Source: a virus
Reading direction: 5' to 3' (one strand)
DNA length: 38,456 bases
IMG/VR virus record: IMGVR_UViG_3300045988_124250
Shown here: one piece after another, positions 1 through 38,456 of the stretch
How positions within the stretch are numbered: the stretch's first letter is position 1
Layout of the letters: every line of letters starts with the position of its first letter
The notes under the pieces: model-generated
Seen by the model: only the letters and a program-made list of their open reading frames with translations
Told to the model about the DNA's origin: nothing
Databases searched by the model: none
Translations under genes and position numbers: made by a program

Positions 1-28
1 AAAAATGAAATGAAAAATGAAATGAAAA

Positions 29-412
29 ATGAAAAATGAATTCAGTTATGATGTATTAAAAAATAAATATGGTAAGAGAGTTGGCAATTATAAAGGTAGA
101 GATGTAATTGTTCGTTCAAAGTATGATGATTTGGGCGATAATGTTTACGTCTTATATGATTGTAATAACGCTTTCATTGTTGATGGCTATTGGATTGCGA
201 ATATCAGTGAAGATGGTAATTTAAATCGTAAATGGGAATCACCTTGGAAAAAGCAAAAACGGGCCTCGGCGGCGGCCAGGCCACTAGCGTGTCCTGAGGG
301 TGATGAGAGTGGCGAGAATGATATTAACCTTGATGTTGATACGTCTCTTGCTGATTCTCTTCTGGAATCGGCGTATAATGACATTTTGAGTGATTTGATG
401 TTTAAGGAATAA
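29..412 (+). CDS. hypothetical protein; only plus-strand gene in the left half, convergent with the early operons
   Basis: 127 aa ORF ending in TAA, immediately followed by a hairpin plus T9 terminator. Preceded by an AAAAATGAAATG tandem repeat. The start may lie upstream of the window. Confidence 0.4.
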   Translation: MKNEFSYDVLKNKYGKRVGNYKGRDVIVRSKYDDLGDNVYVLYDCNNAFIVDGYWIANISEDGNLNRKWESPWKKQKRASAAARPLACPEGDESGENDINLDVDTSLADSLLESAYNDILSDLMFKE

Positions 413-418
413 AAAAAA

Positions 419-450
419 TGGAGTGGCGATAAACCACTCCATTTTTTTTT
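419..450 (+). terminator. intrinsic terminator, possibly bidirectional
   Basis: tggagtgg-cgataaa-ccactcca stem-loop flanked by A8 on the left and T9 on the right, directly after the stop of 29..412. Confidence 0.7.
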
Positions 451-451
451 G

Positions 452-485
452 ACTTATGATGCTTTTTAACTTATGATGCTTTTTT
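452..485. repeat. 17 bp tandem direct repeat ACTTATGATGCTTTTTA x2
   Basis: Two perfect adjacent copies seen directly in the sequence. They sit in a ~300 bp AT-rich non-coding stretch (452-760). Confidence 0.8.
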
Positions 486-822
486 TTGAGTCCGAAGTCT
501 TTTGATTATTGTTTTATCTCCATAAAACTAGATTAAATAAACCTATTAGCGGGGTTTGATGAATATAGTTGTAAATAACGAATAATGAAACCTTATAATA
601 TTTTTTCTTAATAACAAAATGATTATGGTAGAATGATAAAAACTTTGAAAGAAAATGATGGAAGTTTGGTGCCCCCGCTCGGTACCAACTCATCACTCAA
701 TTTCATCGTTGTCGTCATCCTCTGAATTTTTCAAGATACCCTTTCTAAAAAACGTCGAGCCCAGGTATTCTAATCGCCAATTTCCCAAATGAAAAATACC
801 TGGGCCGACACGTTATTCGAAA

Positions 823-1197
823 TTAAATGCGAGAAATCCAGTCGTTGATGATTTCATCAACGGTTTTGCCCTTCTTGGTGGGCTTATCAGTTCTCGTCTC
901 AAAACGAAAACCGGGAATCTCAATCTTGAAATTGTGAGGGTCCTTATAGAACTTCAAGAAACTGTCCATTACCTTAATGACGTCCTCGCCCTTCAACTCT
1001 GCGCCCTTATAGCCGACATAGGCCGCATAGTCGTTGATAGCATCGGCAACCGCTTCCGCTCGGGCCATCTTTTCCTTGTCCTTCTTCTGGTCAGCATATG
1101 CCTTAGTGGCGTCATTCAGCATTGCAGTCATTTCCTTAGCAATATCCTCAGCGCTCTCGCCATTCATTAAGCGCGTCAGAATATCGTTCTTATTCAT
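823..1197 (-). CDS. hypothetical early protein (124 aa)
   Basis: ORF with an AAAGAGG Shine-Dalgarno 8 nt upstream of the ATG at 1197. Preceded by three tandem sigma70-like promoters. TAA stop. Confidence 0.6.
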   Translation of the reverse strand: MNKNDILTRLMNGESAEDIAKEMTAMLNDATKAYADQKKDKEKMARAEAVADAINDYAAYVGYKGAELKGEDVIKVMDSFLKFYKDPHNFKIEIPGFRFETRTDKPTKKGKTVDEIINDWISRI

Positions 1198-1229
1198 TAA
1201 AATAACCTCTTTTCATTTTGTATATACAT

Positions 1230-1258
1230 ATTATACAAAAAATTTTTTTAAAAGTCAA
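1230..1258 (-). promoter_or_regulatory. sigma70-like promoter TTGACT-N17-TATAAT (class with AAAAATTTTTTG spacer)
   Basis: Minus strand reads TTGACTtttaaaaaaattttttgTATAAT. The predicted start lies ~25 nt upstream of the SD of gene 823..1197. Confidence 0.6.
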
Positions 1259-1285
1259 GTGAGAAAAAAAATGGTTTTTTTTATC

Positions 1286-1314
1286 ATTATAACATAAATT
1301 TTTTTTTATGTCAA
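1286..1314 (-). promoter_or_regulatory. sigma70-like promoter TTGACA-N17-TATAAT
   Basis: Minus strand reads TTGACAtaaaaaaaaatttatgtTATAAT. Confidence 0.55.
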
Positions 1315-1469
1315 ACCGGGCGGTATATGGGTACCGAGCGGCGCTCGGTTTTGGGATTTTTGGGGCGCATATGAAGGCCGCTAGAATTACGGAAAATTTT
1401 CCATATGGGGGTACAGATCGGGAATTCGGACCGCAGCGCCCGCGCTCGGCCCGTTGTACCTCCCCTTTT

Positions 1470-1498
1470 AGTATACCACACCTGGCCCAATTTGTCAA
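1470..1498 (-). promoter_or_regulatory. sigma70-like promoter TTGACA-N17-TATACT preceding a 150 nt GC-rich leader
   Basis: Minus strand reads TTGACAaattgggccaggtgtggTATACT. It would transcribe the GC-rich palindromic segment 1320-1465. Confidence 0.5.
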
Positions 1499-1499
1499 T

Positions 1500-1543
1500 A
1501 GGCAAAATGAACAAAAATTAAGGGTGGATTTCTCCACCCTTAA
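1500..1543 (-). terminator. intrinsic terminator after the HD-domain gene
   Basis: Minus strand: stop TGA, then hairpin AAGGGTGGA-gaaa-TCCACCCTT, then AATTTTTGTTCATTTTG. Confidence 0.6.
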
Positions 1544-1545
1544 TT

Positions 1546-2154
1546 TCAATCCTCCCACGGCAGGTCGGGCGAAATTTCGTCCAGTTCCGCCTTGTCGTTA
1601 TAGTCAGCGGTGATTGCCGGAATGTCGATAAACGCTCGACTTGCCACATAGTCAGCCATGTGTACCAGTCTGTCGATAGGAGTGAAAGGTCTGTCCGCCT
1701 TGTTGGTAGTCCACTGACCCATGTGGGACTTGATGGCTTGTGTCAACTCATAGGGGCAGTCGCTCTCGAAAAAGACCAGCCACGAACGGCGTACTTGGTC
1801 AGCCGCCATTTCCCCGTGCTTGGGGTACAACTCCTTGTCGAACTCGTGTAAACCATACTTGGCTGTATCGTGGAGCAGACAGGCAACTCTTGCGTAGTCC
1901 TTGCGCTCGTCAGTGAGATACGCCCACTGGCTCATGCGGAGCAATTCCTCACAAAACCACGCGACCGCCTTAGTGTGGCGTACCAAACCGCCCTCGCCTT
2001 GACTCATAGCCGGATGGAACTTACCGGAAGAACTTGCGCCGATAGTCCAGAAATAGTCGGGAACGATACAGTCGAAGTAATAGCGCATGAATGAGCGCAA
2101 ATCCTCGGACTGAATGAACTCGATTTCGTGGTCAAAAAACTGGCTCTTATTCAT
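1546..2154 (-). CDS. HD-domain metal-dependent phosphohydrolase
   Basis: Contains ...ACLLHDTAKYGLHEF... (HD motif). Start chosen at the internal ATG 2154 with a GGAGG SD. The track ORF extends to 2304 but would overlap the promoter and hairpin. TGA stop. Confidence 0.6.
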   Translation of the reverse strand: MNKSQFFDHEIEFIQSEDLRSFMRYYFDCIVPDYFWTIGASSSGKFHPAMSQGEGGLVRHTKAVAWFCEELLRMSQWAYLTDERKDYARVACLLHDTAKYGLHEFDKELYPKHGEMAADQVRRSWLVFFESDCPYELTQAIKSHMGQWTTNKADRPFTPIDRLVHMADYVASRAFIDIPAITADYNDKAELDEISPDLPWED

Positions 2155-2280
2155 AGATGCCTCCGTGCTGTTGGTGGGTTCCAGCTCCCTCAGATTGTTT
2201 ATAGTATAGCGCATTTCGGGACAAAATGCAATAGTCAATTTATACAAACTTTCGCCGGAAAAATTGTTGAAAATGTGTAT

Positions 2281-2350
2281 TGACAAAAATGCCGGGCGCC
2301 ACATTCGTGAGCGCTCGACCCATTATACCACAGTCAGAGGGCGTTGTCAA
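2281..2350. promoter_or_regulatory. palindromic promoter-hairpin element (A-element, copy lacking the left TATAAT)
   Basis: ttgacaaaaatgcc-GGGCGCC-acattcgtga-GCGCTCG-acccATTATACCAca...tgtcaa. The minus strand carries TTGACA-N17-TATAATGGG reading into the hairpin. Confidence 0.55.
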
Positions 2351-2377
2351 TAGTCAAATTAAATAAAAAAATTGCTC

Positions 2378-2719
2378 TCAATCGAGAGCAATTTGGTAAG
2401 TTCGACGAATGGTAATTTCAACAGATTTCGGCTTCACAGGACACGCAAATCTGTCATTTCTCACAAACACGCCGTATCCCTTTTTCTGCCAGTTCTCACG
2501 ATTTTTGTCCTCGTATCGCAAAGTGTTATACTTGGAGAGCGGTAGCGAAAAATCGTAAATAAATTCAGAATTGCGCGGTAAACGGTGAACGGCGGTTTTG
2601 CGGTAGTTCCTCGTGTGTTCCTGTTGTCTGCGCTTTAAGTCGTTAGTCGTGCCTATTTTCAGAATGTAGACACCATTTTCATCATAATAGTGTCCAACAT
2701 ACAAAAATTCCTTGTTTTT
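2378..2719 (-). CDS. small standalone GIY-YIG domain protein
   Basis: ...NGVYILKIGTTNDLKRRQQEH... matches the GIY-(10)-YIG..N..KRR..H nuclease motif. The protein has no internal Met. The probable GTG start has a GAGGA SD; the track ORF uses TTG at 2776. Confidence 0.45.
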   Translation of the reverse strand, partial: KNKEFLYVGHYYDENGVYILKIGTTNDLKRRQQEHTRNYRKTAVHRLPRNSEFIYDFSLPLSKYNTLRYEDKNRENWQKKGYGVFVRNDRFACPVKPKSVEITIRRTYQIALD

Positions 2720-2772
2720 CACACTTTTTTCCTCGATTTCCGGGGAAAATGGGGGATTTCTCCCCCATTTTC

Positions 2773-3171
2773 TCAACTTTTCGGCTTGCGCTTCTGCACA
2801 AGCGTCAGTTCATAGGAATTTTCACCAACTGAAAACGCAATCTGTCTCTCTTTGTTGGTAATTTCCACATTTTCACAGGCATTTTCGCTGTTTTCGGTCA
2901 AAAATGTTGCCAATTCAGCGATAATAGCCGCTTTCGTGGGATTTGCCTTGCGCTCTCTCGTGGTGAATTTGTATGCGGTGGGGGTCTTGCGTGTGCCAGT
3001 CTTGGCGAATTTTTGAGCGATTTTGAGCTGTTCTTTCGACAGGTCAAAATCCTGTTTCTTGCCCTTGTCGATTTCTCGGTCAGAGTTCCACACGGCTTCC
3101 GCTTCATCGGCAGTCCAGCCCATTTTCGCCATAGCGTTTTTCAGCCATTCGGTTTTGGAAATGTCAGCCAT
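2773..3171 (-). CDS. hypothetical protein, paralog of 5319..5675
   Basis: Shares ...TPTAYKFTTRERKANPTK... with PTAYKFAPRERKANLTK in 5319..5675. TGA stop. Confidence 0.55.
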   Translation of the reverse strand: MADISKTEWLKNAMAKMGWTADEAEAVWNSDREIDKGKKQDFDLSKEQLKIAQKFAKTGTRKTPTAYKFTTRERKANPTKAAIIAELATFLTENSENACENVEITNKERQIAFSVGENSYELTLVQKRKPKS

Positions 3172-3232
3172 AAAACACCGCCTTTTCAGATTTTAGGGGA
3201 GAGAGGGGGAGAGGTTATCTCCCCCTCTTGTC

Positions 3233-3652
3233 TCACTTGGCGGTGAAATACGCCTTGCGCTTATCCTCGATACGCTCTGCCAGACCGTCAATGACCATCT
3301 GACGCACCAGAGAGGAAACCTTCTGATTGGACGCATCGGCGATAGCGGGGACAGACTTCATCAGAGCGGAGACGGTGTACTTCTCGCCCTTGTGGGCGTC
3401 CAGGAACGCCTTGATGTCAGCCTTGATACCCTCGTTTGCCAGCTGGGTGGCGGTGGGCTTCTTGTCCACGGTGTTCTTGCGGTCGAGCAGTTCCAGCTCG
3501 TGGTTCAGGAAGCCCGCCACATCAGCACCGGAAACCTTGACAGTGGCATCGCCCTTGGGAATGTCATAAGTGGCGTCCATATCCACCTTGGACAGAATGG
3601 CGGTGAAGTAGTCGCGCTTGGTCAGGCGCACAGAGGAAGTAGTGTTAGTCAT
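3233..3652 (-). CDS. hypothetical protein, paralog of 5729..6109
   Basis: C-terminus ...SNQKVSSLVRQMVIDGLAERIEDKRKAYF matches SNQKLSSLVRQMVLDKQVERVEDKRKAFF. Start MTNTTSS with the conserved AAAGGGTTGATACT-ATG initiation region. Confidence 0.6.
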   Translation of the reverse strand: MTNTTSSVRLTKRDYFTAILSKVDMDATYDIPKGDATVKVSGADVAGFLNHELELLDRKNTVDKKPTATQLANEGIKADIKAFLDAHKGEKYTVSALMKSVPAIADASNQKVSSLVRQMVIDGLAERIEDKRKAYFTAK

Positions 3653-3720
3653 AGTATCAACCCTTTCTGCGTTTTTAGGTGTCGCCCACCATATTGTTGT
3701 TTCCCTCTTGGAACATCTAT

Positions 3721-3749
3721 ATTCTAACACATATCCGAAGCCTTGTCAA
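3721..3749 (-). promoter_or_regulatory. sigma70-like promoter TTGACA-N17-TAGAAT
   Basis: Minus strand TTGACA at 3749-3744 and TAGAAT at 3726-3721, proximal to gene 3233..3652. Confidence 0.5.
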
Positions 3750-3916
3750 GACTTTTTTTCGGATTTGTGGAATTTTTTTAAGGTACACGCCCCGCCGGAA
3801 GGTCTTACCCTCTCCCTTGGAACAATTATATATTACCACACCCTTGGGCAAATTACAATAGTCAATACTCACAAAAAATGGGATTTTCAACATCTAAAAT
3901 TTGTGCAAAAAAACAC

Positions 3917-4011
3917 TTGACAAAATTTGTGCCGCGTGGTATAATGGAAATTTCGGGCGCCACGTTCGTGAGCGCCCGACCCATTATACCACATTTGAGC
4001 GCATTTGTCAA
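3917..4011. promoter_or_regulatory. 95 bp perfect-architecture A-element: convergent TTGACA-N17-TATAATGG promoters on both strands around a 7 bp GC hairpin
   Basis: Plus: TTGACA(3917)-17-TATAAT(3940)-GG-aaatttc-CGGGCGC-cacgttcgtga-GCGCCCG-accc-ATTATA(3983)-17-TGTCAA(4006). The whole unit is an extended inverted repeat. Confidence 0.65.
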
Positions 4012-4017
4012 TAGGCA

Positions 4018-4058
4018 AAATACACAAAAATAAACCAGCGTAGTTGGCTACTACGCTG
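4018..4058 (-). terminator. intrinsic terminator
   Basis: Minus strand hairpin AACCAGCGTAGT-agcc-AACTACGCTGGTT followed by TATTTTTGTGTATTTTG. Confidence 0.6.
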
Positions 4059-4384
4059 GTTCCCCTGTTGATGTTCGCCAGCCGTCCGGACAGCCAGCCC
4101 ACTTCTACACAGCAGACCCAAAACCGGGGCGCAAAGCCCATTATGGAGGGGTCTTTCTCGGCACGCGGTGAATGTGGTTAGAACTTCGTACCCAGTCCCA
4201 ATTTCTAACGAGAGGTTCAAGATGGCGGTTGAGAAGAAATTATTGAGTGGGACAAACACTCTATTAAACTCCATCTTGGCTGGGGCATAAATATAATCAA
4301 TCATTAAACTATCTAATCAAACAATGATTGACTACTAAGGTGGTCGATACAATCGCCATTTCATTTTTCTCACCTCACAATGTT

Positions 4385-4420
4385 AGTATAGCACAGGCGG
4401 AGCGGTTTGTCAAGAGTTTT
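4385..4420 (-). promoter_or_regulatory. sigma70-like promoter TTGACA-N17-TATACT flanked by CTCTTGACA inverted repeat
   Basis: Minus strand reads ctcTTGACAaaccgctccgcctgtgcTATACT. It heads a ~330 nt minus-strand transcript (4388 to 4060) with no credible ORF. Confidence 0.5.
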
Positions 4421-4422
4421 TT

Positions 4423-5103
4423 TCAAAATTCTAACTCGTCCTGAACGCCATAGCCAGAGAAATCGAGGATAACAGGAGAAATGCCAATGTATCCAATGTT
4501 TGAGCCGTGGAGGTCGTTTATGTGATACTTCTTGACGAACTCACAGAGGGCGATAACCTTGCGCTTACCGTAGAGGGAAACGGCGACTTTTGCCCACAAT
4601 CCATCGAGGTCGCGCCCATAGCCATTTTGGTCTGCCTTGCGGAACTGTCGCTCAATCTGATTAACTCGGCAGTCAGGAACAGTCTTTGCGATACGGACGA
4701 GACGCCCTTGCAGTCCGCCCTCTGCCCAGCAGATTTTATGAGCACTGTTAGTAATAATCTGTTGAGCAGTGAACGCAATCGCTTCACCATCACGAGGGGA
4801 GACAATGTAGCCAGCCAACATAGTGGCGGGGAAAAAATCGGCGAGGTTGGCGTCTACGGCTTTCTGATACACAGCCACTTCCCGCTCTGCGTCCCGCGTC
4901 TCCATAGACCATTTGAGAACATAGCCCAATTCAGGGAACACCAGACATTCCTTGGTCGCACCGTTGCTGGTGACTATCTTGACATTAGGATATTCGTTGT
5001 GAATAACGCGACACAAATCGTCAGCGCACTTGACCAGTCTCGGCTTTTCAGATACCGCCTGCTGAATGGTCAGGATAAAATCCTGAACTCTCGGAAACTC
5101 CAT
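4423..5103 (-). CDS. hypothetical early protein (226 aa)
   Basis: AAGGAG SD 8 nt before the ATG at 5103. TGA stop. No motif recognised. Confidence 0.6.
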   Translation of the reverse strand: MEFPRVQDFILTIQQAVSEKPRLVKCADDLCRVIHNEYPNVKIVTSNGATKECLVFPELGYVLKWSMETRDAEREVAVYQKAVDANLADFFPATMLAGYIVSPRDGEAIAFTAQQIITNSAHKICWAEGGLQGRLVRIAKTVPDCRVNQIERQFRKADQNGYGRDLDGLWAKVAVSLYGKRKVIALCEFVKKYHINDLHGSNIGYIGISPVILDFSGYGVQDELEF

Positions 5104-5179
5104 CGTTCATCGCTCCTTTCAGTATCATCATTATAACACATTACAGGAGAATTACAATAGGTAAAATGCACAAAATTTT

Positions 5180-5276
5180 GCGGAAAAAATTTCTGAAATT
5201 GTATAATGTGCCGAAAACCGGGTGCCAGGACCGTAAGCGCCCGGCCGATTATACCACACGCGCTCTGATTTGTCAA
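5180..5276. promoter_or_regulatory. A-element copy
   Basis: TATAAT(5202)...CCGGGTGCC-aggaccgtaa-GCGCCCGG...ATTATA(5248)-17-TGTCAA(5271). The minus-strand promoter drives 4423..5103. Confidence 0.55.
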
Positions 5277-5318
5277 TAGGTAAAAATGCATAAAAAAAAT
5301 GAGGGAGATTTCTCTCCC

Positions 5319-5675
5319 TCACTTGCGCGGACACGACAGCACAACCTTGTATTTTGTTCCATCAAGCGTGAATAAAAATTCGCGCTCCGCGTTGCTCATG
5401 TTCAGGTCAGTCGCGCCGTATGTGGTCAGTGTCTCGGTCAGCAAGGTGATAATGCCCTGCTTCGTGAGATTAGCCTTTCTTTCTCTTGGTGCGAACTTGT
5501 ATGCGGTCGGCTGGCGTCCTACTCCACGCGCTTTCTTGCTTGCCTTTTCCTGTTCCTCGGTCAGCGGAAACGGATTGCCGCCCTTGTCGATAATAGCATC
5601 TTGGACAATAATATCCTTGGCTTCGGCTTCGGTGCAATCCAGCTTTCGCATAAGGTCGGCAATACGCTCATTCAT
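5319..5675 (-). CDS. hypothetical protein, paralog of 2773..3171
   Basis: Start MNERIADL with an AAGGAG SD. TGA stop. Confidence 0.55.
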   Translation of the reverse strand: MNERIADLMRKLDCTEAEAKDIIVQDAIIDKGGNPFPLTEEQEKASKKARGVGRQPTAYKFAPRERKANLTKQGIITLLTETLTTYGATDLNMSNAEREFLFTLDGTKYKVVLSCPRK

Positions 5676-5728
5676 GCGCTTACTCCTTTCGGGGATAGGG
5701 TGGGGATTTCTCCCCACCCTTGGGCGGT

Positions 5729-6109
5729 TTACTCGCTCACCTTGCGGAAGAACGCCTTGCGCTTATCCTCCACGCGCTCCACCTGCTTGTCCAGCACCAT
5801 CTGCCGAACGAGGGAGGACAGCTTCTGATTGCTCATGTCCTTGCAGACGGGGAACTCTTTGAGCATCTCGCTGATGGAATACAGGCGGTCGCGCTCCATA
5901 GCGGACAGGACAGTGGTCTTGATGACCTCATTCTCCTGCTGGGTCTTGGTGGGCTTCTTGTCCACGGTGTTCTTGCGGTCGAGCAGGTCGATTTCGTGGG
6001 TGATGAACTCCACCAGCTTGGGGTCAGCCTTAACCTCGGACAGTTTCAGCAGGGCGGTGAAATTGTCGCGCTTGGTGGGCTTGCGGGTGGTGGTGTTAGT
6101 GTTAGCCAT
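5729..6109 (-). CDS. hypothetical protein, paralog of 3233..3652
   Basis: Start MANTNTTT with the AAAGGAATTGATACT-ATG initiation region. TAA stop. Confidence 0.6.
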   Translation of the reverse strand: MANTNTTTRKPTKRDNFTALLKLSEVKADPKLVEFITHEIDLLDRKNTVDKKPTKTQQENEVIKTTVLSAMERDRLYSISEMLKEFPVCKDMSNQKLSSLVRQMVLDKQVERVEDKRKAFFRKVSE

Positions 6110-6149
6110 AGTATCAATTCCTTTCTCCATTTGGTTTTGAGGGCTTTGC

Positions 6150-6750
6150 CCTCCTGACATTATCTATTATAACAGCTTGCGCTGGGATTGTCAAGAGTTT
6201 TTTTCAAAATTCTTGATTTTTTTTGATAGTGCCAACAGGGGAACGCTCCACAAGTATTCACAACGACTTACTGCCCCGACCTGACGGATAAAGTCTTGCC
6301 GTGTTATTGCGTCGCAGTCCGGTTAGAGGTTCCGGTCTGTCCCTTGCTCACATCATGCTCATTTTCCGTTCAACGTATGGCCTTACCGCGCTGGTGTAGG
6401 GCCTACTTCCTTTACTTTCGCACGGTTCGCGACCCGCGGATTTCTTGGGTGGGGCTGTTCCCCTCTTGACATTATCAATTATAACACAGGTGCTGGGGAT
6501 TGTCAAGAGGTTTTTTGAAATTTTTTCAAATTTCTGAAACCTGTCTACATAGGTGACACATTAGACGCATCTGCCGTGCCATTCCCCTCTTGACATTATC
6601 CATTATAGCACAGGTGCTTGGGATTGTCAAGAGGGAAAATGCGGGTCAGTTACCGAGTTATCACACCCGCCAGCGTGGCTCTTGCGAGGCGACTTGCTGT
6701 TCCCTCTTGACATTATGTAGTATAACACAGGTAGGCATGGATTACAATAG
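6150..6750 (-). repeat. array of four tandem ~50 bp promoter repeats (CTCTTGACA-N29-TGTCAAGAG inverted-repeat units) with ORF-free spacers
   Basis: Units lie at ~6150-6200, 6455-6512, 6585-6640 and 6700-6750. Each reads on the minus strand as ctcTTGACA-atccc(a/c)agcacctgtg(t/c)-TATAAT; the last copy is degenerate. No ORF of 60 aa or more on either strand between 6160 and 6945. Confidence 0.6.
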
Positions 6751-6805
6751 GTAAACTATACAAGTTTCGGGAAAAATAAATAAAAAAATTTGTGCAAAAA
6801 AACTC

Positions 6806-6900
6806 TTGACAAAATTGCTGACGGGGTGTATAATGGTGAATTCCGGCCGAGACGCGCGAAATCGGCCGGCCATTATACCACACCCAGGCGCATTTGTCAA
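6806..6900. promoter_or_regulatory. A-element copy with a different hairpin sequence but the same architecture
   Basis: TTGACA(6806)-17-TATAAT(6829)-GG-...CCGGCCGA-gacgcgcgaaa-TCGGCCGG...ATTATA(6872)-17-TGTCAA(6895). The stem sequence differs from A3, so the stem-loop is maintained as structure rather than as primary sequence. Confidence 0.6.
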
Positions 6901-6945
6901 TAGGTAAAAATGCATAAAAAATGAGGGGAAAATCCCCTCATTTTT

Positions 6946-7479
6946 TTAGTCTATCTGACAAGCGAGAAATGCGTCCCGCTTTTCGTTCAGGTTTGCGATT
7001 TCGCCCGCCAGCGCGTCAGCCCTCATAGCCAACAGACGCCCATAGCCCTTGCGCCAGTTCAGCATACCAGCGGGATTGACCGTGTAAATAAGCTTCTCCT
7101 TTTCCACGGTCTTGGTGTCCTTGCGCTCAACGCGGAAGTCCTGACCATTCAGAGCCAGCAGAGCGGACTGTGCCACTTCCGGCAAACGCATCCAGTTGTA
7201 CTCGGTCATCAGGGCGTTGCCATTCTTGTCAATCATCCAGCTTTCCGCGTCCCACGGGTCGAGCTTGATTTCCTTGGTGGTCTGTTCGGTGCGTACCACC
7301 TTAATGATACCCTCGTCCCGCAGGAACGACAGGGAATTGTAGGTGTACCGCCGGTAGTCGTGCTTTGCTTTGGAGAAGTCCTCGGAAGTGAACTCCTTGT
7401 TTCCGAACAGGTCTACCAGCCATTTGTAGGTCTTGACCGTGCGGTTGAAATTTCTGAGGTTAGCATAGCGAGCTTTCAT
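6946..7479 (-). CDS. hypothetical early protein
   Basis: Start MKARYANLRNF with a GAAAAGGAG SD. TAA stop. Confidence 0.55.
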   Translation of the reverse strand: MKARYANLRNFNRTVKTYKWLVDLFGNKEFTSEDFSKAKHDYRRYTYNSLSFLRDEGIIKVVRTEQTTKEIKLDPWDAESWMIDKNGNALMTEYNWMRLPEVAQSALLALNGQDFRVERKDTKTVEKEKLIYTVNPAGMLNWRKGYGRLLAMRADALAGEIANLNEKRDAFLACQID

Positions 7480-7592
7480 AGTTTTTTCTCCTTTTCTATT
7501 GGTGGGGCTTACCATCGTTTCCCCTACCTTGAATTTGTAATGTTATTATAGCATGGAATGGGGGCGTTGTCAACCCCCATTCCAAACTTTTT

Positions 7593-7808
7593 TTACGGGG
7601 TGTCGTGCTTGCGGTATTCAGTCAGGTCAGGGTCGCCAATCCATTCGGAAAAATCAACCCAATAGTCGAACACATGGAGAATTTCGATTTCATCAGGTTC
7701 AAACACCCCGCCACAACAGGCGCAGATTACAAAACCGTTTTCAAGCTGAATACCAGCTTGAACACCATCGGAATGGTCGCCCTTAAAAAGCACTTGCTTA
7801 ATAGGCAT
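7593..7808 (-). CDS. small Cys-containing protein (71 aa)
   Basis: AAGGAGG SD. Contains ICACCGGVFEP. Confidence 0.5.
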   Translation of the reverse strand: MPIKQVLFKGDHSDGVQAGIQLENGFVICACCGGVFEPDEIEILHVFDYWVDFSEWIGDPDLTEYRKHDTP

Positions 7809-7875
7809 TTCGCTTACCTCCTTGTCTTAGTATAGCCATTATACCACATGAGAAAGGGGCTGTCAAGCCCCAATC

Positions 7876-8532
7876 TCAAAACTTGGGAAAACATTTTACC
7901 TCAAAGGGCGCGTCCCATGCGTGGACATTCTTGGTGTATCGCTTGTGCATCTTCTGACAGGCAAGGAAAATTTCCATTTCCTGCATAGCGTCAGACAGGG
8001 CGGTGTGTTCTTCCTCAAAGTCAGGATTGCCGTGGAGATAACCATACACCGCTTCGACAGAGGTTGCACAGGTCTTGCCATTCTTGGAACGCTTGCCATG
8101 TTCTCGGCAGTATTCCGCGTAGGATTTCTTGTGGGTGATAGTTTCCAGTGCCATGAGATACAGGTCGATGAACTCGAAAGTGTCCAGCAGGTCGCGGAAA
8201 CAGGTCTTGCAGAAGTCAAAACCGGAATTGTACGCCATCACATAGCGAACGCCGTAATGGTCGCACAGGTTTTTGATTACCTCATAGGCTTCGCGCTCCG
8301 TGGCGATAGCGGAGATTTCGCCAGCTTTGAGCCGTTCGGCATACTTGGGAAAATTCTTCTTGGCATAGCCATCGGTGGCGATTTCGTCATAATGCTCCAT
8401 CACCAGCAGGGAAGTGGTGGCAAGGATTTCGCCCTTGCGGTCGTGGATAATCGCGCCCACATTATACATTCCCGTGGGGTGAGCCGCGCCGCCTACCGTT
8501 TCAGTGTCCAGCGTGCAGTAGATATTTTTCAT
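7876..8532 (-). CDS. DEDDy-type 3'-5' exonuclease (DnaQ-like)
   Basis: Exo I LDTETVG, Exo II MAYNSGFDF and Exo III YLHGNPDFEEEHTALSDA motifs. AAAGGAG SD. TGA stop. Confidence 0.7.
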   Translation of the reverse strand: MKNIYCTLDTETVGGAAHPTGMYNVGAIIHDRKGEILATTSLLVMEHYDEIATDGYAKKNFPKYAERLKAGEISAIATEREAYEVIKNLCDHYGVRYVMAYNSGFDFCKTCFRDLLDTFEFIDLYLMALETITHKKSYAEYCREHGKRSKNGKTCATSVEAVYGYLHGNPDFEEEHTALSDAMQEMEIFLACQKMHKRYTKNVHAWDAPFEVKCFPKF

Positions 8533-8645
8533 TGTTCATTCTCCTTTTCTCTTGGTTGGGCTTACCATCGTGTCCCATACCTTAATTACATTACATATTA
8601 TAGCAAATAGGGGCGAGATTGTCAACCCCTATTTGCTATTTTTTT

Positions 8646-9092
8646 TTACAGGTTTCGCAGGATTTCCATAAGCAGGTCGGCATTATATGCCATATTGTGG
8701 GTGTTTGCCGTCCACTCGTTGAGATTGCGCTGTTCATCATCGAACAGAATAGACGCGGGGCAGGTGGCGCAGGTGGATTTGGGGACGCCATAGGGGACAA
8801 TATGGATTTCGTCCCACTGAACGCTGGGGAGATGCTTTGCCAGCCAGTCGCGCTTGACCTCGGCAACCTCGGCATTGAACTTATCCGTTCCGCTCTTGGA
8901 CAGCCAGCTGATGATGCCGATATTGTAGCCCCGCGCCTGTAAGCGGTTCAGATAGCGGGCGAGGGTGGAGAGGTTCACAAGGGGCTTTGCCACACGATAT
9001 GGTGTGCTGTCCTGTGCTTCGAGGCACTCCAACCAGTTGGGGACGCCGTAAAAATCAATCACCGTCCCATCGAGATCGAGGTAAATAGTCAT
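8646..9092 (-). CDS. HAD-superfamily phosphatase, possibly a 5'(3')-deoxyribonucleotidase
   Basis: N-terminal YLDLDGTV (DxDGT) and later FDDEQRN (DD motif). GAAGGAG SD. TAA stop. Confidence 0.6.
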   Translation of the reverse strand: MTIYLDLDGTVIDFYGVPNWLECLEAQDSTPYRVAKPLVNLSTLARYLNRLQARGYNIGIISWLSKSGTDKFNAEVAEVKRDWLAKHLPSVQWDEIHIVPYGVPKSTCATCPASILFDDEQRNLNEWTANTHNMAYNADLLMEILRNL

Positions 9093-9156
9093 ACTTTTTG
9101 TCTCCTTCGTTTTATTGTATTTACATTATAACGCCTATTCTCCTATTTGTCAAGAG

Positions 9157-9900
9157 TTATTTTACAAATTCCCAAAATAATTTTTCACCCGTATCAGGGT
9201 CTACTCCCGCGCTTTTACGCTCTCCTTTCAAACATTTACTAATGTTGCTTTGTGGAACGCCATAGTATCGAGCCGCCGCTGATTGAGACTCAAATACACG
9301 ATTAGTAGTTAAACAAATTACTGCTTTACTATTAGCAATACTTCCAGCCTTTCGCCATTCATTTACTTGTGCTTGGTGCTCTTCTGGATGTTCTTGTTGC
9401 CATTTTTCTTTTGCCTGATTTAATCTTATTACTTGTTGTTTAACGAGTTCAGGATTTTCTTTTAATCGCTTATGACTTGCTTCTAACATTGGCTTAATAC
9501 ATTTTTCTTTGTATTCTTCTGGATGAGTATCACACCATTTCCGCAAATGTTCCCCATTTCGTTTATACATGGCTTGCGCTTCTTCTGGATGTTGTTCCAG
9601 CCATCTTTGACAACTGCGCCAGCCGTCTCCACCTGTGCCACCTTCCGCATTATTATAAAAATTATCATCATTTACTGCGTTGTATAATTGGATGTATTCT
9701 CGTTCTTTTGCGTCGGCTTCTTCTCTTGTTTCACAAAAACACAAAACACTTTTAGTAAAATTCTCCTTGCCATACTTGCTAATTGCTTTTAGTATAGTTG
9801 TTCCACTACCTAAATAGTTATCGTCTGGGCGTCCTTTGTGCTATCCAATGTATTGTTTGCCGTTAATTTTATTTGTTGTTATGTAAACGTAATAGTCCAT
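9157..9900 (-). mobile_element. freestanding GIY-YIG homing endonuclease gene (Seg/I-TevI-like) containing an in-frame TAG at 9841-9843
   Basis: MDYYVYITTNKINGKQYIG-(TAG)-HKGRPDDNYLGSG... followed by a C-terminal NUMOD-like AVICLTTNRVFESQSAAARYYGVPQSNISKCLKG. The gene is AT-rich (~35% GC) inside ~50% GC DNA and has its own TTGACA-N17-TATAAT promoter at 9936-9964. Confidence 0.6.
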
Positions 9901-10032
9901 TTTTAGACCATCCTTCCATCTATGTCATTGATATTATTATACAAAAAATTTTTAGAATTGTCAAATTTTCGTTGGTTATTTCGCACAAACTTTCGGGATG
10001 CGCACTTGGTCAAATTTGTTCAATTTACCTAT

Positions 10033-10126
10033 TGACAAAATTGCTGGCAGGGTGTATAATGGAAATTTCGAGCGCCAGGGCCGTGGGCGCTCGGCCGAGT
10101 ATAGCACAAATAGGGGCGTTTGTCAA
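10033..10126. promoter_or_regulatory. A-element copy
   Basis: TTGACA(10033)-16-TATAAT(10055)-GG-aaatttc-GAGCGCC-agggccgtg-GGCGCTC-...AGTATA-17-TGTCAA(10121). Confidence 0.55.
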
Positions 10127-10177
10127 TAGGTAAAATGAACAAAAAAAATCTCCCAAATTTGGGAGATTTTTCAATTA

Positions 10178-10384
10178 TTACTTCTTGACAGTGATGCTGA
10201 AAATAGAGCGTAGGAGTGCGATAATGAGCCAAATGACCAACGCCAGTTTCCACGAAAACACGATGGCGATAGAGCCGATGGACGCGATGCCAATCATAGG
10301 GAGAAGCCAGCAGAGAAGCCAGACCAGCCCAGCAGTAAACAGGAACGAAATGCCAAGGGCAATAACCATTATCAGAATAGTAAT
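10178..10384 (-). CDS. small two-TM membrane protein
   Basis: MITILIMVIALGISF... with an AGAGAGGTG SD. TAA stop. Confidence 0.45.
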   Translation of the reverse strand: MTILIMVIALGISFLFTAGLVWLLCWLLPMIGIASIGSIAIVFSWKLALVIWLIIALLRSIFSITVKK

Positions 10385-10388
10385 CATT

Positions 10389-10586
10389 TTATTCACCTCT
10401 CTTAAATACGATGGTTTTGTGTGTGGTAAAGGTTGCTCCACGAACAAGCGGGTCATTTGCCAGGTCATTTGCGATGAACGACAGAGTTTCGTTTTCGTCC
10501 TTGAACCACTCGCTATTAGTGAAGCGTTCGCCCCAAGTGGTTATGCCCCACCACTCAACATTGTAGTACACATCTTTGATTTCCAT
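10389..10586 (-). CDS. hypothetical small protein (65 aa)
   Basis: MEIKDVYYNVEWWG... with an AAGGAGG SD. Confidence 0.5.
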   Translation of the reverse strand: MEIKDVYYNVEWWGITTWGERFTNSEWFKDENETLSFIANDLANDPLVRGATFTTHKTIVFKRGE

Positions 10587-10599
10587 TGTCGCGCCCTCC

Positions 10600-10749
10600 T
10601 TAGTAGATTTGTTCGCCGTTATGGTAGCGTTCGTATCTCGCTTCAAGGAAGTCGAGAATGAACTCGAAGTCGTCCGCGTCCGCGGGGTCTACGAACGTCT
10701 TTTCAAGGATTTCGCCAGTGTGGTCATTGAAAACTTTAATCATTTCCAT
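10600..10749 (-). CDS. hypothetical small acidic protein (~49 aa)
   Basis: MEMIKVFNDH... with a GGGAGG SD. Confidence 0.4.
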   Translation of the reverse strand: MEMIKVFNDHTGEILEKTFVDPADADDFEFILDFLEARYERYHNGEQIY

Positions 10750-10815
10750 TTTGTTGTCCTCCCTTATTTGATGATACCATTCTAACACAGAGGGGCTGAT
10801 TTGTCAACCTCTATT

Positions 10816-11295
10816 TTACAGATTTTTGCTTTCTGCTACGAAATATTTTGCGCCATACTGCGCCACAATGTCCTTGACCTTTTTGCTCTCGGCTTGCGTG
10901 GCACAATAGAAATTGAATAACGTGTGTTTGTTGCTAATCTCAATGTATGAGTGGGGAATGTCTCGCAGGTCAAAATCAACAGCGGCACGATACTTTGTGG
11001 GGACAGTCATTTCAATCTTCCACAATTTTTCCTTGCGCGCCAACTCCTCCACCCATTTGACCGCCAGCACGCCGATGAAATTACAGGCGGCGGTAATGCC
11101 CATCTTTGCCAGCGTAGAAACGCCGTCAATGTTGGTCAGGATAATGACATAGGAATAGAAGCCATAGGTCAGCGCATTGATACCAGCGGCTACCCACTTA
11201 TTGCCTTTAACAGTCAAAATGGATTTGATGGTGGACAGCACCACATTCACAGCGGTACAGATAATGAATAGAATAATTGCGTTCATAGTCATCAA
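10816..11295 (-). CDS. membrane protein with 3 N-terminal TM helices plus a soluble domain
   Basis: 159 aa with a GGGGAGGA SD. No motif recognised. Confidence 0.55.
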   Translation of the reverse strand: MMTMNAIILFIICTAVNVVLSTIKSILTVKGNKWVAAGINALTYGFYSYVIILTNIDGVSTLAKMGITAACNFIGVLAVKWVEELARKEKLWKIEMTVPTKYRAAVDFDLRDIPHSYIEISNKHTLFNFYCATQAESKKVKDIVAQYGAKYFVAESKNL

Positions 11296-11492
11296 TCCTC
11301 CCCGAACATAGCTTCCGCCAACCAGTACATAGATGTGCGCAGGTGAGACTGGATTTCAAACAAATCATCACTCAAATTTTGAGCGGCTTGCTTGTCCTCG
11401 CTGTTGGACAGGTTTTTCTTTTCTGCGGCGATTTCGATTGACAGTTGCTCCAACTCATTAGCAACTTGTTTCAGCTTAGAGGGGATGTTCAT
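11292..11492 (-). CDS. hypothetical coiled-coil protein (66 aa)
   Basis: Start MNIPSKLKQ with the conserved AAAGGAATTGATACT-ATG region. TTGACA-N17-TATTAT promoter at 11524-11552. Confidence 0.5.
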   Translation of the reverse strand: MNIPSKLKQVANELEQLSIEIAAEKKNLSNSEDKQAAQNLSDDLFEIQSHLRTSMYWLAEAMFGED

Positions 11493-11638
11493 AGTATCAA
11501 TTCCTTTCTTAATTTCTATTATAATAATAACACATTTATTTGAAAATGTCAAGAAAAATTTTTGCCGTAGTTAAATTCTCACAGGATTAGTTTTTTGTTC
11601 CGTGTAGTTAGTCAGAACTAAACCTGACAAGAGGGGCG

Positions 11639-12010
11639 TTAATGCCCCTCCGTCAGTTTGTTATACATACTCCATAAGGTATCACAGGAATTGTTTGTGT
11701 TTTCAGCCATCCATACAATTTGTTCATCAGTCGGCAGGTATTTATCATCTTGAAAACCAAACCATCTATCACAGGATTGGTATGCCTTATACTCGTCCTC
11801 TGTCAGCTTGCCACGCAACCGCCAATCCCAGCGGATAGAACTTATCAGAGTATACGCGCATGCGCCCGCGATAGTCAGGGTCAGAATGGCGACAGCCGCA
11901 TACAGCACGAATGTGGATTTGAACATACCATACACCAGCAGGATAAAACCACACAGAATGAGGAAATTGCGCGCCCATTTTTTGAGCGTCAGTTTCTGAA
12001 AATCAGACAT
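11639..12010 (-). CDS. membrane protein (2 TM)
   Basis: AAGGAG SD. The C-terminal domain is paralogous to 12025..12201. Confidence 0.55.
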   Translation of the reverse strand: MSDFQKLTLKKWARNFLILCGFILLVYGMFKSTFVLYAAVAILTLTIAGACAYTLISSIRWDWRLRGKLTEDEYKAYQSCDRWFGFQDDKYLPTDEQIVWMAENTNNSCDTLWSMYNKLTEGH

Positions 12011-12024
12011 TGTTCTTACTCCTT

Positions 12025-12201
12025 TCAGTTTAGTCTGTCAAACAGATTCCACAGCGTTTCAGTGGAAATGGACGTTTCATCCATCATTTCGCGGATTTGC
12101 TCCTCGGTGGATAGGTATTTTTCATTTCGCCAGAGAATAGAGCGGATAATCGCCCACGCGCACCCGCCTACGGCGATTAGTGCCAATACAATATTAAACA
12201 C
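12025..12201 (-). CDS. small membrane protein, truncated paralog of 11639..12010 (GTG start)
   Basis: VFNIVLALIAVGGCAWAIIRSILWRNEKYLSTEEQIREMMDETSISTETLWNLFDRLN compared with ...LPTDEQIVWMAENTNNSCDTLWSMYNKL. AGGAG SD. Not present in the ORF track. Confidence 0.4.
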   Translation of the reverse strand: MFNIVLALIAVGGCAWAIIRSILWRNEKYLSTEEQIREMMDETSISTETLWNLFDRLN

Positions 12202-12412
12202 TTTCTCTACTCCTTAACATATTGTCAGTAAATTCATTAGAGAACTTCTCGGCAAAATCATCATCATAGGCGCGATTGGCGATTACCTCCATAACCGTCT
12301 CAATGCCGGACATAAAGTAGGGATTGCCATTGATGGCGTCATACCGCCCGTGGAACATAGGGCATTCACGCAGGTCTGCGAAAACCGCCTGATACGCTTG
12401 CTTTAAATCCAT
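12194..12412 (-). CDS. hypothetical protein (72 aa)
   Basis: AAGGAGG SD. Proximal TTGACT-N17-TACAAT promoter. Confidence 0.55.
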   Translation of the reverse strand: MDLKQAYQAVFADLRECPMFHGRYDAINGNPYFMSGIETVMEVIANRAYDDDFAEKFSNEFTDNMLRSRESV

Positions 12413-12518
12413 AATACATACCTCCTTGTTTCAGTATAGCCATTGTACTACATTACGGGATAGAAGTCAATCGTCAAAATGCACAAAATTGCGGCGAAAA
12501 ATTTGTGAAGTATACCTA

Positions 12519-12570
12519 TTGACAAAAATGCCGGGCGCCACATTCGTGAGCGCGCGGCCGAAAATGTCAA
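12519..12570. promoter_or_regulatory. truncated A-element (hairpin between TTGACA and TGTCAA, no -10 copies)
   Basis: TTGACAaaaatgCCGGGCGCCacattcgtgaGCGCGCGGccgaaaaTGTCAA. Confidence 0.4.
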
Positions 12571-12626
12571 GTGGAAAATTATACAAAAATTGGGCTGGAT
12601 TTTTGTTCATCCAGCCCAAATGATTT

Positions 12627-12875
12627 TTATTCCTTTCCAAAAATAAAATCCGGTTTGAAAATGTAGAGGAATGCTACGGCGTAATGAAAAATCGGAATGA
12701 TTGAGCCGGTGATAACGGTCAACCAGTTAGAGAACGGACTGCGCTTGCTTTCACCCCGGTTCTTGAATACTTCTTGCGCCTGTTCCTTGTTTTTCTTCAT
12801 AGTCGAAATGATGCTTGCGATACCCAGCCAGTAGAGAACAATACCAATGATGTAAATAATGAGAATGATTTTCAT
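12627..12875 (-). CDS. small membrane protein (82 aa)
   Basis: AAAGGAG SD. Two hydrophobic segments. Confidence 0.55.
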   Translation of the reverse strand: MKIILIIYIIGIVLYWLGIASIISTMKKNKEQAQEVFKNRGESKRSPFSNWLTVITGSIIPIFHYAVAFLYIFKPDFIFGKE

Positions 12876-12899
12876 AAGTGTATCTCCTTTTTATTTGAT

Positions 12900-13106
12900 T
12901 TACTTTCCCGATTTCGGAACGAAGCCACGGCAATACTGGCTTGCCCACGTCCAGTCTTTCATTCTCTTGGTGCATCGGCTCTCACACTGAGAGTTCAGCA
13001 CCTTACCGCAGTTATAGCCCCAGTATTGACAGTGATAACAGCAGACATTGCGGATTTCTAAATTGTAGCGGTTCGCCAGTTCCTCTCGAATTTCAAATGC
13101 GGTCAT
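12900..13106 (-). CDS. Cys-rich small protein (68 aa), possibly a zinc finger
   Basis: CCYHCQYWGYNCG...CESRC. AAGGAGG SD. Confidence 0.5.
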   Translation of the reverse strand: MTAFEIREELANRYNLEIRNVCCYHCQYWGYNCGKVLNSQCESRCTKRMKDWTWASQYCRGFVPKSGK

Positions 13107-13196
13107 TGTTTTTACCTCCTTGTTTCATTGTCTACATTATACCATACCTACTGGTTGTTGTCAATAAAAAAATGTGGAATTTCTCCCACATTTTTT

Positions 13197-13424
13197 TTAT
13201 TTACCGATTTCCACTTTTTCAGTGGGGGCAAGCATTTGAAGCACATTAGCCGTAAGCGCGACATCTACTCTGTCATAGGTATTCCCGCAAGTATCGCCCA
13301 CATAGTCGCAGTCATTATCGGCGATAACGTCATACAATTCATTCAGAATGTCATAGGCGTCGCGCAGGGTTTTCCGCTCTTTCTCTGTCATTTTGACATA
13401 AATGGGGGCTTTAATAACTTCCAT
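13197..13424 (-). CDS. hypothetical protein, tandem paralog of 13439..13669
   Basis: MEVIKAPIYVKMTEKERKTLRDAYDILNELYD..NDCDYVG. Confidence 0.55.
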   Translation of the reverse strand: MEVIKAPIYVKMTEKERKTLRDAYDILNELYDVIADNDCDYVGDTCGNTYDRVDVALTANVLQMLAPTEKVEIGK

Positions 13425-13438
13425 TTTGTTTTCCTCCC

Positions 13439-13669
13439 TCAATTACTAATTTCCAGTTTTTCAGCAGGTGCGAATACTCGGCAGATTTCAGCGGCTTGGC
13501 TGAGGTCAAACCGCCCATAGCCATCACCAGTCAACGGATTGCCCACATACTCGCAGTCATTCTCTTCGGCGGCGTTTACAAGGTCATTCAGAATGACATA
13601 AACCTCATGGAGTGAATTGCGCTCTTCATCACTCAACTTGACATAGATAGGGGACTCAATAAATTCCAT
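13439..13669 (-). CDS. hypothetical protein, tandem paralog of 13197..13424
   Basis: MEFIESPIYVKLSDEERNSLHEVYVILNDLVN..NDCEYVG. AAAGGAG SD. Confidence 0.55.
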   Translation of the reverse strand: MEFIESPIYVKLSDEERNSLHEVYVILNDLVNAAEENDCEYVGNPLTGDGYGRFDLSQAAEICRVFAPAEKLEISN

Positions 13670-13740
13670 TTTGGTATTCTCCTTTCTTTTGGTATTATCT
13701 ATTATAGCAGAAATGGGGCTTGTTGTCAAGCCCCAATTTT

Positions 13741-14064
13741 CTACTTTACCACATAAAATTCAGGGTGGCGTTCCTCATTCTTGCGGATGCGCTTGACCAA
13801 CTGCTGGGGTAGACGGTTCTTGCCAGCACTCTTGTATATAGCGACAGCCCGTTCAAAGGTTGCGGGGTATGCGGTGATGATGAAATTCTCATATAAGTCC
13901 AGCACGAGGATAATACCAGTTGAGAGCAAACGCAGGCGGGCGGTTTGGCGTTGGTCGATGACCTCAATCATCACGCGGTCAGAATATCCGAGGTATTCCT
14001 GTAAGAGGGCGAGCCGGTTAGCCCGCTCCTCTGTCAGATGGTTCGACATAGTGTAGTTTTCCAT
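13741..14064 (-). CDS. hypothetical protein (107 aa)
   Basis: Start MENYTMSNH, chosen to avoid overlap with the upstream gene. Weak SD. Confidence 0.45.
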   Translation of the reverse strand: MENYTMSNHLTEERANRLALLQEYLGYSDRVMIEVIDQRQTARLRLLSTGIILVLDLYENFIITAYPATFERAVAIYKSAGKNRLPQQLVKRIRKNEERHPEFYVVK

Positions 14065-14065
14065 A

Positions 14066-14242
14066 TTACCACCCCATATTGAACACGAAGCGCACCAGAC
14101 CGATACAGGCAACGCCATATAGGATAGAGCCAACGAGGAAGTGCCAGTCGTGCGTCTGACGATAGACCATATAGCCGCCGACACACTGAACGCCAGCGAA
14201 GCCAGCGAGGGCGAGGATTGCGAGGATTGCGATAGTAGCCAT
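14066..14242 (-). CDS. small membrane protein (58 aa)
   Basis: MATIAILAILALAGFAG... with an AAAGGAGG SD. Confidence 0.5.
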   Translation of the reverse strand: MATIAILAILALAGFAGVQCVGGYMVYRQTHDWHFLVGSILYGVACIGLVRFVFNMGW

Positions 14243-14358
14243 TTGAATGACCTCCTTTAATTGATGGTATAAGTATAGCACACCTACTGGGCGTTGTCAA
14301 CCGTCAAATTGCACAAATTTCGGGATAAAAAATTGTTGAAAAAAACAAACACAAAATG

Positions 14359-14455
14359 CTTGACAAATTGGCTGGGCTGTGGTATAATGGAATTTCCGCG
14401 CATCAGGGCCGTAGACGCGCGGCCAAAATTATACCATAAAAATGCTATTTTGTCA
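14359..14455. promoter_or_regulatory. A-element copy
   Basis: TTGACA(14359)-17-TATAAT(14382)-GG-aatttCCGCGCatcagggccgtagacGCGCGG...ATTATA(14427)-17-TGTCAA(14450). Confidence 0.55.
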
Positions 14456-14494
14456 ATAGTCAAAATACACAAAAAAAATGAGCCAAATTTTGGC

Positions 14495-14674
14495 TCATTT
14501 CAAAATCTTAAATTCAACCAGTTCGCCGTCTACCATCTTGTGCCAGTACAGTTTGCCATTGTAGCGGATAGCGCGCAAGCGGTAGTCGTGTCTGTCCCAC
14601 GTGGTATACATTTCATCAACCACATACTCGCCGTAGCGGATAGCGGCGGCTATAAAAGTTTTGCTGTAATTCAT
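14495..14674 (-). CDS. hypothetical small protein
   Basis: MNYSKTFIAAAIRYGEY... with a GAGGTG SD. Confidence 0.45.
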   Translation of the reverse strand: MNYSKTFIAAAIRYGEYVVDEMYTTWDRHDYRLRAIRYNGKLYWHKMVDGELVEFKILK

Positions 14675-14684
14675 TTGTCGCACC

Positions 14685-14906
14685 TCACATCCCGCGGACT
14701 GCGCCGCACTCGCTCATACCATTTTCATCAAAGCGAGCGATAGGTTCACCGTTCATCTCGCGGAGTTCAGCCCACGCTTCACCAAAGCCGCCATCAGCCA
14801 GCATCAGCCGCACCAGTTCACACGCTATTTCAAACTTATTCCACGCGGCTTCATCACCGCTCACGCGCACGACCTCGACATTATTGACTACTACACTGTA
14901 TTCCAT
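14685..14906 (-). CDS. hypothetical small protein
   Basis: MEYSVVVNNVEVVRV... with a GAGGGAGG SD. Confidence 0.5.
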   Translation of the reverse strand: MEYSVVVNNVEVVRVSGDEAAWNKFEIACELVRLMLADGGFGEAWAELREMNGEPIARFDENGMSECGAVRGM

Positions 14907-14989
14907 CTTGAATACCTCCCTCATTTGATAATACAATTATAGCACGCTTATTTGTGTTTGTCAATAGAAAAAATAAAAAAAAATCCAGG

Positions 14990-15262
14990 TCAAGCCTGGA
15001 TTTTTTCAACGGTGATGATATTGGAATTGTCCCAGGGGTAAGACACGGAAAACTGCTCATATAGGCCATATATAAACCGCGTCCAGCCGTTGGTACAGAA
15101 CTGTCTACGCCATTCCCGCTCCAAAGGGCGCAACTCCCACAGGATATACAGCTGTTCCTCGATAAGGTCGCAGAGACTGGTATCAACATCCCACTGGATG
15201 GTAGCAGTCTCGCTATGCTGTGCCTCGCTGTCGATGAACCGAACCTTGTACTCACGCGTCAT
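14990..15262 (-). CDS. hypothetical small protein
   Basis: MTREYKVRFIDSEAQ... with a GAGGAGG SD. Followed by the hairpin aatccaggcttgacctggatt plus a T-tract. Confidence 0.5.
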   Translation of the reverse strand: MTREYKVRFIDSEAQHSETATIQWDVDTSLCDLIEEQLYILWELRPLEREWRRQFCTNGWTRFIYGLYEQFSVSYPWDNSNIITVEKIQA

Positions 15263-15378
15263 AATGATGACCTCCTCTGTTTTATGTATACAGTATAGCA
15301 CAGGGGCGCGTAAATGTCAATAGTCAAAATGCACAAATTTCGGGATTTGGAATGTATGATTTTTGTTTGATTTGCCTA

Positions 15379-15474
15379 TTGATAAAATTGCTGGGACATG
15401 GTATAATGGTAAATTTCGCGCGCCAGGACCGTGGGCGCGCGACCGAGTATAACACAAATGGGGCAGAATGTCAA
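15379..15474. promoter_or_regulatory. A-element copy
   Basis: TTGATA(15379)-17-TATAAT(15402)-GG-taaatttCGCGCGCCaggaccgtgGGCGCGCG...AGTATA-17-TGTCAA(15469). Confidence 0.55.
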
Positions 15475-15552
15475 TAGGCAAAATCACCAAAATTTTCAAC
15501 CGAATTATGGGCATAATGCCATATAAAAAAAACAAGGGCTTTCGCCCTTGTC

Positions 15553-15744
15553 TTAGTAGCCCCGCCTTTCCAGTCTTTCCAGCCTATCGGCGAGGGAACG
15601 CGCCAGCAGAACTTTTTTCCATTTCATCAGCTCGGCTTTGTTGCCCTCGGTGTTCGCCCAGATGCCCCAGGTGATGCCCTCGTTGATGATTTCCGCTTTC
15701 TTCATACCCATCAGGTTTTCGAGATACTGTTCAAAATTTGTCAT
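15553..15744 (-). CDS. hypothetical small protein (63 aa)
   Basis: AGAGGAG SD. Terminator hairpin aagggcgaaagccctt lies downstream. Confidence 0.5.
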   Translation of the reverse strand: MTNFEQYLENLMGMKKAEIINEGITWGIWANTEGNKAELMKWKKVLLARSLADRLERLERRGY

Positions 15745-15854
15745 AGCGTTTAGCTCCTCTCTTTTGATGGTTTAATTATAGCACCTATTTCGGGATTTGT
15801 CAATACCTTTTTCAAAATTTTTTCAAAAAATAATAGGGCTTTCGCCCTATTATT

Positions 15855-16163
15855 TTAGCAGTAGGCAAGCGTCATAGTCGCCCATTTCAGCACGGAAATT
15901 TGATTACACGCTTTGCCGATTTCCATAGCTTCACGCTTTGTCGCCACGCGCTTGCTTTTGTCGATGTAATACACGCCCTCACTGAACCACACGCCACAGT
16001 TGCCGCCGTAGTCTCTCACCGCGTCAATGGCTTCTTGTGCGGTCTTACACTCGATGCCCTCAGTGGCAACCTGCCAACCGGATTTGTAGTTTACCTTTTT
16101 GCCCAGTTTGAGCGTCAGCCCGTCATTGTTGCCCAACTTGCGGATAGAACGAATGTTAATCAT
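15855..16163 (-). CDS. hypothetical protein (102 aa)
   Basis: AAAGGAG SD. Proximal TAGACA-N17-TATAAT promoter. Terminator hairpin atagggcgaaagccctat lies downstream. Confidence 0.55.
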   Translation of the reverse strand: MINIRSIRKLGNNDGLTLKLGKKVNYKSGWQVATEGIECKTAQEAIDAVRDYGGNCGVWFSEGVYYIDKSKRVATKREAMEIGKACNQISVLKWATMTLAYC

Positions 16164-16283
16164 AGTGTGTATCTCCTTTGTTGTTTTGTTGTATTCATTA
16201 TAACACGCTTATTTCATTTTGTCTATTGGCAGACTATACAAATCGGGATAGCGAATTTTGTGCGAAATTTTCGCATTTTTCTC

Positions 16284-16345
16284 TTGACAACTGGTGGACT
16301 GCTGTGGTATAATATTTCGGAGCGCCACGTGCCTAATGAGCGCGA
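16284..16345 (+). promoter_or_regulatory. plus-strand TTGACA-N18-TATAAT promoter facing antisense into 16394..16582, a diverged A-element
   Basis: TTGACA 16284-16289 and TATAAT 16308-16313, followed by a GC hairpin-like segment and the TTAAAATTTTAACAAT motif shared with the 17.3-18.0 kb region. Confidence 0.4.
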
Positions 16346-16393
16346 CGATGCTCGTTAAAATTTTAACAATCCAACAGTAAAAAAATAGGACGC

Positions 16394-16582
16394 TTACTCA
16401 GCGTCCCAGGTCAGGATTTCCTCTGCGGTCAAGCCGTAAGGAGCGATTGCCCTTGCCAGTCTCTGTTCAGCGTCAGCGGAGAAATTCGACTGATAGTAGT
16501 AGTCCATCAGATTACAAATGCCAGCCCAGTCATCAGCGGGGATTTCGTCGATGATGTTCTCGATTTCATAGATGTTCTTCAT
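16394..16582 (-). CDS. hypothetical small acidic protein (62 aa)
   Basis: GAGGTA SD. Terminator ggacgctgagtaagcgtcc plus T7 on the minus strand. Confidence 0.5.
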   Translation of the reverse strand: MKNIYEIENIIDEIPADDWAGICNLMDYYYQSNFSADAEQRLARAIAPYGLTAEEILTWDAE

Positions 16583-16651
16583 TTTGCGTACCTCATTTCT
16601 TAATTTCTGTATTTATTATAACACGCTTATTTGTGTTTGTCAATAGTTTTT

Positions 16652-16686
16652 TCAAAAAAAAATAGGGCTTGCGCCCTATTTTTTTA
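16652..16686 (-). terminator. intrinsic terminator (bidirectional: A8-hairpin-T7)
   Basis: atagggcttgcgccctat stem-loop flanked by an A-run and a T-run. It is followed on the minus strand by TTGACA-N17-TATAAT for 16394..16582. Confidence 0.7.
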
Positions 16687-16878
16687 CTTGATTTTCAGAA
16701 TTTCCTTGCCCAGCTTGCCGGACTTGAATACGCGGCGAACGCTCACAATGTTGGCTTTCCGCAAAAACCCTATTGCGATGTTGTGGGCTTCGTTACCCGT
16801 ACGGGCGATGATGGAAAGGGTCTGCCCCTCGGCGTTGATACAGATGTAGGTATTAGCGATAGTGCGTGTCATTGTCAT
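16684..16878 (-). CDS. hypothetical small protein (64 aa)
   Basis: MTMTRTIANTYICINAEGQ... with an AAGGAGG SD. Confidence 0.5.
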   Translation of the reverse strand: MTMTRTIANTYICINAEGQTLSIIARTGNEAHNIAIGFLRKANIVSVRRVFKSGKLGKEILKIK

Positions 16879-16885
16879 TTCCTCC

Positions 16886-17122
16886 TTAATACATTTCCTC
16901 GGACTTGTCAAGATAGAAATGGTCAATCTTGGTCATGTCCAGCAGTTCGTACTTTTCCACACCCTCGGCAAGCATAGCGTTCAGTTTGTCCACCAGCTTT
17001 GTGCCATTGTCCTTGTTTGCCTGAACGAACAGGAAATCGGAACAGGTTTTCTCCCACTGTGTCCCTCTGTTGTAGACAACAGGCTCTTTGGTGGTGTAGC
17101 AGACTCCATAGATGTTAGACAT
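16886..17122 (-). CDS. hypothetical small protein (78 aa); first gene of the minus-strand early array
   Basis: MSNIYGVCYTTKEP... with an AAGGAGG SD. TTGACA-N17-TACAAT promoter at 17150-17180. Confidence 0.5.
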   Translation of the reverse strand: MSNIYGVCYTTKEPVVYNRGTQWEKTCSDFLFVQANKDNGTKLVDKLNAMLAEGVEKYELLDMTKIDHFYLDKSEEMY

Positions 17123-17269
17123 TGTATCGTCCTCCTTTGTTTTACTGTAATCATTGTAGCACACTTGGGGTAATTTGTCAAGAGGTTTTTTCAAAAATAA
17201 CCTATTTATTTTCAGGACAGAGATTGTGATTATTTTAACAATCGGATTTGCGATTTTTTTCTTTAACAC

Positions 17270-18000
17270 TTTAATGTGGTGAAGTCTGGGGCGTTGCGAC
17301 CGTGTTCGGCATCCAACAGTGAATGTGAAATTTTTAACAATTAAACAGCAACTTCACCACATCCACACATTGTGAAATTTTTAACAATCTTGCTCGGACA
17401 GCGAATGTATCAACTGTGCCGTGCGTGTCCTCCTTGCTACCTGTGCAAGCGCACTCTTTACTCTCTTGCTCTTGGCTCTCACATTGTTAAATTTTTAACA
17501 ATCTTGCTCACCCCTCTGTGAGAGCTGTGTGTTGCGGGATGCGCGCTGTTCAGCGCCTGCGCCGCTGTATTGTTTGGCAATTGTGCGAGGGCTTATTCTT
17601 GGGCGATTAGGGCCGTTAACGGCGTTGATTCCAAAAGAGAAATAGAATACTTACATTAGATTTGTGGTGCGCGGTTCCCGGTGAGCCGACCGGTGGGAAG
17701 CGCGTTCCATTCTCTTATTGTCGGCCTACTCTCTCTCCCTACCTACTACCCATAGCCACCCATACCCTACCATACCATACTACTATACTACATTGTTAAT
17801 ACATTAACAATGTATCTATCATTGTGTTGTGTTGTGTGTTGTTCTCTTTGTCTGTTGGTCGCTCGCTCGTTGGCTCGCTCTGCCTTGTCCACTGTGCCGT
17901 GCGTGTCCTTGTCCTCTCTTGGTTGAGTGATTGTTAAAAATTTAACAATCTCGCTACATCGTTAATCTTTTAACAATCTTGCTACATTGTTAAATTTTTA
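17270..18000. other. ORF-free control region with nested palindromes, iteron-like repeats and strand-asymmetric tracts (candidate origin or regulatory switch)
   Basis: Contains the perfect 20 bp palindrome ATTGTTAAATTTTTAACAAT twice (17478 and 17985) and the 26 bp palindrome tacattgttaatacattaacaatgta at 17783. TGTGAAATTTTTAACAAT occurs twice, TTAACAATCT(T/C)GCT four times and ACTGTGCCGTGCGTGTCCT twice. A ~75 nt nearly G-free tract at 17717-17790 and a ~75 nt A-free tract at 17822-17895 flank the 26 bp palindrome. No ORF of 60 aa or more. Confidence 0.6.
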
Positions 18001-18028
18001 ACAATCTTAGGGCAACAAAAAACCTCCC

Positions 18029-18124
18029 TCAATGAGGGAGGCAGATGAGGCACATCAAGATGCCAGTACCAGCGATGACAGCAACCGCGGTGATGAAGCG
18101 CACGACTTTGTAGATGATAGACAT
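18029..18124 (-). CDS. 31 aa hydrophobic peptide
   Basis: MSIIYKVVRFITAVAVIAGTGILMCLICLPH. AAGGAGG SD 6 nt upstream. TAGACA-N17-TATAAT promoter at ~18150-18190. The stop is embedded in the terminator cctccctc-aat-gagggagg plus T-run. Confidence 0.45.
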   Translation of the reverse strand: MSIIYKVVRFITAVAVIAGTGILMCLICLPH

Positions 18125-18447
18125 AGACTATTCCTCCTTGATTGATGATACTATTATACCAGATTTCAGGATGCGTGTCTATTGGCAGAATACACAAATT
18201 TGTGAGAGATTTTTTGTGGAGTTTGTATTTATTGCGAATGAGGACCGCGACAGCCATTCGCGGTCCTGTGAGTTGAGGGGCTGTATTGGGGATGGTCTAG
18301 CCTTTCCGCGTGCGCCAAGCCCAAGAAGGCCTCGATAGTGTTCAGATTTTTTCTCAGATAAAAACCGACCGGGGGGGGTGGGTTTCGGGAAAAAATTTTT
18401 TTTGATTTTTATTTTTTTGTTTGGCTGGTACAAACTCTCACCAAAAC

Positions 18448-18507
18448 TTTTTTCAATTCAGATAACGGTAGAACTTTTTTCAATTTGGATAACGGTAGAA
18501 CTTTTTT
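18448..18507. repeat. tandem ~29 bp direct repeat ACTTTTTTCAATT(C/T)(A/G)GATAACGGTAGA x2
   Basis: Two adjacent near-identical copies in an AT-rich ORF-free stretch between the control region and the AT-rich minus-strand module. Confidence 0.7.
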
Positions 18508-18589
18508 AATTATTTTTTAATTTTATTCCTACCAAAAAACCAAATAGGAAAAAATAAAATTAATCCTATTAATGCTAATGCTTCAAGAA

Positions 18590-18733
18590 TCATTTTTTAT
18601 TCTCCTTCTTAGGACGACCACGTTTAGGGTTTTCACCCCATACAATTTGATGAACTGCTTTAGTAGCATAATAATTAGCTTTTTTCTGCATCTTAGCGGC
18701 AAGTGCATTACCAAAACTTTTATACTTAGGCAT
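18590..18733 (-). CDS. small basic protein (47 aa)
   Basis: MPKYKSFGNALAAKMQKKANYYATKAVHQIVWGENPKRGRPKKENKK. TGA stop. Not in the ORF track (shorter than 60 aa). Confidence 0.4.
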   Translation of the reverse strand: MPKYKSFGNALAAKMQKKANYYATKAVHQIVWGENPKRGRPKKENKK

Positions 18734-18735
18734 AA

Positions 18736-19053
18736 TTATATTACTCCATTAATAGCATCAGTTAGTTTTTGAGGAATTTCAATTCCTAAATCATCTAATA
18801 CTTCTTTAGCGCGTAAATACTCTATTCTACTACCATATCGTTTACTCACTCGCACTCCAACATAAATTTCACCATTGTATTCAATAGTATAAAATTCCAT
18901 ACGGTCGCCAGGAGCAATACCATATTTTTGTCTTAAATTTTTAGGAAAAACAAGACGGCCTAAACTATCAACCTAATGAATAGAACCTTCATTATGAACT
19001 ATTGCTTGGCCTTCTCGCATTACAATATCAAAATAATTTTTTCCATCTTCCAT
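18736..19053 (-). CDS. AbrB/MazE/SpoVT-family DNA-binding protein with an in-frame TAG at 18973-18975
   Basis: Reading through TAG gives MEDGKNYFDIVMREGQAIVHNEGSIH-(TAG)-VDSLGRLVFPKNLRQKYGIAPGDRMEF..., a swapped-hairpin AbrB motif. TAA stop. Missed by the ORF track because of the TAG. Confidence 0.5.
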
Positions 19054-19057
19054 AAAA

Positions 19058-19351
19058 TCACTTCTCCTCCATTACATGGCATTTTTCTCCAGAAGACTTA
19101 ATGATATGCCAAATATATTCACCATCATTAATAACTCCTAAATACTTGTCATTATTATTTACATATTTATCCAATTCCCAACCTGTACCAACAGCATTAA
19201 TCTGGAAATATTTTTCAGGTGCCTTTTCATCATAAACTGCCCATACGCATGGATTATTATTTACATCCAATCCAGTAGATACAATATCAGTTAAATGGTC
19301 CATAATATGAGTTGACCCTGGAGTTTCAATTAAATATTTATAAATCTTCAT
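19058..19351 (-). CDS. hypothetical protein (97 aa)
   Basis: AT-rich ORF with a TGA stop. Confidence 0.5.
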   Translation of the reverse strand: MKIYKYLIETPGSTHIMDHLTDIVSTGLDVNNNPCVWAVYDEKAPEKYFQINAVGTGWELDKYVNNNDKYLGVINDGEYIWHIIKSSGEKCHVMEEK

Positions 19352-19352
19352 A

Positions 19353-19670
19353 TTACTCCTCTTTTAACACTTCTGCCCAAACGCGCACATCTCTATCTTC
19401 CGCGTTAATAACTTGATTTTTATTATATACAAAAATAGGACAATGTAGTGGATAACAATTTATTTTAGTATCAATATTATCCACATAAATAATCATATTA
19501 TTTTTAATATAGGGCCAATAATCTTGACCTTCACCCAATAGGATACAAGTATATCCTGCTTCAGTTAATTGTTCAAGATTAATATATTGATTAAATGATA
19601 CACCCATAAATAGAATAGTAGTGCCTCGTTTAAAATTTTTCAAAACATATTTAATCTATTTTTTAGTCAT
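19353..19670 (-). CDS. hypothetical protein; start extended through an in-frame TAG
   Basis: ATG at 19670 overlaps the upstream stop (gATGActaa). MTKK-(TAG)-IKYVLKNFKRGTTILF... Confidence 0.45.
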
Positions 19671-19869
19671 CACCATTCCATCCTTCCGGTAAAAATATAT
19701 CTAAAATTCTTTGTAATAAATCGCTTGCGGCGAATATTGGACCGCCGATAAAAAATATTAAACAAACAATTAATTTATTTTCACCGGCGCTTTGAATTGC
19801 ATCAATATATTCAAACATTACTAATGCTGAAATGATTATCCAAAAGATAACAATTACATAGGCTCCCAA
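19663..19869 (-). CDS. small membrane protein (68 aa)
   Basis: Two hydrophobic segments. TAA stop. Confidence 0.45.
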   Translation of the reverse strand: MGAYVIVIFWIIISALVMFEYIDAIQSAGENKLIVCLIFFIGGPIFAASDLLQRILDIFLPEGWNGDD

Positions 19870-20252
19870 AAATATTCACCATCCTTATATTTATTTACTC
19901 GAACATTACGGATTAGCATTCTTATAGAGCTGTCTTTCTCTAATTGATTTGCGTATCCAGGCGGTGGTGGGCTCTTGGACAAAACTGAATAAGCGATTAT
20001 ATTAGAATTTTCATAATTAGAGAAGTCTGTGATTTTTGCGAATTCCTTCGCATTAAATTGAAGATGTAATAGTAAACAACAAGGGAAACTTTCTTCAATA
20101 TTATTTGCATCTTCATAATAATCTGCTATTAAATTATATTTTTGTTCAATAGTTTCAGGGTCTAGAAGTTTAACTACTCCCTTTGTAAACAATATATTAT
20201 ATATAATAGATAATATTAATAATATACTTAATATAACAATAGCAATTACCAT
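19854..20252 (-). CDS. membrane-anchored protein (132 aa, N-terminal TM)
   Basis: MVIAIVILSILLILSIIYNILF... with an AAAAGGAGAAG SD. Confidence 0.5.
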   Translation of the reverse strand: MVIAIVILSILLILSIIYNILFTKGVVKLLDPETIEQKYNLIADYYEDANNIEESFPCCLLLHLQFNAKEFAKITDFSNYENSNIIAYSVLSKSPPPPGYANQLEKDSSIRMLIRNVRVNKYKDGEYFWEPM

Positions 20253-20279
20253 AAACTTCTCCTTTTATTTTTTATTATA

Positions 20280-20397
20280 ATAATAATACAAAAAATTTTT
20301 TTTATTGTCAAATTTTTTCCAATTAATAGTATCGTTTAAAAATTTTTTAAATGCATTTATTAAAATTTGACACCTGGAAAAATTTTTTGTATAATGA
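20280..20397. promoter_or_regulatory. divergent sigma70-like promoter pair (minus TTGACA-N17-TATTAT; plus TTGACA-N17-TATAAT)
   Basis: Plus TTGACA 20367-20372 and TATAAT 20390-20395. Minus TTGACAataaaaaaaattttttgTATTAT at ~20285-20313. Both carry the AAAAATTTTTTG spacer motif. Confidence 0.6.
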
Positions 20398-20420
20398 AGA
20401 CGTAAAAAAATCTGGAGGTA

Positions 20421-21485
20421 ATGATGATAAAATTAGATTATTCCTTACAAACTCCAGAAGAAAGAAATGAATTAGTCAAGAAAATATTAGAGGAAACCCC
20501 AGACCCCTCTCCTCGATATTTAGAAATATTAGGGGACTATATCATTCTTTGTATGGAGAAACAAGAGAAGAAGGAGCGTAAACTATTAACTGATAATCGT
20601 ATGGCAACAGTTAATAAACGTGAAACATCTTTTGAAGGTCTTGTTTCCCAATTTGAGAATGGCGAAGATGGAATTTATAATTTAATTACTGAAAATAAAA
20701 ATACAATATTTTAGCCTAAAATTACAATTACTAAAAAAGATATAGAAGAAATACCTCATTTAAAATAGTTGAGAGACGCCATTACTACTTGGGAAGCCAA
20801 ATTACGAGTTAGTGAAGGACGCGAAGCATTTATAATTAAACGTGCTATTATTGAAATGCGTAAAGATTAGTATGTTATTAAAAATGCGGTTCGTCGTCCA
20901 ATTGTTATGACTAAAATTACTCGTTCAAGAAATTTTATTCCATTAGAGGACACAACTTGCATTTTTGATGATGATGGTTATCCAATCCCGGATGGCATTT
21001 CACTATTAGATCCTAGAGTATGTTCTGCAATTTTATGTAATTATTCTCGTTTAAAACAAGATAGTTGGGGAGATTTTGAAAGAGATTTATGGTATATTAT
21101 GGAAGATTTTGATAATTTATGTACCATCGCTCTTAAAGATTATCCACTATATGACAGAATAGTTGAATATAAAATTGATGGATTATAGAATATAGACATC
21201 CAAAAGAGAATCCAAGAGGAATTTAATATTACCCATAGTTTAGAATATATTTCTAGTTTATGGCGCAATAAAATTCCTAAATTAATCGCTTCAGCGGCTG
21301 AAGACCAATACCTATATGATTACTATTTACATAAAGCAAAAGGTAAATATAAAAAATGTAGTCGCTGTGGGCAAATTAAATTAGCACATAATAAATATTT
21401 TAGCAAAAATAAAACTAGTAAAGATGGTTATTATAGTATTTGTAAAAAATGCCGCAATGCCAAAAACAAGGGCAAACAGTTATAA
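20421..21485 (+). CDS. hypothetical protein with a C-terminal CxxC-X17-CxxC zinc ribbon; 4 in-frame TAG
   Basis: GGAGG SD. Track fragments 20421..20714 and 20907..21188 are in the same frame, with only TAG codons between them. Ends ...CSRCGQIKLAHNKYFSKNKTSKDGYYSICKKCRNAKNKGKQL-TAA. Confidence 0.6.
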
Positions 21486-21527
21486 TTTTGAGATGCCTGT
21501 TATTGGATAGATATAAGGAGGAAAATT

Positions 21528-22724
21528 ATGGCTGTAGATAATAGTAATAAAGTATATTATTGCGAACGATGTAATAGAACTATGGGCGCTGACCAATTCT
21601 ATACATCTAATAATTTAGAAAAATATCCAAATGATGGAAAACTCCCTCAATGTAAAAAATGCATCACAATGCTTGTAGATAACTGGAATCCAGAAACTTA
21701 TATGTGGATTTTACAAGAGATTGATGTACCATACGTTCCTGATGAGTGGAGTAAATTAATGATGAAATATGGACAAGATAAATCTAAATTAACTGGTATG
21801 AGTATTTTAGGTAGATATTTGTCCAAAATGAAACTTAAACAATATAAAGATTATAGATGGAAAGATTCTGAGTTTTTATAGGAAGTGGCTAATAATAAAT
21901 TAGAGCAAACTATGAAACGACAAGGCTATGATGCCTAGCAAATAGCAACTGCTATTGCTAAATCTACCGTCGCCATTCCAGAAGAAGAATTAAAACCTTA
22001 TACTCCTGAATTACCAGAGCGTTTTAGAGATGGTGATAATTATTTTGACCAATAGAATGGTATTGAACATGACCCAGCAGATGACCTCGATTTAACAGAA
22101 GAAGATATTCTATATCTTCGTATGAAATGGGGTAAAGCTTATAAACCAGAAGAATGGGTTAAATTAGAGCAACTCTATGAAGAAATGATGAGTTCTTATG
22201 ATATTCGTGGCGCTGGTCATATTGATACATTAAAGTTAATTTGTAAAACATCCTTGAAGGCGAACTAGCTAATCGATATTGGTGATATCGAAGGTTTCCA
22301 AAAGATGAGCAAGGTTTATGATAGTCTAATGAAATCAGGTAATTTCACCGCCGCTCAAAACAAGGCTGATACAGGAGAAGCATTTGATTCTATCGGAGAA
22401 TTAGTGGCTATGTGTGAAACTGAAGGATTTATTCCTCGGTATTACACAGAAGGTCCAAAAGATAAAGTTGATGAAACTCTACAAGATTTAAAGAATTATA
22501 CACATACATTGGTCACCGAAGAAATGAATCTAGGTAATCTCATTGAAGGTGCTATCAAGAAAATGCAAGAAGAAGAAAATAAAGAAGAAGACCAAGATAT
22601 TGAAGAAGATTTAACGATGGAAGAGATTGACCATCTCAAAGATGAAGATTTAATTGAATATAATGATTTCCTTGAAGAAGAGTCTGAAATAGATGCTTAG
22701 ACTTTGAGGAATTTAGAAGGATAA
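21528..22724 (+). CDS. hypothetical protein with an N-terminal zinc finger and a very acidic C-terminus (possible small terminase or DNA-binding subunit); 5 in-frame TAG
   Basis: AAGGAGG SD. Track fragments 21528..21881 and 22305..22700 are in the same frame. TAA stop at 22722. Confidence 0.55.
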
Positions 22725-22725
22725 T

Positions 22726-24459
22726 ATGGCTTTATAGGATTTACTTGATTTATCTTAGAAGCGTAAAAAGATTGGAATTTCAGAGGACCGTCTTCGTGCA
22801 ATTATACCAGAAGCAAGATAGTACATAGCCTTTTGGAGAGAATATCCAGATATGTTTATCGACTTTATGGCAGGACCCGATGGCGGCCCTCAACATTTTA
22901 AACTCTATTTTTATTAGAGAATTTTTTTGCGCGCTGCGATGCGTCATAAATATATTTATGCAGTATTTCCTCGTGCTTATTCAAAATCTTTTTTATCAAT
23001 GATGGTCTTAATGTGTCGTGCGATTTTATATCCCAGATGTAAATTATTTATTACTTCTGGTGGTAAAGAACAAGCGGCTGGAATTGTAAAAGAAAAAGTC
23101 CAAGAAATTTGTACTCTTATTCCTGCATTTTAGAAAGAAATAGATTGGCGCCGTGGCTAGACACTTGAAGGAAAAGATTATGTTAAATATGTATTTAAAA
23201 ATGGTTCATATTTTGACAATATTGCCGCGAGAGAGTCTTCTCGTGGTAAACGTCGCCATGGTGGTTTAATCGAAGAGTGTGTTGGTGTTGATGGTGATAT
23301 TCTATCACAAGTTATTATCCCTACAATGAATATTTCTCGTATGTGTATGGATGGTACTACTCAACCTGATGAAACTCTTAATAAATCTCAAATTTATATT
23401 ACTACTGCTGGGTATAAAAATACATTCCCTTATGATAAATTAATTCAATTATTAGTTTGGGAAATTGTTAAACCTTAGCAATCCATTATTATGGGTGGTA
23501 CTTATCGTATTCCTGTTTTAATGAAATTATTGGATGCGAATTTTATTAAAGACCTAAAAATGGACGGAACATTCAATGAAAGTTCATTTGACCGAGAATA
23601 TGAAAGTAAATGGTCTGGTACTGTAGAAGATGCGTTTTTTAATGCTGAAATATTTGATAGAAATAGAATATTAAATTAGCCTGAATATGAAGCATCTGGG
23701 CGTAATTCAAAATTAGCATCTTATGTACTTGCGGTCGACGTTGGCCGTAAAGGATGTGATTCAGTTATTTGTGTATTTAAAGTGACCCCACAATCACAAG
23801 GTGGTTCAATTAAAAGTTTAGTAAACTTATATACATTGTCTGATGAGCATTTTGAAGACCAAACTATTAAATTAAAAAAATTATATTATAAATATAATGC
23901 TGATAGAATTGTAATTGATGGTAATGGTTTAGGAATTGGTTTAATTGATTATATGGTTAAAACATAGATTGACCCTGAAACCAACGAAATCTTCCCTGAT
24001 TTTGGCGTTGTTAATGATGATGATTTATTTTACAAGAAATATAAAACATCTAATACCGTATTAGATGCTATGTATATTATAAAAGCTAATGCGCCACTTA
24101 ATACAGAAGCTCACGCTATTGCTAAATCACAACTCGCTTCTGGAAAAGTAAAATTTTTAATTGATGAGCGCGTAGCAAAAAATAAACTTCTTGCTAAAAA
24201 GAAAGGTCAAACTATGACTCCAGAATAGAGGGCAGAAGAATTAAAACCATTTACTTTAACTTCCATATTAAAAGAAGAAATGATGAATTTGCGTGAAGAA
24301 ACTGAAGGAGTAAATATTATCCTGAAGCAAGCAAATAAAAGTATCCGAAAAGATAAATTTTCTGCTTTTGAATATGGACTATATTATTTAAAATTAGAAG
24401 AAGATAAAAAGAAGAAACGTAAAAAGTTTAATGCTAAAGATTGGTGTTTCTTAAACTAA
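22726..24459 (+). CDS. terL: terminase large subunit; ~10 in-frame TAG
   Basis: Reading through TAG gives ...EYPDMFIDFMAGPDG...RRHGGLIEECVGVDGD...SQIYITTAGY...FDREYESKWSG...GRKGCDSVICVF...RIVIDGNGLGIGLIDYM..., which are the ATPase and RNaseH-like nuclease motifs of TerL. Track fragments 22927, 23491 and 23782 share one frame. Alternative start at ATG 22852. Confidence 0.7.
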
Positions 24460-24469
24460 GGAGGTAATT

Positions 24470-24826
24470 ATGAGAGCGTCTAGAGGCGAAATTAAAATTG
24501 AAGAAATTTTGCGGCAAGCTGAATTACCGTTCAAGATGGAATATATTTTTCCAGATTTAAAAGCACCAAGCGGTAGACCATTACGTTTCGATTTTGTTGT
24601 TTTTGATGATGATGGTAGAATTGATTTTATTATTGAGTATTAGGGTAAATAGCATTATGAGCCTAGTGCGAAATTTGGCGGTAAAAAAGGTTTATATCAA
24701 CAACAGTATAATGATAATCAGAAACGACGTTTTTGTGCTTTACATGATTTTAAATTAATAGAGATTCCTTATACAGATGAAAATCTTATTACATATGATT
24801 ATATAATGAAATTAGCTGGATATTAA
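24470..24826 (+). CDS. DUF559/Vsr-like (PD-(D/E)xK) endonuclease-domain protein, probable homing-endonuclease-like insert; 2 in-frame TAG
   Basis: AAGGAGG SD. ...RPLRFDFVVFDDDGRIDFIIEY-(TAG)-GK-(TAG)-HYEP.. aligns with the DUF559 signature IELDGGQHYE. The second TAG sits at the conserved Gln. Confidence 0.55.
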
Positions 24827-24838
24827 GGAGGTGGAATT

Positions 24839-26500
24839 TTGGATACTAAAGAATTATCACGTTAGGAAATCATCCACTCCAAAGGATTTAATATCAGCAA
24901 TGGAACAAGTGATTATCGAACTGCTGATCCAACAGAATATCGTAAGATAAAAGTTGGGGTTCAAACATTAGATGATGCTGTATTAGATTTAGGGTCATTT
25001 GCTCGATTATATCCTAATCGTCGTGGTCCATGTCGCATGGTCACTAAAAATGATGTATTACGAGCTATGATAAATCGTGATATTGTTGAAATGCGTAGAA
25101 TTTCTAATTTATTTTATGATATTAGTGGCATTTATGAGCGAGTATGTAATTATTTTGCTTATTTGTATAGATATGATTGGTATGTCGCTCCAGAAATTTT
25201 AGATGATACAGTAAAAGATGAAAAAGTTTTAAAAGATTTTTCAAAGTTATTAAATTACTTAGATAATACTTATATTAAAAAAATCTGCGGTGATATTGCT
25301 CAAAGTATTATGAAAAATGGTTGTTATTATGGATATATAGTGCAATCTGCAAATAGTTTAATGTTACAAGAATTGCCTGCTAGTTATTGCCGTTCTAGAT
25401 ACTTTGTGGCTGGTATGCCAGCAATTGAGTTTGATATGCGGTTTTTTGATTAGTTCCCAGATCCTAATTATCGTATGCGCGTATTAAAATTATTCCCTGA
25501 AGAATTTTAGCGTGGATATGTTTTATATAAGAAAGGAAAATTACTTCCTGATATTAAGGGAGATTATAGTGGAAGCTGGTATTTACTATCCCCAGAATTA
25601 AGTGTGAAATTTAATTTTAATGGTAGCGATACCCCACCATTTATTAATTCTATTCCTGCTCTTATGGATTTAGATGCTGCTCAAGATTTAGACCGCAGAA
25701 AACAAATGTAGAAGTTGTTAAAAATTATTGTTCAAAAACTTCCAATGGATAAAAATGGTGATTTAATATTTGATATTGATGAATCTCGTGACATACACAA
25801 TAATGCTGTTGCTATGTTATCAAGAGCTATTGGCGTTGATGTTTTAACAACATTTACTGATGTTCAATCTATTGATTTATCAGATAAAAATACTACAACT
25901 ACTACAGATGATTTAGCAAAAGTTGAACGTACTGTTTATAATAATTTAGGTATTTCTCAAAATCTATTCAATACTGATGGTAATTTATCATTAGAGAAGT
26001 CTATCCTTAATGATGAGTCAACTGTTAGAAACTTGTTGTTGCAATTTAACATTTTTTTTGATAGAATAGTAAAGATGAAGGTTGCGAACAATAAGAAATA
26101 TAGTTTTAAATTTTATATGCTTGAAACTACACAATATAATTATAAAGAAATGTCAAAATTATATAAAGAGCAAACGCAACTTGGTTATTCTAAGATGTTA
26201 CCTCAAATTGCTCTTGGTCATTCTTAGAGTTTCATTTTAAATACTGCGGTATTTGAAAATGATGTGTTGAAACTAACTGAAATTATGATCCCACCATTAA
26301 TGTCTTCTACTATGAGCAGTCAAGATGTTTTGGGTAATAAAGGTTCAAACAATTAGAATAAAACACAAAATAATTCAGGAAGTAGTAATCAATAGACTAC
26401 TACAAAACAGACTACTGAAACAAAATAGTCTGGGCGACCTGAAAAGGCTGATGATTAGAAAAGTGAAAAAACCATAAAAAATAAAGAGTCAATGAATTAA
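24839..26500 (+). CDS. putative portal protein; ~9 in-frame TAG; TTG start
   Basis: AAGGAGGTG SD. 554 codons located directly after TerL. Track fragments 25037..25453 and 25715..26227 are in the same frame. Thr/Asn/Gln-rich C-terminal tail. Confidence 0.5.
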
Positions 26501-26511
26501 GGAGGTAAATC

Positions 26512-28104
26512 ATGAAGCATCAAAGTATTAAACTTGAAACGCCTTGTGAATTTATTAATGTAACTCCTATTAATCCTTTGATTTCTAAATGCCAAATTAA
26601 AGTTTGCTACGTTGGGGATGAACCAAATCGCAATCGAAGCATTATTTCTAAAGAAATTGCAAGGGAGATGGCTAACAGTCTCCCTGGCAGTCCTATTGTT
26701 GGTTTTTACAATGAATCTAATGGAGATTTTGAGGAACACAATAGAATTATTGACATTTCAAATGGTAAATTTGAAATGAAAGACACTACTAGACCTTATG
26801 GTTTTGTAGATTTAGGTGCCAAGGTTTGGTTTTAGAAATTTTTAGATGATGGCGTTAATGAACATGAATATCTTATGACTGAAGGATATTTATGGACCGG
26901 CCAATATCCAGAATGTAAGCGCATTGTTGAGTAGGGTAATAATCATTCTATGGAACTCGATGAAGGCACTTTAGATGGAACTTGGACGAAAGATAATAAT
27001 GGAAAGCCGTAGTTTTTCATTATTAATGAAGCAATTATTTCTAAACTTTGTATTTTAGGAGAAGAGTGTGAACCTTGCTTCGAAGGCTCCTCTATTACAA
27101 AGTTTTCTCTTTCATTTGATGATAGTTTTAAAAATGAACTATATTCAATGATGAATGAACTAAAAGAATTATTAAAAGAAGGAGGAGCAAAAGTGTTTAA
27201 TAGATACGCCGTGGAAATCGGAGATTCTCTATGGAGTGCTTTATGGGAGTATGTAAATAAAGCTTTCCCTGATGGCTCTAACAATTATTGCTCTAAGTAT
27301 CGTATTGATGGTGTTTTTGAAGATAATAGTCAAAAATTTGCTATTCTTCAAGACCGCGGAGATATGAAATATTATCGTTTAAACTTTTCTTTAAATGATT
27401 CTGATGGTCTTGTTCCTGGTGAAGGTTTAATTGAAGTGACTAAATCTTATAATCCAGCAGCAGAACCTCAATTTGCTTTAGAAGCGGTTGAAGCTTATGA
27501 AACCGAATTTAAGAAAAAGCAAGAAGAAGAAGAAGAAAATAAAAAGGCAAACGATGATAAGGGCGATAATTCTGACGACCCTGAGAAGAAAAAAGATGAT
27601 AATTCTTCTAAAAATAATGGTCAAAAGTCAGAAAATGAAGATGATGATCCTTCAAAAGATGATAAGGATGACAAGAAAAAGAAAAAGTATTCCTTGGATG
27701 AAATTGAAGAATATGTTAATTTAAAGGCACAGTATGAAGAGTTGCAAAATAAATTTAGTTTATTAGAGGCTGAAAATAAGACTCTAAGTGAGACTAATAC
27801 TTCTTTGATTGAGTTCAAAAATAGTATTGAGCGTAAGGATAAAGAAGCTATGATTCAATCATTCTATATGTTGTCTGATGATGATAAGAAAGATGTTATT
27901 GATAATATTGACAAGTATTCTGTTGATGATATTGAAGCAAAACTTTCTGTTATTTGCGTTCGCAACAAGGTTAATTTTAATCTTGATGATGATAATAATG
28001 ATAAAGGCCCAACTACCTATAATTTAAGCAATTTAGATAATGACAGTGATGCTGGAATGCCAGCTTGGGTCAAGGCTGTTCTAGAATCAGCCAATAAAAA
28101 CTAA
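26512..28104 (+). CDS. putative scaffolding protein (acidic low-complexity region plus coiled coil); 3 in-frame TAG
   Basis: AAGGAGG SD. Track fragments 26512..26835 and 27148..28104 are in the same frame. Contains KKKQEEEEENKKANDDKGDNSDDPEKKKDD... and LKAQYEELQNKFSLLEAENKTL. Confidence 0.5.
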
Positions 28105-28122
28105 TAAGGAGGACATACTTAA

Positions 28123-29055
28123 ATGTTTAAGGATTTTTTAAATTCTCATTTAGGCGTTGGTAAGAATCCACCTAAGTCACAGGCTAAGTATGTTGAGTTT
28201 GGTTATGGTCAGGTTGAGCCAAATCACCTGTCTGCACAAAGAACCGCTCAAATTTATGCTCAGTTGCCTGCTAACAAGGATATTAATATTCTTGAAAACG
28301 GTCAGTTTGTTAAGTACGATTACGCCGCTAATGATAATGGCATTGGTGAAGTGAATTTTACTGGCAAGGGCGAGTGGATGCTAGTTTACAATGAGATTAA
28401 GTTATATCGTGATCATCCTGATGGAACTAAGCAGTGGGATTGCGAATTTGCTATGCTAAAGGACGATTATCAGGCTCGTATTTATTCTCCATATGATTGG
28501 GAGCATACTGAGGTTGAGTATGGTGGACGTTTCTGGAATGGTGTTGATGAAACTGGTGCTGACCATAAGGTGCTTGAGCACACTGTTTCTTTAGACTAGG
28601 GCCTAAAGACCGTTACTATTGCTGGCGAAGTTTATGATGTTAAGGACAATAAGTTTACTTATAATGGTGTAGAGTATGAGATTGATCCTAAGACCAATCA
28701 AACTAAGACTCCTGTACCTGTAAAGTATGCTTATGATAAGGTTCTAACTGATGTCGCTGATATTTACGAAGAGCTAACTTGGACTAATGATCCATATAAG
28801 AAGCTTGGTGTATATCATGAGAAGCGCATGACTCCAGGTACCGCAATGGTTCCTCGTGTCTTTAAGACTAATGTTGGTGATCATTACACTACTAATATGA
28901 TTAATGAAGATAGTGTTTCTGTTGGTGACATTCTAGCTCCTGATGCCAAGGGTATTTTAGCTAAGGATGAGAGCCAGGATATGAAGTGGCAGGTTGTTAA
29001 GGTATATACTATGCCTGATGGACAACGTGGCGCTAAGATTCTACGTATTGCGTAA
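28123..29055 (+). CDS. hypothetical head protein; 1 in-frame TAG (28597-28599)
   Basis: Track ORFs 28123..28599 and 28828..29055 are in the same frame. Codon-by-codon read-through finds no TAA or TGA between them. AAGGAGG SD. TAA stop. Confidence 0.65.
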
Positions 29056-29072
29056 GAAAGGAGAGAAGAATA

Positions 29073-30179
29073 ATGTTAGATAGAAACAATTTAGTTGCTT
29101 TAATGAAGACTGTTGCTAAGGCTGATCCTTCTTCTCCTGTGGCTTACAGTTATAATGGTCAGAACCTTTCTTATGAGGCTCTGAATGATACTCTACGTAA
29201 TGAGATGAATGAGCTGGCTGGTACCAATGCTCTATATCGTGAAAATAAAAATCTGATTTTCTCAATGATTGAGGAAACTTTGGATGAAGTTCTTCCTAAG
29301 AAGGTTTCTCAGTCTTATGAGCAGTTTGCTGAAGTTAAGCAGTTTGCTCAGGGTGATAAGCCCATTTTCCGTCGTCCTCTAAATACACGCGCACGTGCTA
29401 AGCAGTTCGTAACTCGTGTTGGACTGGCTGGTATTTATGAAGTCTTCAAGCTGGGACCTGCTGAGAACGAGAGCTTTGAGGTTCGTACCTCTGCTATCGG
29501 TGGAGCTGCTCAAATTGGCTTCGAAGAGTTCTTAGATGGTCGTGTTGACTTCGCTGAAGTTACCAAGATTATTATGGATGGTATGGATGAACTGATTTAC
29601 AAGGAAGTTGCTTTAGCTTTGAAGTCTTCTATCAATCAGCTACCTCCTGCTAACCGTGTTGCTGCAGCAGGTTTCGATGAGGGTGCTATGGATCGTTTGA
29701 TTACCATCGCTTCTGCTTATGGTACTCCTACTATTTATTGTACTTATGAATTTGCTGTTCGTATGATTCCTAATGAAGCTTGGCGTTATACTGAAGCTAT
29801 GAAGACTGAGCTGTGGAATACTGGTCGTTTGGCTTCTTATAAGGGAACCAAGGTTGTTATTCTAGAGCAGGGCTTCGAGGATGAAAGTAATACCCGTAAG
29901 GTTATTGATCCTGGTTATGCTTGGATTATTCCTACTGGTGTTGATGGCAAGCCTGTAAAGATTGCTTTCGAGGGTGGCACTATTGTTGATGAATTCAGCA
30001 ATTATGATCGTTCTCGTGAGATTCAGGTTTATAAGAAGGTCGGCGTTGGTTGTATGTTGGCTAACAACATTTGCTCTTATGTTGATACTTCATTAATGGG
30101 TCAGATGTATACTTGGAACTATGATGGTGTAACTGGTAAGGTTGCTACCTATGATGGACGTCTAAGTGGACAAATTTGA
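29073..30179 (+). CDS. putative major capsid protein (368 aa), TAG-free
   Basis: GAAAGGAGAG SD. Sits between scaffold and connector genes and is followed by a strong hairpin plus T8 terminator. Higher GC content and preferred-codon usage. No TAG codon. Confidence 0.55.
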   Translation: MLDRNNLVALMKTVAKADPSSPVAYSYNGQNLSYEALNDTLRNEMNELAGTNALYRENKNLIFSMIEETLDEVLPKKVSQSYEQFAEVKQFAQGDKPIFRRPLNTRARAKQFVTRVGLAGIYEVFKLGPAENESFEVRTSAIGGAAQIGFEEFLDGRVDFAEVTKIIMDGMDELIYKEVALALKSSINQLPPANRVAAAGFDEGAMDRLITIASAYGTPTIYCTYEFAVRMIPNEAWRYTEAMKTELWNTGRLASYKGTKVVILEQGFEDESNTRKVIDPGYAWIIPTGVDGKPVKIAFEGGTIVDEFSNYDRSREIQVYKKVGVGCMLANNICSYVDTSLMGQMYTWNYDGVTGKVATYDGRLSGQI

Positions 30180-30206
30180 TTTAAACCTTAATATAGATTT
30201 CATTTA

Positions 30207-30248
30207 AGGGGAGAAGGGATTTACTCCCTCTCCCCTTATTTTTTTTAG
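30207..30248 (+). terminator. intrinsic terminator after the capsid gene
   Basis: GGGGAGAAGGGA-tttac-TCCCTCTCCCC followed by TTATTTTTTTT. Confidence 0.75.
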
Positions 30249-30267
30249 AGAAAAAGGAGATAATAAA

Positions 30268-30855
30268 ATGATTCGTTCTGAAGATATGTTTAATGTAAAA
30301 AATAGAAGTACTAGTGTTGTTGTATATAGAATTCCTGAGAGTAATTTGAGACGCGAGTGGGCGCCCGGTGAGGTAAAGCGCATTCCATTTGGGGAACTAG
30401 AAAAATTGACTTATCAACCTGGTGGACGTGAATTAATTGCTAATTTCTTACAGATTATGGAAAATGAAGTTACTGACGATTTAAATGTTCATCGTGAGCC
30501 TGAATATAATATGTCAGAAGAGCAAGTCCGTGATTTAATTCTTAACGGTTCTATTGACGCATTTTTAGATGCTCTTGATTTTGCTCCTATTGGAGTTATT
30601 GATTTAATTAAAACTATGTCTGTTCAATTGCCTATCACTGATATGGCTAAACGTGAAGCTTTAAAGGCTAAGACTGGTTTTGATGTAGATAAGGCTATCG
30701 AAAATGATCGCGCTAGTAAAGAAGATGATAAAAAGGAAACTATTGCAGATAAGCCAGCTGAAAGACGTGTTACAGAATCTGCTCCAGCAGGACGTCGTAC
30801 TTCTGGAAATGCTTATAAAGTAGTAAAGCAAACTGAAACTAAATCTGCTGAATAA
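30268..30855 (+). CDS. hypothetical head-associated protein (195 aa), TAG-free
   Basis: AAAAAGGAG SD. TAA stop. Confidence 0.55.
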   Translation: MIRSEDMFNVKNRSTSVVVYRIPESNLRREWAPGEVKRIPFGELEKLTYQPGGRELIANFLQIMENEVTDDLNVHREPEYNMSEEQVRDLILNGSIDAFLDALDFAPIGVIDLIKTMSVQLPITDMAKREALKAKTGFDVDKAIENDRASKEDDKKETIADKPAERRVTESAPAGRRTSGNAYKVVKQTETKSAE

Positions 30856-30876
30856 TAAATAAATAGGAGGCGTGTC

Positions 30877-31464
30877 ATGGGAACTAAATTCACTGATATT
30901 TATAATCGCTTCCTTGGGAAAATTACTGATGACCTTTATATTGAATTAACTCCAGAAGATACAATTAAAGATTTACGTGCAATACTTCTAAATATTTTAC
31001 CTGAATTTGAATTTCCTAGATTTGATATTTATGACTATACTATTGATTAGGAAATTAAATATGAAAATGAAATATTAGAAGATGATTTTGTAATTGGTCT
31101 TTTGTGGGAAGATGAAAAAGATGAAGAATCAGAAATCCGCCCTCCTCGTGTAATGATAGAACATTCATCTTTTGGAGCTGAATTAACACCGGAGGAAATT
31201 AATATTTTAGCTATATTGATGATGGTAAATTGGGTATAGCGCCAAGTTACTTCTATTGAACACACTCGTATGAAGTATAGTGGTTCAGATTTTAAAATGA
31301 CTTCATAGGCTAATCATTTACAAAAATTGATGTCTTTACTGAGTGAATGTTAGAGACAATCATTTCATATGCAACGTTTATATAAACGTCGTAAATTAGT
31401 AGAAGGGAAATACGAATCCAATTGGGGCGTATTTCATTATAAAAATTATCCTTATGATAACTAA
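30877..31464 (+). CDS. hypothetical structural (connector region) protein; 4 in-frame TAG
   Basis: AGGAGG SD. Read through codon by codon to TAA at 31462. Confidence 0.5.
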
Positions 31465-31492
31465 ATATCATACAGATATTTCCGATGAAGTC

Positions 31493-31753
31493 ATGGAAAA
31501 AAATATAGTAAGATTAACTAATCAACTGTGGAAATTAATCCCTATGAGAGAAAATGAAGAAGATTGGGATAAACAATTAAATACAGTTATTATTGAAATT
31601 GCGGGCTTAAATGAAATTTTTATTTAGGACCCGCGATTTTTATAGTTGCTTAGTAAATTAGAAGGATTAAATGTTTTAAATGATATTGAATTCTCAATTT
31701 ATAGAAAAACTGTATTTGAATGTATTAGTTTATTATAGGAGATTAGAAAGTAA
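31493..31753 (+). CDS. hypothetical small protein; 3 in-frame TAG
   Basis: Read-through ORF of 86 codons. Its stop overlaps the next start (TAATG). Confidence 0.4.
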
Positions 31754-32907
31754 TGCCAAAACGTCCAGAAAGAATGGAAAAATTATTACCTTATGGTTTA
31801 AATACTAATAAAAGTGTAAATCTTGTAGGGGCTCGTTTAGGTGATACAAGTATAAAAATTCCTTAGCCAGATTCAGTTGATGGTAGTTTAAATATGGCTA
31901 AACGATTAATGAGTGCGGGTGGTTTTGCCCAACAGTAGCGAATGATCAAAGATAAACGACATTCGTTAGATCAAGCCACTAAGTATTCTTATTAGGCGGC
32001 TTGGGTACGTAAATGTGCAGCTACAGAGGTAGAAACTAAATAGGAAAAAAATATTTTACCTCCAGTTAGAGCATTAATGAATCCTAATAAATTAAAATAG
32101 GATTATGATGATAAAGTTATTTCGATTGGATTTGAACATAAATTTAATTGCGGAGATGTATTTGAATGGTGTAATACTGGAACATATTGGTTAATTTATT
32201 TACAAGATTTAGATGAATTAGCTTATTTCCGCGGAGATGTTCGTAGATGTACTTATTAGATTCCATTTATGATGGATGATGAATTAAATGTAGTTTATGT
32301 GGCTAGTCGAGGCCCAGTAGAAACTAAAATTGATTATATTCAAAAACATACTACTAGTGTAGATAATCCAAATTATTCTTTAAATTTATTAATTCCTAAA
32401 AATGAAAAAACTTTGAAATTTTTTAAGCGTTATTAGAAGTTTTATATTTGGCCGGAAGATGGGTCAGTTTATGATACCTGCTGGAGAGTTGAAGCTGTAA
32501 ATAATATTAGCATGACTGGCGTTATTGAAGTAAACGCTGTTGAATATTATGCTAATGAATTTACTGATGATCGAGACGCAGGATTAGCTGATGTATTTAA
32601 AATACCCGATCCAATATTAAAACGTAAAATTATAGATGATAACAAAGATAATAATAAAATTTTAAATATTGTTGGTGAAACCTTTATTAAACCTAAAAAA
32701 GAATATGATTTTAATTTAAATATTAAAAATATTCGAGGGACTTGGAAAATTGAAGGTAATGATGTTCCTGTTCAAATTATTAGCGAAGGAACTAATGATA
32801 AAGGATTTGCAACAATTAAACTTAAATGGGATTCTACTTATAGTGGTTAGTTTGATTTAGTTTATGGAACTAGTCGAAAAACTATAGTAGTAGAATCATT
32901 GTTTTAA
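31753..32907 (+). CDS. hypothetical structural protein; ~8 in-frame TAG
   Basis: Track ORF 32512..32850 is the C-terminal fragment in the same frame. TAA at 32905. Confidence 0.5.
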
Positions 32908-32929
32908 TGAGTAAAAGGAGATTGAAAAC

Positions 32930-33532
32930 ATGAGAATAGACGGATATCATATTCCAAAATCAAGTTTTCTATCTATGGAAAAAGACACTGGGATTATTGT
33001 TAATGAAATATTAAAAAATAATCGTTTAAAAAAATTATTATATTATACCACTAGTGATGCTATGGAAAAACCTAATCTTACTGAAGATTAGTCTTTAAGT
33101 TTACTAGGGACTAATATTAAAATAGTTCCTAAATTATATGTTGATGGTTCTGTTTTAAATTATGTATTAATTAATTTTGATAATTTTATTCCCAGTGAAA
33201 ATCCAGAGTTTAGAGATAACACTATTCAATTTGATATTGTATGTCATTTTGATCAATGGAATTTAAGAGATTATGCATTGCGCCCATATAAAATTGCTGG
33301 AGAGATTGATTCAATGTTCAATTTGAAAAAATTGACTGGTATTGGTTATTTAGAATTTGTGGGTGCGACTTAGATTGTTTTAACCGATGAATTTGCTGGG
33401 TTATGTTTGATGTATCGCACTGTTCATGGTGGCGAAGATGAAAAATATATGCCAACTTATCCTGATAAAAATAGCGGCAAAATTAAAGAGGAACAATTTA
33501 TTAAAGAATTCAAGGATTACATTAGTAAATAA
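32930..33532 (+). CDS. hypothetical structural protein; 2 in-frame TAG
   Basis: AAAAGGAG SD. TAA at 33530. Confidence 0.5.
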
Positions 33533-34260
33533 TGGATTACCGCTTAAATTTAATTTGCGGAACTGATATGTTGATTCCTGAATGTAATTTAGTCGCTCAT
33601 CAACCAAGGATAAAAGAAATTTCATTTATTGGGGAATCTGATTTTTTTATTGGAGCATAGACCCTCTGTTTGCATAAAACAATGTTTATAGAGGACAAAA
33701 CTATTCTAGACAGTATCAATAATTTTTAGATATTTATGACGATAATGTTATAGGATGAAACAAAGGATAAAAAAGCTAACATTTTAAATGTTTTAAATTT
33801 ATTATTCCCATCATACAAAATAAATGTGACGCCGAATTCATTGTTATTTATGAAGGAAGGTGTTCCTCCAATTACAGTAGATGGAAATAATTTTGAAGCA
33901 TTACAAGAAGTGTTGCGTTTAATCTTTTGTATGCACAATGGCCCGATGGATTAGTAGGCTTTCAATCCTGCCAACGATAAGGCTCGTGAGATTGCTCAAA
34001 AGCTAATGCGAGGGAGACAGCGAGTTGCCGCCCAAAACGGTAATTCGAATGTAAGTGTTTTTAGTTAGTATATGTCAATCTTGACTATTGGATTGTGTTC
34101 AATGTCATTATAGGATTTGACAAATCTGACAATGTTCCAATTATATGATTTAATGGAGAGATATACGCTATATACTGCTTGGGACCTGGATGTACGCTAG
34201 CGTTTAGCTGGCGGTAAACCTGAAGGGACCCCGGATAATTGGATGAAAAACATTCATTAA
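33532..34260 (+). CDS. hypothetical protein; 9 in-frame TAG, including a TAG-TAG doublet
   Basis: The start overlaps the previous stop (TAATG). ...MHNGPMD-(TAG)(TAG)-AFNPANDKAREIAQKLMRGRQRVAAQNG... TAA at 34258. Confidence 0.4.
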
Positions 34261-34287
34261 TTAAAAATACAAGGAGGAAATAACACT

Positions 34288-35364
34288 ATGAAATTCGGTG
34301 TCCGCGAAATTTGTGATGTTGTATTAAAGGCTAAGTCAGCACAGAAAATCGGTAATAAGGTGTTCTATGCTGGTGAACCTGTTATTTATTTTGACACCCT
34401 GAAAACTTCTAGTTTAGAAGGTGCTGCTACCACTGTATATGCACAAGGTGGTCGTGGTAACTCTCGTTTGGTAGCATGGGAAGGTGAAAGAACTCTGACC
34501 TTCACTATGGAGGATGCTCTAATTTCTCCTGAAGGATTTATGATTCTTTCTGGTGCTGGCCTAATTGCTGCTAATGCCGATAAGCCAATCTATCAGCATA
34601 TTACTGAGACTGTTGATGCTAGTGATTCATTACGTTTCAAGTTTGATGCTACTGGATTTAAGTTTGCCGTTTATACTGAGAATAAGCCTTATCTACCTGG
34701 TAATGCTGGTGATAACTTTGCTTATGTAATGTTTATGAAGAATGGTGAAATTACTACTGAGCCTTATATTCCTGTTCATGAGGGTGATGATACTGCTATT
34801 GATAGTGAAGCTATGCCTGAGACTGTAACTGACCTAGATGGTAAAACCTACTATCGTGTAGCTGTTATGGATCATAAAATGTATGTTGGTTTAGCTTCTT
34901 ATGAAGATGAGCAGAATAAAGGACATAAATATGAGAGTGAAAGTGGCGACCCGGCTTACGATGTAGTCACTCTACCAAATCGTCTAAAGTTTGATTCTGT
35001 GCTAGTTGATTATTATACTGAGCGCAAGTCTGGTGCTACTCAGATGGAAATTACTGCTGATAAGTTTGGTGGCAACTATTATCTTGAGGCTTCTACTCTA
35101 TTCCGTGATACTAACGGTGTAGATATGCCTGCTGAATTCATTATTCCTAACTGCAAGATTCAGTCTAACTTCACCTTTACTATGGCTTCTTCTGGTGACC
35201 CAAGTACATTTACTTTCACCTTAGACGCATTCCCTGATTACACTCGTTTCGATCATAGTAAGAAAGTTTTGGCTGCAATTCAAGTAATTGAATATCTGGA
35301 TAATGATGACTTACATCGTCATAGTACAGTTCACCAGAAATCTCACGATAGTTATAATTGGTAA
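34288..35364 (+). CDS. putative major tail protein (358 aa), TAG-free
   Basis: AAGGAGG SD. Followed by a strong terminator. Lies upstream of the two chaperone-position genes and the tape measure. No TAG codon. Confidence 0.5.
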   Translation: MKFGVREICDVVLKAKSAQKIGNKVFYAGEPVIYFDTLKTSSLEGAATTVYAQGGRGNSRLVAWEGERTLTFTMEDALISPEGFMILSGAGLIAANADKPIYQHITETVDASDSLRFKFDATGFKFAVYTENKPYLPGNAGDNFAYVMFMKNGEITTEPYIPVHEGDDTAIDSEAMPETVTDLDGKTYYRVAVMDHKMYVGLASYEDEQNKGHKYESESGDPAYDVVTLPNRLKFDSVLVDYYTERKSGATQMEITADKFGGNYYLEASTLFRDTNGVDMPAEFIIPNCKIQSNFTFTMASSGDPSTFTFTLDAFPDYTRFDHSKKVLAAIQVIEYLDNDDLHRHSTVHQKSHDSYNW

Positions 35365-35383
35365 TTTAATTAAAAAATTTTAT

Positions 35384-35420
35384 GGGGAGAGGATTTATTC
35401 CTCTTCCCATTTTTTTATTT
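35384..35420 (+). terminator. intrinsic terminator, near-duplicate of the 30207 terminator
   Basis: GGGGAGAGGA-tttatt-CCTCTTCCC followed by ATTTTTTTATTTT. Confidence 0.75.
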
Positions 35421-35433
35421 TAGGAGAAAAAGA

Positions 35434-36525
35434 ATGGTTAATCAAGAAGGCATAGTTTTTGGAGGATATTTTTTATATGAAGCAGAATTTAAAAAAATCT
35501 TTCAAGAATTTTGGAATAGTGAATTAAAAAATATTTTTATTGAAAAAATATAGATTATAATTAAAAATTATCTAACTGAAGTAAATGGTAATATATTGGC
35601 AGCAAAAAATCCAAAAGCATTATATAATTCTTGGGAATAGATTAATACTGAAGTATTTGGAAATACTCCAGTTTCTTTATTGGGTATTTTAAAATGGGAT
35701 AAAGAATATCATTATACTTTTGTTAACAAAGAATCTGATTTAATAAATAGCTATACTTCTTAGAAAATACAAGTTAATAAGACATTAATGAAAGAATACC
35801 GAACAACTTTAAATACAATATATTAGAGTGATATTGAAATGGCATTAGAAAAACATTTTGAGGATATGAAAAATTCAATTAATAAAGTGAAATTAACTAA
35901 GGTAGAAGGGCATAATATACATTTAGCTTTAGGTAAATATTATAAAAATACAGAATGGTATAAACGAGTTCAAGATACACATATGACTAATAAGAGTTTA
36001 TTTGATATATTTTATAGTGGGAATAAAGTAGCTGCGCAAGGATAGATGTATGATGCTTTTATTAATCATATTAGTAGAAAACATGTAGAATATTTAAGAG
36101 CTTTAAATAATTTAGAAAATCCTATAATAGTTTCTCCATTCGAGAAATCGGTTTATAATGAAGAGGGGCGTTGGAATTTTATCCAATTAGTTATGGATTC
36201 TTTAAATTCGACGGCTTGGTATCGTGGAGGCGATGCTATTGCGGCGGATAATCGGACTCGTAAAATATTATTTAATATTTAGGTAAAATCAGGAACAAAA
36301 GGACGTAGTTGGGATATTGCTAGTATTTAGTTTTTAACTTTTATTAATACTTTAAATTCTTATTTAAATAAAACGGGTTAGGACATAGCGACATTTTTAT
36401 ATGAAAATTTAAAAATTACAATGGCGACATCTATTGATAGCAAAAAAATTGATGAAGATTTGGAAAAAGAAATTTTAGATAATGTAAGAAAAAATTTGAA
36501 ATTATCTGGGTTGACAATAAACTAA
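35434..36525 (+). CDS. hypothetical protein at the tail-assembly-chaperone position; ~8 in-frame TAG
   Basis: TAGGAG SD. Track fragments 35839..36045 and 36046..36282 are in the same frame. TAA at 36523. Confidence 0.45.
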
Positions 36526-36569
36526 TTTTTTAGTATAATATAAATAAGTGTAAAAGGAGGATTTTTGAA

Positions 36570-37094
36570 ATGGCAAAAGTATCATTTTCAAAGTTAAATT
36601 TAAATAAAAATACAGAAGTATCAACATTTGAATGGGGAGATTAGATTATTGAAGTTAAGGATTACCTTCCTATTGGAGATAAGTTAAATCTTATTTCAGA
36701 GATTATTAATGATTCTATTGATAAGAATGGTTATTATAACCCTGCTCGTGTATATCTTCATACTATTTTAAAAATGATTATGGCATATACAAATGTAAGT
36801 TTCACTGACAAGCAAAAAGAAGATCCAAAGAAATTATATGATTTAGTAGTAGGCTCTGGTTTTTCTGCTAAGGTGTTTGGAGAAATTAATCCAGGAGAAT
36901 ATGCACAAATTAAAAGTTGGGTCGCGGAAACTATTCATTCAATTTATGAGTATAAAAATTCTGCGGCAGGTATTTTAGATATTATTTCTACTGATTATAA
37001 AGATACAACATTTGATATGGAGCAATTAACTAATGATATTCAGAATCCTGAAACATTAGGATTGTTAAAAGATGTTTTGACCAAGTTGGGATAA
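36570..37094 (+). CDS. hypothetical protein at the tail-assembly-chaperone position; 1 in-frame TAG
   Basis: AAAAGGAGG SD. Track ORF 36774..37094 is the C-terminal part. Followed by a terminator. Confidence 0.5.
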
Positions 37095-37151
37095 TTAAAC
37101 TATTTAATTTTTTAAAATTAAATAGGAATAATCAAGTGTATGGGTGTGAGA

Positions 37152-37190
37152 AGATTATTTCTCACACCCATTTTTTTTTGTTTATATTAT
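37152..37190 (+). terminator. intrinsic terminator
   Basis: GGGTGTGAGAA-gattattt-CTCACACCC followed by ATTTTTTTTTG. Confidence 0.7.
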
Positions 37191-37210
37191 GAGAGAAAGG
37201 AGTCCCGTTT

Positions 37211-38456
37211 ATGGCAAAACAACTAAATGTCGCATTAGATTTTACTGCGAATACCACACAAGCAAAATAGCAGATTTAGGAATTACAGCAGTTATTAACT
37301 AAAGTAGCATATAGTACTGATTTAGGTATTGATCCCAGTCAAATGAAAGAAGCTTCTGCGGCGGCTAAAGAACTAGCTATTCATTTAAATGAAGCATATA
37401 ATTAGAAAACTGGTAATTATGATTTAAGTAAATTAAATGCTAGTTTAGCTAAATCAAAAACTAATGTGACTGAATTATCTACCAGCTTACTCCAAGCGGG
37501 AACAACTGGACAACAAGCATTTATAAAATTAGCTCAATCAATAGCAGCTGCTGATTAGCCAATGATTACATTAAATGCTCGTTTATAGGATTTTTTAACT
37601 ACTGTTAAAAATACAGTTAAATGGCAAATTTCTTCAAGTATGATTCATGGTGTAATGGGAGCTTTACAAGGAGCTTATCATTATGCTTAGAATTTAAATA
37701 GTTCATTAAATGATATTCGAATTGTTACTGGTCATAATATTGACTATATGGATAAATTTGCTGATAAAGCAAATAAAGCAGCAAAGGCATTAAGCACTTC
37801 TACATTAAATTATACTGATGCTTCTTTGATTTACTATCAACAGGGCTTGTCAGACAAAGAAGTAGAAGATAGAACTGCGGTCACAATTAAAATGGCTAAT
37901 GCTGCTGGCGAAAGTGCAGATAAAATATCAGATCAATTAACTGCTGTCTGGAATAACTTCTATGATGGATCATAGTCATTGGAATATTATGCTGATGTTA
38001 TGACTGCATTAGGTGCAGCTACTGCATCAAGCACAGATGAAATAGCAGCAGGATTAGAAAAATTTGCAGCTGTGTCTAACACAGTAGGTTTAAGTTATGA
38101 ATATGCTACTTCAGCTTTGGCGACTGTAACTGCTACGACTCGTCAATCTGCTGATGTGGTTGGTACTGCATTCAAAACATTATTTGCTCGTATTCAAGAT
38201 TTAGAGTTAGGTAAAACTCTTGATGATGGTACTACATTAGGCAAATATTCTCAAGCTCTTGAAACTGTTGGTGTTTCTATTAAAACAGCAGACGGTGGGT
38301 TGCGAGAGATGGATGATATTCTTGATGATTTAGGTGAAAAATGGAATTCATTTGACGCTGAAGGGAATCCATTAATTTCTAAAGATGCTAAAGTGGCATT
38401 AGCTCAAACTGTTGCTGGTGTTCGTCAATATACACAATTAATGGCATTAATGGATA
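37211..38456 (+). CDS. tail tape measure protein, N-terminal part (continues beyond the window); at least 7 in-frame TAG
   Basis: AAAGGAG SD. ...DKFADKANKAAKALSTSTLNYTDASLIYYQQGLSDKEV...DEIAAGLEKFAAVSNTVGLSYEYATSALATVTATTRQSADVVGTAFKTLFARIQDLELG... is the typical tape-measure core. Confidence 0.65.

Follow-up and report, generated by a model that had tools for sequence, protein, structure and literature searches.

The locus examined here raises a question of codon distribution: why in-frame TAG codons are frequent in most genes of one operon, yet absent from a neighbouring block of small genes and, in the operon itself, from the genes for the major capsid protein (MCP) and the tail tube. The window (the whole 38,456-nt stretch analysed, IMG/VR record IMGVR_UViG_3300045988_124250) is the final 38.5 kb of a ~201 kb contig from a siphovirus-like phage of the human gut, and contains an early-gene block and then the beginning of the virion operon; the phage, ~200 kb in size, reads TAG as glutamine.

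Genetic code and identity of the phage

Under code 11 the + strand between 20.4 and 38.5 kb is broken up, whereas reading TAG as sense gives 18 contiguous, packed ORFs, all stopping at TAA apart from MCP, which stops at TGA. TAG positions aligned to standard-code orthologues correspond to Gln in 150 of 258 cases, followed by Glu and Lys, and TAG is read as Gln (code 15) in this phage. Gene order in the + strand operon is of the SPbeta type (YonG_N, terminase, portal, YonD_N, YonB, YomW, YomV, YomU, tape measure). Matching contigs in the genome collection are phage-length and spread over MAG bins of unrelated taxa, a placement that is probably due to mis-binning.

Early-gene block and GC step

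Main features to the left of the virion operon are:
800-18300, − strand: GC-rich early block, mean GC 46%; 34 small genes at 823-17122, each preceded by a Shine-Dalgarno (SD) sequence, GC3 0.61
1230-18181, − strand: promoter array, ~33 consensus or near-consensus sigma-70-type sites (TTGACA-17-TGnTATAAT)
1546-2154, − strand: HD-domain protein
2378-2722, − strand: T5orf172-like protein
3917-4011, both strands: face-to-face promoter cassette, two perfect opposed promoters converging on a GC-rich hairpin
6806-6900, 10032-10126, 14360-14456 and 15379-15474, both strands: four other cassettes of the same layout
7876-8532, − strand: weak DnaQ-like protein, 218 aa
8646-9092, − strand: NT5C-like protein
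9157-9900, − strand: GIY-YIG/NUMOD homing endonuclease, an insertion within the block, one in-frame TAG
13741-14049, − strand: TAG-terminated early gene, 102 aa, backed up by a TGA five codons further on
16351-18005: nine copies of the 20-bp palindrome ATTGTTAAnnnnTTAACAAT (0.07 expected by chance)
18739-20252, − strand: four low-GC genes, about 30% GC
18739-19053, − strand: AbrB/MazE-like gene, one in-frame TAG
19058-19351, − strand: DUF7352 gene, low GC
19353-19670, − strand: ORF, TAG-free as called
19854-20252, − strand: low-GC gene

The 34 SD-preceded genes (3511 codons) contain no in-frame TAG, as against ~37 predicted if TAG took the same share of Gln codons as in late genes (Fisher p = 1.3e-15 against bulk late genes); TAG occurs 32 times out of frame in the same genes. 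They stop at TAA (20), TGA (13) and, once, at TAG, gene 13741-14049 being the early gene in which TAG serves for termination. A search of all 34 for hidden N-terminal extensions through TAG found none, in line with the intact frames described in the sequence-only reading. That reading had also described about 35 early minus-strand genes of ~50% GC lacking in-frame TAG; the absence holds for the 34, but the homing endonuclease needs one read-through, and the GC estimate was too high. In the endonuclease gene (GC 0.38; GC3 0.24 across its downstream part) the TAG immediately follows the YIG motif, and the full-length product requires its translation. Some strains have this gene and others are without it, and gene content of the block as a whole also differs among strains.

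The minus-strand array comprises 19 perfect (12/12) promoters and 14 with 11/12 matches, roughly one per gene, and five further perfect promoters lie on the + strand in the opposite orientation (24 perfect over both strands, besides about 14 near-perfect; 92 promoter-like sites observed vs 38 ± 6.5 in shuffled sequence). A promoter per gene, together with many intrinsic terminators, points to largely monocistronic early units. The five face-to-face cassettes, with GC-rich hairpins of 35-39 nt and no ORF downstream, are part of the architecture of the block. Of the nine palindromes, which resemble operators or iterons, seven are packed into ~0.8 kb (17223-18005), for the most part in non-coding DNA that separates the final early gene from the GC step.

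GC falls sharply at ~18.4 kb, from 46% to 32% in the late part, and the composition steps at both ends of the GC-rich block take place within ~200 bp. The strand switch lies apart from this step, at 20.3 kb: the intervening low-GC genes are on the minus strand, so that composition boundary and strand switch do not coincide, and the in-frame TAG of the AbrB/MazE-like gene means that TAG use is not restricted to the + strand. Two TAGs associated with ORF 19353-19670 are confined to an upstream extension. Past the left end of the window, a same-species contig carries another TAG-free operon of moderate GC, small TAG-containing genes of low GC, and a TAG-containing cluster of very low GC3 on the early-gene strand. 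The suggested division of the genome into two compartments thus describes the TAG-free early block and the TAG-rich + strand genes correctly, but not the TAG-containing genes on the early strand or the additional TAG-free operon to the left.

Virion operon

Features of the operon, in order, are:
20311-20283, − strand: near-perfect divergent promoter
20367-20395, + strand: operon promoter, perfect TTGACA-17-TATAAT, before the first virion-operon gene
20424-21485, + strand: first gene, 353 aa, 4 TAG
21528-28104, + strand: TAG-rich packaging and head genes, GC3 about 0.2, every stop TAA
21528-22724, + strand: YonG_N protein, 5 TAG
22726-24459, + strand: large terminase, 10 TAG, including codons 4, 11 and 32
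24470-24826, + strand: HNH endonuclease, 2 TAG
25037-26500, + strand: portal, 8 TAG (9 with the longer start at 24839)
26512-28104, + strand: YonD_N protein, 3 TAG
28123-29055, + strand: gene 5′ of MCP, 310 aa, 1 TAG, prefers CAG, GC 0.40
29073-30179, + strand: MCP, 368 aa (Pfam YonB; PHROG 4088), 0 TAG
30209-30247, + strand: strong intrinsic terminator after MCP, GC-rich ~14 bp stem followed by T8
30268-30855, + strand: gene, 195 aa, 0 TAG
30877-34260, + strand: five TAG-rich head-tail genes, YomW (32930) and YomV (33532) among them; 25 in-frame TAGs with public gene starts, 27 with a longer start of the third gene
34288-35364, + strand: tail tube protein, 358 aa (Pfam YomU_Tube), 0 TAG
35382-35410, + strand: strong intrinsic terminator after the tube gene
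35434-36525, + strand: tail gene, 8 TAG
36570-37094, + strand: tail gene, 1 TAG, consensus promoter of its own at 36511, terminator at 37140-37171
37211-38455, + strand: N-terminus of the tape-measure protein (~2780 aa in all), 7 TAG within the window

The product of the first gene is helical with a C-terminal zinc ribbon (CxxC...CxxC) and matches PHROG 5767 (E = 2e-53), whose 'sigma factor' label is putative for this protein; it has no sequence match in Pfam, NCBIfam or PDB, and its AF2 model (pLDDT 70) has no Foldseek match within PDB. In combining a perfect host-type promoter with four TAGs, this gene has the form expected of a genuine translational gate.

Late genes contain 73-77 in-frame TAGs across 14 genes, or ~1 per 62-64 codons. 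At the local density the Poisson probability of zero TAGs is 0.003 for MCP, 0.047 for the 30268 gene and 0.004 for the tube (joint 5.5e-7); jointly these genes are long enough for the absence to be significant, while for 30268-30855 taken alone it is only marginally so. Its counterparts in relatives mostly have 0-2 TAGs. The higher GC and preferred codons attributed to the TAG-free late genes are also confirmed: together with 28123-29055 they have a GC content of 0.36-0.41, vs 0.25-0.34 in other late genes, and CAG outnumbers CAA in both MCP (10 vs 2; GC 0.41) and the tube (6 vs 2; GC 0.39). All three had been credited with strong terminators of their own, which is true of MCP and the tube; none was found 3′ of 30268-30855.

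Codon classes and phage tRNAs

Codon usage separates three classes. Early genes have a GC3 of 0.61 and no TAG, bulk late genes a GC3 of 0.20 with TAG making up 37% of Gln codons, and the probably top-expressed virion genes ('top' genes: MCP, the tube, 28123-29055 and 30268-30855) a GC3 of 0.28, T-ending codons plus CAG (favoured: GCT, GGT, CGT, ACT, CCT, ATT, AAG, CAG) and a single TAG. Top and bulk late genes differ in TAG vs CAA+CAG (Fisher p = 4.7e-6, including 28123-29055, which was joined to the top-expressed class post hoc from its codon usage). Synonymous codon use correlates weakly between early and bulk genes (0.13) and more strongly between bulk and top genes (0.70). With Leu codons (TTG/CTG) as a composition control, early genes should have ~20 TAGs and have none, and top genes should have 12-25 and have one, although this control overshoots in bulk genes (127-192 expected, 73 observed) and is an order-of-magnitude guide only. 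Taken gene by gene, TAG use goes with low GC3 on both strands rather than with strand, as seen in the homing endonuclease of the early block, the AbrB-like gene, the flanks of same-species contigs and the distant relative phAss-1.

A tRNA array lies on the early-gene strand, ~56 kb from the virion operon, in same-species contigs of 201 kb and 39.5 kb (checked genes 97-99% identical at the protein level); the suppressor comes from these contigs, and none was found in the window. It contains 26-29 tRNAs, with tRNA(CUA) beside tRNA-Gln(UUG), and tRNA(CUA) has its own TTGACA-17-TGTATAAT promoter, of the same consensus host-type kind as those of early genes. Across the L, R, S, P, T, A, G, V, I and Q families, phage tRNAs give Watson-Crick matches to 58% of bulk-late, 30% of early and 37% of top-class codons, and so suit bulk-late codons far better than early ones.

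Conservation in relatives

A promoter-rich early block lies 5′ of the virion operon in all 38 distinct relatives' loci examined, standard-code ones included, with 2-18 perfect promoters per ~8 kb, a position kept even where identity in the adjacent gene falls to 68%. The early-late GC gap in these loci ranges from 0 to 0.13, and the size of the step likewise varies over about 300 relatives, standard-code ones among them; GC gap and TAG load are correlated (rho = 0.47, phylogeny ignored). Orthologous early genes with 56-58% amino-acid identity (e.g. the NT5C-like gene) have GC3 values from 0.33 to 0.70. In most recoded lineages MCP has no TAG, compared with 4-14 in terminase and 2-13 in portal, and the tube is TAG-free in 8/8 recoded MAG-contig relatives where it was found. 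Avoidance of TAG in MCP and tube is therefore real, statistically solid and conserved in relatives.

Explanations for the TAG pattern

The distribution is probably best explained by three translational classes, with any gate as a by-product. Early genes, each with a consensus host-type promoter and a strong SD, would be switched on at once after infection using only host RNA polymerase, tRNAs and release factors, and their GC3-rich codons are taken as host-like; as TAG would still terminate at this stage, it would have been removed from them. Bulk genes would become translatable once phage tRNAs including tRNA(CUA) accumulate, making A-ending codons and TAG readable, so that TAG would here be a plain extra Gln codon, probably arisen from CAG through AT-biased mutation and tolerated. 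Among late genes, translation is presumably heaviest for MCP, tube and two neighbours, which carry a signature of strong codon selection; their avoidance of TAG may reflect competition between suppression and release factor 1, incomplete capsid or tube chains being expensive at high output, and terminators 3′ of MCP and tube would further raise relative mRNA dosage. TAG as an AT-rich Gln codon would thus be kept where translation can await the suppressor and lost in early genes, MCP and tube. Timing and levels of expression are deduced from promoters, gene type and codon bias; host-likeness of early codons, RF1 competition and the direction of mutation are likewise suppositions of the model. 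Since preferences differ between early (C-ending) and top (T-ending) genes, it must further assume that top genes are tuned to a mixed host-plus-phage tRNA pool. Selection on codons alone also fails to account for the GC-richer intergenic DNA of the early block (0.40 vs 0.29 elsewhere).

The sequence-only reading had followed a published hypothesis in which TAGs in late or lysis genes form a purpose-built gate, blocking premature translation until the code switches, with early genes TAG-free to set up the switch. The contrast of TAG-free early block and TAG-rich late operon fits this, as do the promoter and TAGs of the first late gene, the TAGs near the terminase start, metaproteomics of crAss-like phages, which is compatible with late use of code 15 (PMC9523058), and the recoded homing endonuclease among early genes, which parallels a recoded intron endonuclease in an early gene (Borges et al., bioRxiv 10.1101/2021.08.26.457843). 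However, TAGs are spread uniformly along bulk genes without 5′ clustering (mean relative position 0.46); their load follows GC3 per gene, also in non-structural genes on the early-gene strand; MCP and tube, probably the main late products, are ungated here and in relatives; and standard-code relatives share the promoter-rich early block and virion operon with no TAG. Because the suppressor tRNA has a consensus host-type promoter, any delay could only equal the time of its accumulation. No lysis genes were found within the window. Temporal partitioning is supported, but a designed gate is unlikely; a gating effect may exist, possibly co-opted secondarily, and is superfluous for explaining the pattern. 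Less likely again is a cause at the DNA or RNA level, outside translation, that keeps the first-expressed DNA GC-richer (escape from nucleoid-protein silencing, avoidance of restriction or nuclease sites, early mRNA stability, or a recombination hot spot with GC-biased gene conversion), with TAG absence reflecting standard-code need alone. Intergenic GC, the density of GC-rich hairpins and terminators, and gene turnover between strains, suggestive of frequent recombination, are in its favour, but the excess is largest at third positions (GC1/2/3 0.50/0.36/0.61 early vs 0.41/0.31/0.20 bulk), the fit of phage tRNAs to bulk rather than early codons points to translation, and some relatives with the same promoter array have zero GC excess.

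The sharp GC change, placed earlier at 17.3-18.5 kb, had also suggested mosaicism, i.e. recombination of the block from a higher-GC phage or host, as yet undrifted and TAG-free because the donor used the standard code. The step is indeed sharp, and the abrupt ends of the block, its intergenic GC, strain-variable content and homing endonucleases, and the lack of any similar cultured phage in a DNA similarity search, would suit such an origin, which is nevertheless marginally less probable than a DNA-level cause: block and promoter array occupy the same position in 38/38 loci, the GC excess is graded rather than present or absent, GC3 of early orthologues varies across lineages, another GC-moderate TAG-free operon lies outside the window, elevated MCP GC is common to relatives including standard-code ones, and in phAss-1 the proportions are reversed. 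Chimeric assembly of two unrelated phages (46% and 32% GC), a thought prompted by so large a step in a single metagenomic contig, has negligible probability: low-GC TAG-using genes flank the GC-rich block on either side and also occur within it, and such a chimera is ruled out by the same junction in many independent assemblies, at least four of them from different samples and assemblers (mostly contigs of 95-201 kb), and also in IMG/VR contigs. Recurrence of the junction, its constant position, the varying GC gap and the GC3 range of orthologues together indicate that early and late composition appear to have diverged in place; with three translational classes, the GC step would probably be a border of codon regimes and no recombination scar.

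Comparison with known systems

A gene block compatible with the standard code beside recoded virion genes has been described for code-15 phages (Borges et al., bioRxiv 10.1101/2021.08.26.457843; Peters et al., PMC9523058), and the present data support this picture, in that the standard code suffices for the block with host-type promoters but not for the virion genes. This phage, with its SPbeta-type virion module, is a well-resolved case of a known phenomenon, nothing new in kind. In its distant relative phAss-1, most of the genome is 45-50% GC with low-GC, TAG-rich patches, and MCP has a GC3 of 0.58 and no TAG.

TAG recoding of the virion operon

The sequence-only reading had called the late genes rich in TAG; the plus strand from 20.4 kb is fragmented under code 11, and reading TAG as sense turns it into 18 close-packed, contiguous ORFs preceded by AGGAGG-type ribosome-binding sites. 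Plus-strand ORFs of at least 150 aa total 4333 aa under the standard code and 9402 aa if TAG is sense, compared with 5590 aa for TGA and 6910 aa for TAA as sense; recoding of TGA or TAA was rejected, the late-region gain being far below that for TAG and the minus-strand gains consisting of spurious long frames of GC-rich DNA. When aligned to standard-code orthologues, 150 of 258 TAG positions correspond to Gln (CAA 103, CAG 47), followed by Glu (27) and Lys (21), and the code is therefore code 15. ORF coverage of recoded relatives increases from 0.45–0.69 to 0.92–1.00 when TAG is sense. Across 14 late genes of the window 73–77 TAGs were counted, the range depending on start-codon choice. Sixteen of the 17 complete late genes end in TAA, and only the major capsid protein (MCP) gene in TGA (30177–30179).

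The virion genes are ordered YonG_N protein, large terminase, HNH endonuclease, portal, YonD_N protein, YonB capsid, YomW, YomV, YomU tube and tape measure, assigned by Pfam (YonG_N, YonD_N, YonB, YomW, YomU_Tube and, weakly, YomV_2nd) or by PHROG (portal, terminase, tape measure). Gene content and order mark this as an SPbeta-type operon with a syntenic Yon/Yom structural set, and tblastn of the MCP gave weak matches to SPbeta-like Staphylococcus phages. Further SPbeta hallmarks, namely a YonO-type RNA polymerase serving late genes and lysogeny by means of a large serine recombinase, would be encoded outside the window. No integrase was seen within the ~110 kb examined, and no match lay on a recognisable bacterial chromosome.

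The first plus-strand gene (20424–21485) follows a perfect promoter, of host type, and contains four TAGs. Its product belongs to a very large family (6896 matches at E < 1e-5) without a Pfam domain. The label 'sigma factor' was not adopted, being a PHROG name alone: sequence searches of Pfam, NCBIfam and PDB gave no match, and a JGI record calls one homologue 'antirestriction protein'. An AF2 model (pLDDT 70) is helical with a zinc ribbon at the C-terminus, and gave no significant Foldseek match in PDB.

The GC-rich minus-strand block

The block at 823–17122 contains 34 genes encoding 49–226 aa, with starts chosen by Shine-Dalgarno (SD) guidance and mostly at the same coordinates as in the public collection where called there. 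No in-frame TAG is present in their 3511 codons, compared with 32 TAGs in the other two frames, and none of the 34 needs a hidden N-terminal extension through TAG; stop codons are TAA (20), TGA (13) and TAG (1). The claim that the early block is free of TAG read-through thus holds for these genes and fails for a low-GC GIY-YIG homing endonuclease gene inside the block (9157–9900), in which a TAG lies right after the YIG motif, so that the endonuclease requires read-through. Mean GC is 46% rather than the ~50% claimed, and 32% in the late part. The GC step lies at ~18.4 kb, 2 kb ahead of the strand switch, with four low-GC minus-strand genes in between; one of these, an AbrB/MazE-like gene (18739–19053), has one in-frame TAG.

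A simple scan found 92 sigma-70-like sites in 1–20 kb, compared with 38 ± 6.5 in shuffles; 24 have the perfect form TTGACA-17-TATAAT, in most cases plus an extended TG, and ~14 more match at 11/12 positions. Promoters of the block are nearly all on the minus strand, at about one per gene, and are accompanied by many intrinsic terminators. In combining small genes with strong host-sigma consensus promoters, these 17.5 kb are organised like a module of host-takeover type. The designation 'early' is putative and draws on sigma-A-type host transcription, small monocistronic genes and a likeness to SPO1/T5-type modules. A further promoter arrangement recurs at the following positions:

3917–4011, both strands, face-to-face promoter cassette
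6806–6900, both strands, face-to-face promoter cassette
10032–10126, both strands, face-to-face promoter cassette
14360–14456, both strands, face-to-face promoter cassette
15379–15474, both strands, face-to-face promoter cassette
downstream of the promoters at 5276, 2350 and 1498, minus strand, cassette half-copies

In the face-to-face cassettes a perfect promoter on each strand converges across a 35–39 nt GC-rich hairpin, with no SD or ORF following. Seven aligned copies share a 9-bp stem with compensatory changes at four pairs, and the architecture is also found in contigs of the same species (4–5 per locus) and in distant relatives, including standard-code ones and phAss-1. Rfam at gathering thresholds gave no match in the window, the cassettes included, and we know of no counterpart to these convergent-promoter hairpins. 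Possible identities are tiny sense/antisense RNAs, a sink or insulator for RNA polymerase, or stabilising hairpins at 5′ ends; the cassettes could also be phage small RNAs of a new class or an element that captures RNA polymerase.

A 20-bp palindrome, ATTGTTAAnnnnTTAACAAT, occurs nine times in 16351–18005, seven of these in 17223–18005 (chance expectation 0.07), mostly in non-coding DNA that separates the last early gene from the GC step. The array looks like a candidate operator or iteron array. It adjoins the AbrB/MazE-like DNA-binding gene, and just past the GC step (~18540–18600) two copies of a tandem direct repeat, TTTTTTCAATTyrGATAACGGTAGAAC, were read by eye.

Genome context and the block/operon junction

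Reversed, the window corresponds to the last 38,456 bases of a 201,374 bp ENA contig (ERZ28619677 OBRE15-1_SAMN03283272 scaffold_15). The assembly collection has the MCP in 270 blocks and one early-block protein in 60; among the matches listed, the longest contigs (198–201 kb) come from human-gut metagenome assemblies. Although the window begins at a contig end, other assemblies continue unbroken past that point. Several of these contigs (L011, L012, L013, L015) run from the GC-rich block into the virion operon, so the junction, common to independent assemblies, is real and a chimeric assembly is ruled out.

Megablast against the phage collection gave no DNA-level similarity to any cultured phage. 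Of the described genomes that are themselves recoded, phAss-1 (OQ749652; MCP identity 50%) is the nearest, and one early-block protein also matches it; MCP identity is higher (58%) to MT836163, an unannotated 12 kb fecal phage fragment, and 41% to Enterococcus phages EF1 and VRE9 (~140 kb). GTDB genomes were rejected as pointers to a host: all 37 matches lie on contigs from MAGs or metagenome bins, often as long as a phage genome and spread over unrelated taxa (Mollicutes, Lachnospiraceae, Bacteroidales, Gastranaerophilales and others), which looks like composition-based mis-binning and indicates no host.

Scanning IMG/VR with the first late protein gave 300 relatives, of which 80 (68–99% identity) were kept. 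One IMG/VR contig among them (IMGVR_UViG_3300032167_000002; 402,311 bp), registered as both L061 and L069, carries the first late gene twice, in distinct copies that lie ~200 kb apart and share 72% and 74% identity with the query, and is probably two related genomes concatenated. The relatives include three kinds of genome: standard-code ones, whose nine orthologous late genes lack TAG, lightly recoded ones (1–4 TAGs per gene) and heavily recoded ones. TAG load thus ranges from none through few to ~1 per 60 codons, with constant gene order. The upstream promoter array is present in 38/38 distinct loci, with 2–18 perfect promoters per ~8 kb. As a check for hidden recoding, any-frame ORF coverage of the relatives' early regions is too noisy a measure in GC-rich DNA, the same small differences appearing in standard-code relatives.

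Three codon classes and avoidance of TAG

Codon tables fall into three groups, not two: early genes, bulk late genes and a top class of four genes, one of which (28123–29055) was put there after its codon usage was seen.

Table. Codon classes in the window.
Class; G+C at codon positions; preferred codons; in-frame TAGs
Early genes; GC1/2/3 0.50/0.36/0.61; CTG, ATC, GAC, CAC, GGC, CGC, CCC, ACC, CAG, AAG; 0
Bulk late genes; GC1/2/3 0.41/0.31/0.20; TTA, AAA, GAA, CAA; 73
Top class (28123–29055 gene, MCP 29073–30179, 30268–30855 gene, tail tube 34288–35364); GC3 0.28; shares GCT 0.81, CGT 0.74, ACT 0.75, CCT 0.72, GGT 0.63, ATT 0.90, AAG 0.79, CAG 0.68; 1

The top-class pattern resembles that of strong translational selection in low-GC Bacillota. 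CAG is almost absent from bulk late genes (12/196 Gln codons). The absence of TAG from the MCP, 30268–30855 and tube genes, already remarked from the sequence, is significant (Poisson P(0) 0.003, 0.047 and 0.004; joint 5.5e-7); the strong terminators attributed to the same three genes follow the MCP and tube genes, with none after the 30268–30855 gene. Fisher tests of TAG against CAA+CAG separate both early (p = 1.3e-15) and top-class genes (p = 4.7e-6) from bulk genes. As a composition control, Leu codons were used, with TTG:CTG as a proxy for T-first versus C-first preference. This yardstick predicts ~20 TAGs in early genes (0 observed) and 12–25 in the top class (1 observed), and is a rough guide only, over-predicting bulk genes (127–192 expected, 73 observed). 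This suggests that TAG is no commoner in bulk genes than composition allows, and that the early and top classes are actively kept clear of it.

Avoidance by the MCP and tube genes is shared by relatives. The MCP gene has no TAG in most recoded lineages (1–2 in four), while in most such genomes the terminase gene has 4–14 and the portal gene 2–13; the tube gene has none in 8/8 recoded MAG-contig relatives in which it was found, and the adjacent YomV gene 3–11. Raised GC of the MCP gene is also seen in relatives, standard-code ones included. On the phylogenetic origin of these genes, which the sequence-only reading had proposed checking, horizontal origin was rejected as the cause of MCP and tube composition, raised GC and lack of TAG being common to relatives and the ranking of relatives by identity matching that of neighbouring genes.

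The association of TAG with low GC3 extends beyond the window. To its left, a same-species contig has 22 minus-strand genes of moderate GC without TAG, separated from the early block by three low-GC plus-strand genes with 3, 1 and 0 TAGs. Farther on, ~45 kb left of the virion operon and on the early-gene strand, a same-species contig carries six genes (L154 531–5946) with GC3 of 0.09–0.13 and 0–6 in-frame TAGs each; the 478-aa product of one has a CxxxCxxC motif of radical-SAM-enzyme type (read by eye). In phAss-1 the low-GC3 genes are also the TAG-rich ones, a single ORF of ~3150 aa holding 110 TAGs, and the MCP gene has a GC3 of 0.58 and no TAG. Since TAG and GC3 are linked gene by gene, outside the window too, the relevant axis is codon regime rather than early versus late strand.

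The suppressor tRNA

Neither the window nor its surroundings out to 10 kb contain a tRNA gene. Walking same-species IMG/VR contigs, then using a transporter gene as anchor, led to an array of 26–29 tRNAs on the early-gene strand, ~56 kb from the virion operon. Between tRNA-Gln(UUG) and tRNA-Tyr it includes tRNA(CUA), located at 16257–16328 and 15562–15633 of two such contigs (L328 and L329), the suppressor thus being known from same-species contigs and not from the window's own. It has its own promoter (TTGACA-17-TGTATAAT) ~85 bp upstream. A sister lineage carries a suppressor at the syntenic place; the sister's exact 30-mer is absent from the window's lineage. Synteny with phAss-1 nrdD led only to close kin of phAss-1, and a metagenome pattern scan only to other relatives.

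The array supplies U34 tRNAs for A-ending codons (TTA, AGA, ATA, CAA, GAA, ACA, TCA, CCA, GGA, GCA, GTA, CTA). Within the L, R, S, P, T, A, G, V, I and Q families, the share of codons that have an exactly pairing phage tRNA is 58% in bulk late genes, 30% in early genes and 37% in the top class. Unusual tRNAs were also seen (Phe(AAA), Ile(AAU), Ile(UAU)). In L328 (1–21176 of a same-species 201 kb contig) and L283 other genes are interspersed in the array: a dicarboxylate/amino-acid:cation symporter (PF00375), whose cluster numbers 682 near-identical sequences, a papain-like peptidase C1, a gene resembling formate/nitrite transporters, several endonucleases of GIY-YIG and HNH type, a YcaO and radical-SAM-like pair, and a gene of 50 aa that matches ArfA (ribosome rescue) faintly.

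Proposed decoding regimes and competing explanations

The best-supported reading combines two decoding regimes with an exception related to expression level. Genes translated by host machinery alone would remain standard-code and GC3-rich, those able to await the phage tRNA set would have drifted AT-rich with free use of TAG, and the probably most-translated genes would shun TAG because competition between suppression and RF1 would waste product. The promoters and virion functions point to early expression of the TAG-free block and late expression of the recoded genes. A code switch by the phage during infection of a standard-code host would be indirectly supported by the 34 early genes, which lack in-frame TAG and one of which has TAG for its stop.

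This timing is compatible with the published idea (Borges et al.; PMC9523058), adopted by the sequence-only reading, that TAG is a temporal gate delaying late translation, for which the first late gene, with its perfect host promoter and four TAGs, is the best single argument. As a selected function, however, gating is disfavoured. TAGs are spread evenly along bulk genes (mean relative position 0.46), the 5′-end enrichment looked for there as a gate signature is absent, and their use depends on GC3; MCP and tube, the probable main products, are ungated, standard-code relatives have the identical architecture, and the suppressor's promoter is of host type. These observations suggest that gating is a by-product and was not itself selected. 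A mosaic origin of the two halves, also proposed from the GC discontinuity, is poorly supported, its sole remaining weight being that intergenic DNA in the block is likewise GC-richer. The early-minus-late GC difference varies from 0.00 (L087 and L088, both standard-code relatives) to 0.13 (a strain of the window's lineage) and correlates with TAG load (Spearman 0.47, p = 0.003; 38 loci, phylogeny not corrected for), and an NT5C-like early gene has a GC3 of 0.33–0.39 in low-gap relatives compared with 0.70 in the window, at 56–58% amino-acid identity. The composition of the block thus appears to reflect divergence in place, not import.

Returning to the two decoding regimes, an extended form ('translational autonomy') is put forward tentatively, with rather more doubt than belief: genes expressed before the phage tRNAs would be tied to host codons, the remainder would have drifted to ~30% GC and to TAG as Gln, and the top virion genes, probably the most heavily translated, would be adapted to the mixed pool of tRNAs. 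On this reading, the early–late GC3 gap should track, across the family, how far host and phage differ in GC and how extensive recoding is, the standard-code, lightly and heavily recoded members would form a natural series for the evolution of a code change, and early-block codon usage would predict a host from a mid- to high-GC Clostridia lineage.

The cause of partial recoding in gut phages is debated between regulation and neutral drift after gain of a suppressor tRNA, and this locus with its ~300 relatives bears on that debate. TAG behaves here as an ordinary AT-rich synonymous codon barred from two classes, by timing and probably by expression level, and TAG use shifts together with GC3 and with the set of phage tRNAs, a pattern favouring relaxed codon constraint plus mutation bias as the driver of recoding. 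For gene callers, one code per contig is insufficient, since standard-code and code-15 genes interleave gene by gene.

Comparison with known systems

Partially recoded code-15 (TAG to Gln) gut phages were reportedly described by Ivanova and colleagues in 2014 and by Yutin and colleagues in 2021. Partial recoding with TAG as Gln is documented for such phages by Borges et al. (bioRxiv 10.1101/2021.08.26.457843) and Peters et al. 2022 (PMC9523058). The present phage shares with them TAG as Gln, a phage tRNA(CUA), partial recoding that affects virion genes and leaves putative early genes standard-code compatible, a low-GC recoded part with strong preference for TAA stops and, as in the Agate phage of Borges et al., a recoded homing endonuclease among early genes. 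Partial code-15 recoding, standard-code early genes, suppressor tRNAs and recoded homing endonucleases among early genes are already published. The window's phage, neither crAss-like nor Lak, has strong SD sites and an SPbeta-type virion module, and its MCP and tail tube genes avoid TAG, whereas the crAss-like tail tube family is preferentially recoded (Borges et al.). An early/late split in GC3 (0.61 versus 0.20) matched to the phage tRNA repertoire is not described in the literature compared, where the three codon classes, the size of the GC3 gap with its tRNA match, the conserved avoidance of TAG by MCP and tube genes, and the promoter array with convergent-promoter hairpin cassettes are likewise unreported.

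phAss-1, from human gut and with a suspected Clostridia host, is TAG-recoded, has 36 tRNAs including three tRNA(CUA) and 41 TAG-containing ORFs, and was proposed as 'Phassvirus' (Babkin et al. 2023, PMC10607447); that paper contains no codon classes, promoter array or MCP exception. Re-analysed here, it shares with the window's phage the link of TAG to low GC3, the TAG-free MCP gene and the face-to-face promoter cassettes, and its consensus promoters lie only on the strand of the tRNA, replication and small-gene regions, most densely at the tRNA/small-gene end. It is 136 kb and 44.5% GC with low-GC, TAG-rich patches, whereas the window's phage is ~200 kb and all examined virion-operon and flanking clusters outside the early block are low-GC. 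With no megablast match to phAss-1, an MCP identity of 50% and this size difference, the phage falls outside Phassvirus and is, on these sequence comparisons, a relative of phAss-1 at a rank above genus.

Early and late genes differing in codon usage, with phage tRNAs serving the late genes, are described by Mioduser et al. 2017 (PMC5683454) and in a study of Sf14 (PMC12482277). In T4-type phages and Sf14, early genes likewise use host decoding and phage tRNAs match codons enriched in late genes. Unlike in these phages, the contrast here is visible as a 14-point GC step and reaches a reassigned stop codon. To our knowledge it far exceeds any early–late codon contrast of such phages. Host-takeover or pre-early modules of large virulent Bacillota phages and T5-type phages, such as the terminal-redundancy module of SPO1 and the first-step-transfer region of T5, consist of many small genes of unknown function with very strong host-sigma consensus promoters on one strand. 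No early-block protein matched a known SPO1 or T5 early protein; in organisation, and as a comparison from general knowledge, the block resembles these modules in being a contiguous, one-strand series of small genes with strong promoters.

Follow-up and report, generated by a model that had tools for sequence, protein, structure and literature searches.

The promoter pairs Pe/Pc of phage P2 and pR/pL of phage 186 stand face to face, overlap and interfere with each other. Lambda OOP, P22 sar and the Bacillus subtilis prophage antitoxin RNAs RatA and SR4 are short cis-antisense RNAs that end at a shared terminator, and M13 ori(-) and ssoA are single-stranded-DNA priming hairpins. Frpo of F-like plasmids is a single-stranded-DNA promoter (PMC11541004). 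Overlapping promoters compete and convergent promoters interfere, by mechanisms that are reviewed in PMC6593788. Bacterial RNA is stabilised by a 5'-terminal stem-loop or by a ribosome bound near the 5' end (PMC3997798, PMC7509114; likewise in a passage of PMC5737220), and the ompA leader is a stabiliser of the stem-loop kind (Emory et al. 1992, as cited in PMC3997798 and PMC7509114). T4-type phages carry promoter-early stem-loop (PeSL) cassettes (PMC2839356, PMC4122927).

The window, meaning the whole stretch of 38,456 nt that was analysed, comes from an uncultivated gut phage with a tail, a double-stranded DNA genome, portal and virion genes, a TAG-recoded late region and an 18-kb early region in which every gene lies on the minus strand. 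Its early region repeatedly contains a module which, when complete, consists of two near-consensus promoters placed face to face across a 25-27-bp GC palindrome: an antisense promoter (P_A) on the plus strand and a sense promoter (P_B) on the minus strand. Its members are five complete modules, a further module whose plus promoter has decayed, a copy with the plus promoter alone and two deletion derivatives (E values are those of a covariance model made of -10 box, 8 nt and hairpin):

3917..3945, plus strand: P_A of module 1, antisense promoter, TTGACA-N17-TATAAT with TG extension, 12/12 match
3940-3983, plus strand: covariance-model match of module 1, E = 1.3e-10
3953..3979, either strand: GC stem-loop of module 1 (TCGGGCGCCACGTTCGTGAGCGCCCGA), 7 nt past the P_A -10 box and 3 nt past the P_B -10 box
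3983..4011, minus strand: P_B of module 1, sense promoter opposite P_A, 12/12 match
4032..4062, minus strand: canonical terminator of the preceding minus-strand unit, just upstream of module 1 P_B, 13-bp stem and T-tract
6806..6900, both strands: module 2, with P_A 6806-6834 (plus), hairpin 6843-6869 and P_B 6900-6872 (minus), E = 3.5e-11
6916-6946: bidirectional terminator of module 2, 70 nt past the hairpin, predicting an RNA of ~105 nt
10032..10126, both strands: module 3, with P_A 10032-10060 (plus), hairpin 10069-10093 and P_B 10126-10098 (minus, TATACT), E = 1.1e-8
10143-10172: bidirectional terminator of module 3, 72 nt past the hairpin
14360..14456, both strands: module 4, with P_A 14360-14388 (plus), hairpin 14396-14422 and P_B 14456-14428 (minus), E = 2.7e-8
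14300-14272: proximal gene promoter after module 4, followed by a ribosome-binding site
15379..15474, both strands: module 5, with P_A 15379-15407 (plus, TTGATA), hairpin 15416-15442 and P_B 15474-15446 (minus, TATACT), E = 3.8e-13
15320-15292: proximal gene promoter after module 5
5180..5276, both strands: module with decayed P_A (TATAAT 5202-5207 without a -35 box), hairpin 5218-5244 and P_B 5276-5248 (minus), E = 0.0033
5157-5130: proximal promoter after the module at 5180..5276
16284..16348, plus strand: P_A-only copy, with promoter 16284-16313 (18-nt spacer), imperfect hairpin and no opposing promoter
2281..2350, both strands: deletion derivative in which the P_A -35 box abuts hairpin 2293-2317, followed by P_B 2350-2322 (minus)
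12519..12570, both strands: deletion derivative with hairpin 12532-12556 between two inverted TTGACA boxes and neither -10 box

An earlier, sequence-only reading had counted at least eight well-formed copies, of which five prove to be fully formed. The elements lie where it placed them, apart from small shifts in two copies (10033 becomes 10032, and 14359-14455 becomes 14360-14456). At 5180-5276 it was right about the minus promoter and the hairpin, while the plus promoter is decayed, with 10 nt between its -10 box and the stem and one G-T pair in the plus strand; the same P_A is equally decayed in the relative L035. The copy it gave as 16284-16345 retains its plus promoter and an imperfect hairpin (weak covariance-model match at 16308-16348) and has no facing promoter. 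The copy at 2281-2350 keeps its minus promoter and hairpin (weak match at 2286-2322; one G-T pair, plus strand), with P_A reduced to the -35 box, and the supposed truncated form at 12519-12570 (match at 12525-12561, E = 0.05) is indeed only a hairpin and two inverted -35 boxes. These two share the same hairpin, with TTGACAAAAATGC directly abutting, and are deletion derivatives of one another. The variant proposed at 1320-1465 is not a member of the family; what lies there is a different GC-rich leader, of greater length, downstream of promoter 1498-1470. Four modules are followed by a 'TCCCGAAAnTTGT' motif, for the most part the usual A/T element ahead of the following promoter.

Like the P2 and 186 pairs, the module sets what would be strong promoters against each other with predicted starts tens of base pairs apart, an arrangement in which promoters compete, occlude or collide; unlike in those pairs, the predicted starts are only ~25 bp apart, which implies competition and not collision. 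The module further differs from them in its number (at least five copies per genome, in a lytic-type early region), in having one promoter without a gene behind it and no flanking repressor genes, and in having its overlap filled by a covarying GC stem-loop with no conserved operator sequence. Classical switch-type promoter pairs with divergent genes are also present in IMG/VR. With OOP, sar and the type I antitoxin RNAs the module shares a strong opposite-strand promoter at the 3' end of a gene, a predicted non-coding transcript and overlap with the terminator or 3' end of the target, several copies having a bidirectional terminator. It is distinguished from them by its many copies behind unrelated genes, which nothing indicates to be toxins or regulators; the spacing between its -10 box and a conserved 5' stem-loop is constant, and a sense promoter often faces it.

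The resemblance to the ompA type of stabiliser lies in a stable hairpin that stands within a few nucleotides of the predicted RNA start and is confined to transcripts without a start-proximal ribosome-binding site; here, by contrast, one palindrome would serve two opposed transcripts and its loop is partly conserved. PeSL cassettes, too, are repeats that pair a sigma-70-like promoter and the A/T-rich stretch ahead of it with a neighbouring stem-loop; they lie beside small orphan genes in an early region of high plasticity, and copies recombine with each other, as one chimeric module in phage contig L063 appears to have done. A PeSL, however, has one promoter, and its stem-loop is a terminator placed ahead of that promoter, a part that is filled in the window by ordinary terminator-plus-promoter units; the module has in addition an inverted promoter and, downstream of the two promoters, a hairpin that is not a terminator. 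Frpo, M13 ori(-) and ssoA resemble the module as palindromes whose arms could pair through their -35 and -10 boxes around a mismatched spacer, but the module's arms are not co-adapted, many copies have one arm only and the genome is that of a double-stranded-DNA tailed phage.

The convergent near-consensus promoters noticed on both strands stand far above chance. A 31-nt promoter pattern allowing at most three mismatches has 49 matches against 6.7 +/- 2.6 in shuffles, and 24 perfect 12/12 promoters lie within 19 kb. The best six plus-strand promoters in 1-18 kb all adjoin a hairpin, and five of these six stand opposite a minus promoter whose -10 hexamer is 36-39 nt from their own. As regards the sequence requirement for convergent-promoter interference, modules have consensus boxes at a -10 to -10 distance of 36-39 nt. 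In the window the covariance model has six matches at E < 0.004 plus four that are weaker; every one is on the plus strand within 1.4-16.4 kb, with nothing comparable in the late region. Judged by their boxes, the module promoters are of the type read by host RNA polymerase (sigma-70/sigma-A). Across 33 two-promoter modules from the wider set of phages, P_A has TATAAT in 33/33 and TTGACA in 32/33 with a variable mid-spacer, boxes held constant around a free spacer pointing to a promoter-type constraint; P_B has TTGACA in 33/33.

Spacing to the hairpin is also fixed across phages, at 7-9 nt from the P_A -10 box to the stem and 2-4 nt from the P_B -10 box. Start sites were predicted from the usual spacing of ~7 nt after the -10 box. 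With the stem ~8 nt past the P_A -10 box, all of it would be transcribed from P_A, while the 2-4 nt on the other side would put the minus start inside the stem. The sequence-only reading had the minus promoter read into a stem-loop at +1; by its spacing the hairpin is placed for the plus promoter. P_A is the more constant partner and P_B is optional, being absent from 10 of 45 distinct copies; half-modules with P_A only occur in L093, L077, L113, L048 and at window position 16284, and those with P_B only in L029 (11921), L064 (8509), L093 (4128) and L114 (10783).

Module stems are 8-9 bp long with folding energies of -14 to -20 kcal/mol; that of module 1 reaches -19.8 kcal/mol on either strand (z = -4.2 and -5.2). 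In an alignment of 41 distinct sequences made with a covariance model fitted to the structure, from a seed picked for pairing, 97.2% of cells are paired, six of the eight pairs are changed on both sides and 72 cells carry double changes (24.9 +/- 3.4 in shuffles), slid controls being 27-43% paired. The compensatory changes expected on aligning more copies are therefore present, and the claim that the hairpin varies in sequence while keeping its pairing and position, which implies selection on structure, is borne out. Among the copies of a single genome, five of the eight stem positions show joint two-sided changes (CG, GC, UA). Positions G3, C6 and G7 and their partners are nearly invariant; in the loop on the P_A strand, G12, C15 and G16 are conserved, which a merely protective hairpin does not need. 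Nothing points to an RNA anti-CRISPR that mimics a solitary host repeat, and the varied stems and 9-11-nt loops are unlike a single CRISPR repeat family. Non-Watson-Crick pairs are rare, with one G-U and two A-C in the model alignment (about three against three by eye), too few to tell which strand is under structural selection, and the structure may have been selected as a DNA-level hairpin.

On the sense strand the flank of the stem reads AAATTTCC, on the P_A strand (A/G)CC-ATTATA, and no T-tract follows the module hairpins on either strand. They have the GC-rich stem-loop of an intrinsic terminator without the U run after the stem, and none is among the 37 terminator-like sites called, which include the true terminators adjoining them. 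The module had been described as separate from the usual terminator-plus-promoter unit, and this holds, since the latter lies just upstream of a GC hairpin without T-tract.

P_A is antisense to the local open reading frames in 43 of 45 distinct model matches, a result also checked with frames supported by a ribosome-binding site, and no frame with such a site lies behind it. The sequence AAAGAGG after the hairpins of L093 was considered as a ribosome-binding site through which P_A would drive genes; what it forms is the upstream terminator's stem, and in L093, too, P_A points antisense. Modules lie just after the terminator or stop codon of the upstream gene; in module 1 the terminator at 4032..4062 has no T-tract on the plus strand. 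The minus promoter had been assigned to early mRNAs, and it is sense-directed, without being the gene's sole promoter: a second, gene-proximal promoter with an adjacent ribosome-binding site usually lies 60-250 nt downstream of P_B. The 17 minus promoters in the window that have a ribosome-binding site and a start codon 28-33 nt past the -10 box carry no hairpin, and every hairpin-bearing minus promoter in the window is at least 144 nt from the next start codon. The RNAs predicted from P_A fold into two hairpins, one at the 5' end and one at the terminator, joined by an open linker (z = -3.0 to -6.0). By a strict rule, a terminator occurs within 130 nt of the P_A hairpin at 27 of 76 promoter-hairpin sites, with a sharp class 70-73 nt past the hairpin in many copies, including modules 2 and 3; with a terminator near only about one-third of copies, a defined small RNA is not general.

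Searching for the element in related phages, as the sequence-only reading had advised, recovered a family of 45 distinct covariance-model matches on ~25 phage contigs. No published description of a module combining the promoter pair and the hairpin was found. In megablast and blastn searches of 50,697 phage records the sole match was phAss-1 (OQ749652; 51-135 bp), whose paper mentions neither promoters nor hairpins and in which an annotated CDS overlaps one module. When genome contigs were scanned for P_A with hairpin, no more than five loci turned up, on four taxonomically mixed MAG contigs that are probably mis-binned phage and so allow no host assignment. Other phage contigs have the equivalent architecture around an unrelated A/T-rich hairpin, a recurrence which suggests a general solution and not a quirk of one lineage. 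A tRNA or non-coding RNA array, suspected from the jump in GC content, was ruled out by an empty tRNA and tmRNA scan of the window. Rfam 15 gave nothing at gathering score in the window, and the module RNAs had only chance-level matches to terminator-containing sRNA models (E >= 0.13).

The explanation to which we give about an even chance, arrived at from sequence, is that the module places a 5'-terminal stem-loop on untranslated transcripts, namely a short antisense RNA and a long-leader mRNA, whose two promoters compete for one site. Of the candidate roles raised earlier, the two that fit best are production of antisense RNA by the plus promoter and stabilisation by a hairpin at the 5' terminus. 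The palindrome would encode a stem-loop at the extreme 5' end of the transcript of either promoter. The non-coding P_A RNA would start 0-3 nt before the hairpin and run back across P_B and the terminator of the preceding gene, ending at ~105 nt where that terminator works bidirectionally and otherwise continuing antisense into the gene's 3' end. P_B would start within the stem and yield an mRNA with a leader of at least 144 nt for the next gene. In both cases the stem-loop may protect RNAs that have no ribosome near the 5' end from 5'-end-dependent decay. If both promoters fire from the predicted starts, only ~25 bp apart, two polymerases could not occupy both, and transcription from P_A would cross P_B and meet read-through from the upstream gene, so that the module may tune or insulate the adjoining early transcription units while yielding a cis-antisense RNA. 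A stabiliser shared by both transcripts leaves the asymmetry of 8 nt against 3 nt unexplained, because the P_B transcript loses 3-5 nt of the stem, and stabilisation does not account for the presence of the antisense promoter.

Other explanations were weighed as well. One is that the whole palindrome acts as a single folded strand, either as an RNase III stem, as in the ~25 bp interrupted stem proposed earlier, or, after the manner of Frpo, M13 ori(-) or ssoA, as a promoter or priming hairpin in single-stranded DNA. Read-through RNA does fold into long structures (3892-4040, -59.6 kcal/mol, z = -7.2; 6782-6930, -47.7 kcal/mol, z = -4.8) in which the -35 and -10 boxes of both arms would pair. 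However, the arms of a module match only at promoter consensus positions, and their identity within a module equals that between modules at every segment (0.28 against 0.25 in the mid-spacer), which makes the long stem a by-product and not a selected fold. The P_B -10 variants TATACT and TAAAAT are never compensated in P_A, the second arm is missing from the 10 copies without P_B, read-through is limited by the terminator that precedes the module, and the genome is that of a tailed phage with double-stranded DNA. The arm-independence test rules out a Frpo-like promoter, and together with the uncompensated -10 variants it largely refutes folding as one strand, which is barely credible. Only slightly more credible, and still highly improbable, is an operator at which a dimeric phage or host DNA-binding protein closes both promoters; the palindrome covers both predicted start sites, an ideal operator position, and G3, C6, G7 and their partners hardly vary, but a protein reading half-sites would hold sequence and not complementarity at the five positions that co-change, and the loop conservation lacks dyad symmetry. 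Very unlikely, too, is a non-canonical pause or termination signal at which polymerase from P_A stalls or releases on P_B, or which backs up the upstream terminator against sense read-through. The complement of the P_B -10 box, AUUAUA, does stand 2-4 nt past the stem in the position of a U-tract, pairing by Watson-Crick rules only would suit an element read from both sides, and for the lambda pair P_R/P_RE it is documented that pausing enhances the occlusion of a convergent promoter (PMC6593788). Against this, no module hairpin passes the terminator scan or has a T-tract on either strand, P_A-only copies keep the hairpin without a following AUUAUA, and canonical T-tract terminators are used throughout the region, from which the host polymerase appears to need T-tracts.

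Recombination between repeated DNA cassettes, as in PeSLs, would make the palindrome a homology or cruciform target and the inverted promoter a relic of inverted duplication. [quoted passage not shown] This chimera is the single case of inter-copy recombination, and apart from it close relatives show no presence/absence polymorphism of modules. Orthologous modules of close relatives do carry different hairpins (window 10069-10093 against L035). Homology requires neither covariation nor fixed spacings of 8 nt and 3 nt to two -10 boxes, perfect P_A consensus in diverged phages with variable spacers and the strict antisense orientation are not expected of a relic, and the PeSL stem-loop is a terminator upstream of its promoter, whereas here it lies downstream of both promoters without a T-tract; we consider shuffling unlikely as the function. 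Somewhat better placed, if still rather doubtful, is a trans-acting small RNA gene, composed of P_A, hairpin and terminator, whose product would bind or titrate a protein or RNA of host or phage, P_B being incidental. P_A and hairpin are the most constant part and stand without P_B in 10 of the 45 distinct copies, the loop shows asymmetric conservation of G12, C15 and G16 (P_A strand) although the stems diverge, and the fold of 5' hairpin, open linker and terminator is sRNA-like, the predicted RNA in L093 being just two hairpins in ~70 nt. Yet paralogous stems differ so widely that a partner would have to read shape and three loop bases, many copies lack a nearby terminator, Rfam offers no match, and a P_B at consensus, fixed 2-4 nt from the stem, is unexpected if incidental.

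Less probable than the preferred reading of competing promoters and 5' stem-loops is one in which the P_A units make up an unrecognised family of phage small-RNA genes. Each unit would join a host promoter of perfect consensus to a 5' stem-loop whose loop is semi-conserved, and often to a bidirectional terminator that is shared. The RNAs, stable and either antisense or hairpin-forming, would build up during infection and may serve as a timer that shuts off or insulates early units, or else titrate a host factor. The predicted starts are G-rich for P_B and A-rich for P_A. In Bacillus, the identity of the first transcribed nucleotide can control promoters, and by analogy the two starts could form a switch that reads host nucleotide or growth state.

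From the module one would expect mutual interference between two starts that lie ~25 bp apart, and an RNA of ~105 nt. Should either the interference or the hairpin RNA prove to have a function, nature would here offer a compact way to insulate transcription units that are tightly packed, and strong promoter and 5' stabiliser parts for Gram-positive synthetic biology as well. The phages concerned belong to a large group of uncultivated, stop-codon-recoded phages from gut samples, whose early regions carry systematic antisense promoters, a regulatory layer that is invisible to gene-centred annotation.

Re-inspection of the window confirmed palindromic modules at the positions at which the sequence-only reading had placed them. 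Along the minus (gene) strand, the stop of a gene and a canonical terminator come first, then sense promoter P_B with an A/T-rich upstream element, a GC stem-loop beginning 2-4 nt past the P_B -10, the complement of the facing plus-strand promoter P_A with its own upstream element (P_A -10 at 7-9 nt from the far side of the stem), an A/T-rich spacer of 30-60 nt and usually another minus-strand promoter, directly in front of the next gene and its ribosome-binding site. In this order the module is an inserted cassette, with an ordinary terminator before it and the ordinary promoter of a gene after it. At least eight well-formed copies had been counted, of which five are complete, the remaining ones being decayed or partial.

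Modules and derivatives in the window (P_A on the plus strand, P_B on the minus strand)
3917-4011, complete module 1
6806-6900, complete module 2
10032-10126, complete module 3
14360-14456, complete module 4
15379-15474, complete module 5
5180-5276, module with decayed plus promoter
16284-16348, P_A-only copy with imperfect stem
2281-2350 and 12519-12570, deletion derivatives with one common hairpin

The stretch 1320-1465, previously taken for a variant, is instead a different structured leader: GC-rich, about 150 nt long, at 1316-1468 (-) between promoters 1498 and 1314, and with a high degree of predicted structure (-50.9 kcal/mol).

The window is part of a tailed phage, with portal and virion genes (PHROG 2739, 2729, 4088) on the plus strand at 20.4-37 kb. 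These are interrupted by in-frame TAG codons, the portal gene at 25451, 25508 and 25709; six late-region ORFs (1567 aa) gave way to 15 contiguous ones (5212 aa) once TAG was read as sense, the equivalent reading of TGA changed none of them, and the late genes at 20400-37100 (+) are TAG-recoded. TAG is hardly used in the early region (1-18200), and GC content is about 45% there (1-18.2 kb) vs about 30% in the late part, a step that coincides with the early/late boundary. Among 50,697 phage records, the sole DNA match was a short stretch of phAss-1, which is listed under 'code 15 clade'. All early-region ORFs with a ribosome-binding site lie on the minus strand, most genes there are followed by canonical hairpin-plus-T-tract terminators, and about 40 near-consensus TTGACA-N17-TATAAT promoters carry a TG extension; the promoter pattern is seven-fold commoner in the window than in shuffles. 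The six best plus-strand promoters of the early region are all hairpin-associated, and a covariance model built on the layout '-10, 8 nt, hairpin' found ten sites in the window, all on the plus strand of the early region. No tRNA, tmRNA or Rfam family was found in the window.

Other elements occur in the window. A palindromic 20-mer, ATTGTTAAATTTTTAACAAT, occurs in nine copies clustered at 16351-18005, where the early region starts, and one of these copies lies directly behind the P_A-only copy at 16284-16348; the cluster looks like an operator array or origin-like repeat. A second promoter subclass, which has AAAAATTTTTTGTATAAT at the end of its A/T spacer, sits at the divergent early/late junction, ahead of late genes and ahead of a homing-endonuclease gene; it may form a temporal class of its own.

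Promoters of the AAAAATTTTTTGTATAAT spacer subclass
1258-1230 (-)
9964-9936 (-)
20311-20283 (-)
20367-20395 (+)
36511-36539 (+)

The I-HmuI/NUMOD-like HNH endonuclease gene (9157-9744, minus strand) lies beside module 3 within 9093-9972, a segment that looks like a mobile insertion; close relatives L035 and L063 lack both the gene and its promoter. A conserved leader of about 60 nt is common to two genes (8597-8532 and 7545-7479), a repeated leader, GATAATGTCAAGAGGGGAA, follows three promoters (6602-6510, 6478-6200, 6166-6110), and the unit bounded by promoter 4413 and terminator 4062-4032 (4385-4032) holds no convincing ORF; all of these may be non-coding RNAs or riboregulators.

The search in related phages recovered the element. 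Two facing consensus promoters in the exact pattern occur at more than 116 IMG/VR loci, where base composition would give, by a back-of-envelope estimate, well below one match; among the matches listed, the same GC-hairpin module is present at about 25 loci, often several times. In about 0.94 Mb of facing-promoter loci among the matches listed, the covariance model gave 50 hits, which reduce to 45 distinct copies with flanks and 41 distinct aligned rows; it gave further matches on four MAG contigs that bear mixed taxonomic labels and are probably phage. Other facing-promoter families are of switch type between divergent genes (L025, L011, L004, L021 and others), or carry an A/T-rich hairpin, 3 nt from the sense and 6 nt from the antisense promoter, between same-strand genes (L017, L026, L054, L085, L087, L109; also L050, L056, L073, L088). 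In phAss-1 (OQ749652; L001), an annotated plus-strand CDS (6002-6946) among minus-strand genes starts upstream of a facing-promoter module (6018-6110) and runs through it; this CDS is probably a mis-call.

That the hairpin varies in sequence while keeping its pairing was borne out by compensatory changes in the model alignment: 97.2% of 321 stem cells are paired, six of eight pairs show two-sided changes, double-change cells number 72 vs 24.9 +/- 3.4 in shuffles and the covariation score is 0.561 vs 0.163, values from related copies in an alignment fitted to the model with a seed picked for pairing. The seed alignment agrees, sliding the partner by 1-3 columns lowers pairing to 27-43%, and stems differ even between orthologous modules of close relatives (window 10069-10093 vs L035 2226-2269). 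Judged from these alignments, the stem is under selection for pairing. Non-Watson-Crick pairs are nearly absent (one G-U, two A-C), so the strand cannot be read from the stem; loop positions G12, C15 and G16 (27-mer, P_A strand) are conserved asymmetrically.

The promoter arms behave otherwise. In 33 two-promoter modules, P_A and P_B were as alike within a module as between modules in every segment (-35, 0.99 and 0.99; mid-spacer, 0.28 and 0.25; -10, 0.94 and 0.94), and the P_A -10 is always TATAAT (33/33) while that of P_B is TATAAT in 21, TAAAAT in six and TATACT in six, without compensation in P_A. The long interrupted read-through hairpin is thus a by-product of facing promoters, which largely removes the case for the RNase III-type processing site suggested earlier; arm independence also rules out a single-stranded-DNA promoter.

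Of 45 distinct copies, 43 have P_A antisense to the ORFs around it, with a sense coding length of zero in most (ORFs with a ribosome-binding site), and 35 have P_B. P_A-only copies lie 3-10 nt past the terminator or stop codon of the upstream gene (L093, L077, L113), and the converse, a sense promoter 2-4 nt from a hairpin but lacking P_A, also occurs (L029, L064, L093, L114). Many copies, including modules 2 and 3, have a terminator usable on the P_A strand 70-73 nt past the hairpin, giving a predicted P_A RNA of about 105 nt that would fold into two hairpins, one at the 5' end and one at the terminator, joined by an open linker; in other copies, antisense transcription from P_A would enter the upstream gene. 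None of the 17 minus promoters in the window with a start codon 28-33 nt away has a hairpin, and all hairpin-bearing ones have leaders of at least 144 nt. Transcription usually starts about 7 nt past a -10, and the polymerase footprint spans -55 to +20. The -10 hexamers of P_A and P_B are 36-39 nt apart, which places the predicted start sites about 25 bp apart, and the 5' ends of the two transcripts would overlap across exactly the hairpin.

The simplest account that we infer combines stabilisation with promoter competition. Three papers describe a 5' stem-loop or 5'-proximal ribosome as shielding bacterial RNA from 5'-end-dependent decay (PMC3997798, PMC7509114, PMC5737220), and the stem-loop would be such a 5'-terminal structure on the two transcripts that have no ribosome close to their 5' ends: the P_A RNA, which is non-coding, and the P_B mRNA with its long leader. 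A single palindrome would serve both strands, which would explain why its distance to each -10 box is fixed and why the stems are strictly Watson-Crick. The hairpin geometry would also make P_A and P_B mutually exclusive, and P_A transcription would run over P_B and against read-through (for such mechanisms, see PMC6593788). Stabilisation and competition do not account for the presence of an antisense promoter, the 8 nt vs 3 nt stem spacing or the conserved loop bases; jointly, these points keep alive the alternative of the P_A unit as a small-RNA gene whose product acts in trans.

The module would work similarly to face-to-face promoter switches and short cis-antisense RNAs (OOP, sar, type I antitoxins), carries an apparent counterpart of a 5' stabiliser and appears to recombine as PeSL cassettes do (PMC2839356). 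A chimeric copy at L063 7216-7347 combines a P_A matching that of the window 14360 copy with a hairpin and P_B matching those of the 15379 copy, and L063, compared with window 14360-14493 and 15379 onwards, has no counterpart of 14494-15378, which points to recombination between modules. The module nevertheless belongs to none of these families: its hairpin is not a terminator, as it has no T-tract; a PeSL would, in addition, have its hairpin on the other side; and a developmental switch is ruled out by the lack of a gene behind P_A and by the covarying stem. No published description was found in the literature searched. The module is real and conserved, occurs in multiple copies in uncultivated gut phages and is a new arrangement of known kinds of parts, with a putative regulatory function predicted from sequence.

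Follow-up and report, generated by a model that had tools for sequence, protein, structure and literature searches.

In phage T7, the first early genes are preceded by the tandem strong early promoters A1, A2 and A3, which are of the host type and share one orientation. RNase III cleaves stems on either side of rRNAs and of early RNAs of T7 or SP82, and the pRNA of phi29 is an early phage RNA whose ends are paired in one helix and whose loops are able to pair between molecules. In the host-takeover module of SPO1, the early genes are small and numerous, and a strong promoter and a terminator belong to each of them (PMC6873191). In T4-like phages, genes are shuffled by the PeSL (promoter-early stem-loop) cassettes, each built of an early promoter of the sigma-70 type with an AT-rich tract upstream and of a stem-loop (Arbiol et al. 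2010, PMC2839356; Comeau et al. 2014, PMC4122927). Finally, the 5' stem-loop of the aprE leader and the STAB-SD of cryIIIA stabilise mRNAs of Firmicutes, according to references 106 and 109 as they are cited in PMC3997798.

In uncultured gut phages, annotation of the early region yields rows of hypothetical proteins, while non-coding products are ignored. Here, we examined such a region in a stretch of viral DNA of 38,456 nucleotides (IMGVR_UViG_3300045988_124250), called the window throughout. Its first 18 kb are read leftward and hold small ORFs, mostly without a database match, together with about 35 near-perfect minus-strand TTGACA-N17-TATAAT sites, most of which have a TG extended -10. 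Perfect 12/12 sites number 16 in the first 12 kb, and 54 promoter-like sites were observed in the window versus 18.4 expected from shuffles. The early transcription units comprise one or two genes each, with terminators between the units. Judged from its sequence, this layout is that of an early region read by the host polymerase. GenBank contains a single relative, phAss-1. This uncultured gut phage belongs to the code-15 clade and is predicted to infect Clostridia; its match, the only one among GenBank phages, covers 140 nt and corresponds to the face-to-face promoter module described below. The close relatives come from IMG/VR and from human-gut metagenomes, as contigs of 130-200 kb. We consider it somewhat probable that the region studied here is an array of promoter-plus-RNA cassettes, and that it lies in the early part, read by the host polymerase, of the genome of a large virulent phage that infects gut Firmicutes.

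The pattern CTCTTGACA-N17-TATAAT-N6-TGTCAAGAG, for which no match is expected by chance, was found at 6463-6509, at 6587-6633 and, with one mismatch, at 6151-6197, all on the minus strand. In all three matches the promoter has 12/12 hexamers and a TG extended -10. They contain promoter B (6602-6630), promoter C (6478-6506) and promoter D (6166-6194), the last of which adjoins the gene at 5729-6109. Promoter D lies at -85 relative to the start codon in every relative and is the sole promoter common to all of them; upstream of it, an A-rich, UP-element-like stretch (6195-6229, minus strand) is shared with the promoter at 4385-4413 (family D2). A fourth repeat copy, at 6703-6750, lacks an upstream arm (CCTATTGTAA) and keeps the downstream arm alone. 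Its minus-strand promoter (6719-6747), the first of the cassette array, is a degenerate TTGTAA-N17-TATACT with a TG before the -10, and its place is kept in the relatives, some of which have TACAAT. The copies (family D4) are separated, start to start, by 312, 124 and 117 nt. Among 40 distinct promoter copies, the extended -10 TG and the hexamers are fixed and the 17-nt spacer occurs in 22 forms, which is the pattern expected of working promoters. Promoter activity, like the transcript start and end points given below, is predicted from these elements.

A preliminary description of this locus had listed four tandem repeats, 70-300 bp apart, each with a minus-strand TTGACA-N17-TATAAT. It holds in the main and was confirmed in part: the spacing is as described and three copies are perfect, whereas the fourth matches the consensus at only 9 of 12 positions. 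A fifth copy had been placed at 4385-4420, where the sequence 4385-4413 carries the upstream half of the repeat. The count of promoters was incomplete, a perfect minus-strand promoter at 6872-6900 and a plus-strand one at 6806-6834 having been overlooked, as had a two-way terminator at 6916-6946 and a candidate plus-strand RNA of about 108 nt.

The same description had each promoter embedded in an inverted repeat. Comparison of the copies leads to another view: on the sequence evidence, the arms bracket the transcribed spacer and not the promoter. The predicted transcript start UGUCAAGAGG pairs with the end of the spacer, CCUCUUGACA, and this end usually is the -35 of the next promoter. In folds that include the next -35, the bases just after the promoter, UGUCAAGAGGG, pair with the stretch ending in the next TTGACA. 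Because UGUCAAG always follows the -10 at a distance of 5-6 nt, the 5' end of the RNA would be located at the foot of this closing helix. In every array, the promoter that comes first carries a downstream arm and lacks the upstream one. Among 204 promoters with a downstream arm, an upstream CTC was found in 35 of the 44 that follow a cassette versus 15 of the 160 that are first or solitary, and CTC precedes the -35 in 76% of the promoters after a cassette versus 12% of other promoter-like sites. The CTC tracks the preceding cassette, and the reading in which the arms bracket the promoter was rejected on these counts; the promoter looks embedded in an inverted repeat because the cassettes stand in tandem. 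Furthermore, the complementarity of the arms beyond 10 bp was above that of all 200 partner shuffles, and the closing helix of cassette a has an A-U pair in four sequences and a G-C pair in four others. The 3' arm of cassette c, which holds no promoter, has drifted (CUGUUGGCA; CCCCUGUUGGCA), with pairing kept through G-U. One 10-nt sequence appears to double as a DNA promoter element and as a strand of an RNA helix.

The motif TTGACA-N17-TAYAAT-N5-6-TGTCAAGAGG, with its 26 specified bases, was found in at least 117 IMG/VR stretches. Among the matches listed, 107 were distinct; in 50 of these, a 3' arm of the CCTCTTGACA type lies within 330 nt, and the spacers inside these 50 listed instances are unrelated to one another. 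Only 5 of the 107 distinct instances listed have an ORF directly after the motif, and in several of the remaining ones UGUCAAGAGG begins ordinary mRNA leaders that have no 3' arm. As far as these matches indicate, a large group of phages generally shares the conserved transcript start, and the helix-closed cassette is one recurrent use of it. We also observed that UGUCAAGAGG is conserved as a sequence, beyond what is needed of a mere pairing partner. It may have a role of its own, either in the DNA, as an operator or in promoter escape, or as a stabiliser resembling a Shine-Dalgarno sequence.

The gene-free stretch measures about 830 bases (6110-6945). As the preliminary description had stated, no ORF that has a start codon reaches 60 aa on any strand between 6160 and 6945, where the longest has 57 aa. 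Since phAss-1 is a code-15 phage in which TAG is recoded, the frames were also read through TAG, TGA or TAA. Nothing above about 94 aa is confined to the region or spans it, and the longer stop-to-stop frames under recoding all extend into the flanking genes; hidden coding by stop-codon recoding was ruled out, as nothing convincing opens. The only small frame in cassettes a and b, one of 19 codons in cassette b, was likewise rejected as a gene, because its ATG is lost, being ACG in most relatives. The non-coding modules are 93-100% identical to the window where the third codon positions of the flanking genes are only 70-85% identical.

With Rfam 15, no match was obtained in the whole window at gathering scores (6S RNA, tRNA and tmRNA included) and nothing was seen on the minus strand of 6110-6800 even at E values up to 10; E-value searches of 6000-7000 and 3950-4450 gave only chance matches driven by terminators. 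A search of the window for tRNA and tmRNA found none, and the Rfam and tRNA checks that had been advised for the spacer region and for the 4060-4420 unit gave no known RNA family. A 6S-like RNA was considered and discarded, since no model matched and the predicted shape is branched and not a rod with a central bubble. In the literature, a search for the 10-mers returned only unrelated shRNA and primer matches.

The best supported of the putative RNAs is that of cassette c (6230-6471, minus strand, 242 nt), which was delimited by comparison of relatives and belongs to a structured RNA family. Its closing helix, of 19-21 bp with bulges, joins 6449-6471 to 6230-6252. It is followed by hairpin P2 at 6418-6440, whose loop GUCGCGAA (6426-6433) contains a GC palindrome, then by helices P3-P6 and by a variable apical domain. 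The homologues, found by a pattern search and then with nhmmer, comprise 21 distinct versions, including a mini form of 139 nt in which the apical domain is missing (L016, L017, L021-L023) and intermediate forms (L116, L054, L122 and others). In L112, a cassette c of 200 nt, with its promoter, forms one stand-alone unit without an ORF, between a terminator and its own hairpin with a T5 run; the latter was seen by eye and was not called in the terminator scan.

Ten distinct close homologues gave a consensus of 59 pairs, 9 of which show compensatory change, and 12 diverse long forms share 47 pairs, with 96% of the cells paired. Compensatory change concerned 12 pairs versus 1-3 in slid controls and was reached in 0 of 500 shuffles. 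The sequences behind this covariation are few, mosaic and related, and the comparison with the slid controls is tilted towards the structure, which was derived from the same alignment. In the pair table, about 35 G-U cells stand against about 10 A-C cells. As G-U is far above A-C, the RNA strand would be the minus strand, that is, the one transcribed from the promoters. Both compensatory change and strand asymmetry, the general marks of a structured non-coding RNA, are found in cassette c. The evidence for its structure is comparative; the fold of the single sequence is unremarkable (z = -1.47).

The stem of P2 occurs as eight or nine different sequences, all of them paired. Its loop includes, in every case, a self-complementary tetramer or hexamer made of G and C alone (CGCG, GCGC, GGCC or GCGCGC), which suggests a loop-loop pairing between molecules. 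Beside this palindromic loop, cassette c has conserved unpaired segments. No match to its motif was found in 185,579 bacterial and archaeal species genomes. Among phages, it is shared by relatives so distant that the shared protein is only 40-48% identical, and in these it lies upstream of unrelated genes; in L042, L043, L044 and L047 it is absent and the downstream gene is kept. Because the downstream genes differ and these four close relatives keep the gene without it, cassette c is most likely an independent module, acting apart from the downstream gene. We regard it as a candidate structured RNA family with no Rfam entry. The interval 6230-6450 had been proposed as a minus-strand non-coding RNA, with 55% GC (54.3% by computation) and a structured sequence. 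Covariation, conservation above that of synonymous sites and recurrence before different genes argue for such an RNA, and the relatives support its structure.

A bolder reading, which we put forward tentatively and do not rate as probable, is that a large group of uncultured gut phages has mobile "RNA-gene cassettes", in which a helix-closed non-coding RNA would start at the +1 of a host-type early promoter and its closing strand would serve again as the next -35. Cassette c would then be a trans-acting early RNA that may dimerise through the GC palindrome of the P2 loop, and during takeover it could capture a host factor in the manner of a decoy or sponge.

Cassette a (6625-6712, minus strand) would give an RNA of 88 nt with 31 pairs and two internal hairpins, in which the 5' arm UGUCAAGAGGGAA pairs with the 3' arm UUCCCUCUUGACA, the latter including the -35 of the next promoter. 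Cassette b (6501-6595, minus strand; 95 nt) has three internal hairpins, and its 5' arm UGUCAAGAGG pairs with CCUCUUGACA, that is, with the -35 of promoter C. Each of the two shows one compensatory change, from U-A to C-G in cassette b. They are 93-97% identical across the relatives, and when folded without the next -35 they are unremarkable (z = +0.66 for a, -1.9 for b). These data are suggestive, and not strong, for cassettes a and b being helix-closed domains like cassette c.

The intergenic region was aligned with 4 IMG/VR relatives and then with 14 metagenome relatives. The number of promoters with the inverted repeat ranges from one to four in these genomes, and their spacers fall into no fewer than six types without relation to one another (a, b, c, e, f and g). 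Every indel between relatives starts and stops in a promoter repeat, and the 17-nt spacers of the promoters are re-paired with different cassettes. Cassettes are duplicated, lost and exchanged between relatives, and we propose, from these alignments, that this occurs by homologous recombination between promoter repeats. Recombination of this kind, known in T4-like phages for small genes, would also shuffle RNA modules in an unrelated lineage that infects Firmicutes.

Elsewhere in the window, an ORF-less unit with a 9-codon mini-ORF had been described at 4060-4420. This is borne out by the relatives, in which 4012-4440 is non-coding and the mini-ORF is kept; a 98-aa ORF at 4008-4304 was rejected, as it is broken by 1-nt indels in relatives. 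By eye, a further unit at 1320-1465 shows a GGGGAGGUACA/UGUACCCCC stem in its spacer of about 150 nt, after which come two more promoters.

The first ORF met by all the predicted transcripts of the array is the gene at 5729-6109 (minus strand). Its 126-aa product has about 200 homologues, all unannotated, and no match in Pfam or PHROG. It is modelled with a pLDDT of 84 as an N-terminal helical part and a winged helix in the C-terminal 70 residues or so. The nearest folds by Foldseek are the MecI, MarR, ArsR and PadR repressors (probability 1.0, with a weak E value of 7e-3 and a TM score of 0.4-0.45). A paralog of 165 aa is located at 3233-3730 (families D8 and D9), with a related promoter at 3721-3749. 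The leader of the 126-aa gene (6110-6159, minus strand) opens like the cassette transcripts, with UGUCAGGAGGG, and folds locally near its 5' end into the hairpin GAGGGC-AAA-GCCCUC (6139-6153), after which the Shine-Dalgarno sequence GGAGAAAGGA comes; it is 96-100% conserved versus 72-97% for third codon positions. With the strong promoter D directly before the gene, the upstream promoters would not be needed for its expression. Some database proteins of 143 aa begin at an ATG that lies inside promoter D, a gene-caller start that can be corrected.

At the other end of the region, the intrinsic terminator AAAAAATGAGGGGAAAATCCCCTCATTTTTTT (6916-6946) is bidirectional, with a stem of 14 bp, a T run on the minus strand and, on the plus strand, another at 6941-6947. 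It terminates the upstream minus-strand gene 6946-7515 and could do the same for a plus-strand RNA. Next to it, the minus-strand promoter at 6872-6900 is a 12/12 TTGACA-N17-TATAAT with a TG and with CCTA before it. It is faced by the perfect plus-strand promoter at 6806-6834, which is invariant in 5 relatives and whose module is the one found in phAss-1, and a GC-rich hairpin, CCGGCCGA..TCGGCCGG (6843-6869), lies between the two. About 8 such modules occur in the window; the stems of the paralogous hairpins differ and all stay paired, two of them with G-U on the plus strand only. The candidate plus-strand RNA of about 108 nt (6840-6947; fold z = -4.5), whose ends are deduced from the promoter and terminator positions, would consist of a 5' hairpin, a stretch antisense to the promoter 6872-6900 and the terminator hairpin.

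In the mechanism that we propose for the array, a cassette would comprise a near-consensus promoter of the sigma-A type with an extended -10, from which the transcript would begin, within 1-2 bases, at UGUCAAGAGG. A non-coding spacer of 60-220 nt ending in CCUCUUGACA would follow, and pairing of the two ends would give a helix-closed domain; in the small cassettes, the 3' strand of this helix would double as the next promoter's -35. No minus-strand terminator-like site was found between 6110 and 6916. Because the array has no internal terminator, the four or five promoters would give nested transcripts that run through the later cassettes, the gene 5729-6109 and the ORF 5319-5717 and share their 3' end at the terminator 5297-5324. 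The cassettes of the window have their own promoters and no terminators of their own. In this respect, the earlier interpretation was supported in part: non-coding RNAs made from stacked promoters that feed 5729-6109 agree with our data, whereas its layout of promoter-to-terminator units needs correcting at this locus. Every transcript would have its 5' end in or next to a helix, formed with a distant partner in a, b and c and, a few bases further on, as a local hairpin in the gene leader, and such 5'-end helices are expected to guard RNA from 5'-end decay in Firmicutes. Protection of the 5' end would be the most economical role for the conserved transcript start. Discrete RNAs would have to be released from the nested transcripts by processing, and stabilisation, processing and any function in trans are read here from the architecture of the array.

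The same architecture might be explained by stacked tandem promoters with a long modular 5' leader, whose spacers would be cis-only mRNA stabilisers (5' helices, AAGAGG) that raise early gene expression. There are indeed no terminators between the units, all of which are co-oriented with the gene and read into it. In addition, the UGUCAAGAGG start is also present on ordinary mRNA leaders, 5' hairpins are general in the early leaders of this phage (for instance in repeat D14 at 7474-7530 and 8527-8583), and 5' stem-loops and STAB-SD are established Bacillus stabilisers in the works cited as references 106 and 109 in PMC3997798. We nevertheless consider this explanation rather unlikely, since in all relatives a short stabilised leader is already provided by promoter D, 85 nt ahead of the start codon, and since cassette c recurs before unrelated genes and once stands alone; its conserved unpaired segments and palindromic loop would be needless in a mere stabiliser. 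It is improbable, in turn, that the arms are DNA operators, in which TGTCAAGAGG at +1 to +10 and the inverted copy at the -35 would be bound by a phage protein, for instance the winged-helix product of 5729-6109 or of its paralog 3233-3730, so as to shut off or autoregulate the early promoters. The modelled winged helix of the downstream gene, which resembles the MecI, MarR and ArsR repressors, would suit this role, as would the paralog with its related promoter and the invariance of the 10-nt sequence in distant phages, also at promoters without a 3' arm. However, the second half-site follows the preceding spacer and not the promoter, and the half-sites are 38 bp apart, on different helix faces. 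The fold match is weak (E = 7e-3) and silent on the target sequence. Moreover, the arms covary beyond the core, with G-U pairing where the 3' arm holds no promoter, which is a signature of RNA. This RNA-type covariation argues that a protein-binding site is not the sole role of the conserved 10-mer.

Two further explanations deny the spacers a function as RNA. If they were decaying remnants of small ORFan cassettes, functionless now that their coding parts had been deleted by promoter-repeat recombination, it would be understandable that cassettes come and go between close relatives and that AAGAGGGGAA resembles a leftover ribosome binding site; a similar AAGAGGGAAAC, about 7 nt before an ATG just downstream of the 3721-3749 promoter, may be a functional one, and PeSL recombination in T4-like phages deletes ORFans in this way. 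Such decay is highly improbable for spacers that are more conserved than the synonymous sites of the neighbouring genes and that show compensatory changes, and for a cassette c conserved across phages whose shared protein is only 40-48% identical. Transcripts prime replication or open the DNA at the T7 and T4 origins and in ColE1, with its RNA II and RNA I. Here, an ORF-free, promoter-dense region with A/T-rich tracts, in which an antisense promoter faces a sense promoter, could be seen as a transcription-activated origin or another DNA-level element, whose promoters or stable transcripts would prime or open the DNA. We give this next to no credence: the face-to-face module occurs about 8 times in the window and is not specific to the locus, the cassettes are dispensable in relatives, the G-U-dependent pairing speaks for a function as RNA, and neither iterons nor other origin features were found, the GC skew showing no local feature.

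The promoter-plus-RNA cassette array thus described contributes a candidate structured RNA family with comparative support, a compact promoter/helix design, shuffled RNA modules and the correction of a gene caller, and the claims made for it are open to direct testing by metatranscriptomes or synthetic constructs. With regard to phi29 pRNA, it shares structured RNAs of 100-250 nt with paired ends and with loops that may pair between molecules, which would be made from a strong early promoter of the host type. It has no sequence or Rfam relation to pRNA, however, and is found in an unrelated type of phage (contigs of 130-200 kb), with no packaging context. Like the stems cut by RNase III, the flanks of cassette c pair, over 19-21 bp with bulges (about two turns), within a longer read-through transcript, whereas the closing helices of cassettes a and b, of 10-17 bp, are short for this enzyme. 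As in the aprE leader and with STAB-SD, a helix or an AAGAGG purine run lies a few bases from the predicted 5' end, in a Gram-positive setting; in contrast to them, the partner strand may be 60-230 nt away and coincides with a promoter element.

The layout of the early region resembles the host-takeover module of SPO1. However, the promoters of T7 and SPO1 are not known to have conserved structured RNAs between them or a common transcript start that pairs with the next -35. The likeness to PeSL cassettes is found in the repeated composite motifs, dense in a plastic region of small genes of unknown function, which hold a strong sigma-70-type early promoter and an AT-rich upstream tract (here, 12/12 hexamers with TG and A-rich tracts). 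In the distant relative L112, a palindrome, an AT tract and a promoter precede each small gene. Furthermore, when close relatives are compared, insertions, deletions and replacements start and stop at the motifs, which points to homologous recombination between motif copies. Unlike PeSL, the array belongs to another phage lineage and host phylum, and its cargo is non-coding RNA where that of PeSL is an ORFan; excised mini-circles are a further mark of PeSL. The PeSL stem-loop is local, within or next to the promoter, and serves as a terminator or attenuator, whereas the stem described here would span the cargo from the transcript start to the cargo end and, having no U tract, is no terminator. 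By analogy with these systems, the array is best described as PeSL-like shuffling joined to tandem early promoters and to a putative cargo of non-coding RNA.

A recurrent module of face-to-face promoters was found in the window, in the order plus-strand consensus promoter, GC hairpin, minus-strand consensus promoter and terminator. Copies lie at 2255-2400, 3905-4070, 5180-5330, 6795-6955, 10020-10180, 14350-14520 and 15368-15540, and another is present in the phAss-1 phage (L027, 5010-5165). From copy to copy, the stem sequences of the hairpin vary and the pairing is kept throughout; in two copies, G-U pairs form on the plus strand only. The complete hairpin would be contained in plus-strand transcripts only, which suggests that these modules either specify antisense RNAs of ~105-115 nt that form one family, or act as a transcriptional insulator.

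Pairing under sequence variation was also observed in cassette c, the candidate structured RNA on the minus strand at 6230-6471. The loop of its P2 hairpin (6418-6440) always carries a GC-only palindrome (CGCG, GCGC, GGCC or GCGCGC), which persists while stem and loop sequences vary among homologues including L017, L045, L054, L112 and L167. Such a loop is compatible with kissing-loop dimerisation of the cassette c RNA.

A second non-coding unit, unrelated to the 6110-6945 array, occupies 4012-4440 on the minus strand and includes a promoter at 4385-4413 and a terminator at 4032-4062. Downstream of the promoter comes a mini-ORF of 9 codons (MKWRLYRPP-stop), conserved and with a good Shine-Dalgarno sequence; its peptide is left intact by synonymous changes in the relatives L043 and L033. 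Within the ~300 nt separating this mini-ORF from the terminator, a block of 75 nt is almost invariant and a hairpin shows compensatory change. Most relatives carry frameshifts in the overlapping 98-aa ORF (4008-4304), and the unit has no match in Rfam. By analogy, the Pro-Pro-stop end of the peptide recalls ribosome-arrest leader peptides.

Two other early genes share a conserved 5' leader motif, AAGGUAGGGGAAACGAUGGUAAGCCCCACC..AAAGGAG..AUG (7474-7530 and 8527-8583), another 5'-proximal hairpin directly after a consensus promoter, which is also present in the distant relative L054 (390-430). At 1320-1498, a minus-strand promoter (1470-1498) precedes a GC-rich, ORF-less spacer of ~150 nt with the stem GGGGAGGUACA/UGUACCCCC, and two further consensus promoters (1286-1314 and 1230-1258) follow before the gene starting at 1197.

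The winged-helix genes 3233-3730 and 5729-6109 are paralogs, with two blocks, of 85 nt and 98 nt, that are 76-81% identical at the DNA level; related promoters precede both, and the 165-aa paralog has an extra N-terminal insert. Several 143-aa database proteins (including P0001, P0005 and P0007) begin at the ATG of GATAATGTCAGG (6160), which lies inside promoter D and before the point at which transcription is predicted to start. The likely product is the version of 126 aa from 6109, which has a proper ribosome binding site.

Base composition shifts sharply between 1-18000 and 19000-38456: GC is 44-51% across most of the leftward early region, against values of 27-42%, most of them near 30%, for the rightward part, with a switch of transcription direction near 18.2-20.4 kb. 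An ORF related to homing endonucleases (9157-9744; I-HmuI-like NUMOD domain, PHROG 314) sits among the early genes, where the surrounding kilobase is locally AT-rich.

In the distant relative L112 (5880-7910), the palindrome TTTAGACGAAnTTCGTCTAAA, an AT tract and a consensus promoter stand upstream of every small early gene. Their combination is a textbook PeSL-like (promoter-early stem-loop) composite motif, and its carrier is not a T4-like phage.

Follow-up and report, generated by a model that had tools for sequence, protein, structure and literature searches.

A predicted GIY-YIG homing endonuclease cassette with a candidate amber gate in the early region of an apparently TAG-recoding gut phage

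Why should a single gene in the early region of a phage that, to judge from its late genes, reads TAG as glutamine carry one in-frame TAG immediately after the codons of a catalytic motif, when the genes around it contain none? The question is raised by a compact, AT-rich gene in the window analyzed here, that is, the entire stretch of 38,456 nucleotides of the IMG/VR record IMGVR_UViG_3300045988_124250. The explanation that we consider probable is that the gene belongs to a free-standing mobile cassette encoding a GIY-YIG homing endonuclease, which would spread by homing and whose synthesis would be tied to the switch of the genetic code through the amber codon at position 20 of the reading frame. 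The features involved are the following:

9157..9900, minus strand: free-standing gene for a predicted GIY-YIG homing endonuclease, 247 codons read through one TAG
9841..9843, minus strand: in-frame amber codon (codon 20), apparently decoded as Gln; proposed translational gate
9625..9900, minus strand: GIY-YIG catalytic domain, about aa 1-92, delineated from the AF2 model and Foldseek matches
9331..9624, minus strand: helical linker with repeated W..HPEE motifs, about aa 93-190, delineated from the helices of the AF2 model at 93-190
9160..9330, minus strand: C-terminal NUMOD-like/helix-turn-helix DNA-binding domain, about aa 191-247, delineated from PF22083 and fold matches
9908..9917, minus strand: Shine-Dalgarno region GGAAGGATGG, 7 nt upstream of the ATG, read from the sequence
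9936..9964, minus strand: endonuclease promoter of the sigma-70 type, TTGACA-ATTCTAAAAATTTTTTG-TATAAT, 12/12 match
9125..9153, minus strand: second consensus promoter, between the endonuclease and HAD genes
8646..9092, minus strand: gene for an NT5C-like HAD phosphatase, the conserved neighbor of the endonuclease gene and its probable target
8970..9092, minus strand: codons 1-41 of NT5C/HAD, as a variant common to endonuclease-carrying genomes
8970..9971, minus strand: whole mobile unit, about 1 kb, replacing about 200 bp in endonuclease-less sister genomes

By sequence comparison, the source phage belongs among the large gut phages of the Firmicutes type and is a relative of the Enterococcus phages H1 and VRE9_4 and of phAss-1; its terminase large subunit (TerL) has its closest matches, at 52% identity, in Enterococcus phages of 134-142 kb, and shares 44% identity with that of phAss-1. 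From position 20421 on, the window contains a plus-strand block of genes for a phage sigma factor, TerL, the portal protein and virion proteins. These late genes comprise 16 tightly packed ORFs with 67 in-frame TAG codons vs 138 CAA/CAG, and two TAGs of TerL fall at invariant positions where three standard-code phages, namely, Enterococcus phage H1, Geobacillus virus E3 and an Alicyclobacillus phage, have Gln (FYQR, GQT). The phage thus appears to read TAG as Gln in its late genes. The 29 early genes, on the minus strand, contain 97 CAA/CAG codons and no in-frame TAG. The early module had been described in the original prediction as TAG-free, which holds for sense positions but not for termination: the early gene 13738-14184 ends in TAG, and since this terminal codon is kept in five relatives and stands directly before the next promoter, it looks like a true stop, such that TAG appears to be a genuine stop in the early phase. 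Most of the other early-region ORFs with an in-frame TAG were discarded, being spurious or having the TAG upstream of the real start. A tRNA search of the 38-kb window and of 14 related loci, in genomes of about 130-200 kb, detected no tRNA of any kind, and therefore the decoding machinery and its timing are assumed from relatives. For phAss-1, three Sup-CTA tRNAs, predicted to insert Gln, are reported (PMC10607447).

The endonuclease ORF extends on the minus strand from the ATG at 9900-9898 to the TAA at 9159-9157; it begins MDYYVYITTNKINGKQYIG, is interrupted by TAG, continues with HKGRPDDNYLGSG... and terminates with TAA. The TAG at codon 20 is the only in-frame stop and, as originally noticed, stands exactly after YIG (YIG-TAG-HKG). 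With Gln placed at this codon, the protein matches the Pfam families GIY-YIG (PF01541; 34.3 bits vs the cut-off of 22.6), SegE_GIY-YIG (PF19835; 26.1 bits vs 25) and, over residues 201-231, I-HmuI_NUMOD-like (PF22083; 27.6 bits vs 27), along with PHROG 314, annotated as 'homing endonuclease' (1e-40). A homology search with the read-through protein recovered 198 homologs with E <= 0.001; nearly all of the best 120 of these 198 are 244-265 aa long, with query coverage of 93-100%. For structure comparison, we used the AF2 model of the database protein P0001, which is 97% identical to the window protein (pLDDT 92). The top Foldseek matches are to the I-TevI catalytic domain (1MK0/1LN0; probability 1.00, TM 0.62-0.68 normalised to target), and the C-terminal part matches I-HmuI (1U3E; probability 0.98) and the DNA-binding protein 8B6E. 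Sequence and profile searches of the PDB produced no informative match, only spurious ones such as NDUFB9 and RecA, and none that was informative for the helical linker (aa 93-190); megablast of window positions 7000-12500 against GenBank phages produced no match.

The catalytic residues of GIY-YIG enzymes are the two tyrosines of the GIY and YIG motifs together with an Arg, a Glu and an Asn. In an alignment of 39 sequences, Y6, Y17, E66 and N83 are invariant and are candidates, by alignment, for four of these five residues, the fifth being the Arg (Arg27 in I-TevI); likewise invariant are I18, G19, Q20, H21, G23 and D27. We conclude from the sequence and the model that the gene encodes a GIY-YIG homing endonuclease of the I-TevI/Seg type, with predicted nuclease activity, and with a C-terminal DNA-binding module. 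On the family, Pfam, PHROG 314 and the I-TevI fold agree with the original prediction, and the C-terminal DNA-binding region that it proposed is matched by PF22083 and by the I-HmuI fold. One source names two of the homologs group I intron-encoded endonucleases; this designation was rejected for the present gene, which is intergenic, has its own promoter and lies at a site that is uninterrupted in the genomes that lack it. A search of the window against Rfam found no intron and no match to any other RNA family.

The original prediction set a gene of ~35% GC in surroundings of 50%; the measured values are 37.4% for the endonuclease gene, 54% for the HAD gene (8646-9092) and 46% for the gene at 10178-10468. 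A comparison that could have shown the gene to be compositionally ordinary placed it outside all 29 early genes on each measure: GC (early-gene range 39-55%; z = -2.0), GC3 (0.26 vs 0.56 +/- 0.10; z = -2.9) and the late/early codon log-likelihood ratio (+0.24, vs -1.16 to -0.07 in the early genes). The gene was further supposed to share both the codon usage and the recoding of the late module. The codon score is indeed late-like, but the recoding is not shared to the same degree: only 1 of its 15 Gln codons is TAG, compared with 33% in late genes (p about 0.02). The AT-rich codon usage is a trait of the endonuclease family in any location, including that in phage L243, which ends 4 of 11 genes with TAG and hence uses the standard code, and adaptation to the late module is not required to explain it.

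The promoter attributed to the gene was readily verified, with TTGACA at 9964-9959, an N17 spacer and TATAAT at 9941-9936. It had also been assigned to the same class as the late-region promoters. The AT-rich spacer is indeed common to the endonuclease promoter and the two late-region promoters, but the 25 perfect consensus promoters of the window are mainly early (23 in the early region, 2 in the late region), so that a consensus sigma-70 promoter is a mark of the early region rather than of the late one. The promoter and a 5' UTR motif, ATAGATGGGAGGA, are kept together with the endonuclease gene in four other lineages (L153, L154, L236, L238). AAAAATTTTTTG is present in the spacers of both the endonuclease promoter and the promoter at 20367-20395; these 12 nt shared with the spacer at 20367 might be read as the mark of a late promoter class, but we regard this reading as unproven, given that the AT-rich promoter travels with the cassette elsewhere. 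The second promoter, at 9125..9153, keeps the HAD gene expressed behind the insertion.

The prediction that the gene is a mobile insertion, together with the suggestion to look for an empty site between the HAD phosphatase gene and the gene at 10178, is borne out by three sister genomes from IMG/VR (L085, L086 and L087; 129-197 kb) that agree with the window at 90-95% identity on either side but lack the endonuclease, with the empty site exactly between these two genes. Where the window has the cassette, the sister genomes have an uninterrupted 79-bp intergenic stretch with one consensus promoter, the spacer of which differs from those of both window promoters (9936..9964 and 9125..9153). Flank homology extends up to window position 9972 and resumes at 9093 in L085 and at 8984-8974 in L086 and L087. 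In a sliding comparison, the 180 bp at 9149-8970 are 48-68% identical to the sister genomes, as against 93-100% elsewhere. This diverged tract corresponds to the HAD-proximal promoter and HAD codons 1-41: 31 of these first 41 codons differ from the sister genomes, compared with 13 of the remaining 107. The differing unit is therefore about 1 kb long (8970-9971). Presence/absence combined with a diverged flank is the pattern expected of intronless homing with co-conversion (for background, see PMC2988022) and/or of an immune target allele; likely, the variant HAD codons 1-41 are a co-converted and/or cleavage-immune target region.

At its left end, the cassette has the same promoter position in three genomic contexts; the genes upstream differ in L153 and L154, and homology with the cassettes of these two genomes starts at window position 9968. 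A gene of the NT5C/HAD family directly adjoins a member of the endonuclease family in nine lineages, lying downstream of the endonuclease in the window clade and in L153, L154, L155, L236, L238 and L241, and upstream of it in L239/L240 and L090. This recurrent adjacency makes the NT5C/HAD gene the likely target of the endonuclease. A target within HAD codons 1-41 is less supported because L154 combines the endonuclease with a HAD 5' segment of the endonuclease-less type. A metagenome scan for further copies of the cassette added one close copy (L156).

Gln occupies the position of codon 20 in all of the best 120 of the 198 homologs (YIGQHKG); the database proteins of the closest relatives had been translated with TAG as Gln, and the DNA was then inspected. 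We compared the codons in 14 endonuclease copies, out of roughly 200 family members, and examined L090 separately. TAG is found at codon 20 in the window clade, L153, L155, L238, L241, L239 and L095. In L154, codon 20 is CAA and TAG is found at codon 16. There is no TAG in the endonuclease genes of L236, L243, L005 and L006, nor in that of L090, and codon 20 of the homolog in the standard-code phage L243 is CAA. At the conserved Gln sites 98, 109, 168, 169, 178 and 217, TAG occupies 2 of ~70 cells of the alignment. In the copies with multiple TAGs, those at other positions are mostly lineage-specific, with only sites 192 and 217 common to two lineages each. Among the IMG/VR loci, YIG-TAG-HKG is found twice vs 54 occurrences of YIG-CAR-HKG, that is, TAG copies are a minority in this collection. 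The scan of genome contigs, the patterns of which required a CAR Gln codon and so were biased against TAG copies, returned only distant Firmicutes-type relatives. In L236, where the endonuclease gene has no TAG, the only TAG-bearing gene in the neighborhood is a nuclease-like ORF with an EYDGEQH motif and two TAGs, which implies that a gate on the endonuclease is not obligatory. A general tolerance of TAG near N-termini was ruled out, given that the TAGs of late genes show no N-terminal bias (p = 0.17).

Several readings in which the TAG-interrupted gene yields no full-length nuclease, or is not part of the phage genome at all, have to be weighed against these data. Translation table 11 ends the ORF after 19 codons, and homing endonuclease genes commonly degenerate after fixation; conceivably, a nonsense mutation inactivated an endonuclease that had become dispensable, leaving a decaying pseudogene. 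There is a case in point in I-TevIII, which is termed defunct in the title of PMC2790892. However, none of the 14 copies, which are 53-97% identical, contains a further stop or a frameshift, six related assemblies that share the TAG are also free of indels, and whole-gene dN/dS between lineages is 0.05-0.28; in the closest copies (L001, L002, L003, L004 and L156; 88-97% aa identity), the same TAG is present without any other lesion, and for the part of the gene that follows the TAG, copies of the window clade give dN/dS of 0.08-0.17 at dS values of up to 0.47. The further frameshifts that had been named as evidence of decay are thus missing, the sites are still polymorphic for presence/absence, and TAG is a sense codon in the source phage genome. 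By all these signs the gene is intact and subject to purifying selection, and the pseudogene reading is effectively refuted. It is, in turn, quite improbable that the functional product is the 19-residue peptide or a truncated protein limited to DNA binding, made, for example, from the TTG at codon 53. In favor of such a product, the list of ORFs includes one of 195 aa starting from the TTG at 9744, and I-TevI also acts as a DNA-binding repressor (PMC2988022); nevertheless, there is no evident RBS before codon 53, and in the TAG-bearing lineages codons 1-19 and 21-52, including those for the GIY and YIG tyrosines, are conserved like the rest of the gene. As the residues flanking the TAG are conserved in one frame, the selected product would be the read-through protein. 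The sharp drop of GC over 9100-9970 could, in principle, betray an assembly chimera, in which AT-rich DNA, foreign or from the late region, was wrongly joined to a contig of higher GC; yet the same junctions are present in independent assemblies from different samples (L001, L003, L004, L156), which leaves this explanation a negligible probability. Similarly, the TAG itself is not a sequencing artefact, being common to six other related assemblies (L001, L002, L003, L004, L156 and L153).

An unlikely alternative, albeit one with more in its favor, accepts a functional mobile endonuclease and holds that the TAG is a mere synonym for Gln, produced by a CAG-to-TAG transition in a phage already decoding TAG as Gln and kept by mutational bias, without any regulation. 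Codon 20 is CAG in three of the five TAG-free relatives (L236, L005 and L006), one transition away from TAG, and the other Gln sites are overwhelmingly CAA, from which TAG is reachable only via CAG or a lethal TAA, so that codon 20 is the most mutationally accessible site; AT-biased mutation would additionally slow the reversion from TAG to CAG. The endonuclease of L236, with no TAG, fits this neutral account, and so do those of L241, L239 and L095, in which 5-8 TAGs are scattered as in late genes. Against it, the TAG-bearing lineages are separated by saturated synonymous divergence (dS of at least 1.2, in part exceeding the range of the estimator), and despite this, the TAG is at codon 20 in seven of the eight such lineages and has moved to codon 16 in the eighth (L154). 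In the four single-TAG lineages, the TAG always lies within the first 20 codons and TAG is otherwise rarer in the ORF than the 33% of late genes would predict (p = 0.008-0.06 each), although such position statistics are indicative only because the lineages share ancestry and are not phylogenetically independent. Furthermore, in four early neighborhoods that are otherwise wholly TAG-free (L001, L155, L238 and L241), no gene other than that of the endonuclease has a TAG among 15-26 called neighbors. On balance, the comparative data favor a gate, in which a single early amber codon is retained by selection. The connection with the code switch drawn in the original prediction gains from the same comparison, with TAG kept N-terminally across saturated lineages and absent in the standard-code phage L243. 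We infer that the TAG delays expression of the endonuclease until the code switch and has been selected for that reason. The broader proposition, that the N-terminal amber codon is a long-conserved, selected translational timer and that mobile nucleases are the only early-region genes under code-switch control in the TAG-to-Gln group, is one for which we see the chances as even.

The mechanism that we propose would operate as follows. The cassette consists of its own promoter, an RBS and the 247-codon ORF, placed immediately upstream of the NT5C-like HAD gene in an early module compatible with the standard code. In sister genomes that lack the endonuclease, the enzyme would cleave at or close to the start of the HAD gene, the presumed target, and repair would copy the cassette together with the diverged 5' HAD segment. 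Like its early neighbors, the cassette would be transcribed from a host-type consensus promoter. Under standard decoding, ribosomes would stop at codon 20 after 19 residues and no nuclease would be made; once TAG suppression is active, Gln would be inserted at an invariant site of the catalytic domain, yielding the full-length nuclease. The suppression would presumably depend on a phage suppressor tRNA-Gln encoded outside the window. The TAG at codon 20 would, in this manner, probably keep the nuclease unmade until the code switch, tying endonuclease synthesis to it. The sigma-factor gene that heads the late block has a consensus promoter, the spacer of which shares AAAAATTTTTTG with that of the endonuclease, and four TAGs; given the same layout of the two genes, both might be released together.

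The closest functional parallel is provided by the T4 endonucleases SegA-G and I-TevI, which have in common with the window endonuclease the GIY-YIG fold and a C-terminal DNA-binding module (PMC2988022). T4 Seg/I-TevI and the window cassette are also alike in the intergenic location beside a conserved gene, the presence/absence in related phages and the co-converted flanks. The similarity of the window protein to I-TevI is at the level of the fold only, with 24% identity, and the window cassette, unlike many seg genes, has its own consensus promoter. The T4 endonucleases are synthesized only late owing to a translational block, and the same outcome is proposed here, but the means would differ: T4 early transcripts form an RNA hairpin in which the RBS is sequestered (Edgell et al. 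2010, PMC2988022), whereas in the window endonuclease it would be an in-frame amber codon that requires the phage code change.

Gating of a homing endonuclease by recoded stops is not a new idea. For phages with alternative codes, gating of genes through recoded stops was reportedly described by Ivanova in 2014. Block-wise dual coding has been described with Mgcod. Borges et al. (bioRxiv 10.1101/2021.08.26.457843) found a group I intron endonuclease, enriched in recoded codons, in an early gene of TGA-recoded Agate phages and argued that recoding blocks production of the endonuclease until late, thus already proposing such gating, and TGA-containing intron ORFs were reported in crAss-like phages (Yutin et al. 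2021, PMC7886860). These cases and the window gene are alike in that an early-region homing endonuclease contains recoded stops in an alternatively coded phage. The former are intron-encoded, involve TGA to Trp and rest on statistical enrichment, whereas the latter is free-standing and involves TAG to Gln; its family, unlike the earlier cases, displays a single N-terminal gate codon in several lineages, an empty site and a mosaic flank. The present case adds a free-standing GIY-YIG cassette from another group of phages, with TAG to Gln, one positionally conserved candidate gate codon and an empty site, and its comparative evidence is unusually clean. TAG-to-Gln gut phages are known from phAss-1 and the proposed Phassvirus (Babkin et al. 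2023, PMC10607447); the phAss-1 group resembles the source phage in its large genome (about 130-200 kb), gut origin and structural-gene TAGs that align with Gln. The source phage represents a genus-level lineage different from phAss-1, and in TerL the Enterococcus phages are closer. An amber-containing endonuclease cassette was not found in section 2.1 of the phAss-1 description, nor by searches of that text for the relevant terms (PMC10607447).

The evidence that stop recoding serves as an expression timer in phages has so far been correlative, and the present locus reduces the question to one amber codon among dozens of TAG-free early genes, with natural controls in the relatives that have CAA/CAG at codon 20 and in the sister genomes without the endonuclease gene. 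It also offers a clean test: a one-codon swap should alter both the timing of the nuclease and homing. Independently of the timing, the locus presents an apparently live homing polymorphism in uncultured gut phages, with defined insertion boundaries and the NT5C/HAD gene as the probable target. Should the TAG indeed act as a timer, such cassettes would be natural single-codon reporters of the time of code change in infection, and selfish elements would either exploit phage code switching or be tamed by it. For annotation, the consequence is that calling genes with code 11 in early blocks deemed to be of standard code wrongly shortens mobile genes of this kind. On the timer reading, the mobile nucleases under such control would include at least five lineages of the GIY-YIG family and, in L236, a nuclease of the EDxHD-like kind.

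Codon usage within this one phage genome is sharply split between early and late genes, with GC3 values of 0.37–0.81 in the former vs 0.15–0.34 in the latter, and this split matches the partition into TAG-free and TAG-rich genes, which suggests two translation regimes, possibly served by host and phage tRNA pools. The strand switch is not the exact boundary of either composition or code because the minus-strand genes beside the divergent junction (window 18590–20252) are AT-rich (28–35% GC), resembling the late block, and include TAG-bearing genes.

Codon-usage blocks and TAG-bearing genes at the junction (window coordinates)
800–18500, minus strand, early codon-usage block
20421–37094, plus strand, late codon-usage block
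18736–19053, minus strand, AbrB/MazE-like gene with an in-frame TAG at codon 27
19353–19676, minus strand, gene with an in-frame TAG at codon 7

The opening gene of the late block encodes a phage sigma factor (window 20367–21485; phrog_5767, 2e-53), contains four in-frame TAGs and is preceded by a perfect host-type promoter; therefore, the code switch, that is, the proposed change from TAG as stop to TAG as Gln during infection, may be needed for late transcription itself. Among the early genes, the one at window 13738–14184 (minus strand) ends in a TAG that is kept in five relatives and sits immediately ahead of the next promoter. If this codon were read through, translation would continue for just four more residues (KIGA) and then meet a TGA belonging to the –35 box. 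Such an arrangement is evidence that TAG is still read as a stop early in infection.

The early region additionally contains an intergenic repeat of ~137 nt, one copy of which lies immediately upstream of the GIY-YIG endonuclease insertion, and several diverged paralogous segments.

Repeats and duplications of the early region (window coordinates)
2236–2372, 3897–4033, 6786–6922 and 10012–10148, full copies of the ~137-nt repeat
14340–14510 and 15335–15528, partial copies of the ~137-nt repeat
3245–3519 and 5747–6015, diverged paralogous segments
13339–13437 and 13584–13682, diverged paralogous segments

The ~137-nt repeat, which is also present in numerous copies in the sister contigs lacking the insertion (L085–L087), combines a perfect consensus promoter on the plus strand, directed against the early genes, with a second promoter on the minus strand and a GC-rich hairpin (GAGCGCC-N9-GGCGCTC); a bidirectional terminator is frequently present as well. 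No Rfam family matches this element, which might specify a small antisense RNA (~100 nt) or serve as a conserved 5′ leader of early transcripts. The two pairs of paralogous segments, at 74–81% identity, indicate duplication of early genes. In the gene-poor region at 17350–18011, five copies of the palindromic motif TTGTTAAATTTTTAACAATCTTGCT, spaced by 28–447 bp, could comprise an operator or origin-like array.

In L236, a relative with a TAG-free GIY-YIG gene, TAGs occur in just one of the neighbouring genes, an AT-rich ORF of 252 aa (874–1632) that has them at codons 27 and 122. Its zinc-ribbon-like repeats and EYDGEQH motif (EDxHD/PD-(D/E)XK-like) mark this ORF as a probable further mobile nuclease. 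Unrelated GIY-YIG endonuclease genes in two other, AT-rich IMG/VR phage contigs, L011 (12202–13035) and L035 (5–505), likewise carry a TAG right after YIG; the 278-codon ORF of L011 is otherwise intact.

Follow-up and report, generated by a model that had tools for sequence, protein, structure and literature searches.

The question raised by this locus is which protein, of the host or of the phage itself, is served by the inverted repeats that crowd a gene-free stretch of DNA at the head of the early genes. The stretch, flagged by the initial annotation at positions 17270-18000, belongs to a TAG-recoded Clostridia phage, kin of phAss-1, and the 38,456 nt analysed here (the window) are only about a quarter of a genome estimated at 130 kb. 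The flagged region lies inside a divergent control region, between leftward early genes, which carry host-type sigma-70 promoters, and rightward late genes. The early block of ~17.7 kb is compositionally distinct (GC ~42-53% vs ~30%), and the GC-to-AT boundary that had been placed within the flagged region is found further to the right, at ~18400. On the left, the array of repeats is bounded by an early promoter of the sigma-70 type on the minus strand (TTGACA-17-TACAAT, 17153-17181), which drives the genes 17122-16684. On the right, it is bounded by a small minus-strand transcription unit (18022-18181) consisting of a promoter (18181-18153), an ORF (18124-18029) and an intrinsic terminator (18042-18022). 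The product of this ORF is a 31-aa hydrophobic peptide, and its gene stands between the flagged region and the GC/AT boundary. A consensus antisense promoter is also present on the plus strand at 16284-16313.

The description of the region as ORF-free holds: no credible ORF is found in 17190-18020 and none starting with ATG is preceded by a ribosome-binding site, the flagged region contains only chance frames of at most 49 aa, and no single-stop reassignment of the genetic code opens a long frame. All of the repeats and tracts listed by the initial annotation are present as well, some of them with corrections. The sequence TGTGAAATTTTTAACAAT does occur in two copies (17324 and 17371), but it is not the perfect 20 bp palindrome that had been claimed, these palindromes having 9-nt perfect arms around a non-self-complementary centre of 2 nt. 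The motif TTAACAATCT(T/C)GCT is found four times, as reported (17381, 17495, 17942 and 17970), and the 19-nt direct repeat ACTGTGCCGTGCGTGTCCT twice on the plus strand (17413-17431 and 17891-17909), with a spacing of 478 nt rather than 476. A 26 bp palindrome, with 11-nt arms around a 4-nt centre, is present at 17789-17814 and not at 17783, and an imperfect GC-rich hairpin at ~17659-17694, within the spacer 17505-17715. From a compositional perspective, a single G is present in 17727-17795 and no A in 17822-17890. The first of these skewed segments comprises a nearly G-free C/T/A tract on the plus strand (17727-17788), the minus strand being G-rich and C-poor with four GGG runs; its sequence and length differ among close relatives and its composition is kept. 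The second is a 69-nt A-free G/T/C tract on the plus strand, the only run of this kind of at least 40 nt in the window (the maximum in shuffled sequences being 47). GT-rich low-complexity tracts are found at the same junction in two relatives (L043 and L025).

The main feature of the region is an inverted repeat of 18-20 bp, present in eight copies in 17190-18020; a ninth copy at 16352 agrees with the recurrence of the motif noticed near 16350. Within the window, the pattern ATTGTTAA-N4-TTAACAAT gives 11 matches with at most three mismatches against 1.22 expected, a number reached in 0/100 shuffles, and nine of the 11 lie at 16351, 17223, 17322, 17369, 17483, 17792, 17930, 17958 and 17986. The octamer TTAACAAT occurs 16 times in the window instead of the 4.4 expected, with 13 occurrences within 16363-18005. 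The repeat can be written as TTGT(T/G)AA-N4-TT(A/C)ACAA and matches the published operator of the NADH/NAD+-sensing repressor Rex in its clostridial form. When the whole window is scanned with TTGTKAA-N4-TTMACAA at up to two mismatches, 10 matches are obtained against 1.56 expected; nine of them, each with at most one mismatch and five perfect, fall in 16352-18004.

These nine boxes are numbered here R0 to R8. R0 (TCGTTAAAATTTTAACAA, 16352-16369) has one mismatch. R1 (TTGTGATTATTTTAACAA, 17224-17241) is invariant in six relatives, and transcription from the promoter 17181-17153 would start ~86 nt downstream of its centre. R2 (ATGTGAAATTTTTAACAA, 17323-17340) has as its counterpart in one relative (L005) TTGTGAAAATTTTCACAA, a perfect general Rex consensus. 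R3 (TTGTGAAATTTTTAACAA, 17370-17387) is a perfect TTGTKAA-N4-TTMACAA, and R4 (TTGTTAAATTTTTAACAA, 17484-17501) corresponds perfectly to the clostridial consensus. The central box R5 occupies 17782-17822, with its core at 17793-17810 inside the extended palindrome 17789-17814. Finally, R6, R7 and R8 (17931-17948, 17959-17976 and 17987-18004) are arranged in tandem with a 28-bp period, immediately beyond the terminator that belongs to the 31-aa peptide gene. TnrA/GlnR (TGTNA-N7-TNACA) and CIRCE were considered as identities of the motif and rejected on spacing or half-site order, from their known consensus sequences, and neither LexA boxes nor cre sites were found in the window. A CRP/FNR-type host factor may bind these sites, because the Rex core contains TGTNA-N6-TNACA.

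Rex is a dimer of winged-helix and Rossmann-fold architecture; it occupies DNA at low NADH relative to NAD+, and NADH releases it. Its box in Clostridiaceae is TTGTTAANNNNTTAACAA (Ravcheev 2012, as quoted in PMC9600882, PMC5367854 and PMC4600107) and has been confirmed by DAP-seq and EMSA in C. thermocellum (PMC8457756), the general form being TTGTGAANNNNTTCACAA (PMC3441419, PMC6391272). In C. bescii, hydrogenase and class-V aminotransferase genes have been validated by EMSA as Rex targets. The Rex operators of Clostridia and other Gram-positives share with the phage boxes the same 18-bp TTGTTAA-N4-TTAACAA, the TTGTGAA/TTCACAA variants and the A/T-rich free spacer; the phage operators match the host Rex consensus rather than a phage-specific site. 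In bacterial genomes (GTDB), the motif in tandem is located upstream of genes for NuoE/HydC-type 2Fe-2S subunits, for thiolase and acyl-CoA dehydrogenase and for class-V aminotransferases, in MAGs of Ruminococcaceae, Acutalibacteraceae and Erysipelotrichaceae; these NAD(H)-linked genes are of the Rex-regulon types. The setting is different, since host operators are single or paired, at or near the promoter of a metabolic gene, whereas the phage carries eight in a gene-free region, mostly distant from promoters and, unlike host Rex systems, with no Rex gene nearby in the 38 kb window.

A second line of evidence comes from the comparison of six close relatives, in which 7 of the 112 core columns of the boxes are variable (6%), against 8 of 32 in the N4 spacers (25%) and 155 of 687 in the other noncoding positions (23%; Fisher p = 2e-5 and 0.005 for the two comparisons). 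The changes seen at position 5 of the half-sites are T/G swaps, and the block 17768-17850 hardly changes, its only variable column being 17816. In a matrix built family-wide, information is found only in the 7+7 core, the values of which are inflated by the choice of the sites through the pattern itself, the N4 being A/T-rich and the flanks holding at most 0.33 bit. These data indicate that the half-sites are under purifying selection and that spacers and surroundings drift, and this selection has the shape of the Rex motif. The earlier view of an operator cluster rather than a random spacer is thus sustained, both by selection on the half-sites and by the position within the divergent early/late control region. 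Searching 16200-18500 by blastn against 50,697 deposited phage genomes gave no match.

At the same early/late junction, relatives carry arrays of Rex boxes (up to 13 per kb), of LexA boxes, or of both. Rex boxes in relatives amount to 10 perfect ones at a 24-bp period (L088), 13 per kb (L086), 31 in 12 kb (L092) and 17 in 5.6 kb (L136), and the junction holds four exact Gram-positive LexA boxes in L063 and eight such LexA boxes together with 10 Rex boxes in L001. In phAss-1 the junction holds one Rex box, one LexA box and one copy of "motif 2", the palindrome CACTTTA-N6-T(G/A)AAGT. Motif 2, which in the window lies at 17267-17286, is a second recurrent site of the phage family (L027, L040, L064, phAss-1 at 1046, and three times in L003) and shows no enrichment within the window itself. 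In the cultured Enterococcus phage H1 (OP534061), the junction contains five boxes of the TTGTGAA/TTCACAA type and none of the TTGTTAA type, along with perfect CcpA cre sites TGTAAGCGCTTACA. Because H1 carries Rex boxes of this type and cre sites, the box variant appears to track the host clade, and it is matched in this one relative with a known host. The best reading of the junction in this phage family would be that of a landing pad for host global repressors.

On these grounds, we propose with moderate confidence that the palindromes are operators of the host Rex and that, through the array, the phage links its programme to the redox state of the host. Since eight Rex sites head its early genes, the phage probably reads or soaks up the host regulator. 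Binding of the boxes by Rex is inferred, as are the promoters affected and the direction of their response. When NADH is low, as many as eight Rex dimers would coat ~0.8 kb and occlude two weak divergent promoter-like sites whose -35 hexamers are the half-sites of R5 (plus strand TTGTTA-18-TATCAT, minus strand TTGTTA-17-TATAGT, each with 9/12 matches), directed into the two skewed tracts. The effect of bound Rex may extend to the early promoter P17181 and the nearby junction element, damping or insulating them, and the ninth box R0, centred ~+40 downstream of the antisense promoter 16284-16313, would act as a roadblock. In a reduced, actively fermenting host, NADH would strip Rex from the DNA and the region would open. 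Some observations fit less well with regulation by host Rex. Most boxes, instead of overlapping the nearest consensus promoter, stand 70-800 nt upstream of it (those other than R0 and R5 being ~86 to 850 nt upstream of P17181), which is atypical of a simple repressor, and the only one overlapping promoter-like hexamers, R5, does so with weak hexamers. Moreover, 41/60 relatives have fewer than two boxes within the 20 kb examined per locus, and the array is therefore dispensable. No relevant report of Rex boxes in phages was found in the literature searched.

The number of boxes raises a different possibility, an unlikely one, namely that the array is a DNA sponge titrating host Rex as the phage genome replicates. 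With 9-31 high-affinity boxes per copy, the phage would outnumber the few dozen Rex sites of the host, Rex would leave the chromosome, and the NADH-reoxidising and fermentation regulon would be derepressed without any anti-repressor protein; in relatives, LexA-box arrays would in the same way act on the SOS response and cre arrays on catabolite control. In the strict form of this proposal, which we also regard as doubtful, the only function of the noncoding array would be to sequester host global repressors (Rex, and LexA and CcpA in the sister phages) with no phage protein involved. Multiplicity and tight tandem packing (eight boxes here, up to 31 in 12 kb) go far beyond what promoter control needs, most boxes are distant from promoters, and every type of operator that accumulates at the junction belongs to a global regulator. 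Furthermore, a whole clostridial genome is predicted to hold only 27 Rex sites (PMC9600882), and tandem perfect boxes are rare in bacteria, with 21 stretches in 185,579 bacterial species genomes (at least five of them from this phage family) against 45 in IMG/VR. On the other hand, some lineages hold one to three boxes at fixed positions relative to promoters. Two such positions recur across lineages, one at ~+40 relative to antisense promoters and another ~30 nt ahead of the -35 hexamer in early promoters, a promoter-plus-box arrangement like that of R0 being present twice in L003 and also in L008, and this fixed placement argues for regulation in cis rather than titration. No precedent for a phage sponge of a transcription factor was found in the literature searched.

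Regulation by host Rex has also to be weighed against a binder of the phage's own, since the family of the present phage accounts for 27 of another 43 IMG/VR loci carrying tandem perfect boxes, a concentration that would also be compatible with a family-specific protein whose gene lies outside these 38 kb. This rather improbable reading takes the palindromes as centromere-like repeats, or else operators, recognised by a phage protein encoded beyond the window, with a specificity coinciding with or mimicking that of Rex. Runs of 8-13 evenly spaced repeats do resemble ParR/ParB-type centromeres or the operators of early/late switches, about a quarter of the estimated genome is visible, and the flank CT(T/C)GCT is conserved in several lineages; its conservation past the right end of the Rex core in the lineage of the window also speaks against host Rex. 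However, the Rex consensus is exact at 14/14 positions with the same T/G wobble tolerated, and the Enterococcus phage has the TTGTGAA type of box instead; given the exact host LexA and cre arrays in sister phages, several independent coincidences would be required. No phage protein was found whose presence tracks the boxes in the 20-kb loci of relatives. The best candidate, the 102-aa protein encoded at 15855-16163, looked enriched (14/19 vs 12/41), but its conservation of 75-79% in relatives without boxes led to its rejection. No HTH, RHH or Par domain was detected by Pfam and PHROGs in the 15 window proteins scanned, those flanking the array included, and the small proteins neighbouring the array have no Pfam or PHROG function. 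The AbrB-like and zinc-ribbon proteins suggested earlier as operator binders find no support. As for Rex itself, tblastn revealed no homologue in the 38 kb window or in ~150 related loci, using a query validated by its match to an annotated rex gene at 51% identity, and none is present in the complete genome of phAss-1, which carries a Rex box.

The initial annotation had also put forward an origin of replication, an iteron cluster, a partition site or a pac site. The proposal that the region is an origin, with the repeats as iterons and the skewed tracts as an unwinding or R-loop priming zone, is very improbable in our estimation. It would account for the local GC skew, which goes from -0.73 to positive across the central palindrome, for the RNA-like strand being G-rich in both outward directions with a G4-capable minus strand, and for the weak divergent promoters, which could prime R-loops. 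Nevertheless, inverted rather than direct repeats are involved and they correspond to sites of a host repressor, not of an initiator, no DnaA-box cluster is present in the flagged region, and the latter is not AT-rich (GC 42-57%). The repeat type moreover changes among relatives (Rex, LexA, cre), which is unlike a phage initiator site, and the iteron, partition and pac proposals likewise find no support at these coordinates. When GC skew was computed as had been suggested, the cumulative minimum within the 38 kb window fell at ~20.0-20.5 kb, where the direction of transcription flips, and not here. A better candidate for an origin or a pac site is the junction element at 18355-18500 on the plus strand, conserved family-wide and located at the GC/AT boundary, outside the flagged region. 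It consists, in order, of a G-run, TTTCGGGAAAAAATTTTTTTT, TGGTACAAAC and two copies of the 27-nt repeat AACTTTTTTCAATTCAGATAACGGTAG, an iteron-plus-AT-rich structure, and in one relative (L109) its counterpart immediately precedes the promoter that serves the first plus-strand gene; the element could be an activator site, an origin or a pac site.

A product of the region itself, either non-coding RNA (a single one or several) or a small protein read in an alternative code, is scarcely probable and largely refuted. This proposal draws on relatives in which the corresponding place carries tRNA-like RNAs driven by promoters (L008, 6530-7010) and on the weak promoters that flank the central box. 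No consensus promoter is found inside the flagged region, Rfam gave no match at the gathering threshold and only chance-level ones at E<1, and no tRNA or tmRNA was detected. The segment 17505-17715 shows no sign of structured RNA, with folding z-scores of -0.54 and -0.12 against shuffles and no covariation, and no complementary 11-mers that could suggest a trans-acting antisense role of the skewed tracts exist elsewhere in the window.

If the coupling to host Rex is true, gut phages of an abundant family, large and stop-codon-recoded, link their programme to the redox state of the anaerobic host or manipulate that state, by way of a modular junction in which the operator array for one host global regulator is exchanged for that of another (Rex, LexA, CcpA). 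It would then become feasible to predict from sequence which host signals a phage reads, and the box variant would provide a clue to the host clade of uncultured phages. It would also offer a candidate protein-free decoy mechanism; should the array indeed be a sponge, the takeover would dispense with proteins altogether and reprogramme host redox, SOS and carbon metabolism. The Rex idea is directly testable because the cultured Enterococcus phage H1 has the same architecture.

Several known systems offer points of comparison. E. coli datA, a sink for DnaA, and the iteron sinks of plasmids of the incA type are clusters of sites that lower the concentration of a free regulator. They act on the replication initiator of the same replicon or cell, whereas the phage array would target a metabolic repressor of the host, and a phage-borne sink of the latter kind is not described in the literature searched. 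In phage T5, the border of the pre-early DNA is occupied by iss, an extensive untranslated region rich in palindromes and repeats that includes eight DnaA boxes of the host (bioRxiv 10.1101/866236). The likeness consists in a block dense in palindromes and repeats, with boxes for host proteins, at the edge of the first-expressed genes, here those of the compositionally distinct early block. By analogy, the array might be a barrier or injection-stop element at the inner border of early DNA that enters first, binding resident host proteins, which would pause DNA entry, insulate the early block, or block exonucleases or read-through; we deem this quite unlikely. In phAss-1 the module of Rex box, LexA box and motif 2 does lie 0.9 kb from the PhageTerm-defined left end. 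However, the contig ends of relatives coincide with the junction only inconsistently, and Rex, being NADH-sensitive and cytosolic, has no obvious link to DNA entry. In addition, the T5 region is highly conserved in T5-like phages, while the array described here is variable and often absent.

Closer to the proposed coupling with host Rex are the phages known to listen to a few host regulators, namely Spo0A for phi29 and LexA for several temperate phages. Among the latter, GIL01 of Bacillus thuringiensis uses host LexA as its switch, with one or two dinBoxes over a promoter and a phage co-repressor. As in GIL01, operators of a host repressor are found inside the phage control region, and sister phages carry exact LexA-box arrays; the window itself differs in having no LexA box. 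In phi29 and Nf, which are lytic, host Spo0A gates early transcription and replication through 0A boxes located close to early promoters and origins, and phage development thus depends on the physiological state of the host (PMC2731898). What is shared with the present phage is the presence of consensus sites for a host global regulator near the early promoters; here, as judged from sequence alone, the regulator would be Rex (LexA and CcpA in relatives), and the sites are more numerous and organized in arrays. The features of host-regulator co-option found in this phage family are consensus sites in the control region, the lack of a Rex homologue in the 38 kb window and the related loci and, in phage H1, a box variant matching the host.

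The 38.4 kb window, a piece of a large tailed phage, falls into two strongly differing halves. The early block (~700-18400; GC ~42-53%) carries ~40 small genes on the minus strand, written in the standard code, and, in the stretch scanned (15.5-19 kb), consists of successive units with near-consensus sigma-70 promoters (TTGACA-17-TATAAT) and intrinsic terminators. From ~18500 onward GC falls to ~30%, and the plus-strand structural block starting at 20421 (terminase, portal, capsid, tape measure) is readable only with TAG as sense; the plus-strand genes of the late block (18500-38456, ~30% GC) hold 0-10 sense TAG codons each, and no suppressor tRNA was found within the window. TerL is 44% identical to that of phAss-1, a 136 kb code-15 phage with a predicted Clostridia host (PMC10607447), and 52% identical to those of Enterococcus phages H1, EF1 and VRE9_4. 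At least 300 relatives were found in IMG/VR, and the early/late GC dichotomy is also seen in most relatives and in phAss-1. The early block further includes a paralogous cassette of two adjacent genes (2773-3652 and 5319-6160, sharing PTAYKF..RERKAN and LDRKNTVDKKPT motifs), a tandem pair encoding ~75-aa proteins (13197-13424 and 13439-13669) and, at its left edge, short tandem repeats: (AAAAATGAAATG)n at 1-45 and GACTTATGATGCTTTTT twice at 451-487, after a terminator.

The initial annotation had flagged 17270-18000 as an ORF-free operator or iteron cluster exactly at the composition boundary. All the elements it listed are present, with small coordinate corrections, and no credible ORF exists between the start codon at 17122 and the terminator at 18022; the composition break itself lies ~400 nt further right. 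The left boundary of the ORF-free stretch is a minus-strand early promoter (17181-17153), and its right boundary the terminator of a tiny 31-aa-peptide unit (18022-18181). In 17122-18022 no tRNA or Rfam family was detected, and neither thermodynamics nor covariation pointed to a structured RNA; a hidden ORF or non-coding RNA is essentially excluded as an explanation of the region. Its dominant feature is the inverted repeat ATTGTTAA-N4-TTAACAAT, with nine copies between 16351 and 18005 against 1.2 expected in the whole window. A 19-nt direct repeat stands at 17413 and 17891, a tract with a single G in 69 nt lies left of the central palindrome, and an A-free run of 69 nt (17822-17890) is longer than in every shuffle. 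The minus strand of 17727-17770, downstream of a predicted weak minus-strand promoter at the central palindrome, holds four GGG runs in ~33 nt (GGGTATGGGTGGCTATGGGTAGTAGGTAGGG) and fits a G-quadruplex pattern.

Rex is the NADH/NAD+-sensing repressor of Gram-positive bacteria, with the operator core TTGT(T/G)AA-N4-TT(A/C)ACAA; its general consensus is TTGTGAANNNNTTCACAA, and DAP-seq and EMSA experiments in C. thermocellum have verified the Clostridiaceae form, TTGTTAANNNNTTAACAA. Nine sites in the window match this core with at most one mismatch, five of them perfectly. The palindromes are quite probably host Rex sites, and three independent tests support the identification: selection, host genomes and the absence of a phage Rex. 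Among six relatives, ~90% identical, 6% of the columns vary at the 14 core positions of the boxes, versus 25% in the 4-nt spacers and 23% in the remaining region (p = 2e-5 and 0.005). Where half-site position 5 changes, T and G are exchanged, the same difference that separates the two published consensus forms, and one of the six relatives carries a perfect general Rex consensus. Furthermore, a family-wide matrix of 365 sites has information in the 7+7 core only, the spacer being A/T-rich. When bacteria were scanned, with each species represented by a single genome, pairs of perfect boxes separated by 8-38 nt turned up in just 21 stretches, at least five of which belong to this phage family and had been binned into Clostridia MAGs (Christensenellales, Acutalibacteraceae, Lachnospiraceae). 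Ten of 11 other stretches examined lie upstream of genes for NuoE/HydC-type hydrogenase subunits, thiolase and acyl-CoA dehydrogenase, or class-V aminotransferase; Rex targets validated by EMSA in C. bescii include hydrogenases and a class-V aminotransferase. Finally, a Rex query, which recovered an annotated rex gene in other records, found no match in the window, the ~150 loci fetched or the phAss-1 genome, which is complete.

The array is not peculiar to the window genome. In IMG/VR, 45 stretches with perfect boxes in tandem were found, and 27 of the 43 new loci share genes with the phage family; in at least 19 array-bearing loci the array likewise lies upstream of the first late-block genes. 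The densest array has 13 boxes per kb (locus L086), another has ten perfect boxes with a 24-bp period (L088), and 31 boxes are spread over 12 kb in a third locus (L092). Between array-bearing lineages the boxes alone persist, the remaining region being unalignable. Some family members have other operators at the same junction: four exact Gram-positive LexA boxes (CGAACNNNNGTTCG) in the junction array of locus L063, and eight together with ten Rex boxes in L001. The coordinates of this LexA (SOS) box are 539-1157 in L001 (eight) and 1541-1833 and 3193 in L063 (five). The region preceding the first early promoter of phAss-1 combines single Rex and LexA boxes with one copy of a third palindrome, CACTTTA-N6-TAAAGTG. 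This palindrome occurs alongside Rex and LexA boxes in many family members (window 17267-17286; phAss-1 locus L127, 1046-1066; L027, 7170-7650; L040, 6972-7236; L064, 8598-8653) and could not be assigned to any known regulator. phAss-1 also encodes nicotinamide phosphoribosyltransferase, ribose-phosphate pyrophosphokinase and nicotinamidase for NAD+ salvage (locus L128, record 98196-101298), which fits a family-level interest in the NAD pool.

The most telling comparison case is the cultured Enterococcus phage H1 (L150, OP534061.1), which has the same order of late block, ~1 kb of noncoding DNA and early block. Its noncoding gaps (10555-11534 and 19767-20582) contain five Rex boxes, each a TTGTGAA/TTCACAA variant, with no clostridial box among them, and five perfect CcpA cre sites (TGTAAGCGCTTACA) against 0.1 expected. 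In the only relative whose host is known, the box variant agrees with that host's clade, and the remaining junction motifs are textbook host-regulator sites; a private phage operator is hard to reconcile with both. A phage-encoded binder of the boxes might be suggested by the restriction of the arrays to one family, three quarters of the genome being outside view; we regard it as improbable, and no phage protein tracking the boxes was found in the 20-kb loci. The single candidate, a 102-aa protein, was rejected as box binder because it is well conserved in box-free relatives. Two further motifs in the H1 gaps are the ARG-box-like TGAATnnnnGTTCA and AAATAACA(nn)TGTTATTT, a repeat specific to the phage that occurs 29 times in 30 kb versus 5.7 expected.

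As for the initial proposal, the operator cluster stands, the predicted Rex-type operators being under selection, but the origin of replication does not: the array consists of inverted, host-type sites, their type is not kept among relatives, DnaA boxes form no cluster and the region is not AT-rich, all of which makes an origin here highly unlikely. A better candidate than the array for an origin, a pac site or a late-activator site is a family-wide element at 18355-18500, outside the flagged region, with direct 27-nt repeats beside an A/T run. It lies exactly at the GC/AT boundary, where a G-run is followed by TTTCGGGAAAAAATTTTTTTT, TGGnCAAAAC and 1-3 repeat units of ~27 nt (CAATTTTCAATTTCRRAWTACGR type). 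One relative (L109) has, within 700 nt, the array, then this element and, directly after it, the promoter that serves the first plus-strand gene; in L063 a LexA box is embedded in the element. Between array and element, the gene of the 31-aa hydrophobic peptide (MSIIYKVVRFITAVAVIAGTGILMCLICLPH; 18029-18124, minus strand) is flanked by a near-consensus promoter of its own and a strong terminator. A 47-aa basic protein (18590-18733, minus strand) ends in the AT-hook-like KRGRPKKENKK, occurs in 13 of 19 box-bearing versus 9 of 41 box-poor relatives and has no Pfam or PHROG match. At the equivalent of the array position, locus L008 (6530-7010, minus strand) has three promoter-driven ~115-nt RNAs, each with a tRNA-like acceptor stem and T-arm; they gave a sub-threshold Rfam match to the tmRNA tRNA-like domain (16.8 bits, E = 1e-4) and no ARAGORN call.

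The Rex-type sites lie in a divergent control region between the host-transcribed early genes and the late block. Some boxes stand at recurrent positions, at ~+40 of consensus antisense promoters (16284-16313 with the box at 16352; likewise in L003 and L008) and, in other lineages, ~30 nt upstream of early -35 hexamers. The central box (17793-17810) would provide the -35 hexamer for each member of a predicted pair of weak, divergent promoters facing into the two compositionally skewed tracts. In the six relatives the ~80-nt block around it is near-invariant, with one variable column (17816); further left, the G-poor tract varies in sequence and length and keeps its composition. At low NADH, Rex dimers would coat the junction region, and NADH would release them, so that the junction would respond to the host redox state. 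We lean slightly towards host Rex operators with a sensor mechanism as the overall reading; the redox-sensor mechanism in particular is proposed more tentatively, as a possibility that falls somewhat short of probable. Consensus plus-strand promoters inside the minus-strand early block, followed by a GC-rich hairpin (AATTCCGGCCG...CGGCCGG) or a Rex box, recur as a unit across the phage family (window 16284-16400 and 6790-6900; L023, 3070; L026, 1321; L043, 5042; L061, 6554; L079, 272), and their products would be short antisense or small RNAs.

Titration, with the array serving as a Rex sink while the phage genome replicates, is the strongest functional rival. Since each genome copy carries 8-31 boxes and the prediction for an entire clostridial genome is 27 Rex sites, replication would create a large sink, and most boxes lie 70-800 nt from any promoter; in relatives the sink would be for LexA or CcpA. 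We consider titration unlikely; it is not mutually exclusive with sensing and, if true, would be a new mechanism. A barrier like the iss of T5 is alike in anatomy and very improbable.

The literature searched contained no description of a phage genome with Rex-box arrays or with a modular 'host repressor landing pad'. Host LexA sites are embedded in the genome of phage GIL01. Embedded host-regulator sites are also known as DnaA boxes in T5 and as Spo0A boxes in phi29, and it is to these Spo0A boxes that the proposed redox response of the Rex-box junction may be likened.

Follow-up and report, generated by a model that had tools for sequence, protein, structure and literature searches.

The window analysed here, a stretch of 38,456 nucleotides with a GC content of about 38%, forms the end of a contig of roughly 201 kb and very probably belongs to a tailed phage of about 200 kb from the human gut. 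We consider that its late genes use genetic code 15, in which TAG specifies glutamine by means of a phage-encoded tRNA with the anticodon CUA, and that its early genes remain compatible with the standard code. Sequence comparisons support the translation of TAG in the late module, with glutamine as its best-supported meaning. Under this model, the structural and packaging genes would be terminated only by TAA and TGA. Decoding would rely on the phage tRNA(CUA), which occupies the slot in a tRNA array otherwise held by tRNA-Gln, and which is presumably charged through the host glutamine pathway. The early genes would be transcribed from consensus host-type promoters and would fit the standard code of the host, with TAG nearly absent as a sense codon and probably the terminator of one or more of them. 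Most likely, infection follows the published course: it opens with the standard code in force, a build-up of suppressor tRNA comes next, and full-length structural proteins are made only afterwards. Recoding of this kind is already well documented, with precedent in the published model for TAG→Gln code 15 phages (bioRxiv 10.1101/2021.08.26.457843; PMC10607447).

Open reading frames of the late block

There are 18 contiguous ORFs on the + strand between positions 20406 and 38456 once TAG is counted as a sense codon, and they cover 97% of this interval (Table 1). In their own frames, these ORFs comprise 5,832 codons that include 75 TAG, no TAA and no TGA. The off-frames of the same block carry TAA and TGA together at 51 and 143 per 1000 codons. 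An earlier sequence-only reading had proposed that TAG is translated throughout this module; no overlooked TAA or TGA interrupts the read-through intervals, and the proposal stands for 15 of the 18 genes, whereas the remaining three avoid TAG. These three (the capsid gene, the gene at 30268–30855 and the tube gene) agree with the exceptions that had been named as MCP, L9 and MTP. The number of TAG codons per gene ranges from 0 to 10, with the tape-measure gene counted for its part within the window. Among complete late genes, 14 of 17 contain TAG, compared with 4 of 31 early genes, and the 17 genes together hold 67 TAG and 139 CAR codons. Within the TAG-containing genes, TAG accounts for 37% of all Gln-type codons.

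Table 1. Features of the window, with the in-frame TAG codons of each gene
Feature	Coordinates	Strand	TAG codons	Basis or remark
Early region, 31 publicly called small genes	1..20300	29/31 on -		mostly 44–57% GC
Early ORF, 107 aa, publicly uncalled	14064→13744, TAG at 13741–13743	-		conserved among strains
Perfect sigma-70-type promoter (TTGACA-17-TATAAT)	20367..20395	+		directly upstream of first TAG-containing late gene; 12/12 match
First late-block gene	20424..21485	+	4	phrog_5767 'sigma factor', E=1e-53; aligns across TAGs to Enterococcus H1
YonG_N-like protein	21528..22724	+	5	Pfam PF27269 on public product; phrog_3314
Terminase large subunit (TerL)	22726..24459	+	10	residues 10–548 align to standard-code TerL, ~50% identity
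Homing/HNH-endonuclease-like small gene flanked by TerL and portal	24470..24826	+	2	phrog_9084 6e-27, phrog_559 2e-26
Portal protein	24839..26500	+	9 (8 if start is ATG 25037, public call)	phrog_2739, E=1.7e-81; tblastn
YonD_N-like head protein	26512..28104	+	3	Pfam PF27290 on public product
Head-module protein	28123..29055	+	1 (28597–28599)	one ORF with TAG as sense
YonB-like major capsid protein	29073..30179	+	0	Pfam PF27364; 41% GC
Head-module protein	30268..30855	+	0 in window strain	TAG count
Head-completion/tail-assembly gene	30877–31464	+	4	
Head-completion/tail-assembly gene	31454–31753	+	3	
Head-completion/tail-assembly gene	31753–32907	+	8	
YomW-like head-completion/tail-assembly gene	32930–33532	+	2	
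YomV-like head-completion/tail-assembly gene	33532–34260	+	8	
Tail tube protein (YomU_Tube)	34288..35364	+	0	Pfam PF27173; 39% GC
Tail-assembly gene	35434–36525	+	8	
Tail-assembly gene	36570–37094	+	1	
Tape-measure protein, N-terminal part (PhageMin_Tail)	37211..38456	+	7 in window	

The standard-code ORF track reports pieces of these genes, as had been recognized, and homologs show how the pieces belong together. For TerL, the portal protein and 13 further late proteins, alignments to genes of cultured standard-code phages, among them Enterococcus H1, Geobacillus E3 and Alicyclobacillus KKP_3916, continue straight through the TAG codons rather than ending there. The tape-measure gene, a public call of 2,757 aa on the window's own contig, stays open as far as it was read: 56 TAG but neither TAA nor TGA occur in 2,718 codons. 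These results uphold the view that TerL, portal and tape measure are contiguous only when TAG is translated. The head-module gene at 28123 is likewise a single ORF with one internal TAG, which is CAG in five of five non-identical strains. Its two pieces had been joined correctly, but the second begins at 28600 and not at 28828. A GGAGG-type ribosome-binding site is present 5–10 nucleotides upstream of nearly all late starts. Public gene calls on this contig already give full-length products, and P0002 in the public collections matches the TerL of the window exactly, with Q wherever the gene has TAG.

Two annotations in this block require comment. The sigma-factor label of the first late gene derives from its PHROG match and finds no support in Pfam, NCBIfam or PDB sequences. 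The small gene between TerL and portal had been described as DUF559-like, with its second TAG at an invariant glutamine. An identity as a DUF559 or Vsr-like protein finds no support: there is no match to Pfam PF04480 even at E≤1, and the gene matches PHROG families of homing/HNH endonucleases at 1e-26; its sole Pfam match is DUF2726 at 20.4 bits, under the 24.7-bit cut-off. Glutamine does lie opposite the second TAG in the Enterococcus H1 homolog, which has N opposite the first.

The meaning of TAG and the tRNA that would read it

Glutamine is the maximum-likelihood residue over 84 TAG sites aligned with standard-code homologs, 21 ln units above arginine, which is next. Its frequency at these sites is 23%, compared with a background of 4% and with 27% at the window's own Gln codons. 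Lysine and glutamate are the next most common residues opposite TAG. Comparisons among strains agree with the earlier preference for glutamine: 28 of 40 TAG-to-sense swaps lead to CAG or CAA, and none of the 40 leads to TGG, TAY, TTG, TCG, AAG or GAG. Moreover, in TAG-free TerL genes from related MAG contigs, six of the ten TAG sites of the window's TerL are occupied by CAA or CAG.

There is a tRNA with the anticodon CUA in a 28-tRNA array found in genomes of the same lineage. The array covers 19 amino acids, and glutamine, for which tRNA-Gln is absent, is the only one missing. Identical copies of the tRNA(CUA) lie on L213 (at 14108–14181), L214 and L215, three contigs of the lineage other than the window's own. 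The window lineage is linked to the tRNA-bearing genome by a chain of loci with 85–97% nucleotide identity, and overlaps inside the tRNA-bearing genome are 100% identical. We infer that the window's own contig also encodes this tRNA. The search for such a gene suggested by the earlier reading succeeds in the array, but it yields no tRNA gene of any kind in the window itself or in the 10 kb flanking it on each side.

The tRNA(CUA) folds as an ordinary cloverleaf with U1, G73 and an encoded CCA end, a 5-bp anticodon stem, a 4-nt variable loop and the T-loop TTCGAAT. It is 58–65% identical to two tRNA-Gln sequences and a close copy of neither. A 50-aa ArfA-like ORF also sits inside this array.

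Early region, timing and rival readings

The early genes largely lack TAG (27 of 31), and over all 31 there are five TAG and 102 CAR codons. Every early gene has a promoter of the sigma-70 consensus type in front of it, and perfect consensus matches number 24 in the early region, 19 of them on the - strand. Only two 12/12 matches occur within 20–38.5 kb, and one of these directly precedes the late block.

The publicly uncalled early ORF in Table 1 is of interest for the TAG that directly follows it. Strains L002, L003 and L005 (96–97% nucleotide identity) encode exactly the same 107-aa protein, L006 (93%) shows a single V→M change, and the variable sites of the ORF fall on codon position 3. 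The TAG at its end is kept in five of five strains and is directly followed by a hairpin and a consensus promoter. In L006, a 1-nt indel past this TAG abolishes the in-frame TGA. Judging from these patterns of conservation, TAG is probably the genuine terminator of this ORF. It had been stated that no gene in the window ends in TAG. This is the case for all 48 publicly called genes (35 TAA and 13 TGA), but given the early ORF it is not strictly true. Such an ORF fits a switch from the standard to the alternative code during infection.

One could imagine that TAG is not fully reassigned, but is an inefficient stop whose partial suppression makes proteins with TAG codons scarcer or later to appear. 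In the capsid gene, the gene at 30268 and the tube gene, which encode the three most abundant virion-type proteins, none of the 25 Gln-type codons is TAG (P about 1e-5). In the capsid gene alone, CAG is the preferred Gln codon and there are 12 CAR and no TAG codons (P=0.004); strain L003 has a TAG in the gene at 30268, at the codon equivalent to window position 30451. One early ORF apparently stops at TAG, and the roughly 165 kb of genome read revealed no function that would inactivate RF1, although release factors, synthetases or further suppressors may be encoded in the other 36 kb or so. These observations give partial suppression some appeal, but we regard it as unlikely because essential proteins such as TerL, with 10 TAG, the portal protein, with nine, and the tape-measure protein, with at least 56, would be produced in vanishing yield unless suppression were efficient. 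The large share of TAG among the Gln-type codons of such genes also argues against it. It is far harder to believe that TAG encodes another amino acid, such as Trp, Tyr, Leu, Ser, Lys, Glu or pyrrolysine. Although Lys and Glu are the runners-up at aligned sites, every residue other than glutamine lies at least 21 ln units below it, strain swaps lead to CAG and CAA rather than to the other single-step neighbours of TAG, and glutamine is the one amino acid absent from the tRNA array. The ARAGORN program does name the CUA tRNA 'Pyl', but from its anticodon alone. Pyrrolysine decoding is rejected given the canonical cloverleaf, with its standard anticodon stem and T-loop, and the lack of pyl genes (pylS/pylBCD) among Pfam annotations of the loci read.

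Similarly, there is very little chance that TAG is already a sense codon in the host and that the phage mirrors the host code. The one pointer to the host is that relatives are binned with Bacillota MAGs only, weak evidence that leaves some room for this idea. However, it is difficult to reconcile with the scarcity of TAG in early genes, a conserved early ORF that ends at TAG, a tRNA(CUA) belonging to the phage lineage itself, and close relatives whose TerL genes are free of TAG. In addition, the code-divergent phages of a published survey show only TAG→Gln and TGA→Trp changes (bioRxiv 10.1101/2021.08.26.457843). Fragmentation of the late genes under the standard code might also be expected if they were pseudogenes of a decaying element, or if the TAG codons were sequencing or assembly errors (C→T at CAG). 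These explanations are effectively excluded: the frames are broken by TAG alone and never by TAA or TGA, hundreds of independent assemblies of 195–201 kb share this TerL sequence, TAG is kept in 268 of 295 strain comparisons, and the TAG↔CAA swaps among strains need two base changes.

Code 15 decoding of the late genes therefore remains the preferred reading, and annotation must use table 15 because a standard-code ORF track shreds the structural genes. This is a known pitfall (PMC10607447; PMC11210395). The window phage is a further well-resolved case of a phage that would start in the host code and need its own suppressor tRNA for virion genes. Several of its features bear on the timing model, namely the early ORF that ends at TAG, the abundant virion proteins that avoid TAG, the TAG-containing leader of the late block behind a host-type promoter, and the ArfA-like ORF beside the suppressor tRNA.

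A more speculative possibility, which we doubt but find worth describing, is that the code switch is a translational gate on late transcription with a dedicated rescue factor, and that TAG has two meanings in one genome. The gate would act through the first late-block gene, with its sigma-factor PHROG match. Given its perfect host-type promoter and four TAG codons, its mRNA might be made early, whereas its protein would have to await an active suppressor tRNA. ArfA rescues ribosomes in an RF2-dependent manner, and perhaps the 50-aa ArfA-like protein frees ribosomes that run off message ends after amber read-through. TAG would then terminate one early gene or more and specify glutamine in the late genes.

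Recoded and standard-code relatives

The code 15 gut phage clades already surveyed are Lak, crAss-like, Sapphire, Agate, Garnet, Amethyst and Topaz (bioRxiv 10.1101/2021.08.26.457843). They resemble the window phage in that TAG is concentrated in structural genes, that the early genes fit the standard code, and that the tRNA(CUA) is phage-encoded, with no dedicated synthetase seen. Members of the Sapphire clade, with a representative from run SRR1747018, have large TAG-recoded genomes with recoded modules across the genome (bioRxiv 10.1101/2021.08.26.457843). Their likeness to the window phage is circumstantial, in genome size and TAG recoding; the 'OBRE15' label of the window contig may also stand for the study behind that run. 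The window lineage has an SPbeta-like structural module, a very GC-rich early and an AT-rich late region, and the ArfA-like ORF in its tRNA array as features of its own, none of which was found described in that survey.

Another recoded phage for comparison is phAss-1 (proposed Phassvirus), whose TerL and portal proteins are 44% and 39.5% identical to those of the window. Like the window phage, phAss-1 of the wider EF1-like group (PMC10607447) comes from the human gut, reads TAG as glutamine and has suppressor tRNA-CUA genes, and both have Enterococcus phage EF1 as a cultured relative. However, the phAss-1 genome is 133–138 kb rather than about 200 kb, and its GC content is 44.5% for the whole genome, compared with about 38% in the window. 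Two suppressor tRNAs lie beside nrdD in phAss-1, whereas in the window lineage no tRNA gene lies less than 10 kb from nrdD, and the one CUA tRNA detected is part of the large array. The anticodon arms of the suppressor tRNAs from the two lineages are unrelated.

By pairwise identity, the best cultured matches of TerL are EF1/H1 phages at 52%, followed by phAss-1. Standard-code relatives without in-frame TAG are Enterococcus phages H1, EF1 and VRE9, Geobacillus virus E3 and Alicyclobacillus phage KKP_3916. Their proteins are 24–52% identical to those of the window and their genomes are 120–142 kb. Their late modules are syntenic with that of the window from the gene upstream of TerL to the tape-measure gene, and Enterococcus phage H1 also shares the small endonuclease-like gene after TerL.

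Reading frames of the late block and the early region

Under the standard code, the plus strand from 20.4 kb onwards breaks up into ORF fragments that mostly end in TAG, and each is continued at once in frame by the next. When TAG is read as a sense codon, 18 tiled ORFs account for 97% of the DNA in the late interval. There are 75 TAG codons and no TAA or TGA among the 5,832 codons of the genes' own frame, and the off-frames carry 51 and 143 TAA plus TGA per 1000 codons. The tape-measure gene runs beyond the window, and its 2,718 codons on the same contig include 56 TAG codons and no other stop. A GGAGG-type ribosome-binding site is found 5–10 nucleotides ahead of nearly all late starts. The sequence-only reading, in which late genes that contain TAG in frame continue to a TAA or TGA behind well-placed ribosome-binding sites, is thus borne out.

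Gene identities were taken from PHROGs and from the Pfam annotations of the corresponding public products. The late block encodes the terminase large subunit (TerL), portal and PhageMin_Tail tape-measure protein, as well as an SPbeta-like set (YonG_N, YonD_N, YonB capsid, YomW, YomV and YomU tube). A protein that had been called DUF559-like (24470–24826) received no support for that label from Pfam. The closest records in the phage collection are MT836163, an unannotated 12 kb human-faecal clone (53–61% amino acid identity), Enterococcus phages H1, EF1 and VRE9 (TerL 52%), Geobacillus phage E3, Alicyclobacillus phage KKP_3916 and phAss-1 (TerL 44%). The cultured phages among them share the gene order of the window but, unlike it, use the standard code.

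In the left 20 kb the public calls give 31 small genes; 29 are on the minus strand, and most have 44–57% GC, against 25–34% GC in the late block. Measured per kilobase, GC content is 43–51% in the early region (1000-18000) versus 27–35% in the late module (19000-38456). A gene finder that had learned its codon usage from the AT-rich late genes was unfit for these GC-rich genes, and the public gene calls for this contig were taken instead. TAG is absent from 27 of the 31 early genes. Set against CAA and CAG together, TAG occurs 5 versus 102 times in early genes, and 67 versus 139 times in complete late genes. There are 24 perfect (12/12) TTGACA-17-TATAAT promoters in the early region, usually one per gene and 19 of them on the minus strand; most have an extended -10 TG, and many terminator hairpins are also present. 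Promoter-like sites at 1-20000 number 92, compared with 38 expected from shuffles. The late block has two perfect sigma-70 consensus promoters.

Several early stretches lack a called gene. Strain differences within 17.2–18.6 kb exhibit no codon periodicity, and therefore a public plus-strand gene called there is doubtful. No Rfam family was found in this stretch or elsewhere in the window. A GIY-YIG homing-endonuclease gene with 37% GC is situated amid GC-rich DNA and has its own perfect promoter. Provided that the public start is correct, a single in-frame TAG falls at its codon 20.

Coordinates of features in the window and in contigs of related phages
Feature	Location	Strand	Remarks
GIY-YIG gene	9157-9900	-	
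Promoter of GIY-YIG gene	9936-9964		
Stretches lacking a called gene	2154-2773; 3652-4423; 6109-6946; 17200-18600		
Doubtful public gene	18060–18509	+	2 TAG
Uncalled early ORF	14064→13744	-	107 codons; between 13669 and 14066
TAG ending the uncalled ORF	13741–13743	-	
GC-rich hairpin	13714-13735		3' of this TAG
Promoter of next gene	13701-13729		perfect TTGACA-17-TATAAT; 3' of this TAG
First late-block gene	20424–21485	+	4 TAG
TerL gene	22726..24459	+	10 TAG
Late ORF with one TAG	28123–29055	+	TAG at 28597
TAG-free late genes	29073–30179; 30268–30855; 34288–35364	+	capsid, one head protein and tube, in this order
Intrinsic terminator	30185-30235		right after capsid gene
tRNA array	L213 (same phage lineage) 2926-17611		28 tRNA genes for 19 amino acids plus CUA; no tRNA-Gln; interspersed small ORFs, some with TAG
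CUA-anticodon tRNA	L213 14108–14181		
ArfA-like ORF	L213 5235-5387		50 amino acids
nrdD	L109 (same lineage) 18823-20976	-	glycyl-radical motif; 0 TAG
tRNAs of distant relatives	L075 17076-17173; L123 12714-12802		other metagenomes

The residue inserted at TAG

All late proteins, with TAG positions masked as X, were aligned to three cultured standard-code genomes. TerL is one of 15 late proteins that align, and none of these alignments is interrupted at TAG sites. Gln occupies 19 of the 84 aligned TAG sites (23%, against a background of 4%); ordinary Gln codons of the window match Gln at 27% of positions in the same alignments. Using substitution frequencies from these alignments, the maximum-likelihood residue at TAG is Gln, 21 natural-log units above Arg, which ranks second.

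Independently of the distant homologs, five strains at 88–97% nucleotide identity were compared. Of 40 distinct differences between TAG and a sense codon, 28 are exchanges with CAG or CAA, and none involves the other sense codons that lie one base change from TAG (TGG, TAC, TAT, TTG, TCG, AAG or GAG). An ORF that the sequence-only reading had joined across one TAG is indeed single, and this codon is CAG in all five of the non-identical strains compared.

More distant Bacillota MAG contigs (L224 and L225 versus L227-L230) carry TerL genes with 66–87% identity to that of the window and with 0 to 14 in-frame TAG codons, which indicates that the extent of recoding shifts fast among relatives of this phage. 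The two TAG-free relatives have CAA or CAG at six of the ten TAG sites of the window's TerL. The earlier preference for Gln as the meaning of TAG agrees with the likelihoods, the strain exchanges and these TAG-free relatives.

TAG-free virion genes and an early ORF followed by TAG

Three late genes, already singled out in the sequence-only reading, are free of TAG. Their GC content is higher, and CAG is favoured in them; the capsid and tube genes have 39–41% GC, between the early and late values, and use CAG over CAA. Where late genes do contain TAG, it makes up 37% of their Gln-type codons, and given this share, the probability that none of the 25 Gln-type codons in the three genes would be TAG is about 1e-5. 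This suggests some cost of TAG decoding for the most abundant proteins, or a need to make them in part independently of the switch. Directly behind the capsid gene, a strong intrinsic terminator (GGGGAGAAGGG…CCCTCTCCCC, then T8) is conserved in all strains.

The late block opens with a gene that lies downstream of one of the late half's two perfect promoters. Its PHROG family is annotated as 'sigma factor', and searches of Pfam, NCBIfam and PDB sequences gave no match for this function. Were this annotation correct, suppression would gate the synthesis of a late transcription factor at translation.

The public gene calls evidently treat TAG as sense, and therefore genes overlooked by them were sought. 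One uncalled minus-strand ORF encodes a protein that is identical in three strains (96–97% nucleotide identity) and has a single V→M change in a fourth (93%), and its variable sites are nearly all at third codon positions. The TAG that directly ends it is kept in all five strains, and is followed by a GC-rich hairpin and the promoter of the next gene. The in-frame TGA four codons past this TAG is lost in one strain through a 1-nucleotide insertion after the TAG. The simplest reading of these sequences is that this early gene probably uses TAG as its functional stop, which would support a model in which the standard code is used first. The earlier claim that no gene ends in TAG thus holds for all 48 publicly called genes (35 with TAA, 13 with TGA), but probably fails for this ORF.

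Other early candidates for TAG termination were rejected. The minus-strand candidate at 10029–10388 has no start codon, no ribosome-binding site and an implausible composition. Substitutions lack codon periodicity in three more on the same strand (17982–18296, 18179–18457 and 14284–14472), and all others overlap with called genes.

The suppressor tRNA, public records and relatives

ARAGORN scans of the window and of the 10 kb to either side detected no tRNA. A wider search for a CUA anticodon had been proposed in the sequence-only reading, and it located one on other contigs of the lineage. These were walked outward on both sides with composite queries made of the proteins known furthest out, so that roughly 165 kb of the roughly 201 kb genome was read. 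The TAG-rich late block extends some 70 kb further via very large tail proteins. On the opposite side, beyond the early genes, there is a second AT-rich, TAG-containing block with YcaO and radical-SAM genes, and after it an array of tRNA genes. C1 peptidase, SDF transporter, formate/nitrite-transporter-like, DUF2828 and major-vault-protein-like proteins are also neighbours of the array.

The CUA tRNA is identical in three contigs, none of which is the window's own. Its cloverleaf is normal and its CCA end is encoded, and it combines a U1·U72 mismatch with G73. Bacterial tRNA-Gln has G73 and a weakly paired U1 (1–72 pair) among its features, and these nucleotides are a lead towards tRNA-Gln character rather than a test of it. 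An origin as a recent duplicate within the array was rejected, as the highest identity to any array tRNA is 73%. The array-bearing genome (IMG/VR 3300045988_160359, ENA CHAT13-1 scaffold_6 and ULOZ01046417 are one sequence, with overlaps 100% identical) has 85–97% nucleotide identity to the window lineage.

In phAss-1, suppressor tRNAs adjoin nrdD. Following this arrangement, nrdD was checked in the window lineage, where it lies immediately beyond the late block, but no tRNA was found within 10 kb.

The tRNA array also contains, in three contigs, an ORF similar to ArfA, a ribosome-rescue factor, with a KGKGAYTRKQKH motif (Pfam PF03889, E=2e-5, 24.3 bits with a cut-off of 25.5). This ORF may have a bearing on ribosomes stalled following amber read-through; a literature search returned no relevant paper connecting ArfA with stop-codon recoding in phages.

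At 100% identity, the window matches ENA ERZ28619677, OBRE15-1_SAMN03283272_METAG-scaffold_15 (201,374 bp), whose terminus is window position 1, and many human-gut assemblies include near-identical contigs with lengths of 195–201 kb. Records of exactly this TerL sequence exist for 232 contigs, and of a one-percent variant for 705.

Recoding of TAG to Gln in late genes, with phage suppressor tRNAs, has been described for many gut phage clades, including TAG-recoded clades with large genomes, together with a model in which the code is switched in mid-infection; as a rule these phages lack dedicated synthetases (bioRxiv 10.1101/2021.08.26.457843). The group that includes phAss-1 and Enterococcus EF1 is partly TAG-recoded (PMC10607447). 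Because of these published clades, the EF1 group and the TerL with Gln at TAG sites already present in public protein collections, the finding of recoding in the window is correct but already known, and its finer details refine what is known without amounting to a system of a new kind.

One of the two distant relatives L075 and L123 has a UCA-anticodon tRNA that might suppress TGA, and the other has a tail-fibre gene with a CUA tRNA 2 kb downstream. Relatives of this phage may therefore differ in their recoding.
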